In this document: positions 1-64,000 of the stretch, piece by piece
Layout: every line of letters starts with the position of its first letter
Numbering within the stretch: the stretch's first letter is position 1
From: a virus
Reading direction: 5' to 3' (one strand)
Length of the DNA: 64,000 bases
Virus record (IMG/VR): IMGVR_UViG_3300045988_128894
Coordinates: 24,731-88,730 of that record
Notes under the pieces: model-generated
Seen by the model: the letters and a program-made list of their open reading frames with translations, nothing else
Told to the model about the DNA's origin: nothing
Databases searched by the model: none
Made by a program: the position numbers and the translations under genes

Positions 1-4
1 TGAT

Positions 5-409
5 ATGAAAGAGGTCAACGGTATCGGAACCGCAATGGAAATCTCTGCGAAAAATCCGACTGAAATTGACTGGATTATCGGTCTGATTGTCCGCACTGGT
101 TGGTATGGTCTGCACAACTGCTTCTCTCGTACTACGCTCAAGAGCTTGCACGAGCTGTATAACAAAGATTTTGGCAAGATGGACAGAATCGAAAATGTCT
201 TGGTTCCGGTTATGACCGCAAACCGTCCTGATACGTTCCGCAATGTTTCTGAGCTGGTGTTTACCAAGAGCAATAAGCAGGGCTATCTTGCTATGTATCA
301 GCTGTACACCAACATGATTATGAGTAATCGTGACACTCGTATGAAATTCCTCGAAAAGATTGCAGGTATGGGTATTAAGGTTCCGGCTATCGCAAAGCAG
401 GCTGAATAA
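5..409 (+). CDS. hypothetical protein (first ORF in window; start may lie upstream)
   Basis: 134-aa ORF ending TAA; at window edge so no RBS visible; no recognisable motifs. Confidence 0.4.
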   Translation: MKEVNGIGTAMEISAKNPTEIDWIIGLIVRTGWYGLHNCFSRTTLKSLHELYNKDFGKMDRIENVLVPVMTANRPDTFRNVSELVFTKSNKQGYLAMYQLYTNMIMSNRDTRMKFLEKIAGMGIKVPAIAKQAE

Positions 410-474
410 ATTACATAGCAACGTAATAAATAATTGCGAAAATTACATAAAAGATATGTTTTAAGGGGGTTATT

Positions 475-732
475 ATGACCGCAAGAGAATATTGCAAGAG
501 CCATCCTGTAACCGCTTATGATAGCAGCTATGGCCGTTGTGGTGGTTTTCAGATTCATGGCGATATCGAATACGGCATTGACGATTACCTTTATGGTATG
601 TCTGGTGCACTGTGCGAAGATGAGAAATATCATAGTTATCATCACCTGAAAATCATCTATGCACCGTCTGGCAGAGCATACGTTAAGTGTTTCGGCAAGC
701 GAATCTATCTTGATGAGTGCATGAGAGTGTAA
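475..732 (+). CDS. hypothetical small Cys/His-rich protein
   Basis: ORF with GGGGG RBS 7 nt upstream of ATG. Confidence 0.5.
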   Translation: MTAREYCKSHPVTAYDSSYGRCGGFQIHGDIEYGIDDYLYGMSGALCEDEKYHSYHHLKIIYAPSGRAYVKCFGKRIYLDECMRV

Positions 733-745
733 AGGAGAACACAAG

Positions 746-886
746 ATGAAAAAAGGTCAATGGTTTATGAACGATGAAACCGGTGTTATCACCAACATTC
801 ATCGGGAAGCTGTCGAATGGTTTCGGCAGGGTGCGAATGTTTCTATCTGGATCAACGGTGTTTTTGTGTGCCGTTGGGGTCACTGA
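746..886 (+). CDS. hypothetical 46-aa protein
   Basis: AAGGAG RBS then ATG at 746, TGA at 884; below ORF-track cutoff. Confidence 0.35.
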   Translation: MKKGQWFMNDETGVITNIHREAVEWFRQGANVSIWINGVFVCRWGH

Positions 887-906
887 TAAGAAAAGGAGAA
901 TAAAAA

Positions 907-1233
907 ATGCGTGCTACTGTTGAAGTGTATGAGAACAATGCAGGCGGTATCTGTGTTGCAGTCTTTGGTCAGAATGGTTTGACGAATCTGTTTGTCGTTA
1001 CTCCTGATGGTAATGAAACAAGAATGACGAGGGCATTCTATCAGGAAGCATCATACGGGTTCCCTGGCGATGATGAATACAATGCAGAAGATTTTTCTGG
1101 TTTGTCCATGGATGATGCTTATGCAGACATCTGCAATAACAACCTGATTGCAGAGTTTTATGATAATCGTGTTGTAAACCTGTATCCGGCAGACATGGGT
1201 ATTGCCGGAATGGAGCTGTTTGGTATGGCTTGA
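907..1233 (+). CDS. hypothetical protein
   Basis: AAGGAG RBS; 108 aa. Confidence 0.5.
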   Translation: MRATVEVYENNAGGICVAVFGQNGLTNLFVVTPDGNETRMTRAFYQEASYGFPGDDEYNAEDFSGLSMDDAYADICNNNLIAEFYDNRVVNLYPADMGIAGMELFGMA

Positions 1234-1315
1234 CCGTATATTCACAAAATTGTCATGAATAAGAAACGTATCAACGCGCTAAAATGCGACGTTAATAAAA
1301 TCTACATTTTAGTGC

Positions 1316-1344
1316 TTGACAGAATCAGTAGTATCCTGTATTCT
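1316..1344 (+). promoter_or_regulatory. sigma70-like promoter (TTGACA-17-TATTCT) containing inverted copy of the 21-bp motif
   Basis: TTGACA 1316-1321, 17-nt spacer, TATTCT 1339-1344; motif GTATCCTGTATTCTATAGCTA 1331-1351. Confidence 0.45.
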
Positions 1345-1359
1345 ATAGCTAGAAAGGGC

Positions 1360-1385
1360 AGTCCGTCATAGGACTTTTATTTTTA
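1360..1385 (+). terminator. rho-independent terminator-like hairpin
   Basis: AGTCC-gtcata-GGACT stem-loop followed by TTTTATTTTT. Confidence 0.5.
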
Positions 1386-1390
1386 CCATA

Positions 1391-1411
1391 TAGCTATACA
1401 ATACAGGATAC
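1391..1411 (+). promoter_or_regulatory. 21-bp conserved motif TAGCTATACAATACAGGATAC (direct copy) just 5' of RBS
   Basis: one of 6 direct copies; followed by AAAAAAGGAG RBS and gene start 1433. Confidence 0.4.
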
Positions 1412-1432
1412 AAAAAAGGAGAGTCAACTGCT

Positions 1433-1981
1433 ATGGCTATGTACAAAACTAAGAAAGATGCAGCTTATGCATGGATTCAGGAGTTTAATGCGATTCCTCA
1501 GAGCGTTATTGAAAAGCTCGCCAAGGTCGATTTGGAAGAGAATGGTGAAGGCATTACCGAAATCACGCCGCCGTCTTGCTGTGATCATGTCTATATCTTT
1601 AGCGGTGACCACTATGGCAAAAATGGTGAGATTCGGAGCTACAACAAAGATGACAACACTTACAAAATTTGTCTCGACGGCACTGGCGAGGAAGTTGATG
1701 TCAGAGAAGATGATTTTGAAGTCGAGCGTGACGACTTCTTTCCGATGTGGGGAACGATGTGGCAGTTTGGCAATTCGTGTGATAACTGGTGGCTTGAAAA
1801 TCATCTTCAGGAAATGGCAGATTGCGGATTCCGTATCTATAAGCAAGAGGATTTTGAGTACGTTTTCGGCATTGATGGTTGTGGCTACGACTTTTACGAA
1901 TCTCATTGGATTCCGCTTTATGAAAAGCGTGGATTCCATTGGGATGATGAGACTGTAAAGGAGCTGGAAGAAAATGCGTAA
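1433..1981 (+). CDS. hypothetical protein
   Basis: 182-aa ORF, AAGGAG RBS, acidic/Trp-rich. Confidence 0.55.
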   Translation: MAMYKTKKDAAYAWIQEFNAIPQSVIEKLAKVDLEENGEGITEITPPSCCDHVYIFSGDHYGKNGEIRSYNKDDNTYKICLDGTGEEVDVREDDFEVERDDFFPMWGTMWQFGNSCDNWWLENHLQEMADCGFRIYKQEDFEYVFGIDGCGYDFYESHWIPLYEKRGFHWDDETVKELEENA

Positions 1982-2213
1982 GACGTTGCTTGAACGACTT
2001 TTGGATGCCGGATATCCGAAAGCAGAAATTTATCATCATATGTCCGACCTTTATGTTTTTGTAACACCGTTGACTACAAAAATTATTTCTGAATGGTGTG
2101 ATGAAAATGGGTATACGATGAACTTTCATTGTGCAAAATTCGTGGATCAGATTACGGGGAACATGATGTACGACTGTGTTTTTCAGTATTATGAGGTGGA
2201 AGAAAATGACTGA
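1974..2213 (+). CDS. hypothetical protein
   Basis: ORF overlapping previous stop; 79 aa. Confidence 0.5.
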   Translation: MRKTLLERLLDAGYPKAEIYHHMSDLYVFVTPLTTKIISEWCDENGYTMNFHCAKFVDQITGNMMYDCVFQYYEVEEND

Positions 2214-2367
2214 TATTCAGGAAAAGATGTGGGACGTGCTGGTTGAGATGTCCGGTGAGGATGTTGCAAGAGCGTTTGCAAATTTCTTTGGTAATCAGCT
2301 TTTGAACGAGGATTTCCATCAGTTTTTGGTTGATGAAGGTTATATGGAAAGCGAGGATGAAGAATGA
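2206..2367 (+). CDS. hypothetical small acidic protein
   Basis: GAGGTGG RBS before ATG 2206 (ATGA overlap with upstream stop). Confidence 0.45.
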   Translation: MTDIQEKMWDVLVEMSGEDVARAFANFFGNQLLNEDFHQFLVDEGYMESEDEE

Positions 2368-2603
2368 TCATTGATTCTATTCTTGACCGTAAGGACGGCA
2401 GACACTACAGTGCTCATGATTTCTATCTTGAGGTCAGGAAATATGAGCGTTTGGGTGTTGGGACAAACGGCGAGGATATTTCTATTGCAATGGATTACGG
2501 TGATAACAAAGATGTGCAGCGTGTTCTGTGTCAGTATATCCAGCGCAATGGATACCCGGCAGATATTGAGGACTACATAAGAAGTCAAGTCTGGGTGGTA
2601 TAA
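2364..2603 (+). CDS. hypothetical protein
   Basis: ATGA start/stop overlap; 79 aa. Confidence 0.5.
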   Translation: MIIDSILDRKDGRHYSAHDFYLEVRKYERLGVGTNGEDISIAMDYGDNKDVQRVLCQYIQRNGYPADIEDYIRSQVWVV

Positions 2604-2703
2604 GCAGCAGATGCTAGGTGATTAGCGGTACTAGGGCAGACATAACCGCTACCAATGCGAAAGCATGAACGAATACACACATGAAAATAAAGGAGATGGT
2701 GCT

Positions 2704-2907
2704 ATGAAAGTGGGGACATTGCTTAATCTGTTTGATGATTGGAACAAATATATCATCATCAACGACAATAGTTTGAATCGTCTGTATAATGCACGAACCA
2801 AAATCTTTGAATTTATGGACGAAAAAGAAAAGCATAAAGATTTACTCGGCAAAGAAATCGTATCGTTTGGACTTTACGACGATGATTTCTGCGTAAGAGT
2901 GAAATAA
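2704..2907 (+). CDS. hypothetical protein
   Basis: AAAGGAGA RBS before ATG 2704 (in frame with longer 2665 ORF). Confidence 0.45.
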   Translation: MKVGTLLNLFDDWNKYIIINDNSLNRLYNARTKIFEFMDEKEKHKDLLGKEIVSFGLYDDDFCVRVK

Positions 2908-2920
2908 AGGAGATAGCATT

Positions 2921-3112
2921 ATGGATAAAGAATATAACATTCCCGAATTATACGACAAGTACGGTCTCAAATATGAGATGAATTATGATGAGATTTGCTC
3001 TTTACTTCTCAAGAGAATTAAGGAAGACCCTAATTTTAACAACTATGTAAGGGCCGACTTGATTGATAAGCTGGGCTGGATTCACGACACGTTAATTGAT
3101 GAAACGTGGTAA
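2921..3112 (+). CDS. hypothetical protein
   Basis: AAAGGAGA RBS. Confidence 0.5.
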   Translation: MDKEYNIPELYDKYGLKYEMNYDEICSLLLKRIKEDPNFNNYVRADLIDKLGWIHDTLIDETW

Positions 3113-3130
3113 ATAAAAGGAGTGTTAGGT

Positions 3131-3421
3131 ATGAAGAAGTTTAATTCGACCTCAAATAAAGGATTCAATATGACTTTTGCAAATGGTATTACTGCAAGCG
3201 TCCAGTGGGGAACTGGGAATTACTGCGATAACTATTTTAGTAAAGACTTCTCTTTCTCAAAAGAAGCAAGTTCTAATACAGCAGAAGTGGCCGCATGGAA
3301 TGAAAACGACGAATGGGTTACAAATAAGTTCTGCGACACCTGTGATGATGTTGCTGGGTATCTCTCCCCAGATGAAGTGTTGCAGTTTTTGAATAGCTGT
3401 GCAAATTACAAAACGGCTTAA
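3131..3421 (+). CDS. hypothetical protein
   Basis: AAAGGAG RBS before ATG 3131. Confidence 0.5.
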   Translation: MKKFNSTSNKGFNMTFANGITASVQWGTGNYCDNYFSKDFSFSKEASSNTAEVAAWNENDEWVTNKFCDTCDDVAGYLSPDEVLQFLNSCANYKTA

Positions 3422-3456
3422 AATCATGCTTTTACAATGACTAGGGAGATTACAGA

Positions 3457-3660
3457 ATGAAACCATTAAGAGATAATCCTATCGAAGAAGGAATAGATGC
3501 TTTCTTTGAAGAAAAACAAAGACTCGAAGAAGAAAAGCAAAAACTCGAAGAAGAAATCAGAGATTACGAACAGGATTATTTGGACCGATATTATGATTGG
3601 TTAGAGGAGGAAGAACAAGAGTGTCGTTTAGAACTTCTTAATGACCTTTACAATGACTAA
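3457..3660 (+). CDS. hypothetical acidic coiled-coil protein
   Basis: GGGAG RBS; E/K-rich repeats. Confidence 0.5.
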   Translation: MKPLRDNPIEEGIDAFFEEKQRLEEEKQKLEEEIRDYEQDYLDRYYDWLEEEEQECRLELLNDLYND

Positions 3661-3672
3661 GGAGGTTACATT

Positions 3673-4104
3673 ATGACCTTTGAACAGTACAAGAAGAATC
3701 GTCCATTCTTTTCTGATCCGTACTATGTGAATATTGTAGAAAGAGTAGAAGAACAGTTCTTCTCTATTCCGGCAGAAAAAATTCACGATACAGAGAACGA
3801 ACTTCCTCATAAACTTAATTTTGGAACTCTCGGTGAATCAAAATATCTTTCTGTTCCTTGTATTGTATTTATGAGTGATGGCACAGAGTATGGAACGTAT
3901 GTTGATATCGCTGGTTATTATTGTTATCAAGATAATCAGTGGTATTTTGATCGCATTGATGTTAGTAGAACGCTGTCTCTGCATGAAGTGTATAGAAGAA
4001 AACCGACAGTTTTGAAGTGGGTTCCGTTGAAGATTGTCTGTGACGAAGACGAAAGAGATGATAGATGTTTTCAATACAATGGAGAACATTATAAAATCAT
4101 ATAA
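3673..4104 (+). CDS. hypothetical protein
   Basis: AAGGAGG RBS; 143 aa. Confidence 0.55.
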   Translation: MTFEQYKKNRPFFSDPYYVNIVERVEEQFFSIPAEKIHDTENELPHKLNFGTLGESKYLSVPCIVFMSDGTEYGTYVDIAGYYCYQDNQWYFDRIDVSRTLSLHEVYRRKPTVLKWVPLKIVCDEDERDDRCFQYNGEHYKII

Positions 4105-4124
4105 ACAAAAGGAGCTAGTACAAT

Positions 4125-4358
4125 ATGACTGAGAAAGATAAACGGATTCTAAAATACGCAATCGATAATCTTGTTCTTAGAGAAATCGAATTATGCAAAG
4201 GAAGTTGTAAAAGCAACCCTGAAAACAAAGCGAACCGTGAACGAGATCGTGAGTTGATTATTTATGGTATTCACAGCGTTTTATATGAGGTTGAACGTCT
4301 TGAAGAACAGGAAAAGGAGATGCTGGAGAAAGTCAAACATGAAGTGGTTCAGTTTTGA
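4125..4358 (+). CDS. hypothetical protein
   Basis: AAAGGAG RBS. Confidence 0.5.
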   Translation: MTEKDKRILKYAIDNLVLREIELCKGSCKSNPENKANRERDRELIIYGIHSVLYEVERLEEQEKEMLEKVKHEVVQF

Positions 4359-4372
4359 TTGGAGTGATAAAA

Positions 4373-4678
4373 ATGGACGAAAGCAAAGTTGTGAAGCAGA
4401 TTGCCGAATGGATGGTCAAAGAAGGTACAAAAAATACTACAGAAGGCAATTGGATTTTTCATATTGACGAAATCACAAAAGAATTTAACGTAAGCAAAAT
4501 GTTTGTTGCGGCCTATTGTGGAGAGATTTTTGATTCACTTTATGAACACGAATCGGTTGCTGATGTGGAATGTACTCTACAAGAAGGCTCTAATTTTTAT
4601 GTGAAAACTTTTGACGTTGATTTTTATACAAAATTTTGTCCCAATGTAGAGGATAAAAATTGGAGTGAGATTGTATGA
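4373..4678 (+). CDS. hypothetical protein, paralog of 8174-8671 product
   Basis: GGAGTG RBS; shares EGTKNTxxGxWxFxxDExxKxFNV and DVDFYTxFCPN blocks with 8174 ORF. Confidence 0.5.
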   Translation: MDESKVVKQIAEWMVKEGTKNTTEGNWIFHIDEITKEFNVSKMFVAAYCGEIFDSLYEHESVADVECTLQEGSNFYVKTFDVDFYTKFCPNVEDKNWSEIV

Positions 4679-4860
4679 CCAACACTGAAAAGAATATCGT
4701 TCTCGCAGCTCTTTCTTCATATCGGCGTAAGCTGATGGATCAGAGTGTTTCGTTCCTCAGAGCTGGCAATCACGAGGATGCAAGAGCAAGCACGATTGAA
4801 GCAGCCAACGTGAATGCGTTGGTGATTAAGTTTACAAGAGAAAAGGAGTTTGCAATATGA
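4675..4860 (+). CDS. hypothetical protein
   Basis: ATGA overlap; 61 aa. Confidence 0.45.
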   Translation: MTNTEKNIVLAALSSYRRKLMDQSVSFLRAGNHEDARASTIEAANVNALVIKFTREKEFAI

Positions 4861-5144
4861 GAAACCTGTCTAAACAGAACCGCAAGAAAATTTTTGATTT
4901 GATCAAACGTGATTGCACATTTGTTGGCTCTTACGATTTGGAACATTCTGAAGAAAGTGTTTTGACTTATCTCCCGAAGCCAGGCACACAGATTCACAAA
5001 GATGTTGAAGAGGTTCGTGTCATAAAGAACCGCAAGACTGGAAACTGGGTTGAATCCGTTGTTGATGTGCGTTGGTATTACGGTATGACTTGCGCTGATG
5101 CAGAGATGATTGAACGCAAATATCAGTGCAAGTCTAATAAATGA
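4857..5144 (+). CDS. hypothetical protein
   Basis: ATGA overlap; 95 aa. Confidence 0.5.
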   Translation: MRNLSKQNRKKIFDLIKRDCTFVGSYDLEHSEESVLTYLPKPGTQIHKDVEEVRVIKNRKTGNWVESVVDVRWYYGMTCADAEMIERKYQCKSNK

Positions 5145-5156
5145 GATAGGTGGAAT

Positions 5157-5327
5157 ATGAAATACAAAAGAATGAAGATTGTTTATATTGATGGCTGGTA
5201 TCATGTTGAACAAACATGGATGAGCGGCAAGGTTATTATTACTCCGTATAGATGGAAGGATAAAAGAATAGCTCAATCCTACGTTGTTGCTTTTTATGAA
5301 GCTGGGGAGGTGGCAGAAATTGACTGA
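5157..5327 (+). CDS. hypothetical 56-aa protein
   Basis: GGTGG RBS, ATG 5157, TGA 5325. Confidence 0.3.
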   Translation: MKYKRMKIVYIDGWYHVEQTWMSGKVIITPYRWKDKRIAQSYVVAFYEAGEVAEID

Positions 5328-5556
5328 TCCATGCCATTATTGCGTGGCACCGGAGCGTTATCCTGGTTGCCACGACCATTGCAAAAAGCTGAAAGCCCAT
5401 CGTGAAAGTGATGAGTATAAGAAGCTGTGTGAATATAAGAATACATACCTAAAAAGCCATTCGACAGCAAGCTCTTCTCAGATTAACAAAGCGATGCGGT
5501 ATTTCAAATGTAAAGGTTATAGCCTTTATGGATTCAAGAATGTTGGGAGTGTGTAA
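5320..5556 (+). CDS. hypothetical Cys/His-rich protein (start uncertain; alternatives TTG 5284, ATG 5296)
   Basis: GGAGG RBS 9 nt before TTG 5320; CHYC...CHDHC motif. Confidence 0.4.
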   Translation: MTDPCHYCVAPERYPGCHDHCKKLKAHRESDEYKKLCEYKNTYLKSHSTASSSQINKAMRYFKCKGYSLYGFKNVGSV

Positions 5557-5557
5557 A

Positions 5558-5737
5558 ATGAACGGCTATTACGTTACTATTGAAACAAGAGTTACTTACA
5601 CAACGTTTGTAGAAGCAGACAACAAAGATGATGCTTATGAAATTGCGAAAGATAGATTTGTTGCCGGTGAGATTGAACCAGATAATCCGAATCCGACGGA
5701 CATTGATAGTGTTACGGTAAAAGACGCAGAGGAGTGA
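5558..5737 (+). CDS. hypothetical protein, member of a small paralog family (with 8718 and 9053 ORFs)
   Basis: GGAGTG RBS; YxVTxxTxxxxVEADxKDxAxxIA pattern shared. Confidence 0.45.
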   Translation: MNGYYVTIETRVTYTTFVEADNKDDAYEIAKDRFVAGEIEPDNPNPTDIDSVTVKDAEE

Positions 5738-5741
5738 TAAA

Positions 5742-6254
5742 ATGAGAGAATTTGAAGGTTTTATTTTTCCTAACGGAAGAATTGTAGCGATTCCTGAAGA
5801 GGAATATATGGCAGCTATCGAAGCGGGAAAAGAAATTCTTGTGTTTTGTGGTGGATGGGCTGGTGGATACGCTAGAGCGTTTGGTGCAGATAAGGAACAG
5901 GATATTTATGAGCCTGATAAAACTTGTTACATGGTCTATTCGTATGATGTTATGGATAAGACCTTTACGCCAGAAGATATGAAGCGGTTCGCTAAAGTGA
6001 TTGTCACAGATGGTATCCGTGTGTATATGAAAACAGGTGAGTCGGCCAGTGATTATTATTCTGGAACCTTCTGTGACTGTGGTACGAAAGACCGGCTCGA
6101 AGAACATTACCCTGACACTTGTAGTAATGATATTGAACAATACGATTTCAGTGATTGTCAGACAGTTGATTTTGATATGACGGTTCGTATGCTGGGTGCC
6201 GATGATAAAGATTACGAAGGTATGGTAAAGATGCTCAAGGAGATTTTGAGGTGA
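5742..6254 (+). CDS. hypothetical protein
   Basis: GGAGTG RBS; 170 aa. Confidence 0.55.
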   Translation: MREFEGFIFPNGRIVAIPEEEYMAAIEAGKEILVFCGGWAGGYARAFGADKEQDIYEPDKTCYMVYSYDVMDKTFTPEDMKRFAKVIVTDGIRVYMKTGESASDYYSGTFCDCGTKDRLEEHYPDTCSNDIEQYDFSDCQTVDFDMTVRMLGADDKDYEGMVKMLKEILR

Positions 6255-6258
6255 TAAA

Positions 6259-6480
6259 ATGTGGGATCTAGTTGAAAATGAATATTCTAAAAAATATGGA
6301 ATTGGGTGTGCAACCTTTTTTCGTGACAAACAATTAAAAACAGCAATGGTTATGTATAAATATAATGGCCGTAGCGTTATGTTTTGCTATTCCGAGTACG
6401 ATAATAAGATTCTATCTGACGGTGATAAAGACGAAATTGAGATGACAATCAAAAAGAAACTCAACTTTTGGAAGGATTAA
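6259..6480 (+). CDS. hypothetical protein
   Basis: GAGGTG RBS. Confidence 0.5.
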   Translation: MWDLVENEYSKKYGIGCATFFRDKQLKTAMVMYKYNGRSVMFCYSEYDNKILSDGDKDEIEMTIKKKLNFWKD

Positions 6481-6482
6481 CT

Positions 6483-6731
6483 ATGTGGGATCTGAGAGAA
6501 GTCCACGCTTGTTTTGATGGTGAAAGTTGGGTTTGGAACGGATCTTTCCATCACAAGGATGTATTTGTAGATGAGAACGAAAACCCGAGAGAAATCTTCT
6601 GGCAAGAATGTCAGATGTTCTTCCTTCAAGATTATCTTAATAAGTGCGAAATCGTTGATGATGGTGATATTCTAGAACTTCAATTGAAGGATTCTGGCGA
6701 GCCGGTTCTTGCTATGATGATTGCAGAGTAA
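6483..6731 (+). CDS. hypothetical protein
   Basis: ATG 6483 after GGAAGG. Confidence 0.45.
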   Translation: MWDLREVHACFDGESWVWNGSFHHKDVFVDENENPREIFWQECQMFFLQDYLNKCEIVDDGDILELQLKDSGEPVLAMMIAE

Positions 6732-6744
6732 AGGAGAATGAATT

Positions 6745-7017
6745 ATGACACGTTTTTATTTGGATGCGGGTACTCTTGGCCGTTGGATGCACCAGAATAA
6801 AGCACAATACACTGGTGCTTATGTTGAAGGTGTTCTGGTTGATAGTTTTGTCGTTGAAACAAAGCGTGGAGTCGCAGCCATCTATGAACACTATCTGAAT
6901 GAGTGGACAAGCAACTATTATGTTGAGTTCACTGATTACAAGAACGGTTTTAAGAATGGCGAGGTCGATAAGATTTGGTCTGATTGGTACGCTTTTGAAG
7001 AAAAGGCTAGTGCATAA
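6745..7017 (+). CDS. hypothetical protein
   Basis: AAAGGAGA RBS. Confidence 0.5.
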   Translation: MTRFYLDAGTLGRWMHQNKAQYTGAYVEGVLVDSFVVETKRGVAAIYEHYLNEWTSNYYVEFTDYKNGFKNGEVDKIWSDWYAFEEKASA

Positions 7018-7030
7018 GAGGTGATGGAAT

Positions 7031-7225
7031 ATGGAACTGCTTACTTTACTTTCAATTATTCCGGATGACATTAGCTTTACGCTTTGTGATTGTAATTCAG
7101 GCGAAGAAATTGAATGTTACAATAATAATTCTCTTCTTGAAATTTCAGAAGCAAGACGCTACACGGTTGACTTCATCACACCAGAGTTCAATATGCTGAT
7201 GATTTTTGTGAAAGAAAAAGATTGA
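7031..7225 (+). CDS. hypothetical protein
   Basis: GAGGTG RBS. Confidence 0.45.
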   Translation: MELLTLLSIIPDDISFTLCDCNSGEEIECYNNNSLLEISEARRYTVDFITPEFNMLMIFVKEKD

Positions 7226-7244
7226 TAAAAGGGAGATTTTAAAT

Positions 7245-8144
7245 ATGTTATATTGCTATGATAATGAAACCATAAAATGGACAGACAACGATATAAATTA
7301 TTGTTTACATATTTGGGCAGACAATGGCGAAGAGTGTAACCCTCGTGATTATGACCATGATTCTATTATGGCTTGCTTTTATGGGAATTATAAACTTGGA
7401 GACTTTATTGAAGCAGATACACCGGAAAGTTTTTGGAATAACCTTGTTTGGAAGTATTGCGACGACAAGGAAGTTCTTGATGCACTTGTAAACAAAAAGT
7501 TATTTGATACATGTGCAGTTCAATATCACGACCAGGATGACGATAATGATTATTGGGCAATTTGCGTCAATGATTTTGAGTCAAACGATTGGATTCCAAA
7601 TGAAGAAGAATATTCTTGGAGAAATCTGTTTTATGATGATCTTGTTCAGTATTCAAGAGGAGATTTTTCCATTCGTGATTGTATGAAATTGCTTGAAAAG
7701 AAAGTGGTTTGGCTTCCTCTTTGGATTTACGAACACAGCGTAATCACGATGAGCTGCGGAGATCGGACATATCCTTACAATGATACGTTTGATTCAAGTT
7801 GCGCTGGATGGATTGTTACTGTTCTTTCTGACTTTAACGAAAAGAATAAAGCTATTGCTGAAAAAAATATGGAACTTGACGTTGAGGCATATAACAACTA
7901 TCTGACTGGTGAAGTGTATGGGTATACGCTTTATGAACAGGATGGTTTTGTAGAAGATGATGTCGAAGAAAGCGCCGAATCCAATTGGGTTGAAATTGAT
8001 TCTTGTGGTGGTTTTCTTGGAGATGATCTTGTTCAAAATGGTATGGCCTACAATGCAGGTAATGGTTTAGAAGAAGCTATTAAAAATAACAAATACGAAG
8101 AAGGCGAAGCAAAAAAGGTTGTTACAACTAGCTGGCGCTTTTGA
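7245..8144 (+). CDS. hypothetical acidic 299-aa protein
   Basis: GGGAG RBS; D/E/W-rich, no known motifs. Confidence 0.55.
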   Translation: MLYCYDNETIKWTDNDINYCLHIWADNGEECNPRDYDHDSIMACFYGNYKLGDFIEADTPESFWNNLVWKYCDDKEVLDALVNKKLFDTCAVQYHDQDDDNDYWAICVNDFESNDWIPNEEEYSWRNLFYDDLVQYSRGDFSIRDCMKLLEKKVVWLPLWIYEHSVITMSCGDRTYPYNDTFDSSCAGWIVTVLSDFNEKNKAIAEKNMELDVEAYNNYLTGEVYGYTLYEQDGFVEDDVEESAESNWVEIDSCGGFLGDDLVQNGMAYNAGNGLEEAIKNNKYEEGEAKKVVTTSWRF

Positions 8145-8173
8145 TAAATGTTGAATTTTAGGAGGAAAATATC

Positions 8174-8671
8174 ATGGATGACAACATGATGGAACGTCAG
8201 ATTGCTGACTATATGGTGAAGTATGGTACAGAGAATACGAACTACGGTACATGGGTATTTGAAGTTGACGAGTTAGCAAAGAAATTCAATGTAACAGAAG
8301 AGTGGATTAAGAGACACGATGATGGAATCATGTCTGAGTTATATCTTAGAGAGGAGGTTGCGGATGTTGAGCGTGAACTAAGTGGCGACTACATGACCAT
8401 CACACTTTTTGATGTTGATTTCTACACTGATTTTTGTCCAAATTACGTTGAGGATGAACAGGAAAAGGATTGCGGCGTAGATAAATACTGGTTCGCAGAA
8501 ACTCGTTGGTGTACTGATGATGTTATCGAAGCAGCAAAACAGAAAGGAATTGTGTTGACTCCGAAGCAGGCTGAACTGTGGTGGCAGAAGAACGAAAAGT
8601 GGTTCAAGGATACTCTTGTTGAATATGGCAATGAGATTCTTTTTAATGCAAATTTTAATATGGTGTTTTAA
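8174..8671 (+). CDS. hypothetical protein, paralog of 4373-4678 product
   Basis: AGGAGG RBS; N-terminal ~100 aa similar to 4373 ORF. Confidence 0.55.
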   Translation: MDDNMMERQIADYMVKYGTENTNYGTWVFEVDELAKKFNVTEEWIKRHDDGIMSELYLREEVADVERELSGDYMTITLFDVDFYTDFCPNYVEDEQEKDCGVDKYWFAETRWCTDDVIEAAKQKGIVLTPKQAELWWQKNEKWFKDTLVEYGNEILFNANFNMVF

Positions 8672-8717
8672 AGGACACGACAAAAGCGAATAAGGCACCG
8701 AAAGAGGTATATGAGAT

Positions 8718-8957
8718 ATGAGTAAGTATTATGAAGTTTGTTTTTATACAAAGAAAGGTGGTGAGCAAAGTTGGATAATCCATGTTGAAGCAGAAACCGC
8801 CAAAGAAGCTAAAGAAATCGCAATTCATAAATGGGCTTGCGATAGACGCTTCAGCGGTATGCACCAATTCGGGGTCAAGGTTCGCCTTCTTAAAGCTGAT
8901 GAAGAATTTTGTTGGCATTACTTCGCATTAATCGGAAAAGGATATTCCAATTCTTAA
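8718..8957 (+). CDS. hypothetical protein (paralog family)
   Basis: AGAGG RBS. Confidence 0.5.
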   Translation: MSKYYEVCFYTKKGGEQSWIIHVEAETAKEAKEIAIHKWACDRRFSGMHQFGVKVRLLKADEEFCWHYFALIGKGYSNS

Positions 8958-9052
8958 GGCCGAGATTGGGCTGACGACCCGTCCACCGAAACCGCCCCAT
9001 CCTCGCATGGTAATGAAGTGCTGGAAGATGCAGATCTTAGTGAGGTGTAATT

Positions 9053-9247
9053 ATGAAATACGAAGTTACTGTGGTTAAAACTGGATATATTTATGTCGAA
9101 GCGGATAGTAAAGATGAAGCGATGAGTATTGCCGACAATCAATCCGAAAGTGCTGTAAACTGGTGTGATTATTGGGGAGCAACAGACGCTATCGAGGACG
9201 AAGACCCTGATTTTCATGAAGAAGTTTGCGGCTATATAAGAAAATAA
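9053..9247 (+). CDS. hypothetical protein (paralog family)
   Basis: GAGGTG RBS; similar to 5558 ORF. Confidence 0.5.
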   Translation: MKYEVTVVKTGYIYVEADSKDEAMSIADNQSESAVNWCDYWGATDAIEDEDPDFHEEVCGYIRK

Positions 9248-9262
9248 AAGGAGAGTTCTATT

Positions 9263-9448
9263 ATGAAATATGACACTCAAGCGATGGCCGAGGTCCTTTG
9301 TAAAACAGCAGGAGTTGAATATAGCTCTGATTTGGAAAAATTGCTGTACCATTTAGATGTTCAAGCACAAAATCCTTACAATGCAGATTTTCGGCGTACA
9401 AGTTTGGCTATCATTGTAAAAGTGTGTGAGGAGTTGGAAAAACGATAA
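9263..9448 (+). CDS. hypothetical protein
   Basis: AAAGGAGAG RBS. Confidence 0.5.
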   Translation: MKYDTQAMAEVLCKTAGVEYSSDLEKLLYHLDVQAQNPYNADFRRTSLAIIVKVCEELEKR

Positions 9449-18840: not shown

Positions 18841-19467
18841 GTGATTTTCATTAACTCTAATTTGTTAATAAATTGTGAGCAAAGTGTTGCCATTATGTGT
18901 ATAATGTGCTTGCTGGCAGGGAATCTGGTATCGAAGATCAGCCCGGTAATTCAAAATCAGAGCAATTCGTACCTTTATAATAGTAGTCCTCCGGCAGTAA
19001 GTGTTGTGCAGCAAGAGGAAAAGGAACCAGAAGTCATCGTAAAAACTGTTATCGAAACGCGTGTGGTAAACTTCAGTCAGGGAAAGCGCGAACTCACTAA
19101 TGATGAGCGTGCTCTTGCGGAGCAGATCGTTGCTTGTGAAGCAGGTGCTGATAGCCTAGAAGGTCAGATGGCTGTGGCTCAATGTCTTTATGATTCTGCC
19201 GTACTTGATGGTCTAACCATCCAGCAGGTCTTTAAGAAGTATGGTTATAGTTCCTTATATAATAGGAAGGTGACGGCAGAGAACGAATTGGCTGTGTCTA
19301 TGGTGTTTGATTACGGCGCTAAAATTTCAGACAAACCAATTCAATGGTTTGTGACCCCGGCGGCAGCTTCCGGCAGTTGGCACGAGCGCGGAGCAACGTT
19401 CGCTGGACAATTTGGCGCACATAGGTTCTATTACAACGCGGAACTGGTTGTGGATGATGCCGAGTGA
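18841..19467 (+). CDS. cell-wall hydrolase (SleB/CwlJ Hydrolase_2-like) with N-terminal hydrophobic anchor
   Basis: ERALAEQIVACEAGADSLEGQMAVAQCLYDS matches the SleB-type cell wall hydrolase core; N-terminal MCIMCLLAGNLV hydrophobic segment; start codon uncertain. Confidence 0.5.
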   Translation: MIFINSNLLINCEQSVAIMCIMCLLAGNLVSKISPVIQNQSNSYLYNSSPPAVSVVQQEEKEPEVIVKTVIETRVVNFSQGKRELTNDERALAEQIVACEAGADSLEGQMAVAQCLYDSAVLDGLTIQQVFKKYGYSSLYNRKVTAENELAVSMVFDYGAKISDKPIQWFVTPAAASGSWHERGATFAGQFGAHRFYYNAELVVDDAE

Positions 19468-19501
19468 ATGGCATCATCTAAAATTTTAAACTTTTACAAC
19501 A

Positions 19502-19553
19502 ACAAAAAGATGTATAATATATTGACTAAAACAAAAAGATGTGTATAATATAT
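19502..19553 (+). repeat. tandem direct repeat ACAAAAAGATGT(GT)TATAATATAT x2, each carrying a TATAAT box
   Basis: copies at 19502-19522 and 19531-19553 separated by TTGACT. Confidence 0.5.
19522..19549 (+). promoter_or_regulatory. sigma70-like promoter (TTGACT-16-TATAAT, TG-extended)
   Basis: TTGACT 19522-19527, TATAAT 19544-19549. Confidence 0.5.
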
Positions 19554-19591
19554 CTTGAAAGTTGTCTAAATGAGTGGAGGGCGGTGTTTTA

Positions 19592-19918
19592 ATGCGTGAG
19601 AGAAAGGTTCTGAAGGTCATACGAGTTGATGACTTTTTAAAGTACATAAGAAAAAAGAGAGTGTGGGTTTGTTTTGTTTGCAATGGTGTAGATGTTCACA
19701 TGGTCTGTAACAAAATGAACGATGTTGGAACAGAGACACATGGGATCGTTAAAGGCATTGGCTTCTTCGGAAACGAAAGTCATATTGAGCTGCGGCAAGA
19801 ATGCCACGAAGCAAGGAGGATTGAGCTTAGACCGGGCGATAAAGAGAAAGCGTATGAGATGATATTCGATAACACAAGCGTGTTCGTATCAGAGAATCCC
19901 GAGTTGTACGGGCACTAA
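19592..19918 (+). CDS. hypothetical protein (upstream neighbour of mazF-like gene)
   Basis: GGAGGG RBS before ATG 19592; Cys/His-containing; not MazE-like by eye. Confidence 0.4.
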   Translation: MRERKVLKVIRVDDFLKYIRKKRVWVCFVCNGVDVHMVCNKMNDVGTETHGIVKGIGFFGNESHIELRQECHEARRIELRPGDKEKAYEMIFDNTSVFVSENPELYGH

Positions 19919-19937
19919 AAATATTTTCAAAAACCTC

Positions 19938-19966
19938 TTGACTTCTGAAATGGTATCCTGTATAAT
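19938..19966 (+). promoter_or_regulatory. canonical sigma70 promoter (TTGACT-17-TATAAT) containing inverted 21-bp motif
   Basis: TTGACT 19938-19943, TATAAT 19961-19966; GTATCCTGTATAATATAGCTA 19953-19973. Confidence 0.6.
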
Positions 19967-20009
19967 ATAGCTATGGAACGGAGCTACACTATTATAGAGG
20001 AGAAAAACT

Positions 20010-20429
20010 ATGGACAACAATATTGACCCAAAGGTCGGAGAGGTTTGGTTGGTCGATTTGTCCAATGCAACAGGTCATCAGCAGCGCGGTATTCGACCGT
20101 TCGTTGTGACAAGCAACAACAAGCGCAACTTCTTCAGTCCCACAATCAAAGGGAATCCGTTGTCTTCCAGAATATACAAGCGTTCTCCGGTTCATGTTCT
20201 ACTCTCGAAAGAAGACTGCGATTTCCTAGAGGTTGATAGTATCGTTCTTTGTGAAGAGACTGATACACTTAACAAAGGACAGTTCATCAAAAAGCTTGGT
20301 GTCTTGTCTGAGCGTCATATGAATATGATCGCAATGGCAAGATGCAAGGATGAACCGTTCTTACTCGCAGCATTCCTGAGCGGCGTACAACATACTATGG
20401 AATTTCAGAATTTTGCCGCATTTGCTTGA
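20010..20429 (+). CDS. mazF: MazF/PemK/Kid-family endoribonuclease toxin
   Basis: GEVWLVDLSNATGHQQRGIRPFVV almost identical in pattern to Kid/PemK N-terminus GEIWLVSLDPTAGHEQQGTRPVLIV; AGAGGAG RBS. Confidence 0.8.
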   Translation: MDNNIDPKVGEVWLVDLSNATGHQQRGIRPFVVTSNNKRNFFSPTIKGNPLSSRIYKRSPVHVLLSKEDCDFLEVDSIVLCEETDTLNKGQFIKKLGVLSERHMNMIAMARCKDEPFLLAAFLSGVQHTMEFQNFAAFA

Positions 20430-20482
20430 TTTTTTATAAGGGTTAATGGTACACTACATATAATAAGAAGGAGTGTGCCACT

Positions 20483-21409
20483 ATGCTTACTGAAGAGAAA
20501 ATCAACGCTTTTGCCGAAAAGTATTCTGATAGAAGCGGTGAGTTTGTTGTATCGACACTTAACCATGTTATGGATTACGAGGCCGAGCGTGGGTATGAGT
20601 TGTTTGACTTCACAAAAGATGATTTTGTAAAGATGTTTGCCAAATACAATTGGGTGAATTCAAGTCGGTCGTTCAGAAATGTAAAGTCAATAATTACAGG
20701 TTACATCAAAAGTGAGTATCGAGCGAGCATGTATGACTTGGCTGAATTCTCGGAGAGCGACGTGAGTTCAGACAATATGTACGAGGACAAGTATTTTGCG
20801 TCAGCTGATGAGTTTGTTGATTTCTTGGACAAGTATGAAGAACCATATCAGATTCGTATGAACGTGATTGCCGTGCTGTACTGGATTGGTCTTACTTCCG
20901 AAGAGGTTTCTAATCTGACAATTAACGATGTTGATTTTGAATCATGTACTGTTCTGAATAAGACCGGTGTTGACGCGAGATTGATGAATATCATTAAGCA
21001 GTGTTATGAAATGAAACAATACGATGCTCCAAATATGGGAGGATACAGAACGTTTTATGTCATAAATGGTGATTACATTCTTCGCAAAACAGAGGATAGA
21101 ACTGGTGCAGACAGTGATTCAAGAATGTCTACAAATACGATTCATAGTTATTTCACGCGCTTGAATGATATTCTCGAAAGAAGATATCATTCAAAGGCTT
21201 TAGACCGAAGACATCTGACCAGAAACGGCGAGTATGTCAAGGTTTATAACTACTGTAAAACTCATCCAGAATTTAATCTTGCAGAACTTAGTTTCGGAAA
21301 TGGTAAAGATCCTCTTGCGGACATTATCGGAAGAAAGTGCAGCAAGGTTGCCTACATTAGTTTCCGGCAAGGATACAAGGGCTGGATCGAATACTTCCAC
21401 AAAAATTAA
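20483..21409 (+). CDS. hypothetical 308-aa protein
   Basis: AAGGAG RBS; no confident domain call. Confidence 0.55.
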   Translation: MLTEEKINAFAEKYSDRSGEFVVSTLNHVMDYEAERGYELFDFTKDDFVKMFAKYNWVNSSRSFRNVKSIITGYIKSEYRASMYDLAEFSESDVSSDNMYEDKYFASADEFVDFLDKYEEPYQIRMNVIAVLYWIGLTSEEVSNLTINDVDFESCTVLNKTGVDARLMNIIKQCYEMKQYDAPNMGGYRTFYVINGDYILRKTEDRTGADSDSRMSTNTIHSYFTRLNDILERRYHSKALDRRHLTRNGEYVKVYNYCKTHPEFNLAELSFGNGKDPLADIIGRKCSKVAYISFRQGYKGWIEYFHKN

Positions 21410-21413
21410 AAAC

Positions 21414-21437
21414 AGGGGGCTTCAGCCCCTTGATTTT
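21414..21437 (+). terminator. rho-independent terminator
   Basis: GGGGC-ttca-GCCCC hairpin followed by TTGATTTT. Confidence 0.65.
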
Positions 21438-21444
21438 AACATTG

Positions 21445-21465
21445 TAACTATATAACACAGGATAC
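21445..21465 (+). promoter_or_regulatory. 21-bp motif copy TAACTATATAACACAGGATAC (direct); TTGATT 16 nt upstream of its TATAAC
   Basis: direct copy; possible -35 TTGATT 21429-21434. Confidence 0.4.
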
Positions 21466-21497
21466 AGAAAATAGTATTTGAATGGAGAATGATAACA

Positions 21498-23564
21498 ATG
21501 TCTGATTTCAAGAAATTTCGTGCACTGCTGCAGGACCACTTCAATGAGATGGTGAAGGGCGAAAACCCTCTGTTTATCACCGATGCAGACGAGGATGAAC
21601 TGTATAATCTGTATCTCGACAGCTTCCCAGCTGGCACGAATGAGTTGTTCCGTAAGCGGCGCGAGTATGACTGTTCCTGCTGCCGCCGTTTCGTAAAGAA
21701 CATCGGTAAGCTGGTTTCCTTTATGGATGGTCAGATGGTTACCGTCTGGGATTTCGATACCAAGTCCGATGTTTATCAGCCGGTTGTGGATGCGCTGGCT
21801 GCCTATGTGAAAACCTGCGCTGTTGTGAACCCGTATTACGTCAGCCGCAATATGATCTCTGATAGCAAGTTTGGCACTGAGATGAACTATGAGTATGACG
21901 CTGATCATAAGGCGGTTCATACCTGGGATCATTTCGTTGTCGAGATTCCTCAGCGGTTCATTGTGCGTCCCGATGACGTACCTACCAAGATGGCTCAGTG
22001 GCGTGATTCCGCCAATGTGTTCAAGCGCTCTCTGGAGGAGCTAACCATGGATGCCGTGGACACCGTGCTTGAGCTGATTGCGCAGAACAGCCTGTATCGC
22101 GGTAAGGAGTTTGAATCTCTGGTTCGTGGCTTCAAAATCGATAAGCAAGTGTATGATCGTCTGCCTGATGAAAAGAAGTCCGCTTATGTTTGGATGGCTC
22201 CCGGCGGAGCTTCGATGAACCGGCTTCGCATCCGCAATACGGCAATCGGTACTCTGCTGGTGAACCTGAGCGAGGGCATGGACGTGGATGCTGCTGTGTC
22301 TGCGTTTGAGGCCATTGTTGCTCCCGCCAACTATAAGCGTCCTAAGGCGATTTTTACCAAGAAGATGCTGGAAGACGCACAGAAAACCGTCACTGAGTTG
22401 GGCTATATGAACAGTCTGGGTCGCCGGTTTGCTACTCTGGACGACATCACCGTAAATAACGTTTTATTCTGTAACCGAGACGCAGCCCCTCGTATTACTG
22501 GCGCTGTGAATCCGTTTGAAGCAATGGCGAAGACTGTCGCAATCGATCCTAAGAAGTTCGGCCGCGCAGAGGAAATCGGTATTGATAAGTTTATCAAGGA
22601 CGTGCTGCCCACCGCGACTGGTCTGGAACTGTTTATGGAGAATCGGTTTGAGAAGAATATGACGTCTCTGATTGCTCCGCAGGATAAGAACGCGCCGTCT
22701 ATGTTCAAGTGGGCGAATGGTTTCAGTTGGGCGTATACGGGTAACGTGGCTGACAGCCAGATCCGTGAGAACGTCAAGAATGCAGGCGGTAAGGTTGATG
22801 GCGTGTTGCGTTTCTCTATTCAGTGGAACGATAAGCAGTGCGAGTGGGATGAAAATGACCTTGATGCCCACTGTGTTGAACCGAACGACGTTGAGATCTA
22901 TTTTGGCAACAAACGAGATTGGAGTACTGGTGGCAATCTGGATGTAGATATTATTCATCCTGATCGCGATGAGGCCGCTGTTGAGAATATTACATGGCCT
23001 GACATCAAAAAGATGAAGGATGGTAAATACGAGTTCTTTGTTCATTGCTTCTCTAACCGTGGCGGCAAAACCGGCTTCCGCGCAGAGATTGAATTTGATG
23101 GTCAAATCTACTCCTTCAATTACAATATTCCGCTGCGTCAGACTCAGAATGTTTCTGTTGCTACTGTTGTGTTGAATGATGGGCAGTTTACTATTAAGGA
23201 ACATCTCAATAGTTCTACTTCTTCCCGTGAAATCTGGGGTGTGAATTCCAATCAGTTTGTACCGGTGTCCGTAGCAATGTATTCTCCGAACTACTGGGAC
23301 GAGCAGAGTGGTAACGGTAATCGTCATTACTTCTTCATGCTCAAGGATTGTGTAAACCCTGAAAAGCCCAATGGATTCTACAATGAATTCCTGAAGGCGG
23401 AACTGCTACAGCATAAGCGAGTATTCGAGGCTCTTGGTTCTCAGATGGCAGTTCAGTCGGTAGATGACCAGCTGTCCGGCGTTGGGTTCTCTGAGACGAA
23501 ACATGATTCCTTTGTTGTCAAGGTTCAGGGCGCTACTGAGCGGGTTCTGAAAGTTGTTATTTAA
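21498..23564 (+). CDS. large hypothetical protein (689 aa)
   Basis: GGAGA RBS before ATG 21498; CSCC cluster near N-terminus; no recognisable catalytic motifs. Confidence 0.55.
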   Translation: MSDFKKFRALLQDHFNEMVKGENPLFITDADEDELYNLYLDSFPAGTNELFRKRREYDCSCCRRFVKNIGKLVSFMDGQMVTVWDFDTKSDVYQPVVDALAAYVKTCAVVNPYYVSRNMISDSKFGTEMNYEYDADHKAVHTWDHFVVEIPQRFIVRPDDVPTKMAQWRDSANVFKRSLEELTMDAVDTVLELIAQNSLYRGKEFESLVRGFKIDKQVYDRLPDEKKSAYVWMAPGGASMNRLRIRNTAIGTLLVNLSEGMDVDAAVSAFEAIVAPANYKRPKAIFTKKMLEDAQKTVTELGYMNSLGRRFATLDDITVNNVLFCNRDAAPRITGAVNPFEAMAKTVAIDPKKFGRAEEIGIDKFIKDVLPTATGLELFMENRFEKNMTSLIAPQDKNAPSMFKWANGFSWAYTGNVADSQIRENVKNAGGKVDGVLRFSIQWNDKQCEWDENDLDAHCVEPNDVEIYFGNKRDWSTGGNLDVDIIHPDRDEAAVENITWPDIKKMKDGKYEFFVHCFSNRGGKTGFRAEIEFDGQIYSFNYNIPLRQTQNVSVATVVLNDGQFTIKEHLNSSTSSREIWGVNSNQFVPVSVAMYSPNYWDEQSGNGNRHYFFMLKDCVNPEKPNGFYNEFLKAELLQHKRVFEALGSQMAVQSVDDQLSGVGFSETKHDSFVVKVQGATERVLKVVI

Positions 23565-23578
23565 GAGGAGAAATTATT

Positions 23579-23962
23579 ATGGAAAAGAATCTGTTTGAAA
23601 TTGCAACCCGTAATCGCTATCGCTTCAACTATAAGGGTATTATGACTGTTGAAGATCTGTGGGATCTGAGTGTCGAGGCACTAGATGCGATTTTTAAGAC
23701 CCTGAATCGTCAGAAGAAGACCGCAGACGAAGACTCCTTGCTGGCTGTTAAGAGTGCCGAAAATACCGAACTGGCAAACAAGATTGAGCTGGTCAAGTAT
23801 ATCGTGTCTGTCAAGCTGGCTGAATCTGAGGCTCGTGTGGATGCAGCCGAGAAGAAGGCGCAGCGCGATAAGATTATGAAGATTGTGGCAAAGAAGAAGG
23901 ACAAGGAGCTGGAAGATATGGACGTAGACCAGCTGATGAAGAAGCTGGAAGAGTTGAACTAA
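23579..23962 (+). CDS. hypothetical coiled-coil protein
   Basis: AGAGGAG RBS; K/E-rich heptad-like sequence. Confidence 0.5.
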   Translation: MEKNLFEIATRNRYRFNYKGIMTVEDLWDLSVEALDAIFKTLNRQKKTADEDSLLAVKSAENTELANKIELVKYIVSVKLAESEARVDAAEKKAQRDKIMKIVAKKKDKELEDMDVDQLMKKLEELN

Positions 23963-24042
23963 AATAGACATTTTATCGTGATTTTTGTTGAAATAATTAA
24001 CGAAGATACGCTATAATTTTGAGGTAATTTTGATGAAAACCT

Positions 24043-24699
24043 ATGAAAAAAATCGAAACGGTGTTCAATCGTGACATCGAAGGTACTAAAAAGTTGATTA
24101 TCGGTGATTTCCGCAGTGAGACCATCGAGTTCCTACAAAATAACGAGTGGGAATTTACTGAGAAAGTGGATGGCACGAATGTGCGTGTTTGCTGGGACGG
24201 TCACAAAGTCAGCTTTGCTGGACGAACTGAACGTGCCGAACTTCCTAAGAATTTGGTGGATGCACTAAATAAAATTTTCGGTACTTCTGAAGCAGAGGAA
24301 TTGTTTGAACAGACTTACGGTGATAAAGAAGTAATCCTCTTTGGAGAGGGTTATGGTGGCAAAATTCAAGGATGCGGTCATGGATACCGACCTGACGAGT
24401 GGTTCATCTTGTTCGATGTCCTGATTGGTGATAACTACCAGAGTAGAGAGTGGGTCAAAAAGACTGCTCAGATGTTTGGCATCCAAGCGGTTCCTGTTTT
24501 ATTCACAGGGACGATTCGAGACGGTATCAAGTTTGTATGTCGGCATCCGAAGTCTACGATTTCGATTGGTGGCATTTATATGGAAGGTCTAGTTGGTCGG
24601 CCAAAAGTTGAATTGAAAGACCGTAGAGGTAATCGAGTAATTGTCAAAATCAAGTGGAATGATTTCAAGGATATCGCTGATACGCTTGGTAATGAGTAA
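24043..24699 (+). CDS. small nucleotidyltransferase-fold polynucleotide ligase (RNA-ligase-like, KxDG)
   Basis: motif I EKVDGTN, motif IV-like GEGYGGK, motif V IVKIKW; 218 aa minimal ligase; sits immediately 5' of tRNA array. Confidence 0.5.
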   Translation: MKKIETVFNRDIEGTKKLIIGDFRSETIEFLQNNEWEFTEKVDGTNVRVCWDGHKVSFAGRTERAELPKNLVDALNKIFGTSEAEELFEQTYGDKEVILFGEGYGGKIQGCGHGYRPDEWFILFDVLIGDNYQSREWVKKTAQMFGIQAVPVLFTGTIRDGIKFVCRHPKSTISIGGIYMEGLVGRPKVELKDRRGNRVIVKIKWNDFKDIADTLGNE

Positions 24700-24738
24700 T
24701 TAAGACATTTTCTTCCTCCGAAAATGCCCTGCGCGGGG

Positions 24739-24768
24739 CTGACAGCCGGGAAAGAACGGCGATTATAT
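24739..24768 (+). promoter_or_regulatory. possible promoter for tRNA array (CTGACA-18-TTATAT)
   Basis: weak -35/-10 ending 1 nt before first tRNA. Confidence 0.25.
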
Positions 24769-24856
24769 GCCGCAGTGATGGAGTGACATACATTTCCCGC
24801 TTAAACCGGGACGCCTGAAACACGGATCGTGGGTTTGAATCCCACCTGCGGCACCA
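24769..24856 (+). tRNA. tRNA-Leu (anticodon TAA), type II with long variable arm, CCA encoded
   Basis: acceptor GCCGCAG/CTGCGGC, anticodon stem TCCCG/CGGGA with loop CTTAAAC, T-arm GTGGG-TTTGAAT-CCCAC, A73+CCA; D-stem only 3 bp. Confidence 0.65.
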
Positions 24857-24859
24857 TAT

Positions 24860-24933
24860 CCAGAATGTAGTGTAATGGCAGCACGCTGCGTTTGGGACGC
24901 AGAAGAGCGATTCGAATTCGACATTTTGGACCA
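24860..24933 (+). tRNA. tRNA-like, anticodon TGG (Pro) but degenerate T-stem; possibly pseudo-tRNA
   Basis: acceptor CCAGAAT/ATTTTGG (one G-U), perfect anticodon arm CTGCG-TTTGGGA-CGCAG, canonical TTCGAAT T-loop but T-stem only 3 bp, CCA encoded. Confidence 0.4.
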
Positions 24934-25028
24934 GTGGAGTATTCCACTTGCTTTTCATGAATACCTTCCTATTATTCTTGGCTCTCCAAAAAACGGAGCA
25001 GTAGGACGCAGCAAGCCAAGTTACATAA

Positions 25029-25118
25029 TGAGGGTTCGCCAAGTGGTAAATGGCATCTGGCTTTGACCCAGACAGCGTGCTTTATAGCCGATCGTCGGTT
25101 CGATCCCGACACCCTCAA
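25029..25118 (+). tRNA. type II tRNA (long variable arm, A73) with anticodon TTG
   Basis: 7/7 acceptor TGAGGGT/ACCCTCA, D-arm GCCA-agtggtaaa-TGGC, anticodon arm TCTGG-CTTTGAC-CCAGA, ~21-nt variable arm, T-arm GTCGG-TTCGATC-CCGAC; no CCA. Confidence 0.6.
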
Positions 25119-25123
25119 TTTAT

Positions 25124-25212
25124 GGACACGTGATGGAATCGCAGACATGAAAGATTTAGGCTCTTTTGCCGTTAACAGCGGTGTGCCCGTTCAAATCGGG
25201 TCGTGTCCACCA
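25124..25212 (+). tRNA. tRNA-Leu (anticodon TAG), type II, CCA encoded
   Basis: acceptor GGACACG/CGTGTCC, anticodon arm AAAGA-TTTAGGC-TCTTT, variable arm with GCCG/CGGT stem, T-arm GCCCG-TTCAAAT-CGGGT, A73+CCA. Confidence 0.65.
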
Positions 25213-25316
25213 TTATCAACTTATGGTTGCGTACCGTTTTGTTGATCTCCTTTGACCACTATTATTCCCAGCTCGCCAGTGATGGTGCAGTAGTGCTTTG
25301 CAAGCTGGGTTTTCAT

Positions 25317-25391
25317 GCAGCGGTCGTACAACGGCTAGTACATCAGCCTTCCAAGCTGAGGATGAGGTTTCGACTACCTTTCGCTGCTCCA
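25317..25391 (+). tRNA. tRNA-Gly (anticodon TCC)
   Basis: acceptor GCAGCGG/TCGCTGC, D-arm GTAC-aacggcta-GTAC, anticodon arm TCAGC-CTTCCAA-GCTGA, T-arm GAGGT-TTCGACT-ACCTT, CCA encoded. Confidence 0.7.
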
Positions 25392-25579
25392 GTCTTGTAT
25401 GGGTAGGATCTTTAGCGGTCAGATCCGGCCGCGCCTGTTCAAGATACCACCCCGAAAGGGGCGAGATATAGGAAATGTGCATCGCTGTTATTCCTTCCTC
25501 GTCTATATGGTATAGATGCAATAGTGTTTTATAAGGAAGGTTCCCAGTTGAATAGTTGCAGCTGTTTGACTGGTAATAT

Positions 25580-25655
25580 GGAATAGTAGCTCAGTTGGTT
25601 AGAGCCGACAACTTATAATTGTCAGACGCGAGTTCAAATCTCGACTATTCCACCA
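25580..25655 (+). tRNA. tRNA-Ile (anticodon TAT)
   Basis: acceptor GGAATAG/CTATTCC, D-arm GCTC-agttggtta-GAGC, anticodon arm GACAA-CTTATAA-TTGTC, T-loop TTCAAAT, CCA encoded. Confidence 0.7.
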
Positions 25656-25758
25656 GCCCGAAAGGGTGTACATAGAATCTGCTAGAACTTTTGTTTTATA
25701 AGCGTTGAAATAATATGACGTTGATACGTCTATTGTTTTTCGCTTATTCTCTGAGATT

Positions 25759-25779
25759 TAGCTATGTAACACAGGATAC
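25759..25779 (+). promoter_or_regulatory. 21-bp motif copy TAGCTATGTAACACAGGATAC (direct) upstream of methyltransferase gene
   Basis: followed by AAAAGGAGG RBS. Confidence 0.4.
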
Positions 25780-25806
25780 GAAAAGGAGGTGGTTTGGTGA
25801 AACATT

Positions 25807-27261
25807 ATGGAAGTATTTGCGAGATTGATGGTTCTAAGATTGAACCTGTCTCGTGTATCACTGGTGGTTCACCTTGTTAGCCAAGATCTTTCTATTGCCG
25901 GTAAGCGGGCAGGTTTGGCTGGAGAACGGTCTGGTCTATTTATGGAAATGATTCGTGTGATAAAAGAAATGAGGGATACCACCAATGGAGAATATCCAAA
26001 ATTTGCAATCTGGGAAAATGTTAGAGGAGCACTCTCCTCAAACAACGGAGAAGACTTCCGATGTGTCTTGGAAGAATTTGCACACATCGTCGAAGCAGAC
26101 GCTACAATTCCTAAACCTTCGGAAAAAGGTGGAAAATGGTCTAAATCCGGCGCAATTTCCGGTAATGGATGGTCTTTGGCATGGAGACTCTTCGATGCTC
26201 AATACTGGGGAGTGCCCCAACGTCGTCAAAGAATCGCGCTTGTCATGGATTTTGGAGGACAACGTGCCGCAAAGATATTATTTGAGCGCACGGGCGTGCC
26301 AGGGAATTCTGACGAGAGCATCCCGACGTGGCAAGGTGCTGCCAGAATTGCTGAAAAATGCATTGTTGGAAATGATCGAGTGGTGGGAGAAAAAAGCTTT
26401 TGTATCGTCGGAAACATGATTGACAGAGAAACCAACATGAATGGGACTGGTGTAAAAGAAGATACTGCTTTCACTATAAACACTATTGACCGTAATGCTG
26501 TTGCCTACACTTTAAAGATTCGTTCAGGATGCGAAGGTGGTGGCAAAGGCGCACTGGTACAAATCGAGAAGAGCGCAACGCTTTCTACATTGCAAGATCA
26601 AACGTTAATTTGCTTGGCAGACAACACCTCTTTACATAATTCAAAACAAAAGATTTCGCCGGTGGTGTTTGAGAGTCACAGTCAGGATGCTCGATACACT
26701 CAACAGGGCGACACAAGTCCGGCTTGTACGGCTCAATGGGGGACTGGTGGCAATAATATGCCGCTTGTTGCTGAAAAGAAAACCTTTGCAATGCAACGCA
26801 TTGGTGAATACAAGGAAAGTGAACAAGCTAGTACGATGAAATCTCGTGACTACAAGGATGCTACTGACTTGATTGCAGAGAAGGAAACGAAGAATCTGCA
26901 ATGGATTGTTCGTCGCCTGACTCCTGTCGAGTGTGAACGACTTCAAGGGTTCCCTGATGGATGGACTGATATTGGCGAGTGGGTTGATGAGAATGGTAAA
27001 AAGCACAAACCAGCTGATTCTCCTCGTTACAAGGCGCTCGGCAATTCGATTGCATTGCCTCAGTGGTATTGGATTTTCCAGAAAATGAAGCCGTATATCG
27101 GTGAGAATCCTACGCTTGGCAGTCTTTTTGATGGAATCGGTGGCTTTCCGCTTGTCTTTGAAAGTACGTATGGTGATGGTACTGCTATCTGGGGATCTGA
27201 AATTGAACCGTTCTGCGTTGCAGTAACTAAGAAGCATTTTCCAGAAAAGCAAGGAGGATAA
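25807..27261 (+). CDS. C5-cytosine DNA methyltransferase with permuted/scrambled motif order and disrupted PCQ motif (probably non-functional as annotated)
   Basis: ORF contains motif IV tail QDLSIAGKRAG, motif VI FAIWENV, motif VIII QYWGVPQRRQR, motif IX RLTPVECERLQGFPDGW, motif X LGNSIALP and then motif I LFDGIGGFPL at its C-terminus; GGSPC of motif IV lies upstream (25863-25877) in another frame and is followed by TAG. Confidence 0.55.
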   Translation: MEVFARLMVLRLNLSRVSLVVHLVSQDLSIAGKRAGLAGERSGLFMEMIRVIKEMRDTTNGEYPKFAIWENVRGALSSNNGEDFRCVLEEFAHIVEADATIPKPSEKGGKWSKSGAISGNGWSLAWRLFDAQYWGVPQRRQRIALVMDFGGQRAAKILFERTGVPGNSDESIPTWQGAARIAEKCIVGNDRVVGEKSFCIVGNMIDRETNMNGTGVKEDTAFTINTIDRNAVAYTLKIRSGCEGGGKGALVQIEKSATLSTLQDQTLICLADNTSLHNSKQKISPVVFESHSQDARYTQQGDTSPACTAQWGTGGNNMPLVAEKKTFAMQRIGEYKESEQASTMKSRDYKDATDLIAEKETKNLQWIVRRLTPVECERLQGFPDGWTDIGEWVDENGKKHKPADSPRYKALGNSIALPQWYWIFQKMKPYIGENPTLGSLFDGIGGFPLVFESTYGDGTAIWGSEIEPFCVAVTKKHFPEKQGG

Positions 27262-27262
27262 T

Positions 27263-27805
27263 TTGCCAGAAAATAAAGGATATTTAACAGCTGACCGATC
27301 TGCGGTAGGCGATGAGCGATACACACCGGTTTACGCGGTTATTCCATTGCTTGAATTTGCCCCCCCGTCGAGTAAAACAGTGATTTGGTGTCCGTTTGAT
27401 AAAGAGTGGTCTGCCTTTGTGCAGGTGTTCAGAAATGCTGGATATAAAGTAGAATATAGCCACATTGATAACGGACAAGATTTCTTTACATACGAACCGG
27501 AATATTGGGATATTATGATTTCAAACCCTCCTTTTAGTAGGAAGGATGAAGTATTGCGTAGAGCCTATGAGCTTAAAAAGCCGTTTGCTCTACTACTTCC
27601 TGCAAATAGTATTCAGGGTAAGACACGATTTGACATCTTCAAAAATGATGTACAGATGCTGTGTTTTGATTCTCGAATCGGATTTATGGACCCTGAACAT
27701 ACTGACAGCCCTGTTGAGGGAGTTTCGTTTGGAAGTGCGTACTTCTGTAGAAATTTTCTTCCCAGTAAGTTAGAGTTGCGGAAACTCGATAAGAAAATCT
27801 CATAA
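27263..27805 (+). CDS. putative DNA N6-adenine methyltransferase (phage Dam-like, NPPF motif), TTG start
   Basis: YTPVYAVIPLLEF...WCPFDKE...DIMISNPPFS; AAGGAGG RBS 5 nt before TTG. Confidence 0.5.
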   Translation: MPENKGYLTADRSAVGDERYTPVYAVIPLLEFAPPSSKTVIWCPFDKEWSAFVQVFRNAGYKVEYSHIDNGQDFFTYEPEYWDIMISNPPFSRKDEVLRRAYELKKPFALLLPANSIQGKTRFDIFKNDVQMLCFDSRIGFMDPEHTDSPVEGVSFGSAYFCRNFLPSKLELRKLDKKIS

Positions 27806-27830
27806 AAGGCTAATTTTTGTAAGAGGTGAC

Positions 27831-28064
27831 ATGATGAACAGCAAAATTCCTATCAATGTAACCATTGATTCCGGTTCTTTGAGCCTTCCAGCAAGTCCTA
27901 TCTTCCAAAAGGAAAAGAGCACATATCTTTGTCCGTTTTGTGTGACGAAGTTGGAGAAGCTTGAACCGAAATGTCCAGAGTGTCAACATAAAATGGATTG
28001 GAGCGTGTGGATGGATAAGAATGCAAAGTACAATTATGCATTTGCTGAAAGTGGTGTGTTATGA
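27831..28064 (+). CDS. small zinc-ribbon protein
   Basis: CPFC...CPEC...MDW; GAGGTG RBS. Confidence 0.5.
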   Translation: MMNSKIPINVTIDSGSLSLPASPIFQKEKSTYLCPFCVTKLEKLEPKCPECQHKMDWSVWMDKNAKYNYAFAESGVL

Positions 28065-28435
28065 AAGATTGGATGCACGCAAAGAAAAAAGAGATTGAGA
28101 ATATGACTTTTGACCAAGCGAAGGAAATTGTAGAGAAACAAATTCGTCTTGGTAAAGAAGGAGGCCAGTGGTGCCCTCGTGAGCATTTAGTAAAGGCTCT
28201 CGAAATTATTCTTTCAAAAGCTGAACTTTATGAGTTTAGAACAGATTACAAAGAGCCTCTTCTCGATGACGTTTGTAAACGTTATGAGTGCCCGGTTTGT
28301 TATTACACACTATCAAATCTTGATAACCTCTGTCCACGTTGCGGACAATTACTTGATTGGCGATTTGTAAGGCATTGGGAGAGAACGATTCGTCTCACAC
28401 TTGAAAGACTGCAGAAGGGGGAGGTGCAGAGTTGA
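28061..28435 (+). CDS. zinc-ribbon protein (paralogous C-terminus CPVC...CPRC...LDW)
   Basis: ATGA overlap. Confidence 0.5.
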   Translation: MKDWMHAKKKEIENMTFDQAKEIVEKQIRLGKEGGQWCPREHLVKALEIILSKAELYEFRTDYKEPLLDDVCKRYECPVCYYTLSNLDNLCPRCGQLLDWRFVRHWERTIRLTLERLQKGEVQS

Positions 28436-28710
28436 ATATAGATTTCTTCCAACGGCGCAAGACACAGCTTGAAGATACGCTTCTTTTGAAAAATCAGGCC
28501 GTCGATATGCTTGATTATCTAAAGACGCACTGTATCAGCAATGACCAATATTGTGCCATTCGAGACTACATTGAAGAAGCTGCCAAGATTCTGGAGAGTG
28601 ACCTCGAATATGCAAACAACAAGCTACAGTCCGTATTCAGACCTAAGTATGGCCGGAATAACAGACTGACTCGTGCTCAATCTAAGATGTTCCGTGATAG
28701 AGAATATTAA
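28432..28710 (+). CDS. hypothetical protein (TTG start)
   Basis: GGGGGAGGTG RBS then TTG. Confidence 0.45.
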   Translation: MNIDFFQRRKTQLEDTLLLKNQAVDMLDYLKTHCISNDQYCAIRDYIEEAAKILESDLEYANNKLQSVFRPKYGRNNRLTRAQSKMFRDREY

Positions 28711-28727
28711 AAATGGGGTGATACCGT

Positions 28728-28940
28728 ATGAACACATGTAAGAAAATATGTAACTGGTGTGGTCGTGAAATCAAGCCGATAGGTAGCGAGCAGGGAATCA
28801 GTTTTGAGCATCAATACTCTTATGGTAGCCAACTTGATGGTTCGCTTTTGAGTTTTGATTTGTGTCCTGAGTGTTCAGAACGGCTCCCAGTAGTGCTCGG
28901 CGCGATGTTTTTACATAATCCCTTAAAGGACGATTTCTAA
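28728..28940 (+). CDS. small zinc-ribbon protein
   Basis: CNWCG...CPEC. Confidence 0.5.
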   Translation: MNTCKKICNWCGREIKPIGSEQGISFEHQYSYGSQLDGSLLSFDLCPECSERLPVVLGAMFLHNPLKDDF

Positions 28941-29086
28941 CGGCAAAAGCCGTATGAAAATATAAGCCATCAATAAGCCAGACGGAGGACAATATATAGA
29001 ATGAATAGTGCATGAATTGACTCGAGACAATAAAAAGAAACATAAGTGATTACCGATGAAACAAAATTACATAAAGGAGACTTGAT

Positions 29087-30190
29087 ATGGCAGATAGAAT
29101 TTTTAATCTTCCTCAGACCCGTGGTTCTTTTGAGATGGCTGGTAAGGTCACCGGCACCCAGCGTAGTAACTTCTATAACGAGAAGGAGACTAAGAGTGGT
29201 GCTATGCGCCGTGTCCTGAGCTTTGGCGTTCAGACTTCCAATGAAAACACTTTCTATGTTGATCTGGCTGGTATGCCTCGTGATAAGGTTTACTTCTTCC
29301 GCCGTGCCGATAAGGACAAGGGCATCGAGAAGGATAAGAAGGAAGTTGCTTGGAAGGATCGTCTGACTTATGTTGCACCGGAAGGCTATGATATGATTGG
29401 CGTCAAGGTCGGTGTTACCAAGAAGACGAATGAGTCTGGTAAGGTCGTCAATGATAACAAGACTCTGACCGATTTTGATGCAGCTAAGGAGATTTCCGAG
29501 AATCTGCATGACGGTGACAACGTGTATGTCCGTGGTAACATCGAGTACAGCACTTACAACGATAAGCACCAGATTCGATTTGTTCCTACTCAGGTTTCTC
29601 TGAGTTCTAAGGAAATCGACTTCGATGCAGAGGACTTTGAAGAGCTGGCTCTGTTCACTCAGACCATTGTGTACACTAGTTGCCGTAAGAGCGATGAGGA
29701 CGATGAAGTAGTTGTCGATGCAAAGATCGTGAATTACAACACCATCGAGGATGCAGAGTTCTTCATTGACTATAAGGCAAACACTCAGAATAAGGTTCTG
29801 GCTGATTCTATTCGCAAGCGTCTGAAGCCCTACACCAGTTTCGAGTGCTTTGGTCCCATCGTTAATCAGCAGAAAGTTGAGGAAGTTGAGACTGAGAATA
29901 TCTGGGGTGGTCCTAACAAGATGAAGCGTCAGGGCACTCCGGCAGTTCGCAAGCTGTATATCGAGGGTGTTAATCCTGATTCCTTTGATCCGAATCCTGG
30001 TGATAAGGATGCGGAGCCCACTTACACTGAGGACAATATCTCTGAGGCACGGGCAAAAATTGCTGCCAACGCTCAGGCAAAGAAGGACTTCGACGGCAAG
30101 GCTGCTGAGAACGACACTTCTTGGTGGGGTGGTTCTAACAAGTCTACTGCAACTCCTGTAAACGAGGAAGAGGATGACTGGGGAGTGTAA
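29087..30190 (+). CDS. hypothetical protein with acidic C-terminal tail (possible ssDNA-binding partner of Sak4)
   Basis: AAAGGAGA RBS; 367 aa; ends EEEDDWGV; position upstream of Sak4-like ATPase. Confidence 0.5.
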   Translation: MADRIFNLPQTRGSFEMAGKVTGTQRSNFYNEKETKSGAMRRVLSFGVQTSNENTFYVDLAGMPRDKVYFFRRADKDKGIEKDKKEVAWKDRLTYVAPEGYDMIGVKVGVTKKTNESGKVVNDNKTLTDFDAAKEISENLHDGDNVYVRGNIEYSTYNDKHQIRFVPTQVSLSSKEIDFDAEDFEELALFTQTIVYTSCRKSDEDDEVVVDAKIVNYNTIEDAEFFIDYKANTQNKVLADSIRKRLKPYTSFECFGPIVNQQKVEEVETENIWGGPNKMKRQGTPAVRKLYIEGVNPDSFDPNPGDKDAEPTYTEDNISEARAKIAANAQAKKDFDGKAAENDTSWWGGSNKSTATPVNEEEDDWGV

Positions 30191-30200
30191 TTTTTAGTCT

Positions 30201-30221
30201 TAGCTAAGTAATACAGGATAC
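30201..30221 (+). promoter_or_regulatory. 21-bp motif copy TAGCTAAGTAATACAGGATAC (direct)
   Basis: followed by ATAAGGAG RBS and ATG 30237. Confidence 0.4.
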
Positions 30222-30236
30222 ATAAGGAGTTTAGTT

Positions 30237-30530
30237 ATGCAGAATACTCTTGAGTATACCGCTTATAATGGTATGAAATTTTACATTGTCTATATCGAAG
30301 CGCTTGAAAAGGAACCTGAAGAAGACTCTCCGATGATGTCTATTGTGTTTACTACGCATCCTGAGATTATTGCAGAAGCTAAAGCCGACGCGGAATGCAA
30401 TGGTGGTGCTGTTCCGGTAGGGTGTAAAGACCTTCTGGTTGATAGTGTGGATAACATCACCCGTCAGTTGGATTATGTTGCTCATGCAGTTGAAACGGGT
30501 GATCCGTGGTATGAGTGTTTGAAAGTTTAA
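30237..30530 (+). CDS. hypothetical protein
   Basis: AAGGAG RBS. Confidence 0.5.
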   Translation: MQNTLEYTAYNGMKFYIVYIEALEKEPEEDSPMMSIVFTTHPEIIAEAKADAECNGGAVPVGCKDLLVDSVDNITRQLDYVAHAVETGDPWYECLKV

Positions 30531-30563
30531 TAAAAGAAAAGATTTAGAGAGGAATTTACATAT

Positions 30564-31712
30564 ATGGCTATGATTCGTAAGGCATCTGCTGTTCGTAAGA
30601 AGCTTCATATGCTGATTTATGGTGAACAGGGAACTGGTAAATCTCGTACTGCTATGCAGCTGTGCTATCTGAAGAATGCAGACGGTAAGCCATTCCGTGT
30701 TCTGTATTTGGATACCGAGAATGGTTCTATTGATAATTACACCGAGGAACTGGAAGCTAATGGTGTGAATCCTGACAATCTGTTGATTGTTTACACCCAG
30801 TCTCTGGCAGAAGTTCAGGATTATATCAAAATGGTTACCAACGATGAGGACATCGAGGATGAGAATGGAGATGTTTATCTGGACGCAAATGGCAAGCCGT
30901 TCCGTGCAGACGCTTTGGTTGTTGACTCTGCATCTATTCTCAAGATGACAGCCACTCAGGGGCTCACCGCCTTCTCGCAGAAGCGTGCCAAGGTTAAGGC
31001 CGCATCTCAGGGTCTGACTGGTGATGAAAAGGCAGTTAAGATTGAGGGTGCTGGCATGGAGCTCAAGGATTTCAATACCCTGAACTTCAAGGGTCAGTCT
31101 CTGATTTTGGATCTGAATGCATCTGGTGTGAACTACATCGTTGTTTGCCGAGAGAAGGACGAGAAGCATACTAAGGTTGTGAATGGTTCTATCGTAAGTG
31201 AGCCTACTGGTCGTAAGATTCCTGATGGGTTTGCTGGTCAGGAGTATAACGTTGATACGGAGTTCCGTCTGTATTTCCAAGATGGTCAGCAGCTCGCTTT
31301 CTTTGATAAGGATCGTACTGGTATGCACAAGGGCGGTGAGGTTGTCGAGGATCTGACCCTGCTTGAGTATCAGGATATTATTTCTAGCAGTGCAAAGAAT
31401 CGAGAGAACATTATCAAAAACGGTCTGAATGATGCTGTTAAAACTGAGGTTAAGTTGAGTATGCGTGACCTTGGCATCGAAAATGATGAGACGGATGATG
31501 TTCCAGTGCACAAGAATTCTGAATCTAAGGAACCTTCCATGGATGACATCAAGAAAAAGCTGAACGACCTGGTTGCCGCAGCTTCTCCTGTAAAGAGCAG
31601 TGCCGCACAAAAGGCTGTGCGGGCAGCAGGTCTGTCTACTGCGTTCCGTTCTATGACTGATATCGAGGAACTGAAGAAGGTTGCCGCAATCATGGAGAAG
31701 GAACTGGCTTAA
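30564..31712 (+). CDS. Sak4-like RecA-family ssDNA-annealing ATPase (AAA_24)
   Basis: LIYGEQGTGKSRTA Walker A followed by VLYLDTENG, typical of phage Sak4/AAA_24 recombination ATPases. Confidence 0.65.
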   Translation: MAMIRKASAVRKKLHMLIYGEQGTGKSRTAMQLCYLKNADGKPFRVLYLDTENGSIDNYTEELEANGVNPDNLLIVYTQSLAEVQDYIKMVTNDEDIEDENGDVYLDANGKPFRADALVVDSASILKMTATQGLTAFSQKRAKVKAASQGLTGDEKAVKIEGAGMELKDFNTLNFKGQSLILDLNASGVNYIVVCREKDEKHTKVVNGSIVSEPTGRKIPDGFAGQEYNVDTEFRLYFQDGQQLAFFDKDRTGMHKGGEVVEDLTLLEYQDIISSSAKNRENIIKNGLNDAVKTEVKLSMRDLGIENDETDDVPVHKNSESKEPSMDDIKKKLNDLVAAASPVKSSAAQKAVRAAGLSTAFRSMTDIEELKKVAAIMEKELA

Positions 31713-32404
31713 TGGAACTTACCCGTAAATGTATGATTTGCGGGAAGAATATTTTCATCGAGCGAGACCGTAGCACGTTTTTCTACGACAAGACTGGTTT
31801 TTGTCATAAGGATTGTTTTGTAGAAAAAAAGAAAAATCAAAAACGCCCTTGGACAGATGACCTGCTAAGGGCATTTTTTGACAAAGCAAAACCCGCTACG
31901 GATAAAAAGGTCGATGATCTTCTTTCCAAAAAGAGAGAACAAGACCACAATCGTGAGCTTGCACATATCAAACAGGAAGAAAAAAAGATTCTTTTCGACC
32001 ATATTCGAGATACATACGCCCCGGCGGTTGTTCCTGGTAGCTTCTACTCGAAACTTACGCAGTTGATTTCCGGTAATTATTACAAATATAGAGGTTCTAT
32101 TCCTCCGCTAGAACTCTACGATATGTGGGTTCTAGCGAAACCCCGACTAGATAAGATAATTGCCGAGAAAGAAGCAAAGGGTTGCGATATGAGCCAGCGA
32201 TGGAATTACGACTTGGCTATTTTGCTGGCTCAATATCCTAGTTATCTCGAACGAAAAGAAAAACTAGCTTCGATTCGCAGTGAAAGCGAGGGCAAAACGA
32301 AGGAAAATTTGACTGAAACGGTACTGAAACGGATGAAAACAGCACCGAAACAGAGTAAAAACGAGAATGAAATCGATATAAGTGCAATTCTCGATGAGAT
32401 ATAA
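31712..32404 (+). CDS. hypothetical protein with N-terminal zinc finger (possible helicase-loader position)
   Basis: CMICG...CHKDC; immediately upstream of DnaB-like helicase. Confidence 0.45.
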   Translation: MELTRKCMICGKNIFIERDRSTFFYDKTGFCHKDCFVEKKKNQKRPWTDDLLRAFFDKAKPATDKKVDDLLSKKREQDHNRELAHIKQEEKKILFDHIRDTYAPAVVPGSFYSKLTQLISGNYYKYRGSIPPLELYDMWVLAKPRLDKIIAEKEAKGCDMSQRWNYDLAILLAQYPSYLERKEKLASIRSESEGKTKENLTETVLKRMKTAPKQSKNENEIDISAILDEI

Positions 32405-32421
32405 AAGAGGGAGGTGGATGA

Positions 32422-33945
32422 GTGGAACTCATTTCAAATATCCCGAACGAAATTCTATTTGTTGGCGCAATTTACAAGCATCCTGACTATTTGGTCGAGT
32501 ATGGGCATTATGTCAAGAGCAAGTACGATTTTGCCGATGAAGCAACAAAATTTTTCTACGATGCAGCGCTAATTATTTATGAAACTCGGACTCAAGAATT
32601 TAATAAAACATCTGTTTTAACGTTTATGGCTGAAGACGAGTCCAGATTGTCCCAATACAAGCGGCTGAAGGGCTGGTCAACCATTGAATACTACATAAGC
32701 CTTGCGAATGACGATGACATCAAGGGGTACTTCAATATCCTGAAGAAATATTCTCTACTTCGTGAGTACCAGAGAAACGGATTTAACATTGAGGGAATCT
32801 TGAAGCATCGACAGTTTGAAATGTTTGGTGCTCAGGACATTTACAAATTGATTCGTGGCAAGGCAGACAAGATCAATACGGTTATCATCACAAACGATGA
32901 TGCTGAGATTTTGAATAATGGTCTGCTGCCAATGGTTAATGAACGTCTGAGTGTTCCTGATATGGGCTTGCCGTTCCAGTATCCTATCATGAATGATTTG
33001 TTCCGAGGATTGAAGCTGGGCACTGTGATGTTCAATGGTATGCCATCTAACGCTGGCAAGACTAGATACATGATGGCGATTGTTGCCTACGTTACATTGG
33101 TTCAAAAGCAGAAAGCTCTTCTGCTGCTGAACGAAATGGATCTTGAATCAGTCCGGTATTGCTTACTGGTCACCGCCATCAATAATCCTGAGTTTCAAGA
33201 GTTGCATGGTCATCGTTTCCATAAGGATGAGCGAGAGATCACTCTTGGAATGTACCGGGATGCAAACGGAAATTTCATCTTCCGAAAGCAAAACGAAGAT
33301 GGAGAATACATAGAAAGCATTGATGAGTTTACCGCTCGTGTCTACGAAGAAAGCGAAGAGTACCGCAATGTGCTTGATGTTTGCCAGTGGATTGAAAGCG
33401 AGTCACAAGGCTTGATTATCGCAAAGGATGTTTCTGCTGATTATAGTGATAAGTCCCTGCGATTTGAAATCCAGAAGGCAGTTCTCACTCAGGGAGTTAA
33501 GTATGTGTTCTACGATACTCTAAAGAACGACATTGCTTCGATTGGTGAGTGGGCAGCATTCAAGGTGACAGCAACCGAGCTTGAAGAGATTGCGAAAAAT
33601 CTAAAGATCTTTATCTATGGTAGTATCCAGTTGGCCGAAAACGCTCATGAGTATCTTCCTGATGAGTTGAATTCAAACAACATTGCTGAGTCAAAAATGA
33701 TTAAGCATGTTGCTTGGACAATGGTTCTGTTCAAGGAGATTCCAAAAGATAAGTTCGTGAAGTATCAATACATCTCTCATGACCCTGAGTGGGGCGGTGA
33801 CTGTGCCCATCGGCTAAATCCAGATAAGCGGTATTACGTTGGAAACATCGATAAGAACCGCTTTGGTGAGAAAAAGAAAATCATGTTTGAAGTGAATTTG
33901 AACCGGAATGTCTGGAAAGAGGTCGGTGTCTGCACCAGAAAGTAA
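32422..33945 (+). CDS. DnaB-like replicative DNA helicase (GTG start)
   Basis: Walker A GMPSNAGKT; DnaB-like N-terminal region; 507 aa. Confidence 0.6.
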   Translation: MELISNIPNEILFVGAIYKHPDYLVEYGHYVKSKYDFADEATKFFYDAALIIYETRTQEFNKTSVLTFMAEDESRLSQYKRLKGWSTIEYYISLANDDDIKGYFNILKKYSLLREYQRNGFNIEGILKHRQFEMFGAQDIYKLIRGKADKINTVIITNDDAEILNNGLLPMVNERLSVPDMGLPFQYPIMNDLFRGLKLGTVMFNGMPSNAGKTRYMMAIVAYVTLVQKQKALLLLNEMDLESVRYCLLVTAINNPEFQELHGHRFHKDEREITLGMYRDANGNFIFRKQNEDGEYIESIDEFTARVYEESEEYRNVLDVCQWIESESQGLIIAKDVSADYSDKSLRFEIQKAVLTQGVKYVFYDTLKNDIASIGEWAAFKVTATELEEIAKNLKIFIYGSIQLAENAHEYLPDELNSNNIAESKMIKHVAWTMVLFKEIPKDKFVKYQYISHDPEWGGDCAHRLNPDKRYYVGNIDKNRFGEKKKIMFEVNLNRNVWKEVGVCTRK

Positions 33946-33954
33946 GGAACTACA

Positions 33955-34977
33955 ATGGTAAATATCGCAGATCTGAAAAATTACATTCTTGAAGAACAGC
34001 AGATTGAACCGATTCTGGAGGAACTTGGTTGTCATCATATCAGTCACAAGACTGGTTATTACCAGTGTACAAATCCAGATGGTGACAATAGAACGGCACT
34101 CTGTATCTACGAGAATGAAAATCTTACTGCGGTAGATTACACACGAGATATTGCCAATGGAAAGACCAGTTATGATTTGATTTCTGTCGTCCAGTTCTTT
34201 CTGGAACTGTCTTTCCCAAAAGCTATCAAGCAAATCTGCGAATGGGTTGGTCTTGACTACTATCACAACTTCGAGGAAGACCTTCCTAAAAGTATGTTGA
34301 TTCTAAAAGAGCTCATTGCCATGCAAAATGAAAGTGAAGAACACGAGGATGATCGTCCGATAGTCCCCATCTCCGAAGCCATCCTCGGTTATTACAAACC
34401 TTATGTGAACCAGATTTTTGCTGACGATGGGATATCTTATGAGACGCAGCAGGAGTTTGAAATTGGTTTTGATGAACTGACAAATAGAATCACGATTCCA
34501 ATCAGAGATGAAATTGGCACTCTGGTTGGTGTAAAGGGAAGATACTTTGGTAAGCCGCCTGAAGGCGAGATGAAGTACAAGTATATTGAGCCGTGTGCCA
34601 GAAACCGCATTCTATATGGTCTGTATAAGACAGAGCCGTATATCAAGAATGAAGGTCTGGTATATGTTGGTGAGGCCGAAAAGTCTGTCATGCAGATGTG
34701 GAACATGGATGTCTGCAACTGTGTGGCGACTGGCGGTAAGAAGGTTTCACAGAATCAAATTGAAATTTTAACACGTCTTTGCGTTGATATTTGTTTTGTC
34801 TTTGATAAAGACGTTCAGCTTAGTGAGCTTATGGTTCTTGCTAATCGATTTGTCGATGGCGTAAGTGTGTATGCTGTAGTAGATGATAAAGGGATTCTGG
34901 ATGAAAAGGAAGCCCCGACTGACAATCCCGAAAAATTTAAGGCATTGATTGAGAACTGCGTTAGGAGAATTAAATGA
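33955..34977 (+). CDS. DnaG-like DNA primase (zinc-binding + TOPRIM)
   Basis: CHHISHKTGYYQC zinc-binding region; TOPRIM-like VGEAEKSVM...FVFDKD. Confidence 0.55.
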   Translation: MVNIADLKNYILEEQQIEPILEELGCHHISHKTGYYQCTNPDGDNRTALCIYENENLTAVDYTRDIANGKTSYDLISVVQFFLELSFPKAIKQICEWVGLDYYHNFEEDLPKSMLILKELIAMQNESEEHEDDRPIVPISEAILGYYKPYVNQIFADDGISYETQQEFEIGFDELTNRITIPIRDEIGTLVGVKGRYFGKPPEGEMKYKYIEPCARNRILYGLYKTEPYIKNEGLVYVGEAEKSVMQMWNMDVCNCVATGGKKVSQNQIEILTRLCVDICFVFDKDVQLSELMVLANRFVDGVSVYAVVDDKGILDEKEAPTDNPEKFKALIENCVRRIK

Positions 34978-36698
34978 ATGTAAAACTCTGGAAGGGAAGT
35001 AGGAACGACCTATCAGACCCTATTAGAACGATTATGGAGAATAGAGGGGTCGAGGATTATAAGACCTACATGAACCTAGATGATTCTTGTCTGAATTCTC
35101 CGTGGGAACTGGACAACATGGAAGATGCTGTCAGGCTGTTGAATAAACATATCTGGAATAAGTCTATTATCTCTATCCTTGTAGACTGTGATGTGGATGG
35201 ATTCACAAGTGCTTCAATGATGTTTCAGTATTTGAAGACGATTGGTTATTTTGGAAAAATCAATGTTCTGCATCATAGTGGTAAGGAACATGGACTCTCT
35301 AAAGAAATCGAGGTTCCACCTGAAACTACTCTGCTGATTATTCCTGACGCTGGCAGCAACGACGTTGAACAGTGCAAGGAACTCCGTGAAAATGGCATCG
35401 ATATTCTGATTCTTGACCATCACATCTGCGACAGAGAGAATCCATACGCAGTAATTGTCAACAACCAGAATGGTACATATCCTAACAAGGAACTGTCCGG
35501 TGCGGGTGTTGTGTATAAGTTCCTTCAGGCTGTTGATGAGGATAATTGGACTGATGTTGCAGACCGGTATCTTGATCTGGTGGCTGTCGGAAACATTGGT
35601 GATGTCATGGATATGCACTCGTATGAGACGAAGCGCCTTTGCACGAAAGGTCTGGCACGTATTGTGAATCCGATGATTTGTGCTCTAGTTGAAGCAAATA
35701 GCTTCAATATTAAGGGTGATCCGACTATCAATGATGTTCAGTTCTATGTTGTTCCGATGATGAACGCACTGATTCGTGTTGGCTCATCTGAACAAAAGAA
35801 GCGGATGTTCCGTGCAATGGTCGGTGAAGAACAGACTTTCCAGTACACTCCGACTCGTGGTAAGAATGCTGGTGTCACGATTGATGAAACTCTGGCGCAG
35901 CATGTGGCTCGTGAGTGTTCCTCTTGCAAGTATCAGCAGAATAAAATCAAGGACAAGGCTGTTGGAGAGCTCCAGAAGTTGATTGAAAAGCACGGTGCAG
36001 ACCAGAATAAGATTCTTTTCTGTAACTCCACAGGTATTCTTGATAACACTCTGACCGGTGTTGTAGCAATCAAGCTGGCTGAAATGTACGCAAAACCGTG
36101 TGTGTTGCTTCGTACTTTTACTGATGAGCCGGACTATTATGGTGGCTCGATGAGAAATCCTGATGGTTCTCCGATTGAAAGCCTAAAGGAATTCTTGATG
36201 AGCACCGGAGATTTTGAATCGGTTCTTGGTCACGACAATGCTGCTGGTGTGAAAATCAAGAAAGAAAACGTGCCAAAGGCTATTGCAGACTGTGATGAGC
36301 TACTTAAAGATGTCACGATGAGTAAGGCGATCGTGGTTGACTTTGATTTTGATTATAATAAATTGAACGTTGCATTGCCGAAAACAATGTACGAGATGCA
36401 CAAAGTCTGGGCGCAGGGTATTTCTGAGCCGTATTTCTATATTAGAAACATTCCGCTTGTTCATAGTGGGTGTGCTCCGATGGGCAAAAACGGTAATATG
36501 TGGAAGTATTCTGATGAAGAAAAAGGCATTGATTTTGTGTGCTTTGCGGATAATGACCGGATGCTTGGTTGGATCAATAATGATTTCTATGGTGGTCGGG
36601 AAGAGAAATACATCAATGCGGTATGCCGGTTGTCCCTAAATCAGTATGGGAACAAGGTTACACCGCAGGCACAGATTGTTGATTTTGAGGTGATTTGA
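34974..36698 (+). CDS. DHH-family phosphoesterase, RecJ-like ssDNA exonuclease
   Basis: DCDVDG (motif I), LHHSG, PDAGSND, ILILDHHI (DHH motif). Confidence 0.65.
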   Translation: MNVKLWKGSRNDLSDPIRTIMENRGVEDYKTYMNLDDSCLNSPWELDNMEDAVRLLNKHIWNKSIISILVDCDVDGFTSASMMFQYLKTIGYFGKINVLHHSGKEHGLSKEIEVPPETTLLIIPDAGSNDVEQCKELRENGIDILILDHHICDRENPYAVIVNNQNGTYPNKELSGAGVVYKFLQAVDEDNWTDVADRYLDLVAVGNIGDVMDMHSYETKRLCTKGLARIVNPMICALVEANSFNIKGDPTINDVQFYVVPMMNALIRVGSSEQKKRMFRAMVGEEQTFQYTPTRGKNAGVTIDETLAQHVARECSSCKYQQNKIKDKAVGELQKLIEKHGADQNKILFCNSTGILDNTLTGVVAIKLAEMYAKPCVLLRTFTDEPDYYGGSMRNPDGSPIESLKEFLMSTGDFESVLGHDNAAGVKIKKENVPKAIADCDELLKDVTMSKAIVVDFDFDYNKLNVALPKTMYEMHKVWAQGISEPYFYIRNIPLVHSGCAPMGKNGNMWKYSDEEKGIDFVCFADNDRMLGWINNDFYGGREEKYINAVCRLSLNQYGNKVTPQAQIVDFEVI

Positions 36699-37516
36699 TG
36701 AGAGAAGCGATCTGCGTACATTTATACGGAGACGGTTCAAGAAATAATAGACTTAGAGCAGAGTACATCTATTGCGATAGGGCAAATGAATGCTCTGCAT
36801 ATAAGCAGGGAAGATGTCTTTGTGTTACATATCCATTTTCCAGTCGTTGCCCAGTTGGGAATGTTGAAAGTGTTGATGGTGGAACGAAACGCTCAAAGAT
36901 GTTTACAAGGGTAAAAGACTGTGCAAAGTCAGCCCCTTATTACGGAGCACTTCGGTACTCAAGTAATTTGAAAATTGTTCGCATCGGAGATGATGCGGTT
37001 CTATCATTAAGCTATGTGAGCTTAAAAATCGAAAATGGCGATTTGAAAGTTGATGGCCCTTGGGAAAGTGGCAGCAAAATACTTTTTATCCCGATGGAAA
37101 TTCTTACGGCTGATAATATTTTGAAAGTTTGCGAGTGTAAGCCGATGGCTCTTATGGGTGGAGAAATTGAGTCGTACCAAAAGGACGAAGTTCCAATGTT
37201 TTTGAGACAACTTCGGAAATTATTCCCAGAAATCTATACAGAGCTTATAGTAAAGTCTCCGGTTCAAGAGAACAAAATGCCACATTTTGTTGGAAAGCGA
37301 GCAAAATTGCTTACGCTTAAACCGAATTGCAAATATAAAACGAGATATGGTAGTTTCTTCTTTGATGGAAAGTACGCATATTTCGATAATTACGATACTG
37401 ATTTTAAGCCGTTCTTGAAATGTGGGAACATGAGCGCGAAGGTAGAGATCACAAACGATACAGTGGTTACGGTGTCCGACAATGAACAGGTATTGGAAAT
37501 GACAGAGTTTGTATGA
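36695..37516 (+). CDS. hypothetical Cys-rich protein
   Basis: ATGA overlap; 273 aa. Confidence 0.5.
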   Translation: MMREAICVHLYGDGSRNNRLRAEYIYCDRANECSAYKQGRCLCVTYPFSSRCPVGNVESVDGGTKRSKMFTRVKDCAKSAPYYGALRYSSNLKIVRIGDDAVLSLSYVSLKIENGDLKVDGPWESGSKILFIPMEILTADNILKVCECKPMALMGGEIESYQKDEVPMFLRQLRKLFPEIYTELIVKSPVQENKMPHFVGKRAKLLTLKPNCKYKTRYGSFFFDGKYAYFDNYDTDFKPFLKCGNMSAKVEITNDTVVTVSDNEQVLEMTEFV

Positions 37517-37527
37517 GGTGATTTGAT

Positions 37528-37869
37528 ATGGGGAATTGGAAACGTGCTATCGCCATCGATTTTGATGGCACTCTCTGTGAGAATAATTATCCTGATATCG
37601 GTGAGCCAAACTGGAATATCATTTATCAAGCAATCCAGGAACAGAAGCACGGTGCTGGGTTGATTCTCTGGACTTGCCGGGAAGGAAAGCTTCTGTATGA
37701 TGCGATGGAAGCTTGTTTTGATTGGGGAATCCAGTTTGATGCCATCAATGAAAGTCTTCCTGAGTGGAAAGAGCATTTTGGTACTGCACCTAGAAAGGTC
37801 GGTGCTGATGAATATTGGGATGATAAGGCCAGAACTGTAAAGAATGGAGAGTTGGTTGACAATGACTAA
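37528..37869 (+). CDS. small HAD-like protein (DxDGT motif)
   Basis: AIAIDFDGTLC near N-terminus; GAGGTG RBS; only 113 aa. Confidence 0.4.
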   Translation: MGNWKRAIAIDFDGTLCENNYPDIGEPNWNIIYQAIQEQKHGAGLILWTCREGKLLYDAMEACFDWGIQFDAINESLPEWKEHFGTAPRKVGADEYWDDKARTVKNGELVDND

Positions 37870-38167
37870 TGCGAATAATTACGTTTTATCATTAAATCTA
37901 TTGGATGGTGTACATCAATCACTCTGGAATGCTCTTAAAAGCTTGGAATTGTTTCGACAAGGAACTGCGTTTAATCAGGTTTTGAATGATGATACGCATA
38001 TTATTGAACCGGATGAATTGACTTATGTTCTTGATAAATTTGCAGAACAGCATCCTGATTGGAAAATCTGTATTGAAACTGACCATGGGACGGTTAGTGA
38101 AAAACTCAAAATGAATCATAATTTCTACGAAGGAATGGGTAATATGATTGTCCTTGATTTTGAATGA
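37862..38167 (+). CDS. hypothetical protein
   Basis: GGAGAG RBS before ATG 37862. Confidence 0.4.
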   Translation: MTNANNYVLSLNLLDGVHQSLWNALKSLELFRQGTAFNQVLNDDTHIIEPDELTYVLDKFAEQHPDWKICIETDHGTVSEKLKMNHNFYEGMGNMIVLDFE

Positions 38168-38418
38168 AGATGACAAAACGACAATATAGACATAACAGAA
38201 TTGATTATCGCACATATAATTACACACTCAAGAAATATCACAACTTACACAGAGAAATCTACGCTAAAAATGCAAGAGATGCAGTTAAAATGCTAAGAAG
38301 TAAAGAATGTAATCGTGAGTTTGAGATTGTTAAAGTCTGGTTTGTTGATATTTTTGGTGATAGAAACGATAGATTTTATCCACGAACTTATGTGATTGAC
38401 AAAGAAGATTATGAGTGA
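38164..38418 (+). CDS. hypothetical basic protein
   Basis: ATGA overlap. Confidence 0.45.
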   Translation: MKMTKRQYRHNRIDYRTYNYTLKKYHNLHREIYAKNARDAVKMLRSKECNREFEIVKVWFVDIFGDRNDRFYPRTYVIDKEDYE

Positions 38419-38430
38419 GGTGAGGACGCA

Positions 38431-39189
38431 ATGGCGGTATACATCACGGGTGATATTCATGGTGATTTTAATCGGTTTTTAGAATTGGAAAAGTTTTGCC
38501 ATGAACACAATCTTGGAAAGAATGACTGGATTGTCTGCCTTGGCGATGTCGGTTTGAACTACTACGGTAAGGATGATCCTCGTGAATGGAGTATCAAGAC
38601 TATCGCCGCAGATATTCCTGCGAATCTGTTTTGTATTCATGGCAACTACGAACGCCGCCCGTCTCGTAAGGATGGTTATAGAACAAAGGAAATCAGTGGA
38701 GATATTTGTAGTAAGGTGTGGCATGACTCACATTATCCCAATCAGTATTTCGCTATTGATGGTGAGGTTTACCAGATTCTTTCCGGCGTAGAGATGTTGA
38801 ATTGTCTTGTTTGTGGTGGAGCTTATTCTGTGGATAAGTATTATCGACTAGAGTGGGGATATAATTGGTGGACGGATGAGCAGCCGAATGAGAAGACTAA
38901 GAAAAAGATCTGGAATATTACACATGACCATCAAATCGATGATATTGATGTTATGCTCACGCATACCTGTCCATTCCGGTTCATTCCAACTGAATTGTTT
39001 ATCGGTGGTATTGATCAAAGCACAGTGGATCAGTCAACTGAAATATTCTTTGATAATATATACGAATGCTATCCTAACGATCGTAAACCATTCTGGTACT
39101 TCGGCCATTTTCATGGCAACAAGTATACCGATGACTATGTGATGCTTTTCGACGATATTATTAAGTTTGGAAATAAGAGGAAGGAGTAA
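38431..39189 (+). CDS. calcineurin-like metallophosphoesterase
   Basis: GDIHGD, CLGDVG, IHGNYE motifs. Confidence 0.7.
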   Translation: MAVYITGDIHGDFNRFLELEKFCHEHNLGKNDWIVCLGDVGLNYYGKDDPREWSIKTIAADIPANLFCIHGNYERRPSRKDGYRTKEISGDICSKVWHDSHYPNQYFAIDGEVYQILSGVEMLNCLVCGGAYSVDKYYRLEWGYNWWTDEQPNEKTKKKIWNITHDHQIDDIDVMLTHTCPFRFIPTELFIGGIDQSTVDQSTEIFFDNIYECYPNDRKPFWYFGHFHGNKYTDDYVMLFDDIIKFGNKRKE

Positions 39190-39191
39190 GA

Positions 39192-42100
39192 ATGTCAAGT
39201 AGTTTACACACGCACTCGAATTACAGTCTGCTAGATGGGTACTCTTCTCCTGAAGAAAATTTAAAAAGAGCATCTGAACTCGGTTTAAAGGCCGTTGCTA
39301 TTACGGAGCATGGTGAGGTAACAAGCTGGCCGTACTACTCAGAACTGAAGGACAAGTATCCGAATGTAAAACTTCTTTATGGTATTGAGGCATACGAGTG
39401 TGAAAACAGGGAAGTTAAGGATAAGAACAGTAAATACTGGCACCTGATTATTATCGCAAAGAATGAGGCTGGCCGTCAGGCTGTTAATCGCTTGTCTACA
39501 CTCGGTCATCTTCATGGTTTTTATAGCCGTCCTCGTATCACAAAAGAGGATATCGCTAAGGAAGATACGAATAATTTGATTATCCTGTCTGCTTGTTTAG
39601 CAAGTAGGCTATCCAGAACAGATGATTATAACGCTTGTATTAAGCTGGTTCAAGAGTATAAGAGCTTATTTCCTCACTATTATCTTGAAGTTCAGGCTCA
39701 TGCAAACAGTGAACAGGCAAAATACAATCAAAAAATCATGCGGCTGGCGAATGATACTCATACAAAAGTAGTTGTCACAAACGATGTTCACGCTGCCACC
39801 AAAGAAGATCTTTATTATCAAGATTATTTCCTTCGTATCGCTCATGATACGGAAACCGCCGCAGAAATCTATGAAGGATGCTACTTCATGTCTCGTGAGG
39901 AACAGCATAGAGTTCTTGATAGCCAGATTGGATACGAAGCGGCAGAATGGTGTATCAATAATACTGACGAGGTTGCTGACCTGTGTGATGATGTAGATAT
40001 GCCTTGGCATGAACCTGAACTTCCCAAAATTGAGATTCCGCCACAGTATTCTAATTCGGCAGCTTACCTGAAAGACCTTGTAAAAGAGGGATGGAAGAAA
40101 CGTGGAATTGATAAGTTTGATGCAGAAAAGCAGAAAATCTATCGCAAACGTGTTGATGATGAGTTGTTTGTCATCGAGAAGAAAGACTTCTGTGACTACT
40201 TTTTGATTCTAGTCGATTACATCAACTGGTGTAAACAGAACGATGTTATTGTTGGCCCAGGGCGAGGTTCTGCTGCTGGTTCACTTGTATGTTACTTGAT
40301 TGGTATTACGCAGCTTGACTCTATCAAATACGAGCTTGATTTCGGACGATTCCTTACTATTGAACGAAAGGACCTTCCTGACGTTGATGTGGACGTTAGC
40401 GACCGTGCGAAGGTTGTTGAGTATTTGACACAGAAGTATGGAGAAGATCGAGTGGTTCAGGTTATGAATATCGTGTACACTACTCCGGTCACTTCGATTC
40501 AAGACGTTGGTAAAGTTCTCGGCTTTCCGTATGCTGAAATAAGAAAAATCAGCGAGAAGTTTGTTCAAAAGACATGGAAGGATTGCCTTGATGCCAACCC
40601 GGAAGTGGCTGAAAATCCGAAGTATAAGGAACTACTTGACATCGCAAGTCATATCAATGGTCGCCCACGAGGATATGGTATTCATGCTGGCGGTGTTATT
40701 GTCTGCCGACATCCTTATTATGAGTATATCGGCATTCGGCACGGCACTGACGGAGAACATGTTATTTCTGTTGATAAAGTGATGGACGAGAAGATTGGAC
40801 TCGTCAAGTTTGATATTCTTGGTGTTGCGTCGCTGGTTGCTATCGATGAGGCAAAACGTGAAGACAATATTCCAGACTGGGAGATTGATATTAACAATCC
40901 AGAGTTTGAAAACGATAAGGCAACTTACGATTTGATTTGCTCCGGGCGGACAGACAATCTATTCCAGATTGAGTCTTCGGGAATGAAGGATCTGGTTGCA
41001 CAGCTTCAGCCGAGGTCGATTGAAGAGCTATCCGCTTTGATTGCACTTTATCGCCCTGATGCAATGCCGTCCATTCCTACATACGTTGATTGCAAATACC
41101 ATCCTGAGCACATTCATTATTTTCATCCTGATATGGAACCGATTTTCCGCAGCACATACGGTGTGAATATTTATCAGGAACAGAGTATGAAGCTCACGAA
41201 GGTGTTCGGTGGTCGAAACGATGCCGGAGCTGACAGAATGCGTAAGTGCTTGGCAAAGAAAAAACCTGAGAAAGTCAAGGAAGAGGTCGAGCTTCTTTAC
41301 GATGAGATTCTTGCAAACGGATACGATAAAGCAACCGCCGAATATATTTGCGATGAACTGTCAACGAAGGGCGGCTACGGATTTAACAAGTCACATTCTC
41401 AGGCGTATGCCGTTATCTGCCTTCAAACAGCATACTTAAAAACACACCATCCGCTTGCATTCTTTAAGGCTATGCTAAACCTGAATAAAGCAAAGGTCGG
41501 TAAGGTAAACAAGATTATGGTGGATGCACGGAGTTTTGGTGTTCAGGTTCTTCCTCCGAGTATCAATCGTTCCGGCATGGATTTTACTGTATCGAATGGG
41601 AAAATTCTATTTGGCCTATCCGCAATCGGTGGTATTGGTGATACGCTTGCCGATGCTATTATTGCCGAAAGAGATAAGAATGGAAAGTTCAAGGGTCTTG
41701 ATGACTTCACGAGCCGTGTCCGTGCAACAAAGGCACAGATCATCGCACTGGTTAAGTCTGGTGCCATTCCTACAAAGAATAAACGAGCATTCTTGGAAAA
41801 GTACATTGCGAGTGGTTTGGAGCAATCTGAGTTCAAACCGGTAAGCACACTTCCTACAAAAGCTGTCCTGCTGAGTAAGTGGGATATTGATACGGAGCAT
41901 TATAAGGTTGGTAAGAAGGTTGATAAAGAAACTGTCCTACGAATCTATAACGAAAAACGCCGTGTTGTATATGAAACTGAAAAGCTCAAGAAAAAAGAAG
42001 CATACATGACTGAGCAGTCAGAGAAGTATTTGAAGGACGAGCAATTCTGGGAGTTCCAGACATTACAGACGTTCATCATCGATAAGAATCCGTTTGAAAA

Positions 42101-42407
42101 GGCATACGAGTACATTCAGGATTTCTCAGAGATTGAGAGTGGCGACTCTTGTGTGCTGGTTGGTATTATCGCAAAGATTCAGAAGAAGAAAACAAAGACT
42201 GGTATGCAGTTTGCATTTGTAAATCTGTACTCTGGTGATGGTATCATTGAGCTAACTGTGTGGCCGAGAATCCTTTCTGATTATCAGGATTTGATTGTTA
42301 AGGGAAGTCAGGTAGCTGTGCTTGGTAAGAAGGAAGATGATTCGCACGTTATTGCAAATGACTTCAAGCCTTACAAGCAATGGCTGCATGATAGAGAGAT
42401 AAGGTAA
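39192..42407 (+). CDS. dnaE: DNA polymerase III alpha subunit (DnaE-type, PHP domain)
   Basis: N-terminal PHP HTHSNYSLLDG; core GPGRGSAAGSLVCYLIGIT...ERKDLPDVDVD; 1071 aa. Confidence 0.85.
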   Translation: MSSSLHTHSNYSLLDGYSSPEENLKRASELGLKAVAITEHGEVTSWPYYSELKDKYPNVKLLYGIEAYECENREVKDKNSKYWHLIIIAKNEAGRQAVNRLSTLGHLHGFYSRPRITKEDIAKEDTNNLIILSACLASRLSRTDDYNACIKLVQEYKSLFPHYYLEVQAHANSEQAKYNQKIMRLANDTHTKVVVTNDVHAATKEDLYYQDYFLRIAHDTETAAEIYEGCYFMSREEQHRVLDSQIGYEAAEWCINNTDEVADLCDDVDMPWHEPELPKIEIPPQYSNSAAYLKDLVKEGWKKRGIDKFDAEKQKIYRKRVDDELFVIEKKDFCDYFLILVDYINWCKQNDVIVGPGRGSAAGSLVCYLIGITQLDSIKYELDFGRFLTIERKDLPDVDVDVSDRAKVVEYLTQKYGEDRVVQVMNIVYTTPVTSIQDVGKVLGFPYAEIRKISEKFVQKTWKDCLDANPEVAENPKYKELLDIASHINGRPRGYGIHAGGVIVCRHPYYEYIGIRHGTDGEHVISVDKVMDEKIGLVKFDILGVASLVAIDEAKREDNIPDWEIDINNPEFENDKATYDLICSGRTDNLFQIESSGMKDLVAQLQPRSIEELSALIALYRPDAMPSIPTYVDCKYHPEHIHYFHPDMEPIFRSTYGVNIYQEQSMKLTKVFGGRNDAGADRMRKCLAKKKPEKVKEEVELLYDEILANGYDKATAEYICDELSTKGGYGFNKSHSQAYAVICLQTAYLKTHHPLAFFKAMLNLNKAKVGKVNKIMVDARSFGVQVLPPSINRSGMDFTVSNGKILFGLSAIGGIGDTLADAIIAERDKNGKFKGLDDFTSRVRATKAQIIALVKSGAIPTKNKRAFLEKYIASGLEQSEFKPVSTLPTKAVLLSKWDIDTEHYKVGKKVDKETVLRIYNEKRRVVYETEKLKKKEAYMTEQSEKYLKDEQFWEFQTLQTFIIDKNPFEKAYEYIQDFSEIESGDSCVLVGIIAKIQKKKTKTGMQFAFVNLYSGDGIIELTVWPRILSDYQDLIVKGSQVAVLGKKEDDSHVIANDFKPYKQWLHDREIR

Positions 42408-42419
42408 GAGGGTTGTAAG

Positions 42420-44750
42420 GTGGCAGATAAGAAATTTAATGAAAATATGATCCGTTGCTATATCAGGATAAAACGAGTCTTTTATCCGAAAGATGGGAGG
42501 GAGGTGGAGCCCGGCGGCTTCGCCACTTTCTCTGCCGAGGTGGTAAAAGTCAAGCAGGGAAATCCTGTTATGAGTCGATACAGTGACCTCCGGTTAAAGG
42601 GCAACGTTCCTAGCCTCGATATGAATAAAACTTATTCGTTCTGTGGTGAGTATGTTCATCATGAAAAGTTTGGTGACCAGTATAAAATCATTTATATGAA
42701 TGAGTTTCAAGAGATTACTGACCCGGAAGAACAGAAAAGCTTTCTCCATTATATCCTGACCGACCATCAGTTTGAGATACTTTATGAAGCATTCGAAAAT
42801 CCGTATGAGATTATCAAGAATGGTGATATCAAGTCGCTTTGCACTGTTAGTGGTATTACGGAAGGCAGAGCTCAAAAGATCATTGATACTTATGAAAACA
42901 ACATTGATAACAGTGAGGCGTACACAAAGCTAATTGAGTACGGTCTGACCCCTAGTGCTATTGAAAAGCTTGTCCGTCAATATCATGGTGCAGACACTCT
43001 GGTGAGAAAGATTGAAGAGAATCCTTACGTCCTGATTGACGATGTGTATGGCATCGGCTGGAAAAAAGCTGATGCTCTTGCTTTGAATATGGGCTTAAAG
43101 CACAATTCGCAATTCAGAATCGAAGCTTACGTCATGCATTTTCTTGCTGCCCGTGCCGAAGAAGGAAACTCTATTATCCCGGCAAACCAGACAATCAATA
43201 GCTGCATCAAGGAACTTGATTTGAATGAGGGTGACCAAGAAGTCATCAAAAGGGCACTTTTCCATCTGCACGATGTCCGTGAAACACTTTGGTGGAGTGA
43301 TGACCGTCAGGAATTTGCTTTAACTAGAGTGTGGAATCTGGAAGGTGAAATCGCAAAGGAAATCAAGCGACTGGCGGATGCACCTGTTGATCCGATTGGT
43401 CGAAATATGGACGTAGCAATCAATGAAGCCGAGGATGAACTTGGTATCGAGTACACTGAAGAGCAGAGAGATGCTATTAAAAAGGTATGCTCTAACAATA
43501 TTGCTATCGTCACAGGTCTTGGTGGATGCGGTAAAAGTACCGTTGTCGCTGGTGTCTTAAAGGTTCTTCGTGGTAAGTCTTTTGCTCAGACTGCACTTTC
43601 TGGTCGTGCCGCAGCTCGTATGCAGGAGATTACTGGTCAGGACGGTAAGACCATTCATCGTCTTCTTGGTTATGATATTGAGAATGGTGGTTTCGTCCAT
43701 AACAAGGGCAATCCTCTTGAAGAAGACATTATCATTCTGGATGAGACCTCTATGGTTGGAGCTCAGTTATTCTATGACTTGATTCAGGCAATCGAGACCG
43801 GCAAGCGATTCATCATGATTGGTGATGACGGCCAGCTTGAGAGTATCGGTATGTGCAACATCTTCAAAGATATGCTTGCATCTAAGGTTGTTCCTGTAGC
43901 TCGTTTGACTAAGATCCATCGTCAGGCAGCTAAGTCTGCAATTATTACGGAGAGCATCAAGGTTCGTAATGCTACACAGTTGGTTCCTTATGGCTGGGCT
44001 GGCAATGAGGTTCGTGGTGAACTTCGTGACTTGGAGCTTGATATCTATAAGGATGCAAGTGAGTCATTCAACCACATCATCAATCAGTACCGTACCTTAT
44101 ATAATAAGGTAGGGAATGATAGTGCGAAGATTCAGATTGTACTTCCACAGAAGCTTCGTGGCAGTATCTGCACCTATGAAGTCAATAATGCTATTCAGGA
44201 AATCGTGAATCCGAGTAGTGGTCAAGCAGAAGCAAAGGTCACAATCTATGGTGATGGCAAGGATAGAGTGTACACTCTGCGTGAGGGCGATCAGGTTATT
44301 ATCAACAAGAACAACTACGAACTTCATACATATAATTTCAAGACAAAGAAAAAGGAAGAGAAGTGTCCGGTGTTCAACGGAAACCGTGGCATTATCCGAA
44401 AGATTGAGAATAGCTTTATTCTGGTTGATTTTGACCAGTGGGGCACGATATTTATTCCTCATTACTTTGGTGGGAATAACATCTGGGCAACGCTTGAACT
44501 TGCTTATGCTCTGAGTTGTCATAAGCTGCAGGGCAGTGAAGCACCGTATGTGATTGTTGGCATGGACAACTCCGCATATCTGATGTTGACAAGAGAATGG
44601 CTCTATACGGCTATCACTCGTGCCAAGAAGTATTGTGTGATTTGCGCCGAAACTCACGCTCTTGATCGGGCTGTAAAGACTTCGAGAGTTCCATACAAGC
44701 GGACGTTCCTGAAGGAATTTTTACGGAAAGAATTTTCAGAGAATCATTGA
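42420..44750 (+). CDS. RecD-like (RecD2/TraA family) ATP-dependent DNA helicase
   Basis: Walker A VTGLGGCGKST, motif II IIILDETSM, C-terminal LTKIHRQ; GTG start. Confidence 0.75.
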   Translation: MADKKFNENMIRCYIRIKRVFYPKDGREVEPGGFATFSAEVVKVKQGNPVMSRYSDLRLKGNVPSLDMNKTYSFCGEYVHHEKFGDQYKIIYMNEFQEITDPEEQKSFLHYILTDHQFEILYEAFENPYEIIKNGDIKSLCTVSGITEGRAQKIIDTYENNIDNSEAYTKLIEYGLTPSAIEKLVRQYHGADTLVRKIEENPYVLIDDVYGIGWKKADALALNMGLKHNSQFRIEAYVMHFLAARAEEGNSIIPANQTINSCIKELDLNEGDQEVIKRALFHLHDVRETLWWSDDRQEFALTRVWNLEGEIAKEIKRLADAPVDPIGRNMDVAINEAEDELGIEYTEEQRDAIKKVCSNNIAIVTGLGGCGKSTVVAGVLKVLRGKSFAQTALSGRAAARMQEITGQDGKTIHRLLGYDIENGGFVHNKGNPLEEDIIILDETSMVGAQLFYDLIQAIETGKRFIMIGDDGQLESIGMCNIFKDMLASKVVPVARLTKIHRQAAKSAIITESIKVRNATQLVPYGWAGNEVRGELRDLELDIYKDASESFNHIINQYRTLYNKVGNDSAKIQIVLPQKLRGSICTYEVNNAIQEIVNPSSGQAEAKVTIYGDGKDRVYTLREGDQVIINKNNYELHTYNFKTKKKEEKCPVFNGNRGIIRKIENSFILVDFDQWGTIFIPHYFGGNNIWATLELAYALSCHKLQGSEAPYVIVGMDNSAYLMLTREWLYTAITRAKKYCVICAETHALDRAVKTSRVPYKRTFLKEFLRKEFSENH

Positions 44751-44775
44751 CAATTATGTGCGTATCCTGTATAAT
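44747..44775 (+). promoter_or_regulatory. canonical sigma70 promoter (TTGACA-17-TATAAT) containing inverted 21-bp motif
   Basis: TTGACA 44747-44752, TATAAT 44770-44775; GTATCCTGTATAATATAGCTA 44762-44782. Confidence 0.6.
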
Positions 44776-44788
44776 ATAGCTACAAAAA

Positions 44789-44820
44789 GTCTCCATCCCG
44801 GAGGCTTAAAATTCTCTCTT
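44789..44820 (+). terminator. terminator-like hairpin GTCTCC-atccc-GGAGGC plus T-rich tail
   Basis: 6-bp stem with one G-U, followed by TTAAAATTCTCTCTTT. Confidence 0.4.
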
Positions 44821-44841
44821 TAGCTATACAATACAGGATAC
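44821..44841 (+). promoter_or_regulatory. 21-bp motif copy TAGCTATACAATACAGGATAC (direct, identical to 1391 copy)
   Basis: followed by GAAGGAAATGG and tiny ORF. Confidence 0.4.
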
Positions 44842-44850
44842 GAGAAGGAA

Positions 44851-44865
44851 ATGGCTTGCTCGTAA
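44851..44865 (+). other. 4-codon leader ORF (MACS) whose stop lies in the loop of a terminator hairpin
   Basis: GAAGGAAA RBS, ATG GCT TGC TCG TAA embedded in hairpin. Confidence 0.25.
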
Positions 44866-44884
44866 CGACAAGCCTTTCTTTATT
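44853..44884 (+). terminator. rho-independent terminator GGCTTGCTCG-taa-CGACAAGCC + TTTCTTTATT
   Basis: 9-bp stem (one bulge), T-rich tail. Confidence 0.6.
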
Positions 44885-44888
44885 AGCT

Positions 44889-44909
44889 ATAACTATATAA
44901 CACAGGATA
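44889..44909 (+). promoter_or_regulatory. 21-bp motif copy TAACTATATAACACAGGATAC (direct, identical to 21445 copy)
   Basis: followed by GCAAGGAGG RBS and ligase gene. Confidence 0.4.
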
Positions 44910-44923
44910 CGCAAGGAGGCTTT

Positions 44924-46255
44924 ATGACAGATAAGGAACTCATAGGTAAGCTTGATGCAATGGTTAAGGCATTGCAAAAAGCAAAGAAGAAGACGGACAA
45001 GACCCGCATTTTGCTGGATGCACGAAAAGATTTTGGAGATGAGGCTGACGAGCTGATGGCATTCTTCCGATTCCTGCTTGACCCGGCGATTGTGACTGGC
45101 CTGTCTGATGCAAAAATCAATAAGAAGGTAACTGCAAAGCCGGATATCGAAATTCAATATCTCAGCTGTGGATACCTTTATATTATGGGCGCTGGGCACA
45201 ATACCGGCTCTGATGCATCCATCGCAACAATCCAGAATTATTTACATAAAAATCATGAATACGAAGAGTTTCTGAAGCGACTGTTCACTAAGAACTTGCC
45301 GATTGGAGTCGAGGCAGCGACCATCAATAAAGTGTACGGCGAAGAGATTATTCCAGTCTGGGAGGTCCAGCAGGGATATCCGATTGATAAGGTAAAGCTG
45401 AAGGATGGCATTTGGTTCAGTTTGAGCCAGAAGATGAATGGCAATAGGGGGACTCTATATCGTGGAGATTTAATTTCTCGTCAGGCACAGAAATTTGAAG
45501 GTCTTGACCATATTAAGAATGACCTGCTCTCTTTGTATGATGGCGATGCGACGAGGCGAGATTCTTTGGTATTTGACGGAGAACTTATCTACAAGAATCC
45601 CGAAGGAATGTCGGACGGAGAGGCGTTTCGTTTCGGAACTGGCCTACTTAATTCTGACAACAAGGACAAGACTGAAATCAAATTTGTGATTTTTGATGTG
45701 ATTCCTGTTGTAGAGTTCGACCGTGGGAAATGCGCGGTTCCGTATCGGACGCGCCGTGAATGGTTAAATTGTCTTCGCGCAGAGATTACTCGCAAGAACC
45801 TTGAAAACATCGAAATTGTTCCAATGGTATATGAAGGTACTGACCAGAGTGTGATCCCGAAGTGGCTTGATTATGCTGTCGAACACGATTGGGAAGGTCT
45901 TATGTTGAACACGGACATCCCTTATCGTCGGGCTCGTCACAACGGATGTCTCAAAATTAAGCGTTTTTACACTGTTGATCTACGAATCACAGCGATTGAA
46001 GAAGGTCAGAACCGTCTGGCTGGTACGATGGGCGCTCTGGTTGTTGATTACAAAGGTAACGAGATTCGTGTTGGTTCCGGTTTTGATGATGCTACGAGAG
46101 CTGCTGTGTGGGCAAATCCTGATAATTACATCGGCAAGATTGTGGAGTGTAAATATAAAGAGGTCACGATGGATAAAAAGACCGGCCTTGAGTCTCTGCA
46201 ATTCCCGACGTTTGTAAGATTTAGAGATGACAAGAACGAGGTGTCTTATGGCTGA
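44924..46255 (+). CDS. ATP-dependent DNA ligase
   Basis: motif I KMNGNRG (KxDG-type), motif III FDGELIY, IIIa FVIFDV, IV EGLMLN, V LKIKRF; 443 aa. Confidence 0.7.
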   Translation: MTDKELIGKLDAMVKALQKAKKKTDKTRILLDARKDFGDEADELMAFFRFLLDPAIVTGLSDAKINKKVTAKPDIEIQYLSCGYLYIMGAGHNTGSDASIATIQNYLHKNHEYEEFLKRLFTKNLPIGVEAATINKVYGEEIIPVWEVQQGYPIDKVKLKDGIWFSLSQKMNGNRGTLYRGDLISRQAQKFEGLDHIKNDLLSLYDGDATRRDSLVFDGELIYKNPEGMSDGEAFRFGTGLLNSDNKDKTEIKFVIFDVIPVVEFDRGKCAVPYRTRREWLNCLRAEITRKNLENIEIVPMVYEGTDQSVIPKWLDYAVEHDWEGLMLNTDIPYRRARHNGCLKIKRFYTVDLRITAIEEGQNRLAGTMGALVVDYKGNEIRVGSGFDDATRAAVWANPDNYIGKIVECKYKEVTMDKKTGLESLQFPTFVRFRDDKNEVSYG

Positions 46256-46544
46256 TGTTAGGTTGATTGACGCAAATGCTTTGCTTGACCGAAATAATTG
46301 GACAATCAAGCAATACAGTGAAAAAGAAGCCGATGCTTGGCGAGACGGTATCGCTCTCATGAAGAAAAATATTGAAAACGCTCCGACAATTGACGCGGAA
46401 TCTATGCGGCCTAGAGGATATTGGATTCGGCGTAAAGATAGATACGATGGGGCATGGGGTTGCTCAATCTGTGGGAATACTGTAGGACCAGTCATAGCCC
46501 TATGTTCAAAATACTGTCTAAATTGCGGAGCAAAAATGAGGTAA
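46249..46544 (+). CDS. hypothetical protein with C-terminal zinc ribbon
   Basis: GAGGTG RBS before ATG 46249; CSICG...CLNCG. Confidence 0.45.
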
Positions 46545-46630
46545 ATATGCCTAAAAACAAGCTAAAAGATTCCTTTTATTGGATGGGTGGAAACGATAAG
46601 AATGAAGTAAGCTACGGCTAAGGAGCAGAT

Positions 46631-47014
46631 GTGAGAACTTATTATGCAGTGACCCAAGGTGAATATTCAGATTATCGGATTATTACTATCACTGAAGATA
46701 AAGAAAAAGCAGAAAGAATCGCTGCGGCCTACGATGGTTATGTTGAAGAGTACGATGATTGTATTATAAATCCGATTGGCGTTTGGAAGGTTTATCACTA
46801 CGAAAAAAATGGGGGTTGGATCGTATGCCATTCTGACAGAGACGTCGAAGATATTAAAGATGGGGAGTGGAAACCGGATTATTTTGAGGACATTCTTTTC
46901 AATAAGGGTATGACATGGACTATTTATGTTACCGCTGAAAACAAAGAGCTTGCTCAAAAGATTGCTTATGATAAGTACGCCCAGTGGAAAGCTGAACGGG
47001 AGGGATTGGCATGA
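46631..47014 (+). CDS. hypothetical protein (GTG start)
   Basis: AAGGAG RBS. Confidence 0.5.
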   Translation: MRTYYAVTQGEYSDYRIITITEDKEKAERIAAAYDGYVEEYDDCIINPIGVWKVYHYEKNGGWIVCHSDRDVEDIKDGEWKPDYFEDILFNKGMTWTIYVTAENKELAQKIAYDKYAQWKAEREGLA

Positions 47015-47283
47015 ATCTTTCTAAGAAGTCCATTAAGCACATTCTTCGGATTCTTGATAATAAATGTATCGAAGTTCCTACAAAGACATCTGCTTATAGC
47101 AGCGGTGGACGTAGAATTTTGACTCGTGATTTTGAGCCAAAAGAGCCACACGGAATGGATGGCTGGCAACGAATCGTCTATGTACCATCCGAAGGATATT
47201 TCTACGGAATTTATAACGGAAAATCGGAAGAAGATTGGGAGATTCCAGATATCTGGTCTCCTGCACAGCTTGCTGATTTGTGA
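47011..47283 (+). CDS. hypothetical protein
   Basis: ATGA overlap. Confidence 0.5.
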   Translation: MNLSKKSIKHILRILDNKCIEVPTKTSAYSSGGRRILTRDFEPKEPHGMDGWQRIVYVPSEGYFYGIYNGKSEEDWEIPDIWSPAQLADL

Positions 47284-47291
47284 GGTGTAAA

Positions 47292-47507
47292 ATGCTACTT
47301 TTAACGCAAGGTGGAGAAATTATAAATCTTGACCGCATGGCAATCATTGATGCCGCGAACCTTAATGTTTACGCAAGGCAAGGTATGGGAGAACGCGGAA
47401 TTGTTCTTGGTAGTTATAATACTGCGTCAAGATGCTACGAGATTATCGGAAACATTTTTGACGACTATTGTTGTGATGAGAGGATTTTTAAAATGCCGGA
47501 GGAATAA
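47292..47507 (+). CDS. hypothetical protein
   Basis: GAGGTG RBS before ATG 47292. Confidence 0.45.
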   Translation: MLLLTQGGEIINLDRMAIIDAANLNVYARQGMGERGIVLGSYNTASRCYEIIGNIFDDYCCDERIFKMPEE

Positions 47508-47747
47508 ATGAACGACTTCCGAAAACTAGCCATCCCAAAGAAAGAACGACTTGAAGTTCAACTTATGGATGGTACAGAAGAACACAATATCATTTACGTG
47601 ATTACATCTCTAGCCACTATTAAAGGTGCTGAGATTTTTAAAAATTTTCGTTTGTATTCTGTAGGCTCCGCCGGGGAGCTCAACTTATTAGAGAAGCGAG
47701 ACGGCGATCCCTACTTTGATAAGCTGAAAGGAACAGAATATGAGTAA
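47508..47747 (+). CDS. hypothetical protein
   Basis: TAAATG overlap. Confidence 0.5.
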   Translation: MNDFRKLAIPKKERLEVQLMDGTEEHNIIYVITSLATIKGAEIFKNFRLYSVGSAGELNLLEKRDGDPYFDKLKGTEYE

Positions 47748-48087
47748 TTCGATGAATCGAGAAGACCGGCGCAGAGAGCAGCGTAAAGCACGAATCCTTG
47801 CCAGGCGAATCAAGAAGGCTGGTGGGCCCGATTTTCTTGCTGGAATGCCAGTTGAAGAGTGGGAACCAAAGATTGGTGATGAGGTCACTATTAAGGTAAA
47901 GAGGATTCAGGGTAAGAAAGATTTCTTTAAGATGAGTCCTCAGTATCAGGACTTTATCAATAGCCTTGAAGACAGAAAGCCTTACAAAATCACCAGTACC
48001 GGTATGAAGGGTCAGGTTTACGGCATTGACGCACATCCTTATTTTCAGATTTGGAAGGGTGATATGGAACCCTACAAGGAGCTCTAA
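47740..48087 (+). CDS. hypothetical basic protein
   Basis: overlapping start. Confidence 0.5.
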   Translation: MSNSMNREDRRREQRKARILARRIKKAGGPDFLAGMPVEEWEPKIGDEVTIKVKRIQGKKDFFKMSPQYQDFINSLEDRKPYKITSTGMKGQVYGIDAHPYFQIWKGDMEPYKEL

Positions 48088-48335
48088 TGAGGATGTACTT
48101 CAGAACGGACTATAAAGAGTGGGGCCCGGCAGAAGCCACTTTGCAGAAAGGACACTGGTATAAGGTTCTTTGTGATGCTGGCGACTTCTACATAATTGAC
48201 AACAGACCAGAAAGTAACAAGTGCGGTCTGCGGCTAGGAGAAATATCGTTTGTTGATAAAGAAGATCTCGAAGATGACATCTATGTCGTGACCGGAAAGA
48301 GTGAAGAATTTGAGGAAGGAGGTGGGGCGATATGA
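48087..48335 (+). CDS. hypothetical protein
   Basis: TAATG overlap. Confidence 0.5.
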   Translation: MRMYFRTDYKEWGPAEATLQKGHWYKVLCDAGDFYIIDNRPESNKCGLRLGEISFVDKEDLEDDIYVVTGKSEEFEEGGGAI

Positions 48336-48535
48336 TTGGTATTGACCATCGTGAGCAGGGTCGTAAGGAACGAGCCCTTGCAGAGTATTATAGAATCTTA
48401 GCTCGATATCCCACTGAATGTGGAGATCCGATTACATATCAGTTGTCAGAAGAGCAGCTTAAACAGGTTCTCTGTGGAGAGGTTACTGTGGATGAGTTGA
48501 TTGAAAGAGGTGAGGTAAATGAGAGACAGGATTAA
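48332..48535 (+). CDS. hypothetical protein
   Basis: ATGA overlap. Confidence 0.45.
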   Translation: MIGIDHREQGRKERALAEYYRILARYPTECGDPITYQLSEEQLKQVLCGEVTVDELIERGEVNERQD

Positions 48536-48683
48536 GATGTGGATCGCTTTCATTAAGATTTTTAAGGATTATCTTATTGCGGTCGGAATCATGATTGCGT
48601 TGTGGCTATTATCTTGTCTTATCAAATATTGGATTTCAGTATCAAGCTTCCCAGATTGGTTTAAGTTTGCACTTCTAAAGTAA
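48519..48683 (+). CDS. small hydrophobic (membrane) peptide, 54 aa
   Basis: GAGGTGAGG RBS; IAVGIMIALWLLSCLI hydrophobic segment. Confidence 0.35.
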   Translation: MRDRIKMWIAFIKIFKDYLIAVGIMIALWLLSCLIKYWISVSSFPDWFKFALLK

Positions 48684-48694
48684 AGGAGGATTAA

Positions 48695-48919
48695 ATGGTA
48701 ACCGATATTCTTAATAGAGAAATTCATATTGGCGACACAGTTCTTAGAGCTAGAACTCGAAAAGGTCGCGGAGTTCTTTGGAGCATTCATAAAGTTGTCT
48801 CCATTATGAACGTAATGATTAAAGTTCAAGATGGAAAGTACACTTTAAATGTCGCACCTAAAAATTGCATCGTAATTGGTGAGAACGACATTCCTGAAAA
48901 CTGGCAGGACGAATATTAA
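48695..48919 (+). CDS. hypothetical protein
   Basis: AAAGGAGG RBS. Confidence 0.5.
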   Translation: MVTDILNREIHIGDTVLRARTRKGRGVLWSIHKVVSIMNVMIKVQDGKYTLNVAPKNCIVIGENDIPENWQDEY

Positions 48920-48929
48920 GGAGAGTTGA

Positions 48930-49646
48930 ATGACTGTTGATTTGATTGCGTACACACAGCGAGTTGTTCCTACAAATGATAAGAATCCTTTAGATATTGT
49001 AGAGGAAGCTGCGAGTATTTGTTATGATTCTTCAATGACTGACGATTATAAGATTGCTAAGGGATGTAAGGCCAGCGGTCATTATTCTGTGCTTGAACAC
49101 ATCAACTTTACGTTCTATGTCAAAGATGTGAGTCGCGCACTTCTGGCACAGATTAGTCGTCATCGACATATTAGCATGAGCTGCCGCAGCCAGCGTTATT
49201 GCAGCGAGGATGGATTCAAGTATGTAAATCCGTTTACCGGTGAAGATGCTGATGTTTTCGATAATATGATGTCGGACATTGATACCGATTATCAGATTCT
49301 CAAGAAGTATCATAATGCCAAAAACGAAGACGCTCGTGCAGTTCTGCCAAATGCTTGCTGTACAGAATTCTACATCACGATGAACGCTCGTGCTTTGATT
49401 GAGATGAGTCATCTTCGACTTTGTTCTAGGGCTCAAAAAGAAATCCGCGAGATGTTCACAGAAATGAAGAAGGAAGTTGCACAGGTTTGTCCTGAAGTAG
49501 CAAACTGGATGGTTCCTTCCTGTGAGGCTAATCCGAAGTATCCGTTCTGTCCAGAAGGTCGTGGCTGCTGTGGCCGTCATCCTCGGTTGGCAGATGTTTA
49601 TAAGCCTATTGAAAAAAACAAGGAGGTTATTGATGCAAACACTTGA
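48930..49646 (+). CDS. thyX: flavin-dependent thymidylate synthase ThyX
   Basis: ThyX signature RHRHISMSCRSQRY (RHRxxSxxxxSxRY). Confidence 0.85.
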   Translation: MTVDLIAYTQRVVPTNDKNPLDIVEEAASICYDSSMTDDYKIAKGCKASGHYSVLEHINFTFYVKDVSRALLAQISRHRHISMSCRSQRYCSEDGFKYVNPFTGEDADVFDNMMSDIDTDYQILKKYHNAKNEDARAVLPNACCTEFYITMNARALIEMSHLRLCSRAQKEIREMFTEMKKEVAQVCPEVANWMVPSCEANPKYPFCPEGRGCCGRHPRLADVYKPIEKNKEVIDANT

Positions 49647-50073
49647 CGAAATCAAGAAGAACGTCGAGCACCCGTCTTATTACGGCGGTGCAGACAATCC
49701 CTATGAGGCAATCAAAGTGCTACGGGAGTGGCAGTTAGACAAGGATGCTTATCTTTGGAATGTTGGTAAGTATCTGAGCCGGGCAGGTCACAAAGATGGC
49801 AATTCTCAGCTTCAAGATTTGACGAAGGCACGTTGGTATTTGGACTATAAAATCCGGCTTTTAGAGGAACAGCAGAAGGTTGCTGAAAGTGTCGTAGATA
49901 CGCTCAAGAAAGTCCCTAACGAGGTAACTGATAAGCTGACTACGATGTCGGATTACATTCCTCGTCATGCAAAGCCCGACTATACGGATGATTTGGTTTT
50001 CTGTCCAGAAATCCATGCTCCAAACATCGAAACTGCCGTGGTCCCTGATTGTGCCGATGAGGTCAAGTTTTAA
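49633..50073 (+). CDS. DUF3310-like phage protein
   Basis: HPSYYGG..NPYEAIKV...WNVGKYLSRAG motif pattern; overlaps thyX end. Confidence 0.5.
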   Translation: MQTLDEIKKNVEHPSYYGGADNPYEAIKVLREWQLDKDAYLWNVGKYLSRAGHKDGNSQLQDLTKARWYLDYKIRLLEEQQKVAESVVDTLKKVPNEVTDKLTTMSDYIPRHAKPDYTDDLVFCPEIHAPNIETAVVPDCADEVKF

Positions 50074-50198
50074 GAGGTTTACATAAATGAGAATGAGATA
50101 CAACTGGGAAGAACCATTTGCGGCATTTGCCCTGTTTGTTACAATGTTGATTTTTGGCTTTGCCAAATTTGTTTTAAGATAATCAAGGAGAAAAATAC

Positions 50199-51722
50199 AT
50201 GAATATGATGTTTATTGCAATTCCTGTCGTTGTTGTCTTTCTGATCGCCTTTGCATTTACTTGCTATAAGAAGGCTCCTCCTACTCAGGCAATCGTCGTA
50301 ACAGGTTTTGGACTGTCTAAGCCGAAAGTTATCTGTGGTCGTGGCGTGTTCGTCCTTCCGGTTATTCAGCGAGCTGACCGTCTGAATATGCGATTGCTCA
50401 AGATTGATGTCAAGACTCCTGAAACCGGTGTAAAGACTAAAGAGGGTGTTTCTCTGTGGCTGGACTCTGTTGTTACTGTTCAGGTTTACTCTGAGAACTC
50501 TACTGTAACTGATGATGAGATTAAGAGTGCCGGTTGTGAGGATGCAAAGACTTATATTAGTGCTCGTCAGCAGGCTGCTATTTCCAACTTCCTTGGCATG
50601 AGTGAAGATGGCATTAACGAAAAGATCAACGATGTCCTTCAGGGCAATCTGCGAGAGATTGTTTCTGAGATGACTGTCAATGATATCCTGACCAATCGTA
50701 AACAGATGGCAATTTCCGTTGTTGAGAATGCTCGTCCTGATTTAGCAAAGATGGGTCTGGAAGTTGTTACTTTCAATGTTCAGGATATTAAGGATGCTAT
50801 TGATGCTCAGGGTCATAATCATGGTGTCATTGAGGCAATTGGTGTTCAGCAGGAAGAGCTGGTGAAGAAACAGGCAGAGATTGCTAAGGCCGAAGCCGCT
50901 CGTGATATTGCTCGTGCTAAGGCGGATACTGCTCGTGAATCAAATGAAAAGGAAATTGAATCCAAGACCGCTATTGCACAGCGCAACAATGAGTATCTTC
51001 TGACTCAGGCCGCTCTGAAGGCGGAGGCTGATAAGGCAAATGCTGATGCAGAAGCTGCTGGTGAGATTCAAATGAATCTGCGTGATAAGGAAATTAAGGA
51101 AGCTGAAGCTGACGCAGCTATTGCAAAGCAGAAGAAGATGGTTGAGTTGGCCGCTCAGGAAGCAGAAGTTCGTCAGCAAAAGCTGGATGCGGAGATTCGC
51201 AAGCAGGCAGACGCCGACCTGTATAAGCGTCAGAAGGAAGCTGAAGCAAAGAAGTACGAAGCAGAGCGTTCTGCAGAATCCGCAAAGTTCGCTAAGGAAC
51301 AGGAGGCAGAAGGCATCCGTATGGTTGGCATGGCGGAAGCTGAGGCCATCAGGCAGAAGGGTCTTGCTGAAGCAGAAGCTATGCTGAAGAAGGCCGAAGC
51401 TTACAAGCAGTACAATGGTGCGGCTATGGGTGAAATGATCATTAAGATTCTTCCTAGCATTGCAGCTGAGGTTGCAAAGCCGCTGGCGTCCATTGACAAG
51501 GTTTCCATCATTGGCAGTAACGCAAATGGTGTTTCTGAGATTTCCGGCAATGTCCCAGCAGTCATGGCTCAGACTTTTGAGGCCGTTCGTGAAGCAACTG
51601 GCATTGATATGAAGGAAATTGTCCGTGCCAACAGTTACGATGCAAAGGTCACTAAGAATGTGAACCTTGTAAGCGATTCGACGATTGTTTCTGAAAAGAA
51701 CGATGCGCAGGATGCTGAGTAA
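50199..51722 (+). CDS. SPFH/band-7 (flotillin-like) membrane protein with long A/E/K-rich coiled coil
   Basis: N-terminal TM helix, SPFH core (PVIQRADRLNMRLLKIDV...), C-terminal AEAEA repeats. Confidence 0.7.
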   Translation: MNMMFIAIPVVVVFLIAFAFTCYKKAPPTQAIVVTGFGLSKPKVICGRGVFVLPVIQRADRLNMRLLKIDVKTPETGVKTKEGVSLWLDSVVTVQVYSENSTVTDDEIKSAGCEDAKTYISARQQAAISNFLGMSEDGINEKINDVLQGNLREIVSEMTVNDILTNRKQMAISVVENARPDLAKMGLEVVTFNVQDIKDAIDAQGHNHGVIEAIGVQQEELVKKQAEIAKAEAARDIARAKADTARESNEKEIESKTAIAQRNNEYLLTQAALKAEADKANADAEAAGEIQMNLRDKEIKEAEADAAIAKQKKMVELAAQEAEVRQQKLDAEIRKQADADLYKRQKEAEAKKYEAERSAESAKFAKEQEAEGIRMVGMAEAEAIRQKGLAEAEAMLKKAEAYKQYNGAAMGEMIIKILPSIAAEVAKPLASIDKVSIIGSNANGVSEISGNVPAVMAQTFEAVREATGIDMKEIVRANSYDAKVTKNVNLVSDSTIVSEKNDAQDAE

Positions 51723-51733
51723 GAGGTGATTAC

Positions 51734-53935
51734 ATGGAATATGTGATTAAACGCGATGGAACGGAAGTCCCTTTTGATAAAAGTAAGATTGTGAATGCAG
51801 TCGAGAAGGCGATGACCTGTACACCGGGTAGTATCGACGCTCGTGTGTCGAATGCGATTGCTGACTATATCGCAGACATGCCGGGCATTCTTTCTGTTGA
51901 GCAGATTCAGGATATCGTAGTGGACAGTCTAGCAAATAGCCCGTTTATTGACGTTGCAAATGCATATAGTCAGTGGCGGCAGTATCGTCAGGAAATTCGA
52001 GATAAAGAGAAAACCAACGCAAGTATTCTTGAAATTCTTGATGCCCAGAACGACGCAATCAATCAGGAAAACAGTAATAAGAACGCAACCATCAATAGCA
52101 CGCAACGTGATTACATGGCCGGAGAGGTATCTAAGGAACTAACTGACAGACTTCTACTTCCAAAGGATATCCGAGATGCACACAAAAGTGGTTTAATTCA
52201 TGTGCATGATAAAGATTATTTTGTGATGCACTGCCATAATTGCGATCTGGTCAATCTTGAAGATATGCTCCAGAACGGCACCGTCATCTCCGGCACCTAT
52301 ATTGAAAAACCTCACAGCTTTTCCACCGCCTGCAACATTGCCACCCAGATCATTGCACAGGTAGCTTCGATGCAATTTGGAGGTCAGAGTATTACACTTT
52401 CACATCTGGCTCCATTCGTAGATGTTTCCCGCAAGAAGATCACAAGTGAAGTACACCAAGAATTTTACGAGATGGTTCAGAATAATGAAATCGATAAGAT
52501 GCCGGAGTCTGAAACTATCAATCGAATTGTAGAAGATCGTTTACATAAAGAAATTGCTCGTGGCGTGCAGACCATCCAGTATCAGGTTGTCACTTTGATG
52601 ACGACAAACGGCCAGGCCCCTTTTATCACCGTGTTTATGTACCTCGATGAAGTTCCAGAAGGTCAAACTCGTGATGATTTGGCTCTAATTGTTGAAGAAG
52701 TGTTAAAACAGCGCATTCAGGGTGTAAAGAATGAAGTTGGTGTATGGGTCACTCCGGCCTTCCCAAAGCTCATTTATGCTCTTGATGAGGATAACATTCA
52801 TTCTGATTCTAAGTATTATTACCTGACTGAGCTGGCAGCTAAGTGTACTGCCAAGCGAATGGTTCCTGATTATATTTCCGCAAAGGTTATGAAGGAGCTT
52901 AAAGGCGGTGTGTGGCCTAGCATGGGCTGTAGATCCTTCCTTACTCCTGACCGCACCACTGAGAACGTAGCTAGTGCCAAGAATTGGGTTAAGGGGCATA
53001 AGTATTATGGCCGCTTCAATCAGGGCGTCGTGACCATCAATCTGGTGGACGTGGCTTGCAGTTCAGAAGGGGACAAGGATAAATTCTGGAAAATCTTCGA
53101 TGAACGACTCGAATTGTGTCATCGAGCTCTACAGATTCGTCACAAGCGTCTACTCGGCACTTCTTCTGATATGGCCCCTATCCTGTGGCAGTACGGTGCA
53201 TTAGCTCGTCTAAAGAAGGGCGAGAAGATCGACAAGTTGCTCTTCGGCGGCTACTCCACCATCAGCCTGGGTTATGCCGGTCTGTATGAGTGTGTGAAGT
53301 ATATGACCGGCAAGAGCCACACCGATCCTGATGCTAAACCTTTTGCTCTCGAAATTATGCGGCACATGAATGATAAGTGTAACGAGTGGAAGGCCGCTGA
53401 AAACATCGATTACTCTCTGTATGGTACTCCTTTGGAGTCCACTACATATGAATTTGCACGTTGCTTGCAGAAGCGGTTTGGTATGATTCCAGATATTACT
53501 GACCATGACTACGTAACAAATTCTTATCATGTCGTTGTCCGTGAACATATCGATGCTTTCACTAAGCTAAAGTTTGAGAGCGAGTTCCAGAAGCTTTCTC
53601 CAGGAGGGGCGATTAGCTATATCGAGGTGCCAAATCTGCAGCAGAACATTCCTGCGGTGCTTAGTGTTATGCAGTTCATTTACGACAACATCATGTATGC
53701 GGAGCTGAACACCAAGTCCGACTACTGCCAGTGCTGCGGCTACGACGGCGAAATTAAAATTGTAGAAGATGAGAAAAACCACAAGCTTATATGGGAGTGC
53801 CCGAATTGTGGTAATCGTGACCAGAACAAAATGAATGTCGTAAGACGTACTTGTGGTTACCTGGGAACCAATTTTTGGAATCAGGGGCGCACTCAGGAAA
53901 TTCGAGATCGAGTGGTTCATTTGAGCGACAATTAA
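51734..53935 (+). CDS. nrdD: anaerobic ribonucleoside-triphosphate reductase NrdD (class III)
   Basis: N-terminal ATP-cone, C-terminal Zn ribbon CQCCG...CPNCG and glycyl-radical motif RTCGYLG. Confidence 0.9.
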   Translation: MEYVIKRDGTEVPFDKSKIVNAVEKAMTCTPGSIDARVSNAIADYIADMPGILSVEQIQDIVVDSLANSPFIDVANAYSQWRQYRQEIRDKEKTNASILEILDAQNDAINQENSNKNATINSTQRDYMAGEVSKELTDRLLLPKDIRDAHKSGLIHVHDKDYFVMHCHNCDLVNLEDMLQNGTVISGTYIEKPHSFSTACNIATQIIAQVASMQFGGQSITLSHLAPFVDVSRKKITSEVHQEFYEMVQNNEIDKMPESETINRIVEDRLHKEIARGVQTIQYQVVTLMTTNGQAPFITVFMYLDEVPEGQTRDDLALIVEEVLKQRIQGVKNEVGVWVTPAFPKLIYALDEDNIHSDSKYYYLTELAAKCTAKRMVPDYISAKVMKELKGGVWPSMGCRSFLTPDRTTENVASAKNWVKGHKYYGRFNQGVVTINLVDVACSSEGDKDKFWKIFDERLELCHRALQIRHKRLLGTSSDMAPILWQYGALARLKKGEKIDKLLFGGYSTISLGYAGLYECVKYMTGKSHTDPDAKPFALEIMRHMNDKCNEWKAAENIDYSLYGTPLESTTYEFARCLQKRFGMIPDITDHDYVTNSYHVVVREHIDAFTKLKFESEFQKLSPGGAISYIEVPNLQQNIPAVLSVMQFIYDNIMYAELNTKSDYCQCCGYDGEIKIVEDEKNHKLIWECPNCGNRDQNKMNVVRRTCGYLGTNFWNQGRTQEIRDRVVHLSDN

Positions 53936-54039
53936 ATAATGTATAAGCGGTGGGTTGGTGGGGTTATATAAAATGAAAATTTTAGCGTAAATGTGTTAAT
54001 AAAATATAACGTGTTATCGTTAGAAATAGAGGTGATAAA

Positions 54040-54258
54040 TTGAACGCATGGAAAAATTTCTTTAAGGCACTTGGTTTTTTTCTGGGAATCGTTCTGATTC
54101 TGGCAGCTACATATTTTACCTCGTGGATTATCACGATTGGTATTATTTGGCTGATTTTTAAGCTGCTGAATATCACTTTTACCGTTAAAGTGGCGACAGG
54201 CATCTGGCTGGCTCTAGTTTTTCTGGAACGATTCATTAAGGGTAGCCGAGGTAAGTAA
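54040..54258 (+). CDS. small membrane protein (TTG start)
   Basis: GAGGTG RBS; two hydrophobic helices. Confidence 0.45.
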   Translation: MNAWKNFFKALGFFLGIVLILAATYFTSWIITIGIIWLIFKLLNITFTVKVATGIWLALVFLERFIKGSRGK

Positions 54259-54297
54259 ATAAACAAGCAGGGTGGGTGTGGTGGCATGAAAACATGG

Positions 54298-54426
54298 ATG
54301 TGGAACGTATACGTCAGTTGATTCTCGAAATTATTCGAGTCATACAACAAGCGAACAATATTAGTCAAAATGAAATGGAAGATATTATTTCTGATGTTGA
54401 GTTTGATTTTTATAACGGTCGATAAA
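54298..54426 (+). CDS. hypothetical 42-aa protein
   Basis: short ORF in gap; weak RBS. Confidence 0.25.
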
Positions 54427-54439
54427 GAAAGGAGTCTTA

Positions 54440-54615
54440 TGGATTATTGGTCTGTTGAAGTAATGTACTACGATGATGGGAATCAGGCATTCAATACATA
54501 TATGGTAAAGGCGCAGGATCAGAATGATGCTATAAACAAGGCGCATTATCGCTTTGAAAAGGCTCATCCTAACATGAGCTGTATGATTCAGAGCATTGAA
54601 AAGGCAGGTGGCTGA
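54440..54615 (+). CDS. hypothetical protein
   Basis: AAAGGAG RBS before ATG 54440. Confidence 0.4.
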
Positions 54616-54616
54616 G

Positions 54617-54958
54617 ATGGACTTCAAATGTAAGTGTGGCAGTGAATCCTTCTTTATCCAGAGTAAAGGTAGCCAGATTGGTCTGTATTGCTCTGCTTGT
54701 GGTAAGTGGCAGAAATGGCTCACCAAGAATGAAGTGAAACAGTTTGAGTACGAGACGAATATGTTGGATTCGAAAGAAAACAATCCTGATGATGATTTTT
54801 ATAAAAAATTCGCCTTAACTCCATGGGGCTGCCTACACTGTGCTTTTAGAGATTTTGGACTAGATCTTCCTGAAATTCCTGGTAAGATGGCTGATGCCAT
54901 TATGGAAGATTTCTTCGAGACTATGGAAAGGGCTGATATTATTGAGAAGAAGGAGTAA
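54617..54958 (+). CDS. zinc-ribbon protein
   Basis: CKCG...CSACG; GGTGG RBS. Confidence 0.45.
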   Translation: MDFKCKCGSESFFIQSKGSQIGLYCSACGKWQKWLTKNEVKQFEYETNMLDSKENNPDDDFYKKFALTPWGCLHCAFRDFGLDLPEIPGKMADAIMEDFFETMERADIIEKKE

Positions 54959-54960
54959 AG

Positions 54961-55113
54961 ATGATTAAGTTCTTGAAACGTCTACTCCGTTGGTTCCTTC
55001 CAGAATGCAGTAGATGTGGTGGAATAATGCTTTATGATGACAACCACAGCTTGCACGATAAATGGCACTTTGTCTGTGATACCTGCGGTCGTGAAAAGTG
55101 GGGTAATTTATGA
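54961..55113 (+). CDS. small zinc-finger protein (50 aa)
   Basis: AAGGAG RBS; CSRCGG...CDTCG. Confidence 0.35.
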   Translation: MIKFLKRLLRWFLPECSRCGGIMLYDDNHSLHDKWHFVCDTCGREKWGNL

Positions 55114-55361
55114 GTGTTGAGTCAAAATGTTACTTTAATATTGAGCATCTATTTAACCCATCATACAAGGAAATGCTCATTATCGAAACCGACAATTGGG
55201 CGTCTTGCGAGATTGTAAATGAAAACACTTATTATGAAGTGGAGAGTACAATAAGATATAATCGATGCAATAATAATCCATATGAAATAAAATATATTGA
55301 AGGAAAAAAGATAAATGGAATTCCGTTGAAAAATCTTTGGATGGAAGTTCATTCACGATAA
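55110..55361 (+). CDS. hypothetical protein
   Basis: ATGA overlap. Confidence 0.45.
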   Translation: MSVESKCYFNIEHLFNPSYKEMLIIETDNWASCEIVNENTYYEVESTIRYNRCNNNPYEIKYIEGKKINGIPLKNLWMEVHSR

Positions 55362-55386
55362 AAGTGCCGTTTTGTGAGGTAAATAT

Positions 55387-55785
55387 ATGAAGAAATGGAC
55401 AAAAAAGCAGCTTGAGGCTGAAGGATACGAAATTTGGAATGCAGAAATTAAGAATGTGTTTCTTAGTATGGAAGATCACGCTTGCCTTGTTTCTTATCTG
55501 AGTCTTGATGGTCATGGCCCTTGTTGTTGCTATGGTGGCTACGTCCTTGGTAAAGGATATGTAGGAGCAAAAGACTTTAAAGGTTATGCTTCCGGCATTG
55601 AGGCCATCATGCGGATTATGGATACGGTTGGCTGTAGTACGTATGAGGGCATGAAAGGGAAATACGTCCGTGTTGCAACTAAAGGTTGGGGCAGTACAGT
55701 AAAGATTATCGGCAATATTCTTGAGGATAAGTGGTTTGATTATGAATCTTTTTTTGATGATAAAGAGAAAGAGGAGGCTGGCTAA
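55387..55785 (+). CDS. hypothetical protein
   Basis: GAGGT RBS. Confidence 0.5.
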   Translation: MKKWTKKQLEAEGYEIWNAEIKNVFLSMEDHACLVSYLSLDGHGPCCCYGGYVLGKGYVGAKDFKGYASGIEAIMRIMDTVGCSTYEGMKGKYVRVATKGWGSTVKIIGNILEDKWFDYESFFDDKEKEEAG

Positions 55786-55786
55786 T

Positions 55787-56155
55787 ATGGATGCGGATGA
55801 GTTCATTATTAACGTAATTGCAAAGAAAAACAACGGAACAATTGAACTCTCTGTTCCTGATGATGTATTCAATCAAGTTGAACGTATTCTTTTGAAAAAC
55901 GAACAAGGCGTATTTTGCAAGACTTTCCAAGCGGAATCCTTTGGCAGTGATTCGTGGATTAGCGTAAAAGAAGATTTGCCCAAAACTAATCCAAAGACTT
56001 GTGAAAGCGAGCCTGTTCTTGTTTATGACCCAGAAATGGGGAAGGCGGTAGTATTTTATCACGAGAATGGGCACTGGTATGATATTGTTGACCGTAATTG
56101 GTGTCGTGTAGAGCCAACTCGTTGGATGTTTTTGCCCGATGATCCACAGGAGTAA
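55787..56155 (+). CDS. hypothetical protein
   Basis: GAGGAGG RBS before ATG 55787. Confidence 0.5.
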   Translation: MDADEFIINVIAKKNNGTIELSVPDDVFNQVERILLKNEQGVFCKTFQAESFGSDSWISVKEDLPKTNPKTCESEPVLVYDPEMGKAVVFYHENGHWYDIVDRNWCRVEPTRWMFLPDDPQE

Positions 56156-56160
56156 TTGAC

Positions 56161-56415
56161 ATGGAAAAGAAATACGTAAAAATTTTTAAATGCCGTGGAT
56201 GTGATCGCTACATCACTTTTTATGATGTTGATTTATCTGCTGTTGAGGAATGGACTCTTTCCGAAATGTTTAGAGATGGGCGTAAACCCGCTGAAGTATC
56301 TGGTGGATCTAGGCTTTCTGGACAAAATAAATTCTTGCTCCACAGATGTGATCCAGAAAAGCTTTGTGTTTGTGATTTTATTGGATGGAAAGAAATCGAG
56401 GCTGAACATGATTAA
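56161..56415 (+). CDS. hypothetical Cys-containing protein
   Basis: GGAGT RBS. Confidence 0.45.
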   Translation: MEKKYVKIFKCRGCDRYITFYDVDLSAVEEWTLSEMFRDGRKPAEVSGGSRLSGQNKFLLHRCDPEKLCVCDFIGWKEIEAEHD

Positions 56416-56746
56416 CAATCCTTTTGTAGAGGAAGGCATTATCGCTTGCCAGTATTGTGGCAGCGGCGAGTATCTTTGTAATGAAGATGGGAATCGAAAT
56501 AGTTATTGCGGTCAGTGTGGCACTCGAATTGACTGGCCGGAAACTAAGTTGGATGACTGGAATGTCCCGACGATAAATCTTCCGAAGCCTTGTAGCACTG
56601 TCATAGCAAAATACGGAGAACGAGAAACTAGAGTGTGGTATTCAAAGCAAGGAAATTGGATGCCGGACGGTGTGCTTGATTATTTAAAAGTGCCTGATGC
56701 ATGGCGGTATTTAAAGGAGAATGAACGTGAAGAAAGTGACCATTGA
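56409..56746 (+). CDS. hypothetical zinc-ribbon protein
   Basis: CQYCG...CGQCG. Confidence 0.45.
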
Positions 56747-57050
56747 ACTTTTAGTTGATGAGATCGATAAAGAAAATATTAAGTCCATTGAAGATGATGT
56801 TCGTATGGAACTTTCCAATTGTTATCATAGCATCGAGATTTCATCCTATAAGGAAGTTGATTATGATCCACGGTGGATTCGAGTAAAAGATAGAGAACCA
56901 GTGGTAAATAATAAACTTTGTTCTGATAATGTCTACATCAGATACGGTAATGATGGACCATCAGAAATTGGTTTTATGGGCTGGAACACTCAATGGTACG
57001 ATTTAAATTGCGATGTTATCGACAAGCCTGATTATTGGCGATGCATGTGA
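56727..57050 (+). CDS. hypothetical protein (GTG 56727 or ATG 56721)
   Basis: AAGGAG RBS. Confidence 0.45.
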   Translation: MKKVTIELLVDEIDKENIKSIEDDVRMELSNCYHSIEISSYKEVDYDPRWIRVKDREPVVNNKLCSDNVYIRYGNDGPSEIGFMGWNTQWYDLNCDVIDKPDYWRCM

Positions 57051-57157
57051 CAGGGGATGAAAACAATCCTGATTTTAGTTAAATTTAATCAACGCGTTAT
57101 CGCAATAAGTTTTTGGCGATTTTTAATAGAATCCCGCTTTTATTAGAAAGGAAAAGT

Positions 57158-57466
57158 ATGTTTAAGACTTTCAAAAATACTGCCGTATGTGTACTTCTAG
57201 CAGCGATTATACTGACTGGATGCAGTACAAGTGTGAAAGACTCAGTAGGGAATGTAGCTGTAGAGAATGGTTGGTTCTATCGTATCAATGATACCCCTAT
57301 GGTATACGACAAGGATACACATATTATGTATTACTTATTCTCTAAATGTACAACCAATCGAGGCTATGGTTATATGTCTCCTTATTATAATGAGCACGGT
57401 CAGATGTGCTACTACATTGATGGTCAGATTATTCCTGTCGAGGAGGTGTTAATCGATGTTGACTGA
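57158..57466 (+). CDS. putative lipoprotein
   Basis: signal peptide with lipobox LLAAIILTGC; GAAAGGAAAAG RBS before ATG 57158. Confidence 0.5.
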   Translation: MFKTFKNTAVCVLLAAIILTGCSTSVKDSVGNVAVENGWFYRINDTPMVYDKDTHIMYYLFSKCTTNRGYGYMSPYYNEHGQMCYYIDGQIIPVEEVLIDVD

Positions 57467-57644
57467 TTTTACGATTGCTGTCTTAGCAACTCTAATTATG
57501 ATGGGCTGTTGCATCCGATGTGAGCAACTTATCGTTGAAGTGTCCAAGGCAAGTTTTGATGACGAAAGAACACAGAAGTTCTTTTGTGGAGTTGTGAACG
57601 TTGCTATTGTCGTGTTTGCAGCACTACAGACGTTTAAGCATTGA
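57456..57644 (+). CDS. small membrane protein
   Basis: GGAGGTG RBS; hydrophobic. Confidence 0.4.
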   Translation: MLTDFTIAVLATLIMMGCCIRCEQLIVEVSKASFDDERTQKFFCGVVNVAIVVFAALQTFKH

Positions 57645-57655
57645 GGTGGTTTAAG

Positions 57656-58024
57656 ATGGCGAAATACATTCCTGAAAATGCTCGATGGGCAGACATCACT
57701 CCTTTGCTAGATGAGATTGACAGTGGCTTAAAACATATGCGCTTTTATGACGAACGAGATGACTATTCCGATTTCCTAGCAGAAGAACGCGAAGACCTAT
57801 TAGGGCTTCCGAAAGCAGAATCTAATACAGTTCGTGCTATTGCACACTGGGATCACTGGCCGTGCGATGACGAAGAAGACTCTGTATATCATTGTTCTAA
57901 TTGCAACGAACAGTTTTACGAAGATTTTTTCTATCCGCGCGAGACACCTTGTATCGGCTCTGAGAAATACAAGCCTTTTAAGTATTGTCCCTATTGTGGG
58001 GCAAAAATGGAGGGCATTAAATGA
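57656..58024 (+). CDS. hypothetical protein with C-terminal zinc ribbon
   Basis: GAGGTGG RBS; CSNC...CPYCG. Confidence 0.45.
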   Translation: MAKYIPENARWADITPLLDEIDSGLKHMRFYDERDDYSDFLAEEREDLLGLPKAESNTVRAIAHWDHWPCDDEEDSVYHCSNCNEQFYEDFFYPRETPCIGSEKYKPFKYCPYCGAKMEGIK

Positions 58025-58548
58025 ACTACGCTAAAATCGTTCCATGTGATATAGCAAATGGGCCGTCGGTGCGCGTCACACTTTTCGTGCAGGGTTGTGA
58101 TCATCATTGTCCCGGCTGTCAGAATCCTACTACATGGGACCCGAATGGTGGTCAGCCATTCACAGATGAAACGCTTGATAAAATTGTAGATTTACTTCGA
58201 CCTGATTATATTCAAGGGCTTACGCTCACTGGTGGAGATCCACTATATCCTGAGAACAGAGAAGTTGTTGAGAAAATCGTCCGTCGTGTATGGGCTGAAT
58301 TTCAGGACAAAAAAGACGTTTGGCTCTGGACTGGATATAAGTGGGAAGAATTGTGGAATCAGGATGGGCTCGTAGCTGACATTCTTGCTAACATCAACGT
58401 CCTCGTAGATGGTCCTTTTATTGAAGCAGAAAAAGATATTTCACTTCCATACATGGGAAGCAAGAACCAACGAGTAATTGATATTAAATGGAGTCTTGGA
58501 TATAAAGAGCCAACCCTTTGGTGGGCTCCAGAAGAGAAAGGAAAATAA
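58021..58548 (+). CDS. nrdG: anaerobic ribonucleotide reductase activating protein NrdG (radical SAM)
   Basis: FVQGCDHHCPGCQNPTTW cluster characteristic of NrdG. Confidence 0.85.
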   Translation: MNYAKIVPCDIANGPSVRVTLFVQGCDHHCPGCQNPTTWDPNGGQPFTDETLDKIVDLLRPDYIQGLTLTGGDPLYPENREVVEKIVRRVWAEFQDKKDVWLWTGYKWEELWNQDGLVADILANINVLVDGPFIEAEKDISLPYMGSKNQRVIDIKWSLGYKEPTLWWAPEEKGK

Positions 58549-58550
58549 TA

Positions 58551-59083
58551 TGGATTTAGGAAACGCAACTACTAATCTTGGCTATGGCATGAGTCGAATG
58601 CCGTATCGCCCAAACATTAAAATCAATAAACTACACGATGATGCTCATCTTCCGACTTATGGTTCTAAAAATGCTGCTTGTGCAGACCTGTATGCCTATA
58701 TCGGTTTTGATGACGCAACGATGGTAAACAAGAATGGTGACCGTTGCATCATGATTCAGCCGGGCGAAACCGTTAAGGTATCCACTGGGCTGCGGATGGC
58801 TCCGCCGGAAGGCTGGTACGTTGCTATCTATGCTCGCAGCGGTATGGCAACCAAGCAGGGTTTGGCTCCTGCGAATAAAACAGGAATTTGTGATCAGGAT
58901 TACCGTGGGGAATACATCGTAGCACTACATAATCATTCTAATATCCCTCAAATGATTACTCACGGTGACCGCATTGCTCAGATGGCGGTTGTTCCGTTCT
59001 GGCAGGCTGATTTTGAAGAAGTTTCCGAATTGGACGAAACTGAGCGTGGCGGCGGTGGGTTTGGATCTACTGGGGTGAAGTAA
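58551..59083 (+). CDS. dut: dUTP diphosphatase (trimeric dUTPase)
   Basis: motifs AACADL, RSGMA, GICDQDYRGEY, GDRIAQM, RGGGGFGSTG. Confidence 0.9.
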
Positions 59084-59095
59084 TGGAGAGTGTAT

Positions 59096-59407
59096 ATGAA
59101 GTATTACATTATTGAATCTCATTACGAGAAAGAAGCTCCATTTGGAATTGCATGGCAAGTAAAGCTGTTTGACAAGCACACGCTTCTGGAAGAGTACGAC
59201 CACATCTTCTATAACGAGATTGCTGGCTACTGCAAGTGTCTTGAGGATATAGGATTCGTGGATGAGCGATGGACTTTTAAAAGGCCACAGGACGAAGAAA
59301 ATCATGACTTTGTTAAAATGTGCATAAAGGAAAAGGAGAATGCACTTCAGACGGAGTGGTATGAAATGACCGGTAACTGGCCGAATGGCGCAGTGATTCT
59401 CGATTAA
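59096..59407 (+). CDS. hypothetical protein
   Basis: GGAGAG RBS. Confidence 0.45.
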   Translation: MKYYIIESHYEKEAPFGIAWQVKLFDKHTLLEEYDHIFYNEIAGYCKCLEDIGFVDERWTFKRPQDEENHDFVKMCIKEKENALQTEWYEMTGNWPNGAVILD

Positions 59408-59432
59408 AAGGTAAATTTTACGGAGGTTTTTT

Positions 59433-59906
59433 ATGATTGTTATTGGATATCCATGTGTTGGTAAAAGTACATACGCAGTTGGTCATCCGTATCGTGCAAT
59501 CGACCTTGAAAGCAGTAATTTTGTAAAGGATGATAATTGGGTCAAATCGTATTGCAATGTCGCTATTGATTTATCGAGACAGGGACATGTTGTGTTCGTA
59601 TCTTCACATGATGCAGTTCGTAAACAGCTTTTGAAGAGTAATTACGAATATGTTTTTGTGATCTATCCAGCTCTTGATATTAAAGAAGAGTGGCTTGAAC
59701 GGCTTCACGAAAGATATTTAGAAACTGAACTCGATAAAGATTATCGTGCATGGCAGTGTGCTCTAAATTATTACGATGAAGATATTGCAAAACTCAAAGA
59801 AGACGCAAAGAACTTTAGTGGGTTTTATGAAATTGGTCATGGCCGATATGACCTTACTGTAATTCTGGATGAATTTGACTATGGTTCGACTTGGGACCAT
59901 TCGTAA
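59433..59906 (+). CDS. P-loop nucleotide/nucleoside kinase-like protein
   Basis: N-terminal Walker A IGYPCVGKST; 157 aa. Confidence 0.5.
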   Translation: MIVIGYPCVGKSTYAVGHPYRAIDLESSNFVKDDNWVKSYCNVAIDLSRQGHVVFVSSHDAVRKQLLKSNYEYVFVIYPALDIKEEWLERLHERYLETELDKDYRAWQCALNYYDEDIAKLKEDAKNFSGFYEIGHGRYDLTVILDEFDYGSTWDHS

Positions 59907-59953
59907 TTGTTAATTGAGCTTAACGGGTGGGTGGGAGGAATAAGAGGATGTGA

Positions 59954-60691
59954 ATGGAACTTTATAATGATGATTGTCTGAAAATTATGCCACAAATCAC
60001 AGATAAATCTATCGATATGATTCTTTGTGACTTGCCATATGGTGTCACTCACAATAAATGGGATTCTGTGATTCCTTTCGACAAGCTGTGGGAACAATAC
60101 AATCGAATCATCAAAGATAACGGTGCGATTTGTCTGTTTGCTGATGGAATGTTCATGGCAGATCTTATGGAAAGTAACCGCAAAATGTGGCGATATAATC
60201 TCGTGTGGGATAAAGTTCTTTCATCTGGATTTTTGAATGCAAAACGAATGCCACTCCGCAGTACAGAAGAAATTGTTGTTTTTTATAAGAAGCTTCCTAC
60301 ATATAATCCACAATTCACAGAAGGTAAACCGCTCCACGGAATGGGCACAAAATATAAAGAAGGAAACCGTAAAAACAACAACTACGGCAACTTTAATTCT
60401 ACAAATCGGGCATCTGCGGAAAGAGCGGGTGACACGAAAAAGTATCCGAAATCGCTGGTGACATTTCAAAGAGCACATAGTTCCGTTATGCTCCATCCAA
60501 CCGAGAAACCGGTAGCTTTGATGGAGTGGCTTATCAGTACTTACACAAATAAGGGTGAGACCATTCTTGATAATTGTATGGGTGTTGGTGGAAGTGGTAT
60601 TGCCGCTAAAAATCTTGAACGAAATTATATTGGTATAGAACTTGACCAAAAATATTTTGAGATTGCCAAAGAAAGAATCGAGGTATCATGA
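59954..60691 (+). CDS. beta-class DNA methyltransferase (N6-adenine or N4-cytosine; PF01555-like)
   Basis: motif IV CDLPYG near N-terminus, motif I region HPTEKPVALMEWLISTYTNKGETILDNCMGVGGSG at C-terminus. Confidence 0.8.
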   Translation: MELYNDDCLKIMPQITDKSIDMILCDLPYGVTHNKWDSVIPFDKLWEQYNRIIKDNGAICLFADGMFMADLMESNRKMWRYNLVWDKVLSSGFLNAKRMPLRSTEEIVVFYKKLPTYNPQFTEGKPLHGMGTKYKEGNRKNNNYGNFNSTNRASAERAGDTKKYPKSLVTFQRAHSSVMLHPTEKPVALMEWLISTYTNKGETILDNCMGVGGSGIAAKNLERNYIGIELDQKYFEIAKERIEVS

Positions 60692-60924
60692 AAGCACATA
60701 TTCGAGAAGAAAAGAAAACAACTCCATTAAAACTTGGTGAGGGAACATTACTTCAAGAGAAAGACGGCAAACTGTATAAGATTTGTGATACAGTAGAATA
60801 TGATGATACGCATACCGACGATGAAGTTATCAAGGTTGCTTTATCCGAAGAGAATATGATTCAAGAAAGAAATCTCCAAGATATTTTTAATATGTCGTTT
60901 GTGTTTGCGGCGAATAATATTTGA
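60688..60924 (+). CDS. hypothetical protein
   Basis: ATGA overlap. Confidence 0.45.
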   Translation: MKAHIREEKKTTPLKLGEGTLLQEKDGKLYKICDTVEYDDTHTDDEVIKVALSEENMIQERNLQDIFNMSFVFAANNI

Positions 60925-60934
60925 GGAATAAAAT

Positions 60935-61288
60935 ATGGTTTACGACATTAAAACAGTCCCAGAAGATACCCCTCTATGGTGTACTGGATTTAGATTTGAC
61001 GATACAAAGGCTGGCATCAAATGTGAGCCTGTCTTTGGTACTTTTGAAGAAAGAAGTTGCTATTCTAAGTTCCATACCTTGAGTAACAAAACTAGATCAA
61101 AGACTTTTAGCGTTGGGGCAAATCCTGATTGTTATCGTTTCGCAGACACTTATGAAGAAGCGGCAACTGAATATAATGGTATGATTTTCGCTGCCAAATA
61201 CGAGCTTATGAAAAAACAAGAATATCTAGAGCAGTGCTTGCTGGCTGATAAGAATGGGTCAGTATATAATCGTGTGAGTATGCAGTAA
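60935..61288 (+). CDS. hypothetical protein
   Basis: GAGG RBS. Confidence 0.5.
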   Translation: MVYDIKTVPEDTPLWCTGFRFDDTKAGIKCEPVFGTFEERSCYSKFHTLSNKTRSKTFSVGANPDCYRFADTYEEAATEYNGMIFAAKYELMKKQEYLEQCLLADKNGSVYNRVSMQ

Positions 61289-61298
61289 GGAGTATAGT

Positions 61299-61535
61299 AT
61301 GGCATATCAAATTATTAAACATAGAATTGTGAAACCTATAGAGTACGCGGTACATTTCGAGTGCAGTTGTGGCTGTGAGTTTTGGGCAGACCAAAATTCT
61401 GTTACGGAATATCGTATGCGTGGAGGACTGGACGTTTCTAAGTTCCTTCATTATGAAACAAGATGCCCAGAATGTACTAGCATTGCTTATAGCGTAGAGG
61501 TAGCTGTTCCAAGGGACGAGGTTTTTGACGATTGA
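61299..61535 (+). CDS. small zinc-binding protein
   Basis: AAGGAG RBS; CSCGC...CPEC. Confidence 0.5.
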   Translation: MAYQIIKHRIVKPIEYAVHFECSCGCEFWADQNSVTEYRMRGGLDVSKFLHYETRCPECTSIAYSVEVAVPRDEVFDD

Positions 61536-61555
61536 AATGTATGTTTTAGAAAGAG

Positions 61556-61963
61556 GTGAGAACAATAGAAATTTGGGAGTTGAATCTTCTACATGATGGT
61601 GATATAGAACGAATATGTGTGTGCTCTGACGAGCAACCACTATTCGAAATGGCGGTCGATAGGGCAGTTAGTTTACTTGAAAAAATAAATGAATGGCCGC
61701 TTGAACAAGAACATTGCTATACTTCTGTAAATGTAAACGCACATCTTCGTTCTATTTTTGTGAAAATCAGTACACAAGATAATAGTACAGTTGAACTCTG
61801 GGAGTATAAATGGGAATGTATTTATAAAGAACCTCATGAAGACAAAGCTAGTAACACCTTACTTCAGGAAGTTGTTTCTTGTGTACGAGACATTCCAAAA
61901 CTATTTTATGATTGGGCAGAGAATTTCTGTTGGAAAGCGAGAAAAAATGGCTATTTGCAGTAA
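61556..61963 (+). CDS. hypothetical protein (GTG start)
   Basis: AAGAGG RBS. Confidence 0.45.
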   Translation: MRTIEIWELNLLHDGDIERICVCSDEQPLFEMAVDRAVSLLEKINEWPLEQEHCYTSVNVNAHLRSIFVKISTQDNSTVELWEYKWECIYKEPHEDKASNTLLQEVVSCVRDIPKLFYDWAENFCWKARKNGYLQ

Positions 61964-62014
61964 ATGTTTACATAAAGAAGTATGCGCTTATAGAAAGCAT
62001 TCAGGAGATTGATT

Positions 62015-62311
62015 ATGAAAGTTGTAGAGCTCATCAACAAACTAAACGAAATCGGATACGACGAGAATACTGAACTGACATTTGGATTCGCAGACGGTAA
62101 TACTGGAGAATGGTACAATGCTCCATTTGATGAGATCACCTATGGTATTGATTTGACCGGAGAACCATACCACAATGATGTAATCAATATTGATGTTGAT
62201 GTTGATTCTGTAAAAGAATATCAAAAAGATAAAGCAGAGTGCGCTGTTATTGATATTGTAGAAGAAATGCAGGATGTTTTGAATAGACACATTCGGAGGG
62301 TTAATTTTTAA
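62015..62311 (+). CDS. hypothetical acidic protein
   Basis: GGAGA RBS before ATG 62015. Confidence 0.45.
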   Translation: MKVVELINKLNEIGYDENTELTFGFADGNTGEWYNAPFDEITYGIDLTGEPYHNDVINIDVDVDSVKEYQKDKAECAVIDIVEEMQDVLNRHIRRVNF

Positions 62312-62634
62312 TGGTCGAAATTAACGGAAAGAAATACGAAATCGTAGGAATCTCTTTTGACACATCAAACAATCCAAACAAGAAGTTCTTCAAACCGGTT
62401 TACATAATGCCGGATGGAGATGTCGTAGCTTGCGATGGGACTCACGATTTCAATTATGATCCTAACAAAGAAATTCAAATTGTTCCAAAGGAATCTATCC
62501 CATTTTATGGCAAGCCAACAGAGCCTGCTGTTTATTGTGATGATGATGGCAACTGTGTGGATGTTGACGGTAATCCTCTCGGTATGAAATGGGACGACTT
62601 TATGGAGAAACAGTTCCGAACAGTAAATAAATAA
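62311..62634 (+). CDS. hypothetical protein
   Basis: TAATG overlap. Confidence 0.5.
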   Translation: MVEINGKKYEIVGISFDTSNNPNKKFFKPVYIMPDGDVVACDGTHDFNYDPNKEIQIVPKESIPFYGKPTEPAVYCDDDGNCVDVDGNPLGMKWDDFMEKQFRTVNK

Positions 62635-62698
62635 CGTATCATCGCTATAAAAATTAGAAAATAATACGGTAAAACTAGACTTTTATGAGGTAGATTGA

Positions 62699-63160
62699 AT
62701 GGACAATAGATTTTCAATCGAAAAGAATCACTGGGAAATACAAAATCCAGAATGGGAAAGCTATTCTCATTTCATCTGCACTAAAGACCATTATTGGACT
62801 GGTGTACACGGTATCAGCAACTATTTTCTTCAATATAAGAATTTTGGCAGAAGTAAACCAGTCGAACGATTTTCTGTAGAATGGCCGAACTTCGTAGAGC
62901 ACATGTGGTTTATCCATTGGCGTGGCCCATGGGATTATATTTTTGCTTCATATAAATTATCCGAAATCAAACGATTTTTAGAACTTGATATTGATGCTAT
63001 TAAAAAGAACCATTGGCCGGATGGCCGCTGCACTTGCTACAGTATTTATGACTACGTGACGAAAAAATGGTACTATTTTAAAATCGAAAATTTGGGAACA
63101 TTTTATGGATGCACGTGGCCGTTGGGTGATGATACGGGGGAGGTGATTAGTTGTGACTAA
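62699..63160 (+). CDS. hypothetical Trp-rich protein
   Basis: GAGGT RBS. Confidence 0.5.
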   Translation: MDNRFSIEKNHWEIQNPEWESYSHFICTKDHYWTGVHGISNYFLQYKNFGRSKPVERFSVEWPNFVEHMWFIHWRGPWDYIFASYKLSEIKRFLELDIDAIKKNHWPDGRCTCYSIYDYVTKKWYYFKIENLGTFYGCTWPLGDDTGEVISCD

Positions 63161-63644
63161 ACAAATAGGCTATTATAGATCCGACTGGTACATTATGGGC
63201 ATCGACGGAAAATATAACAACGCCTGTATCTCACATACAGAATCGCAGCTTCGATATACAGTTCCAAGGTCGCCAGAATGGACTATCAATGGATTGAGTT
63301 TTACTTACCTTAGAGAACATGGATTTGAAGATTATCCTGAACTCTATGGTATTGTATTCTATGATATGGAATGGTGGCGAAGAAAACGCTATCCGGGTGA
63401 CTTTTATGTAGAGATACCAATTTGTGATTTGTGTGCAGATGCATTTCATTTAAAATGGTGTTGCAAGGAATTTCGTGTACATCAATGGTCTAACTTGCGT
63501 AAAGAAACAAAATGGGTGAAAGGCAGAAGCAGTTACACTATTTGTGAACTTGCACATAAGTTGCCACACGAAGAATTTATAGAATATCTTAAAGACAACG
63601 GCATCTATATTGTAAACGAAGGTGGTGTTGAACTTGGATGGTAA
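63153..63644 (+). CDS. hypothetical protein (GTG start)
   Basis: GGAGGTG RBS 7 nt upstream. Confidence 0.5.
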   Translation: MTKQIGYYRSDWYIMGIDGKYNNACISHTESQLRYTVPRSPEWTINGLSFTYLREHGFEDYPELYGIVFYDMEWWRRKRYPGDFYVEIPICDLCADAFHLKWCCKEFRVHQWSNLRKETKWVKGRSSYTICELAHKLPHEEFIEYLKDNGIYIVNEGGVELGW

Positions 63645-63677
63645 AGAATTAGGGTTTTATAAAGGAGAATGTTTATA

Positions 63678-63941
63678 ATGGATTACAAAGATGCAGATAG
63701 TCTTTCTTCTAAAATATTTGCGTTGATTGCTTCGGCTACAGTGTTGATTATAGCCATTGTTTTTCTTCGTATTATTCAAGTGGATTTTAATAATGCCAAG
63801 TGGCATGATGGTATCTGTCTAAAGGACAATACTCATTGGCAGTATAGTAATAGCACCCACAACAGATTTTGGAGATGCGACTATTATATATGCGATAACG
63901 GTCATGTCATTGAACTTGTCAACGATTATGAAATACGATAA
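63678..63941 (+). CDS. small membrane protein
   Basis: AAGGAGA RBS; hydrophobic helix IFALIASATVLIIAIVFL. Confidence 0.45.
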   Translation: MDYKDADSLSSKIFALIASATVLIIAIVFLRIIQVDFNNAKWHDGICLKDNTHWQYSNSTHNRFWRCDYYICDNGHVIELVNDYEIR

Positions 63942-63962
63942 AACTTGGATTCTTATAAAGGA

Positions 63963-64000
63963 AGATCGGAAGAGCACACGTCTGAACTCCAGTCACCTAA
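63963..64000. other. Illumina TruSeq adapter sequence (AGATCGGAAGAGCACACGTCTGAACTCCAGTCAC) - assembly artefact / contig end
   Basis: exact match to the well-known adapter read-through sequence at the 3' end of the window. Confidence 0.85.

Follow-up and report, generated by a model that had tools for sequence, protein, structure and literature searches.

To our knowledge, monomeric master repressors of the integrase fold that act on boxes spread over the whole genome, namely MrpR and SroF, have been studied only in SPbeta-like phages of Bacillus. In the Bacillus prophage SPbeta, the box is SPBRE, which is bound by the master repressor MrpR/YopR (Kohm et al., 2023; PMC10516654). ChAP-seq peaks of MrpR lie at yorE, yonP(-yonO), yorM, and yopM(...mrpR), and the box of the repressor's own operon is found in the yopM promoter of the yopMNOPQR operon (PMC10516654). 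Eight SPBRE copies were extracted from SPbeta; all are oriented towards the downstream gene, five end 25 nt or less from a ribosome-binding site (RBS), and some overlap or follow sigma-A promoters. The box of phage phi3T, Phi3TRE, is bound by SroF, and Sar is the antirepressor (Chmielowska et al., bioRxiv 10.1101/2025.11.27.690993; 9rd5, 9rgl). SroF binds as a monomer: its catalytic-like and core-binding (CB) domains clamp the DNA, and it reads about 24 bp of a box that is not palindromic and whose central region is read by the CB domain (10.1101/2025.11.27.690993). A scan of the first 100 kb of phi3T yields 17 matches to this box with six or fewer mismatches, all of which share the core ATTTTATTTTTATTCT. 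Nearly all are oriented towards the surrounding genes, and at least four directly precede an RBS.

The DNA analysed here, referred to as the window, is a 64,000-nt stretch of the IMG/VR virus record IMGVR_UViG_3300045988_128894 (positions 24,731 to 88,730). It carries a sharply conserved 21-bp motif that is most likely part of a gut-bacterial version of the known Bacillus-phage lysogeny switch, and not a new kind of promoter. An initial annotation of the sequence had described nine copies, in both orientations, at operon starts, and this is confirmed. The consensus TAGCTAWRYAAYACAGGATAC has four exact matches in the window, and a search that permits up to three mismatches returns nine matches, each with at most one mismatch, against a chance expectation of 0.01 copies in shuffled sequences. 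The copies start at 1331(-), 1391(+), 19953(-), 21445(+), 25759(+), 30201(+), 44762(-), 44821(+), and 44890(+). Eight of these starts agree with those first listed, and only the last, given as 44889, is shifted by one. Both pairs reported as identical over 21 nt also stand (1391 = 44821 and 21445 = 44890), and a third is added (19953 = 44762). In a weight-matrix scan of the 64 kb, the nine copies score 31.6-34.5 bits; no other site exceeds 10 bits and there are no degenerate copies. The 8-mer CAGGATAC is not found elsewhere in the window. The motif is asymmetric and non-palindromic, its copies lie at distant intergenic sites, and their flanks are unrelated to one another. The search of related phages that had been proposed finds the box on more than 115 IMG/VR stretches, and across about 340 distinct contexts in relatives, 15 motif positions are nearly invariant and the A/T-rich centre is tolerant.

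The boxes, the promoters and hairpins around them, and the genes that matter most for their interpretation are as follows.

1316..1344, plus strand: promoter P1, sigma-A type, TTGACA-17-TATTCT
1331..1351, minus strand: box 1, inverted, reading TAGCTATAGAATACAGGATAC on the minus strand; covers the P1 spacer, -10, and expected start site
1360..1385, plus strand: hairpin AGTCCgtcataGGACT followed by a T-run, terminator-like, between boxes 1 and 2
1391..1411, plus strand: box 2, direct; ends 5 nt before the RBS AAGGAGAG of ORF 1433-1981
13870-14709: integrase-like ORF, 279 aa (PF00589, 59 bits)
19938..19966, plus strand: promoter P2, sigma-A type, TTGACT-17-TATAAT; heads the mazF-like and repressor-like genes
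19953..19973, minus strand: box 3, inverted; overlaps the P2 spacer, -10, and start site; putative autoregulatory operator
20010..20429, plus strand: MazF/PemK-like toxin gene, first in the P2 operon (PF02452, 69.3 bits)
20483..21409, plus strand: gene for a 308-aa MrpR/YopR/SroF-like integrase-fold protein, the candidate box-reading repressor
21414..21430, plus strand: terminator-like hairpin 3' of the repressor-like gene, 15 nt upstream of box 4
21445..21465, plus strand: box 4, direct; before ORF 21489-23564 (691 aa, phrog_1735)
25759..25779, plus strand: box 5, direct; 4 nt before the RBS of the C5 DNA methylase gene 25807-27261
30201..30221, plus strand: box 6, direct; 3 nt before the RBS of ORF 30237-30530
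44747..44775, plus strand: promoter P3, sigma-A type, TTGACA-17-TATAAT, 12/12 consensus
44762..44782, minus strand: box 7, inverted; overlaps the P3 spacer, -10, and start site
44789..44805, plus strand: hairpin GTCTCCatcccGGAGGC between boxes 7 and 8
44821..44841, plus strand: box 8, direct; followed by an RBS and a 4-codon mini-ORF that overlaps hairpin 44853-44874
44890..44910, plus strand: box 9, direct; 3 nt before the RBS of the ATP-dependent DNA ligase gene 44924-46255

Inverted and direct copies differ in their setting. All three inverted copies lie inside sigma-A promoters with 17-bp spacers (P1, P2, and P3) and point against every gene of the window. The annotation had placed them in sigma70 promoters with this spacing and a TATAAT -10 hexamer, which holds at all three loci except that the first -10 is TATTCT. 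In the inverted class (45 contexts), T-12, A-11, and T-7 are kept in 100%, whereas direct copies keep them in 78%, 78%, and 73%. The earlier remark that direct copies have no consistent -35 was borne out, since on inspection none has a usable one. The six direct copies sit just 5' of an RBS and are co-oriented with the downstream gene, but the distance of 5-12 nt first given for them fails at 21445, where the RBS follows about 20 nt after the motif. Two inverted/direct pairs are about 60 bp apart (1331/1391 and 44762/44821). The second pair, at 44747-44924, had been described as promoter, hairpin, direct copy, and gene; these elements are all present in this order, but between the direct copy and the gene there are also a 4-codon mini-ORF, which overlaps a second hairpin, and then another direct copy. 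The -35 of P3 overlaps the end of a RecD2-like gene. In relatives, a promoter of the form TTGAAT-17-TGgTATAAT has a box on either side in all 71 contexts.

No recognisable sigma-A promoter precedes boxes 4, 6, and 9, of which boxes 4 and 9 come after terminators. Box 5 comes after a tRNA cluster and a hairpin (25717-25730), with a weak TTGATA-18-TATTCT just upstream (25721-25750). Box 6 heads a replication module that encodes Sak4-like, DnaB-like, primase-like, RecJ-like, and PolIII alpha proteins, and this module follows the order of yorE to yorL. For ORF 1433-1981 (182 aa), downstream of box 2, no family was found.

The layout is equivalent to those of SPBRE and Phi3TRE, except for the three inverted copies in core promoters. 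As with SPBRE, there are about ten long, non-palindromic copies at distant intergenic sites and a candidate reader of the integrase fold, and the copies lie in or just after sigma-A promoters, often directly 5' of an RBS and co-oriented with the gene. The MrpR peaks at yorE (replication module), yonP (the unit with the RNA polymerase gene yonO), yorM (the unit that comes after the polymerase gene), and yopM (the repressor's own operon) correspond, in this order, to box 6, the box before the RNA polymerase gene of relatives, boxes 7-9, and box 3. As with Phi3TRE, there are many boxes per genome, typically right before an RBS, and the pairing of repressor and box specificity differs between related phages (here the TAGCTA and ACAAAGTCAC lineages). 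The sequences themselves are distinct. The box has no similarity to the SPBRE or Phi3TRE sequence, SPBRE being CAAATACAAAWAATATGTATATA and the motif here TAGCTAWRYAAYACAGGATAC, and the phi3T box is A-tract rich, whereas the box here has G/C-rich flanks. Unlike the eight SPBRE copies examined, three copies are inverted in promoter cores, and inverted/direct pairs occur 60 bp apart. Unlike phi3T, a mazF-like toxin gene precedes the repressor gene. Unlike SPbeta, the host belongs to a gut clostridial lineage and not to Bacillus, and the repressor is only remotely similar. Three features depart from the known systems: inverted boxes sit within core promoters, boxes are paired back to back, and the host aroD promoter has an identical box.

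The candidate reader is the 308-aa protein encoded at 20483-21409. It scores 21.4 bits against Pfam MrpR_N_CB, a 78%-identical homologue reaches 27.7 bits against the cut-off of 27, and nearly all homologues carry a precomputed PF22823 (MrpR_C_cat) annotation. When its AF2 model (pLDDT 68) is searched with Foldseek, the five best PDB matches are to SroF, MrpR, and YopR, ahead of true recombinases: SroF-DNA (9rd5, best), SroF-Sar (9rgl), MrpR (8a0a), and YopR (8bj6/8bpz), with probabilities of 0.96-1.0 but TM-scores of only 0.26-0.30. Comparison with YopR is not significant (BLASTP E = 0.74; hhalign E = 0.063). Unlike the nearby integrase-like ORF 13870-14709, the protein has no PF00589 match. 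Profile and model matches together assign it, with moderate confidence, to the MrpR/YopR/SroF family as a remote homologue. Its own operon has a box, since box 3 overlaps P2 upstream of the mazF-like and MrpR-like genes. Homologues of the protein occur on contigs of up to 784 kb, which points to prophages, and the phage thus appears temperate. The window derives from a ~130-kb SPbeta-like temperate phage of gut Firmicutes, with Faecalibacterium as the probable host. Its SPbeta-like ancestry is shown by a YonO-like RNA polymerase in relatives, by YonK, YonJ, YonG, YonD, and YonV in more distant relatives, and by the yorE-to-yorL order of the replication module. When GenBank phages were searched for DNA nearly identical to the window, no match was returned.

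A sister lineage links this gene to the repeat. In MT835544.1 and three IMG/VR genomes, ACAAAGTCACTTTTCAATA replaces the 21-bp motif (the ACAAAGTCAC lineage, for example IMGVR_UViG_3300045988_119057, contrasted with the TAGCTA lineage). The architecture of the ACAAAGTCACTTTTCAATA cassette is unchanged and consists of a promoter with an inverted copy, a mazF-like gene, the gene for a 353-aa protein, a terminator, and a direct copy. The 353-aa protein is MrpR_N_CB-like but unrelated in sequence to the 308-aa protein, and within IMG/VR it occurs in exactly the three ACAAAGTCACTTTTCAATA genomes. As judged from these sequences, the comparison shows that the repressor-like gene and the repeat are exchanged jointly in the sister lineage.

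With a probability of about 0.78, the 21-bp motif represents the operator boxes of a candidate MrpR/YopR/SroF-family master repressor encoded at 20483-21409. The operator or transcription-factor site that the annotation had listed as one option is supported by the MrpR/SroF-type gene in the window, the layout of SPBRE and Phi3TRE, and the joint swap of repeat and repressor. In the prophage state, the 308-aa protein would bind each box as a monomer. At P1, P2, and P3, the bound box would occlude host RNA polymerase, which would be excluded because the box covers the spacer, -10, and start site. Since P2 drives the repressor's own operon, this operon would be autoregulated. Each direct box lies 5' of the RBS and downstream of the last promoter or terminator, where bound protein would block initiation or elongation, probably as a roadblock. 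At boxes 4 and 9, which come after terminators, a pure operator would need such a roadblock role or an unrecognised promoter. The lytic operons silenced through direct boxes would be the replication module, the ligase, the methylase, and the 691-aa gene, as well as the YonO-like polymerase in relatives. Upon induction, the repressor would be removed, perhaps by an antirepressor as with Sar, and all units would open together. A monomer such as SroF, which reads about 24 bp of an asymmetric box, would explain a sharp, non-palindromic motif of 21 bp, and the nearly invariant positions with a tolerant centre fit a monomer with extensive direct read-out. The uniform orientation of the direct copies is not demanded by a symmetric operator model, and SPBRE and Phi3TRE share it. 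The control logic of MrpR and SroF is thereby indicated in an abundant clade of ~130-kb human-gut Firmicutes phages, for which the motif supplies a precise operator, 20483-21409 a candidate repressor gene, and the two lineages a natural exchange of specificity.

Several properties of the direct copies would also suit the promoter of a phage YonO-like single-subunit two-barrel RNA polymerase. They lie after terminators, lack a -35, and break the sigma-A -10 rules that the inverted class keeps (78/78/73% versus 100%), and the sharpness of the motif equals that of T7-type promoters. Direct copies would then fire downstream, and inverted copies would occlude early host promoters or fire antisense. 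We consider it unlikely that the motif serves this function, either instead of or in addition to binding a repressor. Relatives that overlap the left end of the window at 83% identity encode such a polymerase (PF05183, 54.8 bits) about 10 kb left of the window, and synteny suggests that the gene is also present in this genome, outside the window. Left of the window, relatives carry three further copies, namely a divergent pair, whose two back-to-back copies each point outwards, and a direct copy 51 nt before the ATG of the polymerase gene in all relatives checked. Phylogenetic footprinting of this last site was uninformative because the clade is too tight. The promoter sequence of YonO is undefined (PMC5467207), and other two-barrel phage polymerases, such as P23-45 gp64/gp96, use conserved promoter motifs upstream of start sites (PMC10770324). 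If the motif were such a promoter, it would provide the first promoter consensus for a YonO-type RNA polymerase, with inverted copies that silence host-type early promoters by occupancy.

The alternative-sigma or phage-polymerase option of the annotation is nevertheless disfavoured: a YonO-like polymerase does exist in relatives, but three copies point against all genes and sit inside host-type promoters. A Pfam scan of 40 window ORFs found no sigma factor. The box-before-RBS layout is experimentally a repressor site in SPbeta and phi3T, and the repeat is exchanged with the repressor-like gene of the same cassette. In relatives, no copy lies within 6 kb downstream of the polymerase gene, where more distant relatives have late structural genes, and an identical copy occurs in a host promoter region. 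The motif also differs from YonO or P23-45 promoters in that it is present in either orientation and within host promoters but missing from the late region that was examined. In SPbeta, a single YonO-dependent start site has been reported (PMC5467207); the published primer-extension amplicon maps to the yonN-yonK gap, in which a scan finds no SPBRE. A ~2-kb ORF-free stretch of the relatives has no similarity to this gap. The YonO amplicon has TAGCT...ACAATATCTAC with other spacing, which is not counted as evidence.

The host chromosome copy raises another candidate reader. In four Faecalibacterium species, the exact 21-mer lies 12 nt downstream of a TTGACA-17-TATTAT promoter that belongs to the host gene aroD (DHquinase_I, 222.9 bits), with no other phage similarity around it. 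The reader could therefore be a host factor, that is, a Faecalibacterium DNA-binding protein that would place early and middle phage units under host control, as with LexA boxes. This reading ranks next and is likewise improbable. Under the strict pattern, each host genome has only one copy, and host regulators usually read dyad sites, whereas the box is long, asymmetric, and similar in kind to the SroF box. The phage also has its own candidate reader, which the sister lineage exchanges together with the box. If the box is instead the operator of the phage repressor, lysogeny may modulate a gene of the shikimate pathway in Faecalibacterium, which is a keystone commensal of the gut.

Recognition at the RNA level, through a 5' leader, a cleavage site of the MazF-like RNase, or a stem processed by RNase III in read-through transcripts of the two pairs, is very improbable. 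In its favour, the direct copies would be part of the transcript shortly before the RBS, there is a MazF-like gene, and ACA occurs in the motif. Stems of about 20 bp can form within the pairs 1331/1391 (-34.6 kcal/mol; z = -7.9) and 44762/44821 (-36.0 kcal/mol; z = -7.5). However, the left arm is missing from transcripts that start at P1, which are no more stably folded than shuffled sequences (z = -0.9), and there is no partner for the single inverted copy at 19953 or for the four direct copies that stand alone. The 21-mer alone is without structure (0 kcal/mol), and Rfam finds only tRNAs in the window and no family at the motif. The reverse complement is conserved in promoter DNA that is not transcribed, so a reader at the DNA level is needed. 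With the inverted copies in the wrong sense, the 5'-leader element proposed in the annotation finds no support.

Least probable of all are duplicated host-type promoter cassettes without a dedicated reader, because, although three copies are genuine sigma-A consensus promoters and the motif centre is -10-like, the invariant GTATCCTG in the spacer and TAGCTA after the -10 are not sigma-A determinants, the direct copies have no -35 and break the -10 rules, and the flanks of the copies are unrelated.

Three further candidates were rejected. An invertible promoter between the paired copies would be a segment of 38-39 bp, and the -35 elements of P1 and P3 lie outside the pair. An attP/attB core is not compatible with more than 10 copies in the phage, none of which is beside the integrase-like gene. 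For a prophage junction at the host copy, the contig ends read like a divergent rRNA operon leader, for which Rfam gave no confirmation.

Relatives with a polymerase that is 61% or ~50% identical lack the motif, and one of them has three copies of GCTAATTATAC in a comparable arrangement. The motif is also absent from the Enterocloster phage PMBT24 (RNA polymerase 38% identical), which carries other repeats, TTCAATTCGTAAAGTAAAA and TTAAAAATAAATTTTAAAA; copies of TTAAAAATAAATTTTAAAA also lie directly before RBSs.

The 21-bp motif is best read as the operator set of a candidate master repressor of the MrpR/SroF type, in a gut phage of the SPbeta-like lineage, with a probability of roughly 0.78. 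The nine copies described in the initial annotation are real by consensus search, shuffles, and weight matrix. The consensus TAGCTAWRYAAYACAGGATAC has four exact matches in the window, and permitting up to three mismatches yields nine matches, none of which has more than one mismatch, where shuffled sequence would give 0.01. In a scan with a weight matrix derived from the nine copies themselves, these score 31.6-34.5 bits and the rest of the 64 kb scores at most 10 bits. The box, which includes the sub-sequences TAGCTA and ACAGGATAC, is thus unusually sharp, since there are no intermediate-scoring sites and the 8-mer CAGGATAC does not occur in the window outside the boxes. Every gene in the window is on the plus strand; six boxes are direct and three inverted, the last starting at 44890 rather than at 44889 as first placed.

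Boxes and neighboring elements in the window
1316, promoter P1, TTGACA-17-TATTCT
1331, inverted, box 1
1360-1375, hairpin
1391, direct, box 2
19938, promoter P2, TTGACT-17-TATAAT
19953, inverted, box 3
20010-20429, plus strand, MazF/PemK-like toxin gene
20483-21409, plus strand, gene of the 308-aa protein
21414-21430, hairpin
21445, direct, box 4
25759, direct, box 5
30201, direct, box 6
44747, promoter P3, TTGACA-17-TATAAT
44762, inverted, box 7
44789-44805, hairpin
44821, direct, box 8
44851-44874, mini-ORF
44853-44874, hairpin
44890, direct, box 9

All three inverted copies sit in sigma70-type promoters with a 17-bp spacer, as had been proposed, except that the -10 of P1 is TATTCT and not TATAAT; spacer, -10, and expected start site all fall within the box. 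The initial annotation placed the direct copies 5-12 nt 5′ of a strong RBS. The gap is 3-5 nt in five of the six and about 20 nt at 21445, and none of them carries a -35, in agreement with the earlier remark that no consistent -35 was present. Four of the six begin exactly 15 nt after the end of a hairpin, and no recognizable host promoter lies in front of boxes 4, 6, and 9. The annotated order at 44747-44924 (promoter with inverted motif, terminator hairpin, direct motif, gene) is incomplete, as a four-codon mini-ORF and a second hairpin are also present between boxes 8 and 9. This mini-ORF (ATG GCT TGC TCG TAA) comes with an RBS of its own, overlaps the terminator-like hairpin in its stem, and is reminiscent of a leader-peptide arrangement.

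The candidate reader of the boxes is the 308-aa protein encoded in the P2 operon, 3′ of the MazF-like gene. It scores 21.4 bits against Pfam MrpR_N_CB, where a 78%-identical homologue reaches 27.7 (cut-off 27), and almost every homologue comes with a precomputed annotation as MrpR_C_cat (PF22823). The top five PDB matches of its AlphaFold2 model (pLDDT 68) are SroF-DNA 9rd5, SroF-Sar 9rgl, MrpR 8a0a, and YopR 8bj6 and 8bpz; XerA, Tn1549 Int, and Cre rank below these. Because pairwise sequence comparison with YopR is not significant, the homology to MrpR/SroF/YopR is consistent though remote. Contigs that carry homologues reach 784 kb, which implies prophages and the need for a lysogeny repressor, and box 3 overlaps the promoter of the protein's own operon. 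The MazF/PemK-like gene, directly 5′ of the repressor-like gene under the same box-carrying promoter, has no obvious antitoxin gene beside it. A second, canonical tyrosine-recombinase gene in the window (13870-14709, 279 aa, PF00589 59 bits) has a possible counterpart in YopP of SPbeta.

In SPbeta, ChAP-seq and EMSA identified the SPBRE element as the site bound by MrpR/YopR, a master repressor whose fold is that of tyrosine recombinases (PMC10516654). In 50 kb of SPbeta, all eight copies of SPBRE, taken from the SPbeta sequence as CAAATACAAAWAATATGTATATA, face the downstream gene, and five end within 25 nt of an RBS. The copies lie on or after sigma-A promoters; in the case of yonX, two of them sandwich one promoter. 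SroF of phi3T, a homologue of MrpR/YopR, is a monomer that encircles DNA and reads 24 of the 26 bp of an asymmetric box, many copies of which are scattered across the phi3T genome (bioRxiv 10.1101/2025.11.27.690993). The first 100 kb of phi3T hold 17 stretches within six mismatches of this box, with a core common to all; nearly all face the genes of their own region, and at least four are immediately 5′ of an RBS. The gene-facing, box-before-RBS layout of both phages is that of the six direct copies in the window. Likewise, SPBRE is found at the yopM promoter of the mrpR-containing operon, as box 3 is at the promoter of the 308-aa protein's operon. A long, non-palindromic, sharply conserved box with a tolerant A/T-rich center would be explained by a monomer with extensive read-out. 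The present system has three variant features: boxes that lie inverted within core promoters, pairs arranged back to back, and a copy in host DNA.

A motif search of IMG/VR returned more than 115 stretches, on contigs of 120-140 kb, while no close relative of the window was found among GenBank phages. Window positions 2-1982 are 83% identical to 12842-14793 of one such relative, L015. To the left of the window, the relatives have a divergent junction with two back-to-back, outward-pointing boxes (L015 7045-7124), between which lies a promoter, TTGAAT-17-TGgTATAAT, in 71 of 71 contexts. Under the repressor reading, the 308-aa protein would bind the boxes, and at P1, P2, and P3 it would shut out host RNA polymerase. 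The divergent-junction promoter would be closed from both sides by its two boxes, and direct boxes that separate an RBS from the promoter or terminator before it would stop initiation or elongation into lytic units.

The sister phage MT835544.1 encodes a 691-aa protein 83% identical to that of the window and holds no copy of the 21-bp motif. In its place, in the same cassette, is the repeat ACAAAGTCACTTTTCAATA (MT835544.1 2454, 31678, and 33375; also L231-L243). The cassette runs from a TTGAAA-17-TATAAT promoter with an inverted copy through a MazF-like gene, a 353-aa protein, and a terminator to a direct copy and an RBS. The 353-aa protein matches MrpR_N_CB weakly and has no meaningful similarity to the 308-aa protein. 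In IMG/VR, ACAAAGTCACTTTTCAATA occurs in three genomes of 141-148 kb, with four exact copies apiece, and the 353-aa protein was found in exactly these three. Contigs of this repeat lineage include IMGVR_UViG_3300045988_119057, _122991, and 3300029176_000050. Reader and box were thus swapped as one module, the behavior expected of an immunity (repressor-operator) pair; repressor specificity of this kind is also seen among Bacillus phages. The MazF-like gene keeps its repressor-like partner in this lineage (MT835544.1 31729-32169), both proteins having diverged, and a further conserved stretch, CCAAATAATGGAA, comes after the direct copies of ACAAAGTCACTTTTCAATA.

The first hypothesis, that the motif is a promoter for a phage polymerase, would be far more novel if true and is now judged improbable. 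About 10 kb left of the window, relatives encode a YonO-like two-barrel RNA polymerase (L015 1340-4132, minus strand; L120 6001-8793), a 930-aa protein matching Pfam RdRP PF05183 at 54.8 bits. Its identity is 40% with a Clostridium phage c-st protein, 38% with proteins from Enterocloster phages, and 25% with YonO of SPbeta, and it has more than 4,000 database homologues at E ≤ 1e-20. All relatives examined have a direct box 51 nt ahead of the ATG of this gene. The sharpness of the motif, the direct boxes after terminators, and the divergent pair would suit such a promoter, as would the dissimilarity of direct copies to sigma-A promoters: besides lacking a -35, they keep T-12, A-11, and T-7 of the -10-like center in only 78%, 78%, and 73% of contexts (n=293), against 100% in inverted-class contexts (n=45). 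However, three copies are reversed inside host promoters, no box occurs within 6 kb after the polymerase gene, and the sole reported YonO-dependent start in SPbeta is located elsewhere. The YonO promoter sequence itself is not defined (PMC5467207).

When one genome was scanned per species, the exact 21-mer turned up on genome contigs of four Faecalibacterium species (L211 3648-3668; L215 2344-2364; L217 234-254; L219 6654-6674), which points to Faecalibacterium as the host; the remaining matches look like chance. The host box lies between a TTGACA-17-TATTAT promoter 12 nt upstream and the start codon (ATG), 26 nt downstream, of aroD, a type I 3-dehydroquinase gene (DHquinase_I, 222.9 bits). 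Identity with the phage copies extends over 23-24 nt, the surrounding DNA has host-type G+C, and no other phage similarity was found around it. This suggests that a prophage repressor controls the host gene or that a host factor reads the box, the idea of a host protein as reader carrying low weight. The conserved RNA element proposed initially finds no support, and no Rfam family matches the motif; the inverted/direct pairs would fold into RNA stems roughly 20 bp long (near -35 kcal/mol, z near -7.7), in read-through transcripts only.

Judged from its genes, the lineage is SPbeta-like, since more distant polymerase homologues adjoin homologues of YonK, YonJ, YonG, terminase, YonD, and YonV. 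In its gene order, the replication module of the window matches SPbeta from yorE to yorL, and the window encodes PolIII-alpha, RecD2-like, RecJ-like, DnaB-like, and Sak4-like proteins, ligase, NrdD, ThyX, dUTPase, several methylases, and six tRNAs. In relatives, the divergent box pair adjoins some 2 kb of DNA free of ORFs (L015 7130-9100). The SPbeta yonN-yonK gap (L119 2153-3835) is likewise ORF-free over 1.7 kb; the YonO start site lies there, as does an unannotated ncRNA. The two stretches share no BLAST similarity and have no Rfam match. The cultured relative PMBT24, an Enterocloster phage, has a YonO-like polymerase and a sigma factor resembling SigK. Two repeat families are particular to it: TTAAAAATAAATTTTAAAA, directly 5′ of RBSs in both arms, and TTCAATTCGTAAAGTAAAA, in both orientations and often with a hairpin after it. 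A relative with a 51%-identical polymerase carries GCTAATTATAC three times (L203 7922, 7970, 9973), in the order sigma-A promoter, GCTAATTATAC, terminator, GCTAATTATAC, with a further copy before the polymerase gene. A TTGAAA-18-TATAAT promoter (23988) and a gene for an RNA-ligase-like protein (24043-24699) precede the tRNA cluster of the window (24769-25655; Leu-taa, Pro, Gln, Leu-tag, Gly, Ile-tat). Among the nucleotide-metabolism genes lies the gene of a 507-aa SPFH/Band-7 and flotillin-like protein (50199-51722).

Follow-up and report, generated by a model that had tools for sequence, protein, structure and literature searches.

A highly constrained phage-encoded MazF homologue paired with an MrpR/SroF-like putative repressor in a family of uncultivated gut phages

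Introduction

What does a phage use a MazF-type toxin gene for, and what restrains its product, if no recognizable antitoxin gene lies beside it? This question is raised by a locus in a stretch of 64,000 nucleotides of viral DNA, hereafter called the window (positions 24,731 to 88,730 of IMG/VR record IMGVR_UViG_3300045988_128894). The initial annotation had described the gene at 20010-20429 as a solo MazF/PemK-type toxin gene that might serve host shutoff, superinfection exclusion or anti-defence, or alternatively might have a novel cognate antitoxin encoded by the small ORF upstream. According to recent work, phage phi3T needs the MazF RNase of its host for entry into lysogeny (bioRxiv 10.1101/2025.11.27.690993; PMC10769878), and how MazF favors lysogeny and how general this role is are open questions from that work. 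The features of the phage locus are listed in Table 1.

Table 1. Positions of the genes and regulatory features of the mazF locus within the window.
Feature	Position	Strand	Remarks
21-bp element, plus-strand copies elsewhere	1331-1351, 44762-44782	+	Repeat search of the window
21-bp element, minus-strand copies (first three)	1391-1411, 21445-21465, 25759-25779	-	Repeat search of the window
21-bp element, minus-strand copies (remaining three)	30201-30221, 44821-44841, 44890-44910	-	Repeat search of the window
Tandem pair of 29-bp repeats preceding the small ORF	19493..19550	+	Copy 2 is the promoter TTGACT-16-TATAAT (19522-19549)
Small ORF, 108 aa	19592..19918	+	Predicted all-beta YojF/PH-like fold; no family match
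PmazF, sigma-70-type promoter	19938..19966	+	TTGACT (19938-19943), 17 nt, TATAAT (19961-19966)
21-bp repeated element GTATCCTGTATAATATAGCTA	19953..19973	+	Overlaps the -10 region of PmazF; candidate operator
Imperfect inverted repeat	19956..20002	+	Arms 19956-19967 and 19990-20001; 3' arm reaches into the ribosome-binding site of mazF
MazF/PemK-family endoribonuclease homologue (mazF)	20010..20429	+	139 aa; core residues 8-108, C-terminal extension ~109-139
Conserved block in the mazF-mrpR spacer	20447..20464	+	TGGTACACTACATATAAT here; consensus TGGTATYCTTACATAT; UACAU at 20455-20459
MrpR/SroF-like tyrosine-recombinase-fold protein	20483..21409	+	308 aa; putative phage repressor
Intrinsic terminator-like hairpin, end of the mazF-mrpR unit	21414..21430	+	First plus-strand terminator after 17139

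Results

The phage MazF homologue has an intact catalytic dyad and a C-terminal extension

The gene at 20010-20429 encodes a member of the MazF family whose catalytic dyad is intact. Residues 8-108 matched PF02452 with 69.3 bits (cut-off 23.1) and an E-value of 3.8e-19, and the AF2 model (pLDDT 85) displayed the SH3-like barrel of the MazF/CcdB fold. When this model was used as query in Foldseek, the top 50 hits were all MazF structures, with target-normalised TM-scores of 0.72-0.87. In the alignment, R29 and S52 of the phage protein correspond to R25 and T48 of B. subtilis MazF, for which catalytic roles were reportedly described by Simanshu and colleagues in 2013. R29 was invariant and position 52 was occupied by either S or T in 22 of 22 diverse core-group homologues and in the 79 intact alleles. 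The assignment to the MazF/PemK type and the presence of the catalytic residues were thus confirmed, and we infer from the sequence that the phage protein is probably an active, sequence-specific RNase.

The segment of about 30 residues that follows the core is, judged from the alignments, a subfamily-specific and diagnostic mark of this group of MazF proteins. Nine of its residues (A110, R111, D114, E115, P116, F117, L118, F122 and F132) were invariant among the 22 homologues.

Within the locus, mazF is under the strongest constraint, and it is a core gene of the phage family rather than a moron. An intact copy was present in 79 of 80 IMG/VR genomes. Among close genomes, the mean amino acid divergence was 2.6% for MazF, 9.3% for the MrpR-like protein encoded downstream and 16.4% for the product of the small ORF upstream, with dN/dS values of 0.035, 0.09 and 0.14, respectively. 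Between clades, MazF proteins were 56-79% and MrpR-like proteins 21-32% identical, and the small ORF was mostly undetectable.

The small ORF upstream of mazF does not resemble a known antitoxin gene

In all clades examined, a small ORF of 102-156 aa was located directly upstream of mazF, which is the usual position of an antitoxin gene. Since no terminator precedes mazF, read-through would co-express both genes. The locus might therefore be read as a classical type II toxin-antitoxin module, or a three-gene variant of it, in which 19592-19918 encodes a novel, fast-evolving antitoxin and the MrpR-like gene is a mere neighbor; its role would then be prophage addiction, abortive infection or superinfection exclusion. 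The dN/dS values of the small ORF and mazF are in line with the typically faster evolution of antitoxins compared with toxins, and a 125-aa phage protein without sequence similarity has the same predicted fold as the small ORF product, so that this slot may hold very divergent homologues. However, matches to antitoxin families, including MazE, PemI, AbrB and RHH, were absent in nine clades. The predicted fold is not AbrB, RHH or Phd and lacks a disordered acidic tail, and charge and pI (5.1 to 9.1) of the small ORF products did not consistently point to an acidic DNA mimic or an antitoxin across clades. The earlier statement that the product is not an AbrB/SpoVT-type antitoxin agrees with these profile searches and with the YojF/PH-like fold.

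Three further observations argue against a cognate antitoxin in this position. The consensus promoter lying between the two genes would yield toxin without antitoxin. Identical MazF alleles occurred together with small-ORF alleles that were only 81-83% identical, with a distance correlation of 0.18; all distance correlations among genes of the locus were weak in the 79 close genomes (0.09-0.18) because recombination is rampant, and they are uninformative about partners. Finally, the slot is hypervariable, without detectable similarity in sister clades whose MazF proteins still share 56-79% identity. The proposal of a novel cognate antitoxin is weakened by the missing similarity and the separating promoter, and we consider it unlikely. 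Candidate functions of the small ORF product are inhibition of MazF and antirepression.

mazF and the MrpR-like gene are predicted to form one transcription unit

The promoter-repeat region noted earlier upstream of the small ORF consists of two tandem 29-bp repeats, the first of which carries a weaker TTTACA-16-TAATAT site. The core of the repeat is kept in about 88 related loci, and copy 2 retains TTGAC(T/G/C) and TATAAT. A LexA (Cheo) box was not seen upstream of the small ORF by inspection by eye. PmazF matches the consensus in 11 of 12 positions, and across 29 sequence variants its -35 and -10 regions were constant and its spacer variable. Strong, consensus-like promoters precede mazF in the window and in six of the seven sister clades whose upstream regions were read (L001, L002, L005, L094, L097 and L098); only a weaker site composed of TTGATT and an extended -10-like sequence was present in L096. 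Two further claims of the initial annotation, that mazF lies behind its own consensus promoter and that it is uncoupled from an upstream MazE/PemI/Kis-like gene, therefore hold.

The 21-bp element that overlaps the -10 region of PmazF is repeated in the window, with nine true copies compared to 2.6 expected for the degenerate pattern. The copies in minus orientation are located downstream of terminators and upstream of ribosome-binding sites. L002 and L097 possess their own clade-specific repeats at the same promoter position. By analogy to SPBRE, the 21-bp element may serve the MrpR-like protein as an operator; alternatively, as the positions of the minus-orientation copies would allow, it could belong to promoters or leaders specific to the phage. 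The inverted repeat at the ribosome-binding site of mazF (GAGGAG, 19997-20002) had 95.7% of cells paired, one compensatory pair and a folding z-score of -2.1, and its observed score was reached in 19 of 500 shuffles. It is a candidate either for an RNA hairpin occluding the ribosome-binding site in read-through transcripts or for a DNA dyad.

Neither a terminator nor a consensus promoter was found between mazF and the gene at 20483-21409, and the spacer between the two genes measured 50-77 nt across clades, with a 17-nt overlap in L104. The sequence features indicate that both genes are transcribed as one unit from PmazF, which would end at the terminator at 21414. The conserved block within the spacer was present in eight of eight core clades (chance per spacer 0.05-0.13) and was retained in both close-clade variants; judged from its sequence, it may serve as a weak internal promoter of the extended -10 type or as a target of an RNase. 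None of the k-mers, UACAU included, was significantly avoided in the mazF-mrpR transcripts of eight clades after correction for multiple testing (UACAU: two in mazF versus 3.0 expected, eight in mrpR versus 9.8 expected), so a self-sparing mazF-mrpR operon was unsupported.

Extended MazF proteins are paired with MrpR-like proteins

The protein encoded downstream of mazF scored 21.4 bits against PF22822 (MrpR_N_CB), which is below the cut-off of 27. Matches to this family were obtained for seven of nine clade representatives (best E-value 1.2e-8), and the partner in L106 exceeded the cut-off with 41.9 bits. PF22823 is on record for proteins 97% identical to the one in the window, and the partners in other clades were MrpR-like by Pfam and by profile search, with E-values of 1e-26 to 1e-42. 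A match to the catalytic domain PF00589 was absent in the 20483-21409 product, and no tblastn match in cultured phages and no sequence match in the PDB were found for it. By analogy to MrpR, we infer that this protein is probably a phage repressor that binds the 21-bp element.

In 13 of 13 clades, extending down to about 30% MazF identity, the extended mazF gene adjoined an MrpR-like gene or was one gene away from it. The exceptions from direct adjacency of two intact genes were L108, in which the partner is one gene removed, and L109, in which mazF has decayed beside an IS element. The MazF-like proteins of Perkons, PMBT24, NatCom_13861 and Satyr, which served as controls, comprise 118-120 aa without the extension, and no annotated integrase or repressor gene adjoins their genes; Perkons ORF41, the only control neighbor compared with the MrpR-like profile, did not match it. 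The description of mazF as a solo gene is thus appropriate insofar as a classical antitoxin is absent, but mazF is in fact the promoter-proximal gene of a conserved pair. This adjacency could reflect co-regulation only.

Such a loose relationship is assumed if the phage MazF is an antitoxin-less RNase for host shutoff, competitor exclusion or anti-defence, to which the MrpR-like protein is tied only by the shared promoter. T4 RegB, a toxin-fold RNase for temporal control, is a model for such a function. MazF-like genes without an annotated antitoxin are common in Firmicute phages, lytic ones included (74 records and phrog_1936), the mazF promoter is strong and of an early type, and the RNA-repair genes and the tRNA cluster near mazF could shield the phage's own translation. 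However, neither the 13 of 13 linkage of the extended subfamily to MrpR-like genes, set against the neighborhoods of the four unextended proteins, nor the repeated regulatory element at PmazF is explained in this way, and we regard an antitoxin-less RNase without a functional tie to the MrpR-like protein as rather improbable. The conserved context points to a lysis-lysogeny or early regulatory circuit instead of host shutoff, exclusion or anti-defence.

At the other extreme, the MazF fold might be no toxin at all and assist the MrpR-like protein without any catalysis, for example as a co-repressor or adaptor docking via its C-terminal extension. Toxins of classical type II systems do serve as co-repressors, and both the absence of a recognizable antitoxin and the conserved pairing with a DNA-binding protein would fit, as would the replacement of the catalytic Arg by His in some distant extended members (P0217, P0175). 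The invariance of Arg29 and Ser/Thr52 in the 22 core-group sequences and in the intact alleles from 79 of 80 genomes is hard to explain without catalysis, which makes a purely structural role very unlikely.

The locus is situated in an early or lysogeny-control region

The phages in question form a family with genomes of about 125-140 kb from anaerobic gut Firmicutes, and the locus lies in their region for early functions or lysogeny control. These uncultivated gut phages show a distant resemblance to SPbeta. No near-identical relative was found among cultured phages by megablast, and the DNA polymerase III alpha subunit was about 34% (maximally 35%) identical to that of the nearest cultured phages. 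When 185,579 species-representative genomes were scanned twice with sequence patterns, no relatives of the phage MazF and hence no prophage copy were seen there. Two of four scans with distant MazF proteins as queries remained without a match. Downstream of the locus lie replication genes for a RecJ-like DHH protein, a primase-like protein, AAA_24 and DNA polymerase III alpha, to which relatives add YorF. An integrase-like gene is located nearby at 13870-14709 (PF00589, 6.5e-16). The family is putatively temperate.

Homologues of AimR, AimP, AimX, YosL and MazE were not seen in the window, the search for AimR-like proteins covering the larger ORFs of these 64 kb, i.e., about half of the genome. 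PADLOC gave no defence-system matches, and a search of 19300-21600 against Rfam revealed no RNA antitoxin or known riboregulator.

Discussion

Our analysis gives about even chances to the view that the MazF homologue is a phage-owned RNase that is co-expressed with a master repressor and probably under its control, both being part of a module for lysis-lysogeny or early control like that of SPbeta. The MrpR-like protein would bind the 21-bp element and thereby autoregulate the mazF-mrpR operon, in the manner of the yopM-yopR (sro) operon of SPbeta. MazF would represent the RNA-level arm of the switch: while promoters are closed by the repressor, it would cleave transcripts of the host, lytic transcripts of the phage or both, a role that corresponds to that of host MazF for phage phi3T. 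The RNase might be restrained by low, autoregulated expression together with a protein partner, for which the MrpR-like protein would be the likeliest candidate by its binding to the C-terminal extension, ahead of the product of the variable upstream ORF. At the spacer block containing UACAU, MazF might uncouple its own message from that of the repressor, or a weak promoter might serve the repressor gene only.

More tentatively, the MrpR-like repressor itself may be the neutralizing partner of MazF via the C-terminal extension and thus hold both the lytic promoters and the RNase in check; this we consider possible, though doubtful. If it is true, the phage would be de-repressed and the RNase set free in one step as soon as an antirepressor or the loss of the prophage put the repressor out of action, and control of lysis and lysogeny by MazF would be an ancestral, phage-owned trait rather than a phi3T-specific hijacking of a host enzyme. 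To our knowledge, no tyrosine-recombinase-fold protein of 300 aa has been described as an antitoxin, and a full-text literature search retrieved no such description. The MrpR-like protein is a clear candidate for a toxin partner of a new kind, a recombinase-fold repressor.

What seems to be new is that uncultivated gut phages of a large and abundant family have their own highly constrained MazF in an MrpR/SroF-type repressor unit. The phage mazF-mrpR unit would offer a self-contained, genetically tractable version of the phi3T-type circuit. If the coupling is functional, it would link toxin-antitoxin logic directly to the prophage switch and would explain why many phage mazF genes apparently lack an antitoxin.

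Comparison with known systems

MazF of B. subtilis (EndoA/YdcE) and of S. aureus belong to the same Pfam family and share the fold of the phage protein, with 30-36% identity and a TM-score of about 0.8. The catalytic Arg is kept and the Thr is conservatively replaced by Ser, whereas the conserved C-terminal segment of about 30 aa is an addition of the phage protein. The RNA-contact loops differ from those of B. subtilis MazF (GHQQRG versus GSEQGG and CEETD versus LEQIR), and therefore UACAU specificity cannot be assumed. The locus is no canonical MazEF, PemIK or Kis-Kid module: an adjoining antitoxin of the MazE/PemI (AbrB/SpoVT) or RHH type is lacking, a promoter lies between the small ORF and mazF, so that mazF has a promoter of its own, and a 308-aa recombinase-fold protein is encoded downstream.

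The proteins of PHROG 1936 ("MazF-like growth inhibitor"), found in Perkons, NatCom gut phages, Satyr/Maenad and PMBT24, are likewise phage-borne and without an annotated antitoxin, but they differ by their length of 118-120 aa, the missing C-terminal extension and the absence of an annotated integrase or repressor neighbor. In the reverse-order type II systems HigBA, MqsRA and HicAB, the toxin gene precedes that of the antitoxin, which is a DNA-binding autorepressor. The phage locus resembles them in the order of toxin and DNA-binding protein and in a promoter overlapped by a candidate operator, whereas its partner is a 300-aa tyrosine-recombinase-fold protein, a type not known to have been described as an antitoxin.

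The closest parallel in organization is provided by SPbeta and phi3T. There, MrpR binds a repeated element, including that at the promoter of its own operon (PMC10516654), and SroF binds an operator of 24-26 bp as a monomer; lysogeny is favored by MazF, from which the sroF operon is spared (bioRxiv 10.1101/2025.11.27.690993). Host MazF is inhibited by AimX and YosL of phi3T (PMC10769878), and the host MazEF system is modulated by AimX, YosL and phi3T_93. Relatedness by sequence is very low, since DNA polymerase III shows only about 34% identity to the nearest cultured phages and the MrpR-like protein is related at profile level only. The two circuits would nevertheless be alike in a recombinase-fold repressor of the MrpR_N_CB type (MrpR = YopR/SroF; putative in the phage studied here), in a long element (SPBRE in SPbeta; a candidate operator here) that recurs at several promoters, the one of the repressor operon among them, and in a MazF RNase alongside the repressor; the content of the downstream replication genes is similar. 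The difference is that MazF is here encoded by the phage itself, directly upstream of the putative repressor gene within the same operon.

A MazF homologue with catalytic residues and a conserved extension

The product of mazF matched PF02452 with 69.3 bits (cut-off 23.1) and phrog_1936, 'MazF-like growth inhibitor', with an E-value of 1.6e-21. Its nearest solved relatives are the MazF proteins of S. aureus and B. subtilis, and a structure search with the AF2 model (pLDDT 85) retrieved MazF structures only (TM 0.72-0.87, target-normalised). By these measures the MazF/PemK homologue named in the initial annotation is genuine. Arg25 and Thr48 of B. subtilis MazF, reportedly the catalytic pair in the 2013 work of Simanshu et al., were matched in HMMER alignments by Arg29 and Ser52 of the phage protein, and a loss of catalytic residues, which the annotation had named as speaking against it, was not seen. 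Arg29 does not vary among the core-group homologues, and every sequence has Ser or Thr at position 52. Because the catalytic residues are retained, the phage MazF is probably an active RNase. In the C-terminal extension (about residues 109-139), A110, R111, D114-E115-P116-F117-L118, F122, and F132 are invariant.

Features of the mazF locus and related loci (window coordinates unless a related locus, L, is named)
Feature	Position	Strand	Remarks
Promoter upstream of small ORF	19522-19549	+	TTGACT-16-TATAAT, 11/12 consensus
Small ORF	19592-19918	+	108 aa
P_mazF	19938-19966	+	TTGACT-17-TATAAT, 11/12 consensus
mazF	20010-20429	+	139 aa
mazF-mrpR spacer block	20447-20464		TGGTATYCTTACATAT
mrpR (MrpR-like gene)	20483-21409	+	308 aa
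21-bp element, three copies	1331, 19953 (P_mazF), 44762	+	overlap -10 of strong TTGAC(A/T) promoters
21-bp element, six copies	1411, 21465, 25779, 30221, 44841, 44910	-	just 5' of ribosome-binding sites
Composite leader regions with 21-bp element	1316-1432, 44747-44930, 21414-21488, 25717-25806, 30201-30236		
Mini-ORF (MACS)	44850-44864		4 codons
Gene immediately 3' of mazF-mrpR	21489-23564		691 aa
Integrase-like gene	13870-14709		matches PF00589
Lar-like and DNA methyltransferase genes	17847-18077, 25807-27805, 59954-60691		
RNA ligase gene, then six tRNA genes	24043-24699 and 24769-25655		Leu-UAA, Pro-UGG, Gln-UUG, Leu-UAG, Gly-UCC, Ile-UAU
Frameshifted mazF	L032 ~3530-3946		
Decayed mazF	L109 2501-2795		43.8-kb viral contig IMGVR_UViG_2788500064_000001
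Gene between mazF and MrpR-like gene	L108 2981-4222		413 aa, DGQHR motif, DndB/ParB-like (judged by eye from sequence)
HTH_3 gene	L096 2543-2806	-	
HTH_3 gene	L098 2612-2833	-	
HTH_3 gene	L097 2460-2684	+	
RNA-repair genes	L002 6591-8855; L006-L010 7893-10106; L097 5433-7420		
NAMPT, phosphoribosyltransferase-like, and NAD synthase genes	L002/L003 1099-4361		

The extended mazF is paired with an MrpR-like gene

The mrpR product is MrpR-like, with a tyrosine-recombinase fold; MrpR itself (YopR/SroF) acts as master repressor in B. subtilis prophage SPbeta (PMC10516654). It matched PF22822 (MrpR_N_CB) weakly (E 4e-4) and phrog_5830 'integrase', and PF22823 (MrpR_C_cat) is recorded for proteins 97% identical to it. 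MrpR_N_CB was matched by seven of nine clade representatives, and the L106 partner scored above threshold (41.9 bits). The PF00589 catalytic domain was not matched by the mrpR product, whereas the integrase-like gene of the window does match it.

MazF homologues with 59-99% identity lie on metagenomic contigs of 125-130 kb, and the same locus occurs in 80 IMG/VR contigs, many of 125-141 kb. In all eight core sister clades examined (the window, L001, L002, L005, L094, L096, L097, and L098), a small ORF (102-127 aa) is followed by mazF (138-149 aa) and an MrpR-like gene (308-348 aa). An exhaustive profile search placed the whole core MazF group in one 50%-identity cluster and yielded more distant MazFs alignable along the extension, five of them with genomic context. 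In four of these the MrpR-like gene lies directly 3' of the extended mazF (P0133/L104, P0138/L106, P0135/L107, and P0175-like/L109); the two genes overlap by 17 nt in L104, and in L109 mazF is decayed and adjoins an IS element. A DGQHR-domain gene separates the two in the fifth (P0162/L108). A profile built from the eight core partners matched all five distant partners (E 1e-26 to 1e-42). The pairing holds in 13 of 13 clades, down to about 30% MazF identity, the L108 partner being one gene away. Four phage MazF-like proteins lacking the extension (118-120 aa; Perkons, PMBT24, NatCom_13861, and Satyr) have no annotated integrase or repressor adjoining; Perkons ORF41, the sole neighbour of the four compared with the MrpR-like profile, did not match.

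Among the best extended-MazF profile matches were many proteins of 235-470 aa with two to four MazF domains fused in tandem within a single chain (e.g., P0136, P0137, P0139, P0148, and P0152 in the representative search). Three sister clades have a small HTH_3 (Cro/CI-type) gene close upstream of the small ORF, divergently oriented in two of them, which suggests a second, classical switch beside the pair.

Across the core clades identity is 56-79% for MazF and 21-32% for the MrpR-like protein, and the small ORFs mostly share no detectable similarity. Mean amino-acid divergence among 79 close genomes was 2.6, 9.3, and 16.4% for MazF, MrpR-like protein, and small ORF, with dN/dS values of 0.035, 0.09, and 0.14, respectively. 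All but one of 80 genomes carry an intact mazF. By these sequence measures mazF is a core, strongly selected phage gene and not a moron. No co-evolution signal was detected within the close clade. The natural knock-outs are the frameshift in L032 (seen in a single one of the 80 close genomes and perhaps due to misassembly) and the decayed mazF beside IS3-type transposase ORFs in L109; both retain an intact MrpR-like gene.

Promoters, spacer, and a repeated 21-bp element

The promoters annotated ahead of mazF and of the small ORF were both found, the latter as the second unit of a 29-bp tandem repeat. The plus strand contains no terminator-like site from 17139 to 21414, and no consensus promoter is present in the 53 nt that separate mazF from the next gene. 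The label 'solo' given to mazF is wrong, as the gene is paired with the MrpR-like gene with no terminator between them. One block of the spacer is kept in 8/8 core clades, the remainder is not conserved, and the distant clades L104, L106, and L107 lack the block. It reads as an extended -10 region (TGnTATYCT) and includes UACAU, which B. subtilis MazF cleaves (bioRxiv 10.1101/2023.04.27.537455); a spacer would contain one UACAU by chance with a probability of 0.05-0.13. The block might serve as a weak promoter for the repressor alone, as an auto-cleavage site uncoupling the two cistrons, or as both. In the mazF-mrpR operon no k-mer was significantly avoided, and UACAU was not depleted in either ORF.

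An 11-mer of the P_mazF -10 region recurs within the window and extends to a 21-bp element, GTATCCTGTRTWNYWTAGYTA, with nine true copies. The minus-oriented copies usually follow a terminator-like hairpin. A comparison of 29 P_mazF variants shows that the -35 region and the element are kept and the spacer between them varies. Other repeats occupy the same promoter position in sister clades whose MrpR-like proteins are divergent, TAATATATGTTTACCGC in L097 and TTTGTTATTATATA in L002, the latter with an inverted copy ahead of the gene following the MrpR-like gene. Such clade-specific repeats are expected of operators co-diversifying with a repressor, and the element is a candidate operator for the MrpR-like protein; alternatively, it is possibly a phage-specific promoter or leader element. 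The promoter of the SPbeta MrpR operon carries an SPBRE that MrpR binds (PMC10516654), and the operator recognised by monomeric SroF is 24-26 bp long (bioRxiv 10.1101/2025.11.27.690993); the long repeated element at the repressor-operon promoter, here a predicted operator, parallels this system. A partial inverted copy overlaps the mazF ribosome-binding site, where a hairpin is maintained with weak covariation support.

At 1331 and 44762 a promoter with a plus copy is followed by a short terminator-like hairpin, a minus copy, and a ribosome-binding site. The mini-ORF and a second terminator hairpin overlap; next come a further minus copy and the ligase gene. These leaders resemble sites of attenuation or antitermination; alternatively, early genes may be under repeated roadblock control. 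The 691-aa protein encoded 3' of mrpR, behind a minus copy, matched phrog_1735 (E 3e-257), with DUF8224 in relatives.

Phage setting

The window encodes an AAA_24 protein, a primase-like protein, a RecJ-like DHH protein, DNA Pol III alpha, a RecD-like helicase, ligase, ThyX, and NrdD/NrdG, and YorF is annotated in relatives; this content is consistent with a distantly SPbeta-like phage whose host is an anaerobe. Nucleotide and protein searches of cultured phages gave no close relative. As no relatives of this MazF were found in species-representative genomes, lysogeny is something we infer.

A Lar-like restriction-alleviation protein and at least three DNA methyltransferases (C5, EcoRI-like N6, and N6/N4) are consistent with heavy anti-restriction investment. 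RNA-repair functions adjoin the RNase operon: the window has the RNA ligase and tRNA genes, and many relatives carry a kinase-phosphoesterase-ligase (Pnkp-like) gene of about 740 aa directly 3' of the MrpR-like gene. MazF cutting leaves 5'-OH and cyclic phosphate ends, which enzymes of this type can heal and seal. In one sister clade (L002/L003) the NAMPT, phosphoribosyltransferase-like, and NAD synthase genes just upstream of the triad are a possible NAD-regeneration counter-defence set.

Candidate partners of MazF and comparison with known systems

The extension and an MrpR-like neighbour coincide exactly, which makes the MrpR-like protein the first candidate for a partner restraining MazF. 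HigBA/MqsRA-type modules have the same gene order, toxin first and DNA-binding autoregulator second. We consider it rather unlikely that the MrpR-like repressor is the antitoxin itself. The variable small ORF is a second, putative partner; it could equally be an antirepressor because SPbeta-like phages have specific SroF-Sar pairs. A search of 19300-21600 against Rfam revealed no RNA antitoxin.

Phage MazF-like genes without annotated antitoxin have already been catalogued; new is the extended-MazF/MrpR-like repressor gene pair, of which a full-text literature search found no description. We have high confidence in the anatomy and conservation of this locus, which is more interesting than a stray toxin, and see an even chance that MazF is functionally coupled to the repressor circuit. 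Lysogeny of phi3T requires host MazF, which is released from MazE by phi3T_93 and inhibited by the phi3T proteins AimX and YosL (PMC10769878). Against this background the most economical reading would be that the phage family has a MazF of its own, co-expressed with the repressor from one autoregulated promoter, that the RNase may target host transcripts, lytic transcripts of the phage, or both, forming a second layer, at the RNA level, of the switch or of early temporal control, and that a protein partner would restrain it.

What the first reader, a model, noticed from the sequence alone, without database searches (positions are those of the whole stretch)
24043..25655. Polynucleotide-ligase gene immediately followed by a six-tRNA array
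A 218-aa KxDG nucleotidyltransferase (motifs I, IV, V only; RNA-ligase-like minimal enzyme) ends 70 nt before a compact array of tRNAs: Leu-TAA, Pro-TGG-like, a type-II tRNA with TTG anticodon, Leu-TAG, Gly-TCC and Ile-TAT. Five of the six carry an encoded CCA. Phage tRNA sets and RNA ligases are each known counter-measures to host anticodon nucleases and tRNA-depleting defences. The tight physical coupling here suggests one tRNA supply and repair module. The anticodon set (UAA, UAG, UAU, UCC, UGG) is biased towards A/U-ending codons. No Pnk-like end-healing enzyme is adjacent; candidate HAD, metallophosphoesterase and P-loop kinase genes lie elsewhere in the window.
Basis: partly seen in the sequence, partly recalled or inferred. 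Interest (0 to 1): 0.6.

Follow-up and report, generated by a model that had tools for sequence, protein, structure and literature searches.

The report
Phage tRNA island with minimal RNA ligase
An AT-rich prophage living in a GC-rich gut bacterium carries six tRNA genes for exactly the codons its host almost never uses, placed behind a stripped-down RNA ligase gene that is a frequent but dispensable neighbour; one of the tRNAs, a glutamine tRNA with an extra arm, belongs to a type seen almost only in phages.

Summary
ORF 24043-24699 is a 218-aa RNA-ligase-family adenylyltransferase (PF09414; fold closest to T4 Rnl2 and Naegleria Rnl), and six tRNAs follow 69 nt later, five with encoded CCA.

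- The tRNA half has an ordinary, well-supported explanation. The element is a 41% GC prophage in a 61-65% GC Firmicute. The six cognate codons (CUA, UUA, CCA, CAA, AUA, GGA) are 4-fold to more than 10-fold over-used by the phage relative to the host flank.
- The ligase-tRNA link is recurrent but facultative. Most close relatives have the ligase without tRNAs, next to NAD-salvage genes. One relative has the array with the ligase cleanly deleted.
- Three siblings carry a kinase-phosphatase-Rnl1 fusion in the same slot. This suggests an RNA-repair theme rather than a fixed two-part machine.
- The window has no end-healing enzyme. The ligase could therefore seal only 3'-OH/5'-phosphate nicks.

Other points of note: a 90-nt class-II tRNA-Gln(UUG) recurs in unrelated phage arrays but is essentially absent from 185,579 bacterial and archaeal genomes; three copies of a covarying structured spacer lie in the array; and TAG usage is anomalous.

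The parts
21489..23564 (+). 691-aa protein (DUF8224 / phrog_1735). It is the conserved upstream member of the cassette p691-p127-ligase.
   Evidence: phrog_1735, E 3e-257. PF26675 is recorded on its orthologue. It is syntenic with the ligase in L001-L020, L028 and L035. There are no Pfam, PDB or PADLOC hits in local scans.
23579..23962 (+). 127-aa helical, charged protein (phrog_2018). It is conserved between p691 and the ligase.
   Evidence: It persists where the ligase is deleted (L064) and where the ligase is absent (L082), so it is not an obligate ligase partner.
23988..24017 (+). Sigma-70-like promoter candidate (TTGAAA-18-TATAAT, 11 of 12 matches) upstream of the ligase.
   Evidence: The same GTTGAAATAAT element recurs at 25704, bracketing the unit. 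This is a consensus match only.
24043..24699 (+). Stand-alone RNA-ligase-family adenylyltransferase (218 aa). It has an Rnl2/Rnl5-like catalytic domain with no accessory domain.
   Evidence: PF09414, 59.3 bits. TIGR02307 and TIGR02306 match only weakly. The AF2 model has pLDDT 86.5. The top Foldseek hits are T4 Rnl2, NgrRnl and TbREL1. The catalytic motifs are invariant.
24700..24768 (+). Conserved 69-nt connector between the upstream gene and the first tRNA.
   Evidence: It is nearly invariant in L002-L005 and L016. It is also retained after the ligase deletion in L064 and after the kinase-phosphatase-ligase fusion gene in L085. Its function is unknown.
24769..24856 (+). tRNA-Leu(UAA), class II, with encoded CCA.
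   Evidence: 47 bits.
24860..24933 (+). tRNA-Pro(UGG) with an irregular 3-4 bp T-stem and encoded CCA.
   Evidence: 45.2 bits. The irregular T-arm is kept, with compensatory changes, in L003 and L016.
24970..25020 (+). Structured spacer element, copy 1: TATTATTC, then a 7-bp stem enclosing a hairpin and a GCAGUAG single strand.
25029..25118 (+). Class-II tRNA-Gln(UUG), 90 nt. It has U1-A72, a Gln-type D-arm, a 21-nt variable region with a 5-bp arm, discriminator A73 and no encoded CCA.
   Evidence: (52.8 bits). Ordinary 71-74 nt Gln tRNAs occupy the same slot in L002-L005 and L016.
25124..25212 (+). tRNA-Leu(UAG), class II, with encoded CCA.
   Evidence: 44.1 bits.
25260..25309 (+). Structured spacer element, copy 2.
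25317..25391 (+). tRNA-Gly(UCC), with encoded CCA.
   Evidence: 55.5 bits.
25486..25540 (+). Structured spacer element, copy 3.
25580..25655 (+). tRNA-Ile(UAU), with encoded CCA. In siblings this slot alternates with a CAU-anticodon elongator tRNA, probably tRNA-Ile2.
   Evidence: (63 bits).
25704..25750 (+). Twin promoter-like element with a hairpin and T-run. It marks the end of the ligase-tRNA unit and the start of the C5-methyltransferase unit.
   Evidence: fold z-score -4.6 for 25656-25760.

Best explanation
The region is one early-type transcription unit in the accessory ('counter-defence / host-adaptation') hot spot of a temperate phage. The phage has about 41% GC and is integrated in a 61-65% GC Firmicute. 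The unit has two separable parts.

**(1) The tRNA array is a codon-supply device.** This is shown by statistics. All six tRNAs have U34 and read A-ending codons (UUA, CCA, CAA, CUA, GGA, AUA). The GC-rich host almost never uses these codons, and the phage uses them 4-fold to more than 10-fold more often. Sibling arrays add Leu-CAA for UUG, and they swap Ile-UAU for a CAU-anticodon tRNA, probably tRNA-Ile2. The array is mosaic. It is interspersed with three copies of a structured spacer RNA and, in siblings, with HNH homing-endonuclease genes.

**(2) The 218-aa protein is an ATP-dependent RNA-ligase-type adenylyltransferase of the Rnl2/Rnl5 kind, reduced to the catalytic domain.** This is inferred from family, fold and motifs. 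It most plausibly reseals 3'-OH/5'-phosphate breaks in structured RNA, such as nicked tRNA. Metal-dependent nucleases (PIN, Toprim, HNH types) leave such ends. It cannot by itself repair 2',3'-cyclic-phosphate/5'-OH ends.

**How the parts relate.** Its position next to the tRNAs reflects a shared theme, keeping translation running in a hostile host, and a shared insertion hot spot. It is not an obligate partnership. Either part occurs without the other in close relatives. In some siblings a full kinase-phosphatase-Rnl1 healing-and-sealing fusion replaces the ligase cassette.
For: **Prophage and host**
- Three independent assemblies continue the window's right end into Xis, a Tn916-type integrase, and then bacterial genes of 61-65% GC.
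- The window itself is 37-47% GC.

**Codon supply**
- Host-flank shares of each codon within its family: CTA 0%, TTA 1%, ATA 1%, CCA 3%, CAA 6%, GGA 6%.
- Phage shares for the same codons: 8, 8, 7, 23, 28 and 23%.
- The six cognate codons rank 1, 6, 11, 14, 15 and 17 of 59 by phage/host over-use. Fisher p ranges from 2e-7 to 0.02.

**tRNAs are real and maintained**.

**Ligase family, fold and motifs**
-.
- It belongs to a large stand-alone family of about 215 aa, with 365 clusters (at 50% identity) at E<=1e-30.
- A separate replicative ATP DNA ligase with an OB domain lies at 44924-46255.

**Separability**
- The ligase occurs without tRNAs in L006-L015, L017-L020, L028 and L033-L036. There it lies next to an AAA ATPase and NAD-reconstitution genes.
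- The array occurs without the ligase in L064.
- The kinase-phosphatase-Rnl1 fusion sits upstream of the same connector and array in L085, L079 and L046.

**Recurrent adjacency in other lineages**
- L021, L139/L140, L141, L155/L178 and L181.

**Transcription unit**.

**Background**
- Phages pairing tRNAs with Rnl1, Rnl2 or RtcB plus end-healing enzymes is an established theme (PMC7824862).
Against: - The host codon sample is small: 8 flanking genes, 2,126 codons. It comes from assemblies that share the window's right end, not from the window itself.
- AGA, ACA, GTA, AAA and GAA are equally over-used by the phage but have no tRNA in this array. Supply is therefore incomplete.
- No biochemical data exist for any member of this stand-alone ligase family.
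- In T4 Rnl2 and DraRnl the flanking domain is needed for full nick sealing (PMC1807946). A domain-less enzyme may therefore need a partner or do something else.
- The repeated tRNA adjacency in at least 5 lineages, and the Pnkp-like replacement, could mean a tighter functional link than I credit.
- The promoter and terminator calls are consensus matches only.
Confidence: 0.6

Rival explanations
1. The ligase and the tRNAs form one dedicated supply-and-repair module. Host anticodon nucleases cut tRNAs, the array replaces them, and the ligase reseals them.
For: - The ligase and tRNAs share a co-transcribed layout.
- The ligase family lies within 500 nt of tRNA genes in at least 5 independent lineages.
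- In siblings, the same slot holds a complete kinase-phosphatase-Rnl1 fusion of the T4 Pnkp + Rnl1 type.
- RtcB lies near the ligase in L037 and L039.
- The theme is documented for large phages (PMC7824862).
Against: - 19 clade members have the ligase but no tRNA within 5 kb.
- L064 has the array with the ligase deleted.
- The window has no polynucleotide kinase or phosphatase homologue, so classic anticodon-nuclease ends (2',3'-cyclic phosphate / 5'-OH) cannot be sealed.
- The Rnl2/Rnl5 type seals nicks in duplexes. In T4 the tRNA-repair enzyme is Rnl1, not Rnl2 (established knowledge).
- The tRNA set is fully explained by codon compensation.
Confidence: 0.25
2. The tRNAs are mainly defence-evasion substitutes: nuclease-insensitive copies of tRNAs that host systems destroy. 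The odd features, such as the class-II Gln tRNA, the irregular Pro T-arm and Ile-UAU in place of Ile2, would be escape variants. Codon supply would be secondary.
For: - Phage tRNAs that evade tRNA-targeting defences are documented (PMC10264068).
- Sibling arrays contain HNH endonuclease genes and duplicated Gly tRNAs.
- Two structurally different Gln alleles alternate at one slot.
- The island neighbours are counter-defence-type genes: NAD reconstitution, methyltransferases and MazF-like.
Against: - The anticodon set matches the phage/host codon gap closely, which defence evasion does not predict.
- No tRNA-targeting system is identified in the host flank.
- There is no experimental handle here.
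Confidence: 0.2
3. The 218-aa protein is not a complete ligase. One possibility is that it performs only adenylyl transfer, acting as a 5'-adenylylating or AMPylating enzyme. Another is that it needs a separately encoded partner, such as p127 or p691, to supply the missing nucleic-acid-binding domain.
For: - It consists of the nucleotidyltransferase domain alone.
- In DraRnl and T4 Rnl2 the flanking domain is required for overall sealing and/or adenylylation (PMC1807946; Rnl2 from established knowledge).
- p691-p127-ligase is a conserved triad in the clade.
Against: - All six ligase motifs, including motif V lysines and motif Ia, are conserved across a very large family.
- More distant family members lack p691 and p127.
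- p127 stays when the ligase is lost.
Confidence: 0.15

Closest known systems
T4 RNA ligase 2 (Rnl2) and the Rnl2-like nick-sealing ligases (TbREL1)
   Same: It is in the same Pfam family (PF09414). Rnl2 gives the best structural matches (2hvr, 1s68, 2hvq; E 3e-10 to 2e-9). The same motifs are present: I, Ia, III, IIIa, IV and V.
   Different: It has no C-terminal domain (218 aa against 334 aa). It scores only 26.8 bits against the Rnl2 equivalog model, whose cut-off is 197. Sequence identity is about 20%.
DraRnl / NgrRnl (Rnl5 clade)
   Same: The nucleotidyltransferase fold matches (5cou, 6vt*; E about 1e-7; TM-score 0.6). TIGR02306 aligns to its catalytic domain.
   Different: It lacks the N-terminal OB-like module that DraRnl needs for sealing and adenylylation (PMC1807946). 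The score is far below the family cut-off (23.4 against 151).
Phage T4 tRNA cluster with SegB and the Pnkp + Rnl1 tRNA repair pathway
   Same: - The array holds U34 tRNAs for A-ending minor codons. T4's own set includes Gln-UUG, Leu-UAA, Gly-UCC, Pro-UGG and an AUA-reading Ile (from memory).
- Small stable RNAs or spacers lie in the cluster.
- Sibling arrays contain homing endonuclease genes.
- RNA repair genes are in the same genome.
- Some siblings have kinase-phosphatase-Rnl1 fused in one protein.
   Different: - Here the ligase is Rnl2/Rnl5-like, not Rnl1.
- There is no Pnkp in the window.
- The phage is temperate and infects a GC-rich Firmicute.
- The ligase is physically adjacent to the array, but dispensably so.
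Clostridium thermocellum Pnkp-type kinase-phosphatase-ligase enzymes (comparison for the sibling fusion, not for the window protein)
   Same: The L085 and L079 737-aa protein has three parts. The N-terminal P-loop kinase matches the CthPnkp kinase domain chains 4gp7 and 4jst. The central part is a calcineurin-type phosphoesterase. The C-terminal part is a ligase domain.
   Different: Its ligase domain is Rnl1/Trl1-type (PF09511, 139 bits). No Hen1 partner was seen. The protein is absent from the window.
Class II tRNAs (Leu, Ser, Tyr, Sec) and allo-tRNAs
   Same: The window's Gln tRNA has a long variable arm forming a stem-loop, like class II tRNAs.
   Different: - It has a Gln-type body (U1-A72, G2-C71, GCCAAGYGGUAAGGCA D-arm, UUG anticodon).
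- It has the ordinary 7/5 acceptor/T architecture, unlike the 8/4 or 9/3 of allo-tRNAs (PMC5389517).
- Apart from one 45-kb contig of a Clostridiales MAG that carries a phage-like tRNA array, it is found only in phage contigs, not in cellular genomes.

Membership tests
Pfam PF09414 RNA_ligase (covalent nucleotidyltransferase superfamily) | Profile score above the curated gathering threshold | tested here: met
   59.3 bits against a cut-off of 27. The match covers profile positions 2-171 of 171.
Pfam PF09414 RNA_ligase (covalent nucleotidyltransferase superfamily) | Motif I lysine (KxDG) plus motifs Ia, III, IIIa, IV and V | tested here: met
   K41/D43/G44/N46, R61, E102, F124-D125, E181 and K202/K204 are invariant in 34 homologues and at least 90% conserved in 44 divergent ones. 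They align to the T4 Rnl2 motifs.
Pfam PF09414 RNA_ligase (covalent nucleotidyltransferase superfamily) | ATP-dependent self-adenylylation and 3'-OH/5'-PO4 RNA sealing | not testable with these tools
   This needs purified protein.
Rnl2 family (TIGR02307 equivalog) | Equivalog score of at least 197 and the all-helical C-terminal domain | tested here: not met
   It scores 26.8 bits. The match covers only profile positions 21-224 of 326, and the protein ends at residue 218. The AF2 model shows a single domain.
Rnl5 / DraRnl family (TIGR02306 equivalog) | Equivalog score of at least 151 and the N-terminal OB-like module | tested here: not met
   It scores 23.4 bits. Only profile positions 154-336 align, and there is no N-terminal module.
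Rnl2/Rnl5-type nucleotidyltransferase fold | Structural similarity is greater to RNA ligases than to DNA ligases or capping enzymes | tested here: met
   Foldseek gives Rnl2 at 3e-10, NgrRnl at about 5e-8 and TbREL1 at 8e-8. Rnl1, Trl1 and Rnl3 fall at 1e-6 to 1e-5. The first DNA ligases appear at about 1e-4.
tRNA (Rfam RF00005) | Covariance-model score above the gathering score (29 bits) and a cloverleaf called by ARAGORN | tested here: met
   All six score 44.1-63 bits and match the full-length model.
tRNA-Gln | UUG anticodon in a 7-nt loop, a U1-A72 first pair, G2-C71 and a Gln-type D-arm | tested here: met
   Shown. Across 10 long-arm variants, U1-A72 is present in 9 of 10 and G2-C71 in 10 of 10.
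tRNA-Gln | Charged with glutamine (directly, or via Glu plus amidotransferase) | not testable with these tools
   This is inferred only. It is the sole phage Gln tRNA, it sits in the slot of a normal Gln tRNA, and CAA makes up 28% of phage Gln codons.
Class II (long-variable-arm) tRNA | A variable region of more than 10 nt that forms its own stem-loop | tested here: met
   The variable region is 21 nt, with a 5-bp arm and a UUAU loop in the MFE fold. Nine other phage Gln tRNAs have different arms of 3-7 bp.
T4-type tRNA healing-and-sealing system (Pnkp + ligase) | A 5'-kinase and a 2',3'-phosphatase are encoded with the ligase | tested here: not met
   tblastn of the sibling kinase-phosphatase-ligase fusion against the window finds nothing better than E=1. 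The only related signals are a replication-linked metallophosphoesterase and sub-threshold HAD and AAA_33 hits.
Codon-compensating phage tRNA set | The cognate codons are used more by the phage than by the host | tested here: met
   All six codons are significantly enriched in phage ORFs relative to the host flank, with ranks 1-17 of 59. The host sample is small.

The most novel reading that the evidence does not exclude
The 90-nt tRNA-Gln(UUG) at 25029-25118 would be a working member of a phage-restricted class-II tRNA-Gln family. This is a tRNA architecture not known for glutamine in cells. Its extra arm would have been repeatedly acquired and kept because it does something. Candidate roles are to shield the phage's CAA/CAG decoder from a host tRNA-directed nuclease or modification enzyme, or to give a handle for a phage factor. 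All of these would leave glutamine identity intact.
Probability: 0.4. Interest if true: 0.65.

Novelty: new variant of a known kind. Interest (0 to 1): 0.45.

Why it matters
**The core finding is a clean but conventional example.**
- A low-GC temperate phage in a high-GC host imports the tRNAs it needs.
- It keeps RNA-repair genes in the same variable island.

**Three points are less conventional.**
1. There is a very large, uncharacterised family of about 215-aa RNA ligases consisting of the catalytic domain alone. Their activity would test how much of a ligase is really needed for RNA sealing.
2. One genomic slot alternates between this minimal ligase, a full kinase-phosphatase-Rnl1 fusion, and nothing. 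This is a natural experiment on what RNA repair buys a phage.
3. Glutamine tRNAs with a long extra arm turn up in several unrelated phage arrays but, in effect, not in 185,579 cellular genomes. If they are functional, they extend the class-II tRNA architecture to a new amino acid. They may also be a structural route by which phage tRNAs escape host attack.

Tried and rejected
**Dead ends**
- PADLOC found nothing for the ligase, p691, p127, the MazF-like protein or the sibling fusion.
- PDB sequence searches gave no significant hit: the ligase matched T4 Rnl2 only at E=0.36, above the 0.001 default, and p691 matched nothing meaningful.
- An Rfam E-value scan of 23500-26500 found only the six tRNAs plus an antisense chance hit. 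The spacer elements and the connector therefore match no known family.
- Literature searches for long-arm Gln tRNAs and for stand-alone RNA ligases found nothing specific.

**Ideas tested and dropped**
- I tested whether the window is read in a TAG-readthrough code. Readthrough does not lengthen real genes, so the standard code is adequate for the window's ORFs.
- I considered p127 as the missing helical domain of an Rnl2-like enzyme. I dropped this because p127 persists without the ligase, and distant ligases lack it.
- I considered the long-arm Gln tRNA as a body-mutant UAG reader. I dropped this because siblings with TAG-containing HNH genes carry the ordinary Gln allele.

**Attempts that fell short**
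- I tried to obtain a denominator for ordinary phage Gln tRNAs with the same D-arm pattern.
- I tried to reach late genes by walking upstream of the window. I found a minus-strand block with an RdRP-like RNA polymerase but no TAG-interrupted genes. One look-up returned no record.
Full report
**1. The observation**

ARAGORN finds exactly six tRNA genes in the 64-kb window. All lie on the + strand between 24769 and 25655: Leu-UAA, Pro-UGG, Gln-UUG, Leu-UAG, Gly-UCC and Ile-UAU. Rfam's tRNA model scores all six at 44-63 bits against a gathering score of 29, each over the full length of the model. The sequence shows an encoded CCA after five of them. The Gln tRNA lacks one.

The ORF at 24043-24699 (218 aa) ends 69 nt before the first tRNA. 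It matches Pfam PF09414 RNA_ligase at 59.3 bits (cut-off 27) and PHROG 548 'RNA ligase'.

First, the protein has the full motif set of covalent nucleotidyltransferases, not just motifs I, IV and V:
- motif I: K41-VDGTN
- motif Ia: G60-R61-T62
- motif III: FGE102GYG
- motif IIIa: F124-D125
- motif IV: E181-GLV
- motif V: K202-I-K204

Second, the property shared by the six anticodons is U at position 34.

**2. What the ligase is**

Against NCBIfam it touches the Rnl2 and DraRnl equivalog models only weakly. The scores are 26.8 and 23.4 bits against cut-offs of 197 and 151, and only the catalytic domains align.

An AlphaFold model built on 34 homologues is confident (pLDDT 86.5, pTM 0.84) and shows one domain. 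Foldseek against the PDB ranks the matches as follows:
- T4 Rnl2 first (E 3e-10 to 2e-9)
- then Naegleria NgrRnl and trypanosome REL1 (about 1e-7)
- then Rnl1, Trl1 and Rnl3 (1e-6 to 1e-5)
- DNA ligases only from about 1e-4

That criterion is therefore not met.

The window also encodes a normal ATP-dependent DNA ligase with an OB domain at 44924-46255, among the replication genes. The small protein is therefore not the replicative ligase.

The family is large. More than 7,900 close sequences were found. There are 2,770 clusters (at 50% identity) at E<=1e-3, of which 365 are at E<=1e-30, and nearly all are 205-225 aa. It is thus a widespread, stand-alone, catalytic-domain-only RNA-ligase family.

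In T4 Rnl2 and DraRnl the extra domain is needed for complete nick sealing (PMC1807946; for Rnl2, established knowledge). How a domain-less enzyme works is open. I found no paper that characterises one.

**3. What surrounds it, and is the coupling conserved?**

A strong sigma-70-like site (TTGAAA-18-TATAAT) sits at 23988-24017. A twin element (GTTGAAATAAT...) sits at 25704, just after the last tRNA. There is no convincing terminator between the ligase and the tRNAs. The ligase and the six tRNAs are therefore probably one transcript. This is an inference from consensus matches.

Upstream, a 691-aa DUF8224 protein and a 127-aa protein form a conserved triad with the ligase.

Among related viral contigs, the arrangement varies:
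- **Ligase followed by the array.** The window and six loci with 94-100% identical ligases show this (L001-L005, L016).
- **Ligase without tRNAs.** Fifteen loci of the same clade (74-92% identity) and four further assemblies keep the triad but have no tRNA within 5 kb. There the ligase lies between an AAA/STAND ATPase and genes for a PRPP-synthetase-like protein, a NAMPT-like protein, a macro domain, NAD synthase and an isochorismatase. This is an NAD+-reconstitution set.
- **Array without ligase.** I found loci through the unusual Gln tRNA that carry the same array. In L064 the ligase ORF is cleanly deleted, so p127 is followed by the conserved connector and then the tRNAs.
- **Array with a different repair gene.** In L085, L079 and L046 the whole p691-p127-ligase cassette is replaced by a 737-aa protein. 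This protein has an N-terminal P-loop polynucleotide-kinase domain (AAA_33, matching the C. thermocellum Pnkp kinase chains). It has a central calcineurin-type phosphoesterase and a C-terminal Rnl1/Trl1-type ligase domain (PF09511, 139 bits).

The window has no homologue of that fusion.

In 60 more distant homologue loci (41-64% identity), 12 have a tRNA within 5 kb and 6 have one within 500 nt. These represent about four further lineages. L021 has a seven-tRNA array just upstream of the ligase.

My reading is that the adjacency recurs too often to be pure chance. The slot is also thematically an 'RNA repair' slot. But each part exists without the other in close relatives, so this is not an obligate two-component module.

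**4. What the tRNAs are for**

Walking from the window's last ORF into public assemblies shows that the element is a prophage. In three assemblies (contigs of 163-616 kb) the window's right end continues for about 2-3 kb. It then reaches an excisionase and a Tn916-type integrase, followed by ordinary bacterial genes: carboxyltransferase, YicC, RemA, guanylate kinase and PriA. Those host genes are 61-65% GC. The window is 37-47% GC.

Share of each cognate codon within its amino-acid family, in 83 window ORFs and in the 2,126-codon host flank:

| Codon | Phage | Host flank |
|---|---|---|
| CTA | 8% | 0% |
| TTA | 8% | 1% |
| ATA | 7% | 1% |
| CCA | 23% | 3% |
| CAA | 28% | 6% |
| GGA | 23% | 6% |

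Ranked by phage/host over-use, these six codons take places 1, 6, 11, 14, 15 and 17 of 59. Each difference is significant, with p from 2e-7 to 0.02. T-ending codons, which fill many of the other top ranks, are read by the same G34 tRNAs as the host's favoured C-ending codons and need no supplement. TTG (rank 3) is served by the Leu-CAA tRNA present in sibling arrays.

The last slot alternates between Ile-UAU and a CAU-anticodon elongator tRNA. The latter is probably tRNA-Ile2, the lysidine-dependent AUA reader. That assignment is an inference from slot and body similarity.

There are three caveats:
- The host sample is small.
- The host sample comes from sibling assemblies, not from the window.
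- AGA, ACA, GTA, AAA and GAA are equally over-used by the phage yet unserved in this array.

**5. How it most likely works**

*Shown:*
- six well-formed tRNAs
- an RNA-ligase-family catalytic domain with intact motifs
- the codon gap between phage and host
- the separability of the two parts

*Inferred:*
- The unit is transcribed early from the 23988 promoter.
- Host RNase P/Z and CCA-adding enzyme mature the tRNAs. The Gln tRNA needs CCA addition.
- Host synthetases charge the tRNAs, which lifts the phage's A-ending-codon bottleneck.
- The ligase, adenylylated at K41, reseals 3'-OH/5'-phosphate breaks in structured RNA.

There is no kinase or phosphatase here. The ligase could therefore handle the products of metal-dependent nucleases (PIN, Toprim, HNH types). 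It could not handle the 2',3'-cyclic-phosphate/5'-OH ends made by PrrC-, RloC-, colicin- or MazF-type enzymes. The sibling kinase-phosphatase-Rnl1 fusion would cover those ends.

The phage itself encodes a PemK/MazF-like protein at 20010-20429. I found no evidence that links it to the ligase.

**6. The class-II tRNA-Gln**

The third tRNA is a tRNA-Gln by body: U1-A72, G2-C71, a D-arm of the form GCCAAGUGGUAAAUGGCA, and a UUG anticodon in a normal 7-nt loop. It also carries a 21-nt variable region that folds into a 5-bp arm.

In L002-L005 and L016 the same slot holds an ordinary 71-74 nt tRNA-Gln. The long form is identical in nine other contigs of the clade.

I scanned IMG/VR with a pattern for a Gln-type D-arm, the UUG loop and a long variable region. 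It matched 65 contigs, comprising 26 distinct flanked sequences; I noted one of these, L065, as a false hit. ARAGORN, run on representatives, called 84-93-nt tRNA-Gln(UUG) in several unrelated lineages. Their variable arms differ in sequence, but each folds into a hairpin.

Across ten distinct sequences, 14 of 20 cloverleaf pairs show compensatory changes, and 1 of 200 cells is unpaired. These are therefore maintained genes, not decaying pseudogenes.

The same pattern scanned over one genome for each of 185,579 bacterial and archaeal species gave 17 hits. Sixteen are normal-length Gln tRNAs with a chance downstream match. The one true case lies in a 45-kb MAG contig with a phage-like tRNA array.

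I know of no cellular class-II tRNA-Gln, and literature searches found none. This tRNA is the phage's only Gln tRNA, and CAA is common in phage genes. I therefore think it still accepts glutamine, and that the arm serves another purpose, but that is inference. [quoted passage not shown]

**7. Other features inside the coordinates**

Three spacers of the array contain copies of a roughly 50-nt element, at 24970-25020, 25260-25309 and 25486-25540. Each copy has TRTTATTC, a 7-bp stem, an inner hairpin (with GUGA or GUAA loops in some copies) and a conserved GCARUAG single strand.

In 14 distinct copies from the clade, every pair is formed. My search demanded pairing of the outer stem, so that helix is biased. 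The inner helix was not selected for. It is 100% paired, and three of its four pairs covary. No Rfam family matches the element.

The 69-nt connector before the first tRNA is conserved whichever gene precedes it.

**8. Comparison with what is known, and verdict**

The theme is established: phage tRNA arrays that compensate codon usage, and RNA ligases with or without end-healing enzymes as counter-measures to RNA-cleaving defences (the T4 paradigm; PMC7824862).

This locus is a member of that kind, with unusual parts:
- a catalytic-domain-only ligase from a large uncharacterised family
- a slot that alternates between this ligase, a Pnkp-Rnl1 fusion and nothing
- a phage-restricted class-II tRNA-Gln
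- a covarying spacer RNA

I rate it a new variant of a known kind, with interest 0.45.

Noticed in passing
window, whole (+ strand ORFs); sibling loci L002:6330-7340, L003/L016:~5830-6760, L064:640-1600, L077:1-870, L085:3330-4300(-), L310:1265-2170: None of 99 window ORFs of at least 70 aa ends in TAG (58 end in TAA, 41 in TGA).

The HNH endonuclease genes inside sibling tRNA arrays carry 2-5 in-frame TAG codons and no other in-frame stops. Every TAG position aligns with Trp (TGG) in sister genes, and with Trp or Tyr in distant standard-code homologues. None aligns with a conserved Gln. The 'Q' printed at these positions in database proteins is presumably the gene caller's code-15 convention.

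This hints that TAG is read as Trp, or as an aromatic residue, in this clade. Only TAG->Gln and TGA->Trp are described for phages (PMC11210395, PMC9523058). There is no CUA-anticodon tRNA in the window. One relative's gene does end in TAG.
   Followed up: partly
window 25798-25900 (start of the C5-methyltransferase, ORF 25807-27261); L003:8080-8250; L016:7780-7950: The catalytic motif of a circularly permuted C5 DNA methyltransferase is interrupted. The sequence reads GGT GGT TCA CCT TGT TAG C CAA GAT CTT. This encodes GGSPC, then a 4-nt insertion containing an in-frame TAG, then QDLSIAG in the +1 frame.

The same insertion is present in three independent contigs (window, L003, L016). L005, L071 and L100 have an uninterrupted GGSPCQDLSQAG. 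The 484-aa downstream ORF is intact. Possible explanations are a programmed +1 frameshift at a stop codon, quadruplet decoding, or a recently inactivated allele.
   Followed up: partly
window 24970-25020, 25260-25309, 25486-25540: Three copies of a roughly 50-nt structured spacer element lie between the tRNAs. Each has TRTTATTC, a 7-bp stem, an inner hairpin and a GCARUAG single strand. Compensatory changes occur among 14 distinct copies in the clade. No Rfam family matches.
   Followed up: yes
L312-L314 (assemblies continuing the window's right end); about 2-3 kb past window position 64000: The element is an integrated prophage. An excisionase and a Tn916-type integrase are followed by bacterial genes of 61-65% GC, whereas the phage is about 41% GC. 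The host is therefore a high-GC gut Firmicute.
   Followed up: yes
L085:4498-6711(-), L079:82-1887, L046:1-867: Sibling phages carry a 737-aa polynucleotide-kinase / metallophosphatase / Rnl1-type ligase fusion. It sits immediately upstream of the same connector and tRNA array, replacing the DUF8224-p127-mini-ligase cassette.
   Followed up: yes
L006:5647-9568; L033-L036:6659-12213: In relatives without the tRNA array, the mini-ligase is followed by a PRPP-synthetase-like gene, a NAMPT-like gene, a macro domain, NAD synthase and an isochorismatase. This is an NAD+-reconstitution (anti-defence) gene set. An AAA/STAND ATPase precedes the ligase.
   Followed up: partly
window 20010-20429: The phage encodes a PemK/MazF-like endoribonuclease toxin homologue (PF02452, 69 bits), 3.6 kb upstream of the ligase. 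More distant ligase loci (L037-L039) also carry PemK together with MazE.
   Followed up: no
window 25580-25655 and the equivalent slot in L002, L005, L016, L066, L072, L077, L085: The last array slot alternates between tRNA-Ile(UAU) and a CAU-anticodon elongator tRNA. The latter is probably the lysidine-dependent tRNA-Ile2. These are two different solutions for reading AUA at one position.
   Followed up: partly
L072:2476-2567, L082:8400-8487, L081:5026-5117 and 3584-3664, L106:4244-4323: Other phage arrays contain further oversized tRNAs of normally class-I identity: Met/Ile-CAU of 92 nt, Ile-UAU of 88 nt and Trp-CCA of 92 nt. They also contain tRNAs that ARAGORN calls with four-base anticodons (cgtt, ttct).
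   Followed up: no
L316:1-1764(-), about 8-10 kb upstream of the window start: A minus-strand block upstream of the window encodes a PF05183 RdRP-like protein (at least 927 aa). This may be a phage-encoded RNA polymerase (an interpretation from memory, not tested here).
   Followed up: no

What the first reader, a model, noticed from the sequence alone, without database searches (positions are those of the whole stretch)
25783..27261. C5-cytosine methyltransferase with scrambled motif order and a TAG plus 1-nt interruption inside the catalytic PCQ motif
In the 25807-27261 ORF the conserved C5-MTase motifs appear in the order IV(tail)-VI-VIII-TRD-IX-X and then motif I (LFDGIGGFPL) and II at the C-terminus. 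The GGSPC half of motif IV is encoded just upstream (25863-25877) in the -1 frame, preceded by a strong RBS and a GTG at 25797. It is followed directly by TAG. Deleting 4 nt (TTAG/TAGC at 25877-25881) would restore a perfect GGSPCQDLSIAG. The gene is therefore both cyclically permuted (break between motifs II and III, exactly at the ORF boundaries) and frame-disrupted at the catalytic Cys-Gln junction. Possible explanations are tandem duplication followed by flanking deletions, capture from a circular intermediate opened inside the gene, a new permutation class needing recoding, or a deliberately inactivated MTase fragment.
Basis: partly seen in the sequence, partly recalled or inferred. Interest (0 to 1): 0.7.

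Follow-up and report, generated by a model that had tools for sequence, protein, structure and literature searches.

The report
Permuted phage cytosine methylase, interrupted allele
This phage gene belongs to a large natural family of DNA cytosine methylases whose parts are in rotated order, and this copy carries a common variant with four extra bases inside the catalytic site, which most likely switches the enzyme off.

Summary
Both observations are real. Alignment to M.HhaI shows an exact circular permutation. The gene starts at HhaI residue 58 (motif III) and runs IV-VI-VIII-TRD-IX-X. It ends with motifs I-II (HhaI 16-58).

The permutation is not a local accident. All 86 related loci checked and 107 of the best 150 50%-identity clusters share it, as do cultured Faecalibacterium phages and many Clostridia prophages. 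Intact members exist, so the topology needs no recoding. It matches the engineered "type B" permutants (cp62M.MpeI), a topology a 2018 REBASE survey did not find in nature.

The TAG plus one base (25878-25881) is not an assembly error. It is fixed in one of two 5' alleles: 31 of 86 loci, 26 haplotypes, and never found intact. The other allele is uninterrupted but starts at CTG. A nearly identical gene body occurs behind both alleles.

No slippery codon, landing codon or RNA structure supports recoding, and a +1 product (PC-S-QDLS) has no precedent in 133 relatives. My best reading is a standing OFF allele (about 0.5). A programmed +1 frameshift (about 0.2) is kept alive by synonymous-biased variation upstream of the stop.

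In passing: a +1-frame ORF inside the gene (26237-26400) is under purifying selection.

The parts
25783..25789 (+). Shine-Dalgarno AAGGAGG, 7 nt upstream of the GTG start
   Evidence: Read directly. Invariant in all 26 A-type haplotypes while the spacer varies. The same SD serves the CTG start of B-type alleles.
25797..25880 (+). N-terminal fragment ORF: GTG, 26 codons (motif III G-S-I and motif IV ...CITGGSPC with the catalytic Cys at 25875-25877), then TAG
   Evidence: Aligns to M.HhaI 58-81. Among A-type haplotypes, 9 of 14 variable sites are third positions of this frame. pN/pS is 0.11.
25878..25881 (+). The 4 extra bases (TAGC; equivalently TTAG at 25877-25880) between the Cys and Gln codons of PCQ
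   Evidence: Compared with intact alleles (...CCA TGC CAA GAT...). Fixed in all A-type 5' modules. One variant, TAGT, occurs in L105 and L123. This is also the site where a relative carries a LAGLIDADG intein (GGSP|C...HN|CQDLS).
25857..25904 (+). 48-nt core ATCACTGGTGGTTCACCTTGTTAGCCAAGAYCTTTCTATTGCCGGTAA. It shows only two polymorphic positions (the Y at 25887 and the TAGC/TAGT variant) and no difference between the two A-type haplogroups, which differ by about 12% on both flanks.
25882..27261 (+). Body of the methyltransferase in the +1 frame: rest of motif IV (QDLSIAGKR 25882-25908), V (25933-25971), VI ENV (26002-26040), VII-VIII (26167-26244), TRD (about 26398-26900), IX (26902-26967), X (27025-27078), linker (27079-27123), stop TAA 27259-27261
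27124..27246 (+). Motif I (LFDGIGGFPL 27124-27153) and motif II (IWGSEIEPFCVAVTKKHFPE 27187-27246) at the C-terminus: the permuted segment
   Evidence: Aligns to M.HhaI 16-58. The canonical relative P0179 reads ...KRHFPD-MVHYGDVTQIHG... across the junction.
25807..27261 (+). The ORF as gene callers report it (484 aa). Its first 25 residues are an out-of-frame reading of the N-terminal fragment.
   Evidence: Identical calls appear in many metagenomes (P0001-P0043). The out-of-frame residues are not conserved between haplogroups.
25985..26419 (+). Overlapping ORF in the frame +1 to the methyltransferase frame (144 codons). The part from about 26237 to 26400 (...NVPQRYYLSARACQGILTRASRRGKVLPELLKNALLEMIEWW) is under purifying selection.
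   Evidence: Between 26237 and 26370, pN/pS is 0.09-0.23 in this frame against 1.0-3.4 in the methyltransferase frame. The peptide is conserved in all family sequences examined.

Best explanation
The gene is a member of a large natural family of phage and prophage C5-cytosine DNA methyltransferases. Their polypeptide is circularly permuted between motifs II and III, giving the order III-IV-V-VI-VII-VIII-TRD-IX-X-linker-I-II. The architecture is ancestral to the family and is compatible with activity.

In the roughly 110-140 kb human-gut phages to which the window belongs, the first 200 bp or so of the gene exist as two alleles:
- B-type is uninterrupted and starts at a CTG, 8 nt after the SD.
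- A-type, present in the window, starts at GTG and carries 4 extra bases (TAGC) between the catalytic Cys codon and the Gln codon.

With ordinary decoding, A-type yields a 27-residue peptide ending in the catalytic Cys, plus at best a Cys-less body. I therefore read the window's copy as a standing OFF (null) allele of the methyltransferase. It is kept at about one third frequency and is moved between otherwise near-identical gene bodies by recombination. This parallels the homopolymer ON/OFF switches seen in related phages.

Shown: the permutation, its family-wide distribution, the two alleles, the fixation of the insert in one of them, and the cassette exchange. Inferred: that A-type makes no active enzyme, and that the polymorphism is maintained by alternating selection for and against methylation.
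For: Permutation:
- phmmer against M.HhaI places the break at residue 58.
- All 86 related loci end just after ...KKHFPE and start at KHYGD/S.
- 107 of the best 150 50%-identity clusters are permuted and 27 are canonical. The canonical P0179 reads through the junction.
- Colinear matches occur in Faecalibacterium phages Toutatis and Lelie and in prophages of many Clostridia isolates.
- Engineered permutants with the same break (cp62M.MpeI, cp58M.SssI) were about as active as wild type (PMC5944983).

Interruption as an OFF allele:
- The insert is present in 31 of 86 loci sampled without bias and in all A-type modules.
- 54 of 55 B-type loci have an open frame.
- The window and L003 are 98-100% identical over 25999-26899 but only 60-78% identical in the 5' module. 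The intact gene body therefore says nothing about A-type function.
- tRNA-Cys on UGU cannot re-pair on GUU, and no UGY landing codon lies in register.
- The downstream RNA fold is no better than shuffles (z = 0.10).
- Spacing PCQ-x-LS is invariant in 133 family representatives, so a PC-S-QDLS product would be unprecedented.
- The window shows no TAG reassignment, and A and B phages carry similar, largely shared tRNA sets, with no tRNA type found only in A.
- Other ways of switching off occur in the family: G9 / G10 / G14 tracts in Toutatis, L001 and Lelie; C6 and G9 tracts bracketing motifs VII-VIII in L165; nonsense variants in L022, L024 and L085; and a PYQ variant, P0151.
Against: - The N-terminal fragment looks selected in its own frame within the A-type clade. 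Nine synonymous variable sites stand against five non-synonymous events, and pN/pS is 0.11.
- No intact A-type source allele was found in IMG/VR or in 241 million metagenome records.
- The SD and GTG are invariant.
- The 48 nt around the insert show no difference between two haplogroups that differ by about 12% on both flanks. A recoding signal would predict this, although a short gene-conversion tract would as well.
- A-type alleles are not decaying faster than B-type. Private mutations are N:S 72:40 against 50:29, p = 0.88.
- An A-type sub-lineage has a clean second split of the gene, with a conserved SD and TTG and a variable spacer. That suggests the pieces are still expressed.
- TAG is otherwise almost unused as a stop in the window (1 of 50 ORFs).
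Confidence: 0.5

Rival explanations
1. Programmed +1 ribosomal frameshift (or 4-nt bypass) at UGU-UAG-C. Ribosomes start at the well-placed GTG and pause at the rarely used UAG in a weak context (UAG-C). A fraction shift to read AGC-CAA..., giving a low level of full-length enzyme (GGSPC-S-QDLSIAG). Attenuation would be the purpose, as with the CTG start of the other allele.
For: - The insert is fixed in all A-type modules across 26 haplotypes and two deep haplogroups.
- Variation in the upstream fragment is biased to synonymous sites.
- A 48-nt core, roughly ribosome-sized, shows no difference between the two haplogroups.
- The SD and GTG are invariant.
- The Cys codon is always the wobble-read UGU in A-type, against UGC in 52 of 55 B-type loci.
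- The only variant of the insert, TAGT, keeps Ser in the +1 reading.
- TAG is otherwise avoided as a stop.
- Both alleles look designed for weak expression (CTG start in B-type).
Against: - There is no P-site re-pairing (UGU to GUU) and no take-off / landing pair for an exact 4-nt hop.
- No stimulatory RNA structure was found.
- The SD-like GGUGGU lies 6 nt from the P-site codon, not the 3 nt seen in prfB, and the corresponding codons in the uninterrupted allele (GGAGGC) are even more SD-like.
- The product would carry an extra residue in a catalytic loop whose spacing never varies in 133 relatives.
- The core identity is equally explained by a short conversion tract. Mosaic tracts of tens of bases are visible among the haplotypes.
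Confidence: 0.2
2. A Cys-less pseudo-enzyme. Translation from ATG 25807 (weak SD-like GGTGA 6 nt upstream) gives the 484-aa protein that gene callers report. It has VSQ in place of PCQ and acts as a non-catalytic, sequence-specific DNA binder, for example by shielding sites or regulating.
For: - The +1 frame is open from ATG 25807 to the junction in all A-type haplotypes examined, and the ATG is created by the A-type codon choice TAT (31 of 31 loci, against TAC in 52 of 55 B-type loci).
- Isoforms lacking catalytic motifs exist in the family and one alternative frame is under selection.
Against: - The 25 N-terminal residues of this reading differ at 8 positions between haplogroups, whereas the other frame differs at one. 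Selection is therefore not on this frame.
- The main SD is 17 nt from this ATG.
- The SAM-contacting motif III and strand beta-4 would be replaced by unrelated sequence.
Confidence: 0.1
3. A split enzyme. The 27-residue peptide (motif III, beta-4 and the catalytic Cys) and a separately initiated body assemble non-covalently, by termination at TAG and re-initiation at GTG 25864 or ATG 25807. This would be analogous to the split M.AquI.
For: - Permutation puts beta-4 at the extreme N-terminus, where it could be detached.
- The family tolerates splits. The L062-type TRD split has TAA-GGAGGG-N6-TTG with a variable spacer, and Toutatis gp14 and gp15 are separate ORFs.
- Fragments of cp62M.MpeI complement each other (PMC5944983).
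- It would explain selection on the upstream frame.
Against: - There is no SD or start codon adjacent to the junction for the second piece.
- The body would carry a 5-25 residue out-of-frame extension occupying the same structural position.
- A catalytic Cys as a free C-terminal residue has no precedent.
Confidence: 0.06
4. An artefact, or a rearrangement private to this genome: an assembly or sequencing error for the 4 nt, and a local tandem duplication with deletions, or a circular-intermediate capture, for the permutation.
For: None found. This is only the prior that most frameshifts in metagenomic contigs are errors.
Against: The same 4 nt occur in about 70 contigs from many samples and assemblers. 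The same gene ends occur in all relatives, including isolate genomes.
Confidence: 0.01

Closest known systems
Engineered type B circular permutants of C5-MTases (cp62M.MpeI, cp58M.SssI; also selected cpM.HaeIII variants), PMC5944983
   Same: The new N-terminus lies between motifs II and III, and the old termini are joined by a short linker after motif X. These constructs were the most active of all permutants, about wild-type level.
   Different: Those are laboratory constructs. Here the topology is natural, old and widespread (107 of the best 150 clusters). The 2018 REBASE survey in that paper found only type H permutants in nature.
Natural circularly permuted C5-MTases of the M.BssHII / M.Alw26I / M2.Eco31I / M.Esp3I / M2.BsaI type (type H)
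   Same: C5-MTases with circularly permuted motif order, thought to arise by tandem duplication and truncation at both ends.
   Different: Their break is in the variable region (order IX-X-I...VIII). Here it is between II and III (order III...X-I-II). Plant DRM2 (VI-X then I-V) differs again.
Canonical phage and prophage Dcm-like C5-MTases of Clostridia (e.g. P0179, P0200)
   Same: They are about 50% identical to the permuted family over motifs III-X, with the same motif sequences (LFDGIGGFPL, GSPCQDLSVAGKRAGL, WENV, GVPQRRKRI, RRLTPxECERLQGFPDGWT, RYKALGNS).
   Different: Motifs I-II are at the N-terminus. The junction ...KRHFPD-MVHYGD... is continuous, with an internal Met where the permuted proteins start.
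Phase-variable DNA methyltransferases (homopolymer or SSR frameshift switches)
   Same: The methylase is toggled ON or OFF by a frameshift. Close relatives use exactly this (G9 / G10 / G14 in Toutatis, L001 and Lelie; C6 and G9 in L165).
   Different: The window's interruption is not in a repeat and cannot revert by slippage. Switching would need recombination with the other allele.
prfB-type +1 frameshifting and T4 gene 60 bypassing
   Same: A stop codon immediately follows the last in-frame codon, the site is conserved, and coding potential exists on both sides.
   Different: There is no re-pairing P-site codon, no SD at 3-nt spacing, no matched landing codon and no significant structure.
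Split C5-MTase M.AquI
   Same: A C5-MTase encoded as more than one ORF. The L062-type relatives have a comparable split inside the variable region, with its own SD and start.
   Different: The PC|Q break has no initiation signal for the second part and cuts inside the catalytic motif.

Membership tests
C5-cytosine DNA methyltransferase (Pfam PF00145) | Profile match above the curated cut-off | tested here: met
   103.3 bits against a cut-off of 22, E = 2e-29, in 4 stretches.
C5-cytosine DNA methyltransferase (Pfam PF00145) | Motif I FxGxG and motif II (SAM binding) | tested here: met
   LFDGIGGFPL at 27124-27153 and IWGSEIEPF...HFPE at 27187-27246 align to M.HhaI 16-58.
C5-cytosine DNA methyltransferase (Pfam PF00145) | Contiguous motif IV (G-x-P-C-Q) with the catalytic Cys in the same polypeptide as motifs VI and VIII | tested here: not met
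   In the window, GGSPC is followed by TAG plus one base (25878-25881), and QDLSIAG is in the +1 frame. The feature is met in B-type and other relatives.
C5-cytosine DNA methyltransferase (Pfam PF00145) | Motifs VI (ENV), VIII (QxRxR), IX and X | tested here: met
   WENV at 26002-26040, VPQRRQRIALV at 26212-26244, RRLTPVECERLQGFP at 26902-26967 and GNSIALP at 27025-27078. These align to M.HhaI 119, 146-169 and 271-308.
C5-cytosine DNA methyltransferase (Pfam PF00145) | Canonical motif order I to X | tested here: not met
   The order is III-X then I-II.
C5-cytosine DNA methyltransferase (Pfam PF00145) | Methyl transfer to C5 of cytosine | not testable with these tools
   This needs expression and a methylation assay. 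Neither this copy nor any family member has been assayed, to my knowledge.
Natural permuted C5-MTases, type H (M.BssHII group) | N-terminus in the variable region, with IX-X preceding I-VIII | tested here: not met
   The N-terminus is at M.HhaI residue 58, and IX-X precede only I-II.
Type B permutation topology (as defined for cp62M.MpeI / cp58M.SssI) | New N-terminus between motifs II and III, with the old C- and N-termini joined after motif X | tested here: met
   Query 441-485 = HhaI 16-58 and query 4-89 = HhaI 58-136. A 15-residue linker, QKMKPYIGENPTLGS, joins X to I. The topology is defined in PMC5944983.
Programmed +1 frameshift (prfB type) | P-site codon whose tRNA can re-pair in the +1 frame | tested here: not met
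   UGU to GUU: no Watson-Crick pair at positions 1 and 2 (sequence).
Programmed +1 frameshift (prfB type) | Slowly decoded or stop codon in the A site | tested here: met
   UAG followed by C. TAG ends only 1 of 50 ORFs of 120 aa or more in the window.
Programmed +1 frameshift (prfB type) | Internal SD about 3 nt upstream of the shift codon | tested here: not met
   GGUGGU ends 6 nt before UGU. The corresponding codons of the uninterrupted allele (GGAGGC) are even more SD-like.
Programmed +1 frameshift (prfB type) | Site conserved, and both ORF parts under purifying selection in lineages that carry it | tested here: inconclusive
   The site is fixed and the core is invariant. pN/pS is 0.11 upstream and 0.23 downstream. 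However, the gene body is exchanged with intact alleles, and the upstream divergence may predate the insert.
Translational bypassing (T4 gene 60 type) | Matched take-off and landing codons in register with the downstream frame | tested here: not met
   The only downstream UGC (22 nt on) leads to CGG TAA. A CCU to CCA hop stays in the dead frame (sequence).
Phase-variable methyltransferase | Simple-sequence repeat at the frameshift site | tested here: not met
   There is no repeat at 25870-25885. The feature is met at another site in relatives (G9 / G10 / G14; C6 and G9).
Stop-codon-recoded phage (TAG read as Gln) | In-frame TAG in many genes, and a suppressor tRNA | tested here: not met
   Treating TAG as sense extends ORFs less than treating TGA or TAA as sense. 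None of the 6 tRNAs has a CUA anticodon. The late-gene half of the genome lies outside the window. Readthrough would not restore the frame in any case.

The most novel reading that the evidence does not exclude
The A-type allele is decoded by a new kind of +1 event at UGU-UAG-C that needs no slippery codon: out-of-frame A-site binding at a rarely used stop, or an exact 4-nt skip. A phage would then meter a potentially toxic methyltransferase by recoding inside the catalytic PCQ motif. On this reading the gene would use three reading frames: the N-terminal fragment, the body, and the selected +1-frame segment at 26237-26400.
Probability: 0.15. Interest if true: 0.8.

Novelty: new variant of a known kind. 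Interest (0 to 1): 0.55.

Why it matters
1. [quoted passage not shown] This family is large, with 107 of the best 150 50%-identity clusters permuted, and it spans prophages of many Clostridia and cultured Faecalibacterium phages. It shows that nature also uses the break between motifs II and III. Protein engineers found that same break to be the best tolerated. Annotation pipelines and REBASE-type motif scans that expect I before IV will mis-handle these genes.

2. One third of an abundant group of gut phages carries a defined 4-nt lesion in the catalytic motif, next to an intact allele on the same gene body. That offers a natural near-isogenic pair (differing mainly in the 5' ~200 bp) for asking what phage-encoded cytosine methylation costs and buys in the gut. 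It is also a clean test case for non-canonical +1 recoding.

3. The selected overlapping frame, bracketed by homopolymer tracts in relatives, suggests these genes encode more than one product.

Tried and rejected
- **Assembly error.** Rejected: the same 4 nt occur in many independent assemblies.
- **TAG reassignment or suppression.** Rejected for the window. It would not fix the frame anyway.
- **An allele-specific frameshift-suppressor tRNA in the adjacent tRNA cluster.** Not found. A and B phages carry similar, largely shared tRNA sets, with no tRNA type found only in A, and all anticodon loops read as 7 nt.
- **A stimulatory RNA structure.** None: z = 0.10 downstream and -1.64 across the start. 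Rfam finds only the tRNAs.
- **An intact A-type allele as source of the synonymous variation.** Searched with a flank-only pattern in IMG/VR and in the metagenome collection. None was found. The four 23-nt matches are unrelated canonical MTases.
- **An imprecise intein deletion as the origin of the 4 nt.** The one intein allele read (L163: CCT|TGC TTT CCG ... CAC AAT|TGC CAA) does not supply TTAG or TAGC, so this is unsupported. The coincidence of site remains.
- **Faster decay of A-type genes.** Not seen.
- **Structure prediction of an intact permuted member.** P0105 with an 11-sequence alignment failed (mean pLDDT 29), so no fold search was run.
- **Megablast of the region against INPHARED phages.** It gave only 100-nt matches, so no annotated close relative of this phage exists there.
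- **Literature on a natural type B permutation or on the Toutatis methyltransferase.** Nothing was found.
Full report
**1. What is in the sequence**

A strong Shine-Dalgarno sequence (AAGGAGG, 25783-25789) lies 7 nt before a GTG at 25797. That frame reads V-KHYGSICEIDGSKIEPVSCITGGSPC and stops at TAG (25878-25880). One more base follows (C, 25881). The +1 frame then reads QDLSIAGKRAGLAGERSGLF... without interruption to TAA at 27259-27261. The 484-aa ORF that gene callers report (ATG 25807) starts with 25 residues that are an out-of-frame reading of the same DNA. Deleting 4 nt restores GGSPCQDLSIAG.

**2. Motif order**

Pfam PF00145 matches at 103 bits in four stretches. A phmmer search of the repaired protein against PDB sequences aligns it to M.HhaI as follows:
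- residues 4-89 to HhaI 58-136 (motifs III-VI);
- residues 125-148 to HhaI 146-169 (motif VIII);
- residues 370-419 to HhaI 271-308 (motifs IX and X);
- residues 441-485 to HhaI 16-58 (motifs I and II).

The protein therefore begins where HhaI residue 58 is and ends where HhaI residue 58 is. This is an exact circular permutation with the break between motifs II and III.

**3. The permutation is a family trait, not a local event**

- A protein search returned hundreds of near relatives with the same C-terminus.
- All 86 related loci where both gene ends could be read (from IMG/VR, ENA, Logan and NCBI, plus the window itself) start at KHYGD/S... and end just after ...KKHFPE.
- An exhaustive search with an intact member (P0105) found 3,460 clusters at E below 1e-30. 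Of the best 150 cluster representatives, 107 have PC at about residue 23 and motif I about 28 residues after motif X, and 27 are canonical.
- The canonical relative P0179 reads ...KRHFPD-MVHYGDVTQIHG... across the point where the permuted proteins end and begin. This fits an origin by tandem duplication and truncation in the distant past.
- Colinear matches occur in Faecalibacterium phages FP_Toutatis and Lelie.
- They also occur in prophages of many Clostridia isolates, including Hespellia stercorisuis DSM 15480, Megasphaera massiliensis NP3 and Ructibacterium gallinarum DSM 107454.
- Intact permuted genes are the rule (L001, L060, L081 and all B-type loci), so the topology needs no recoding.

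**4. What is known about this topology**

Slaska-Kiss et al. [quoted passage not shown] They also report that their engineered permutants with the N-terminus between motifs II and III (cp62M.MpeI, cp58M.SssI) were by far the most active, comparable to wild type. The present family is the natural counterpart of that engineered topology. I found no paper describing it. The sequences are in public databases, annotated simply as DNA methyltransferases.

**5. The interruption belongs to one of two 5' alleles**

Aligning the first 170 nt or so of the gene in all loci shows two forms.

A-type (31 of 86 loci, including the window):
- GTG start;
- peptide KHYG(S/N/D)ICEIDGSKIEPVSCITGGSPC;
- then always CCT TGT TAG C CAA GA.

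B-type (55 of 86 loci):
- the same SD;
- a CTG at the position of the GTG (52 of 55 loci; ATG in three divergent members);
- peptide KHYGDITQLHGWQIEPVSCITGGSPCQDLSQAG, uninterrupted.

In B-type the only ATG lies 1 nt after GGAGG and is in another frame. CTG is conserved while its neighbours vary, so CTG initiation is the consistent reading.

Searches with DNA patterns from the A-type flank only returned 24 metagenome and 38 IMG/VR stretches. Every one carries the insert. One variant reads TAGT (L105, L123). No intact A-type allele was found.

**6. Evidence that bears on function**

For continued function:
- Within the A-type clade the 26 codons upstream of the TAG vary at 14 sites. Nine are third positions of the fragment's own frame and are synonymous. 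pN/pS is 0.11, against 0.125 for the same codons in B-type.
- Two haplogroups (window-type and L062-type) differ at 8 synonymous and one non-synonymous position in the first 20 codons, and by about 12% downstream. They are identical over the 48 nt around the insert.
- The SD and GTG are invariant.
- A-type genes are not decaying faster than B-type genes. Private mutations are N:S 72:40 with 2 stops, against 50:29 with 1 stop, p = 0.88.
- L062-type alleles have a second, clean split in the variable region: CAT TAA GGAGGG-N6-TTG, with four spacer variants and an invariant SD and start.

Against:
- tRNA-Cys cannot re-pair from UGU to GUU.
- No UGY or CCN landing codon lies in register for a hop.
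- Folding shows nothing beyond shuffled controls.
- The SD-like GGUGGU is 6 nt from the shift codon, and the corresponding codons of the uninterrupted allele (GGAGGC) are even more SD-like.
- The tRNA clusters of A and B phages are similar and largely shared, with no tRNA type found only in A.
- TAG is not reassigned in the window.
- A simple +1 shift would give GGSPC-S-QDLSIAG. In 133 family representatives the spacing PCQ-x-LS-x-AG never varies.
- The window and L003 are 98-100% identical from 25999 to 26899 but only 60-78% identical in the 5' module. The 5' modules are swapped as cassettes. The intact gene body is therefore no evidence that A-type is expressed. Short mosaic tracts among A-type haplotypes also make a conversion tract a sufficient explanation for the identical core.

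**7. Family context: frequent switching off**

- Toutatis, Lelie and a metagenomic relative carry G9, G14 and G10 at the same place. Only G10 is in frame.
- L165 has C6 and G9 tracts bracketing motifs VII-VIII, which sit in another frame.
- Point nonsense variants occur in both alleles: L022, L024 and L085.
- One representative has PYQ in place of PCQ.
- A relative on a 132.8-kb contig carries a LAGLIDADG intein inserted GGSP|C...HN|CQDLS. That is within 1-3 nt of the window's 4-nt insert.
- Another relative has an intein at ENV, and others have an in-frame HNH/HTH insertion in motif IX.
- The catalytic-site DNA is thus a target of mobile elements. This offers an origin for the lesion, but the one intein allele read does not supply the inserted bases.

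**8. Verdict on mechanism**

I commit to the following, with confidence of about 0.5. The window's copy is a standing null allele of a functional, naturally permuted methyltransferase. It is maintained beside an attenuated (CTG-start) intact allele and exchanged by recombination. This gives the phage population both methylating and non-methylating genomes.

The main rival, at about 0.2, is a programmed +1 event at UGU-UAG-C. It would explain the selection signal in the upstream fragment and the invariant core. It lacks every known mechanistic hallmark and predicts an unprecedented catalytic loop. A Cys-less binder (0.1) and a split enzyme (0.06) are less likely. An artefact is excluded.

**9. 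Side finding: a selected overlapping frame**

The ORF at 25985-26419 lies in the frame +1 to the methyltransferase frame and ends ...NVPQRYYLSARACQGILTRASRRGKVLPELLKNALLEMIEWW.... Sliding Nei-Gojobori estimates on 72 unique family sequences give the following:
- Between about 26237 and 26370, the methyltransferase frame has pN/pS of 1.0-3.4, with pS falling to 0.055.
- In the same stretch, the +1 frame has pN/pS of 0.09-0.23, with normal pS.
- Upstream of 26237 the methyltransferase frame is the selected one.

The peptide is conserved in every family sequence examined, and in most B-type alleles it extends further. In the protein collection, 264 short called proteins match it. In Toutatis the G9 tract fuses motifs III-VI to this frame (annotated gp14). 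P0154 and P0124 carry the peptide in frame with both flanks and lack motif VIII. No internal ATG is conserved across the family. How the frame is expressed in the window's phage is therefore open.

**10. Context of the window**

The window is the replication and nucleotide-metabolism region of a large phage. It encodes DNA polymerase, helicases, RecJ, a ligase and NrdD. Six tRNA genes (24769-25655) and an RNA ligase (24043-24699) lie immediately upstream of the methyltransferase. Related contigs are 110-140 kb and come from human gut samples. The host is unknown, and only distant relatives of the gene occur in sequenced genomes.

Noticed in passing
window 25985-26419 (selected part about 26237-26400): An ORF in the frame +1 to the methyltransferase frame is under purifying selection: pN/pS 0.09-0.23, against 1.0-3.4 in the methyltransferase frame over the same bases. 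It encodes ...NVPQRYYLSARACQGILTRASRRGKVLPELLKNALLEMIEWW. The peptide is conserved in all relatives examined and extends further in most B-type alleles. No internal ATG is conserved, so the mode of expression is unknown.
   Followed up: partly
L137 1821-1829 (Toutatis, NC_047915), L138 1821-1834 (Lelie), L001 661-670; L165 gene positions 322 and 604: Homopolymer tracts sit inside the permuted methyltransferase of related phages. G9, G14 and G10 occur at the same place, and only G10 is in frame. In Toutatis, G9 fuses motifs III-VI to the selected alternative frame (annotated gp14). L165 has C6 and G9 tracts bracketing motifs VII-VIII, which lie in another frame. This looks like phase variation or transcriptional slippage.
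   Followed up: partly
L062 about 3710-3740 (also L059, L063, L064, L075 and 15 more loci): A sub-lineage of the interrupted allele has a second, clean split of the gene in the variable region: CAT TAA GGAGGG-N6-TTG. The SD and TTG are invariant and there are four spacer variants. This is a natural three-piece arrangement.
   Followed up: partly
L002, L003 and 50 other loci, about 50 nt upstream of the called gene start: The uninterrupted allele has no ATG, GTG or TTG start. A conserved CTG lies 8 nt after GGAGG at the position of the window's GTG. Gene callers therefore truncate these proteins (e.g. P0040 starts MSQAGK, P0120 starts MSCITGG).
   Followed up: partly
L163 1501-4773 (P0264); P0089; L073, L074, L076 and P0108: Mobile insertions occur in conserved motifs of relatives. 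A roughly 395-aa LAGLIDADG intein sits at GGSP|CQDLS, the same site as the window's 4-nt insert. Another intein sits at WENV|. An in-frame HNH plus HTH insertion of about 175 aa lies between LQGFP and GWTDIG.
   Followed up: partly
window 25029-25118: A 90-nt tRNA with anticodon UUG (Gln codons) has an 18-20-nt extra arm, like a type II tRNA. Relatives (L008, L003) have an ordinary 71-nt tRNA-Gln at this place, and L062 shares the long form. The last tRNA of the cluster is Ile(UAU) here but CAU in relatives.
   Followed up: partly
whole window: TAG is almost never used as a stop. Among 50 ORFs of 120 aa or more the counts are TAA 29, TGA 20 and TAG 1, and the single TAG case is a doubtful minus-strand ORF at 15770-16267. 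Nothing in this half of the genome indicates that TAG is read as sense. The late-gene half lies outside the window.
   Followed up: partly
window 27263-27805: A small (180 aa) N6-adenine methyltransferase-like gene carries an NPPF motif and has weak EcoRI_methylase and Dam hits. It is an indel: it is absent from L003, where the flanks join directly. Its SD overlaps the last codons of the C5-MTase, which explains the C-terminal variants ...HFPEKQGG and ...HFPED.
   Followed up: partly
window 24043-24699; L003 1-842: An RNA ligase (PF09414) lies directly upstream of the tRNA cluster. In relatives there is also a 737-aa protein with kinase (AAA_33), phosphatase (Metallophos) and T4 Rnl1-type ligase domains. 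Together these look like an RNA (tRNA) repair module next to the phage tRNAs.
   Followed up: no
L028 and most B-type loci, gene codons about 195-235: In most uninterrupted alleles the methyltransferase frame reads a low-complexity stretch (SRNSVTGGAESEGTRRSGREGIGRVLESDHRETS...) where the window has a TRD element (FCIVGNMIDRETNMNGTGVKEDTAFTINTIDRNAV). The alternative frame there reads a protein-like sequence (NPGTLSQVVQKVKEQEGLEEKELDEYW...). These alleles may have given up part of the TRD to the overlapping frame.
   Followed up: no
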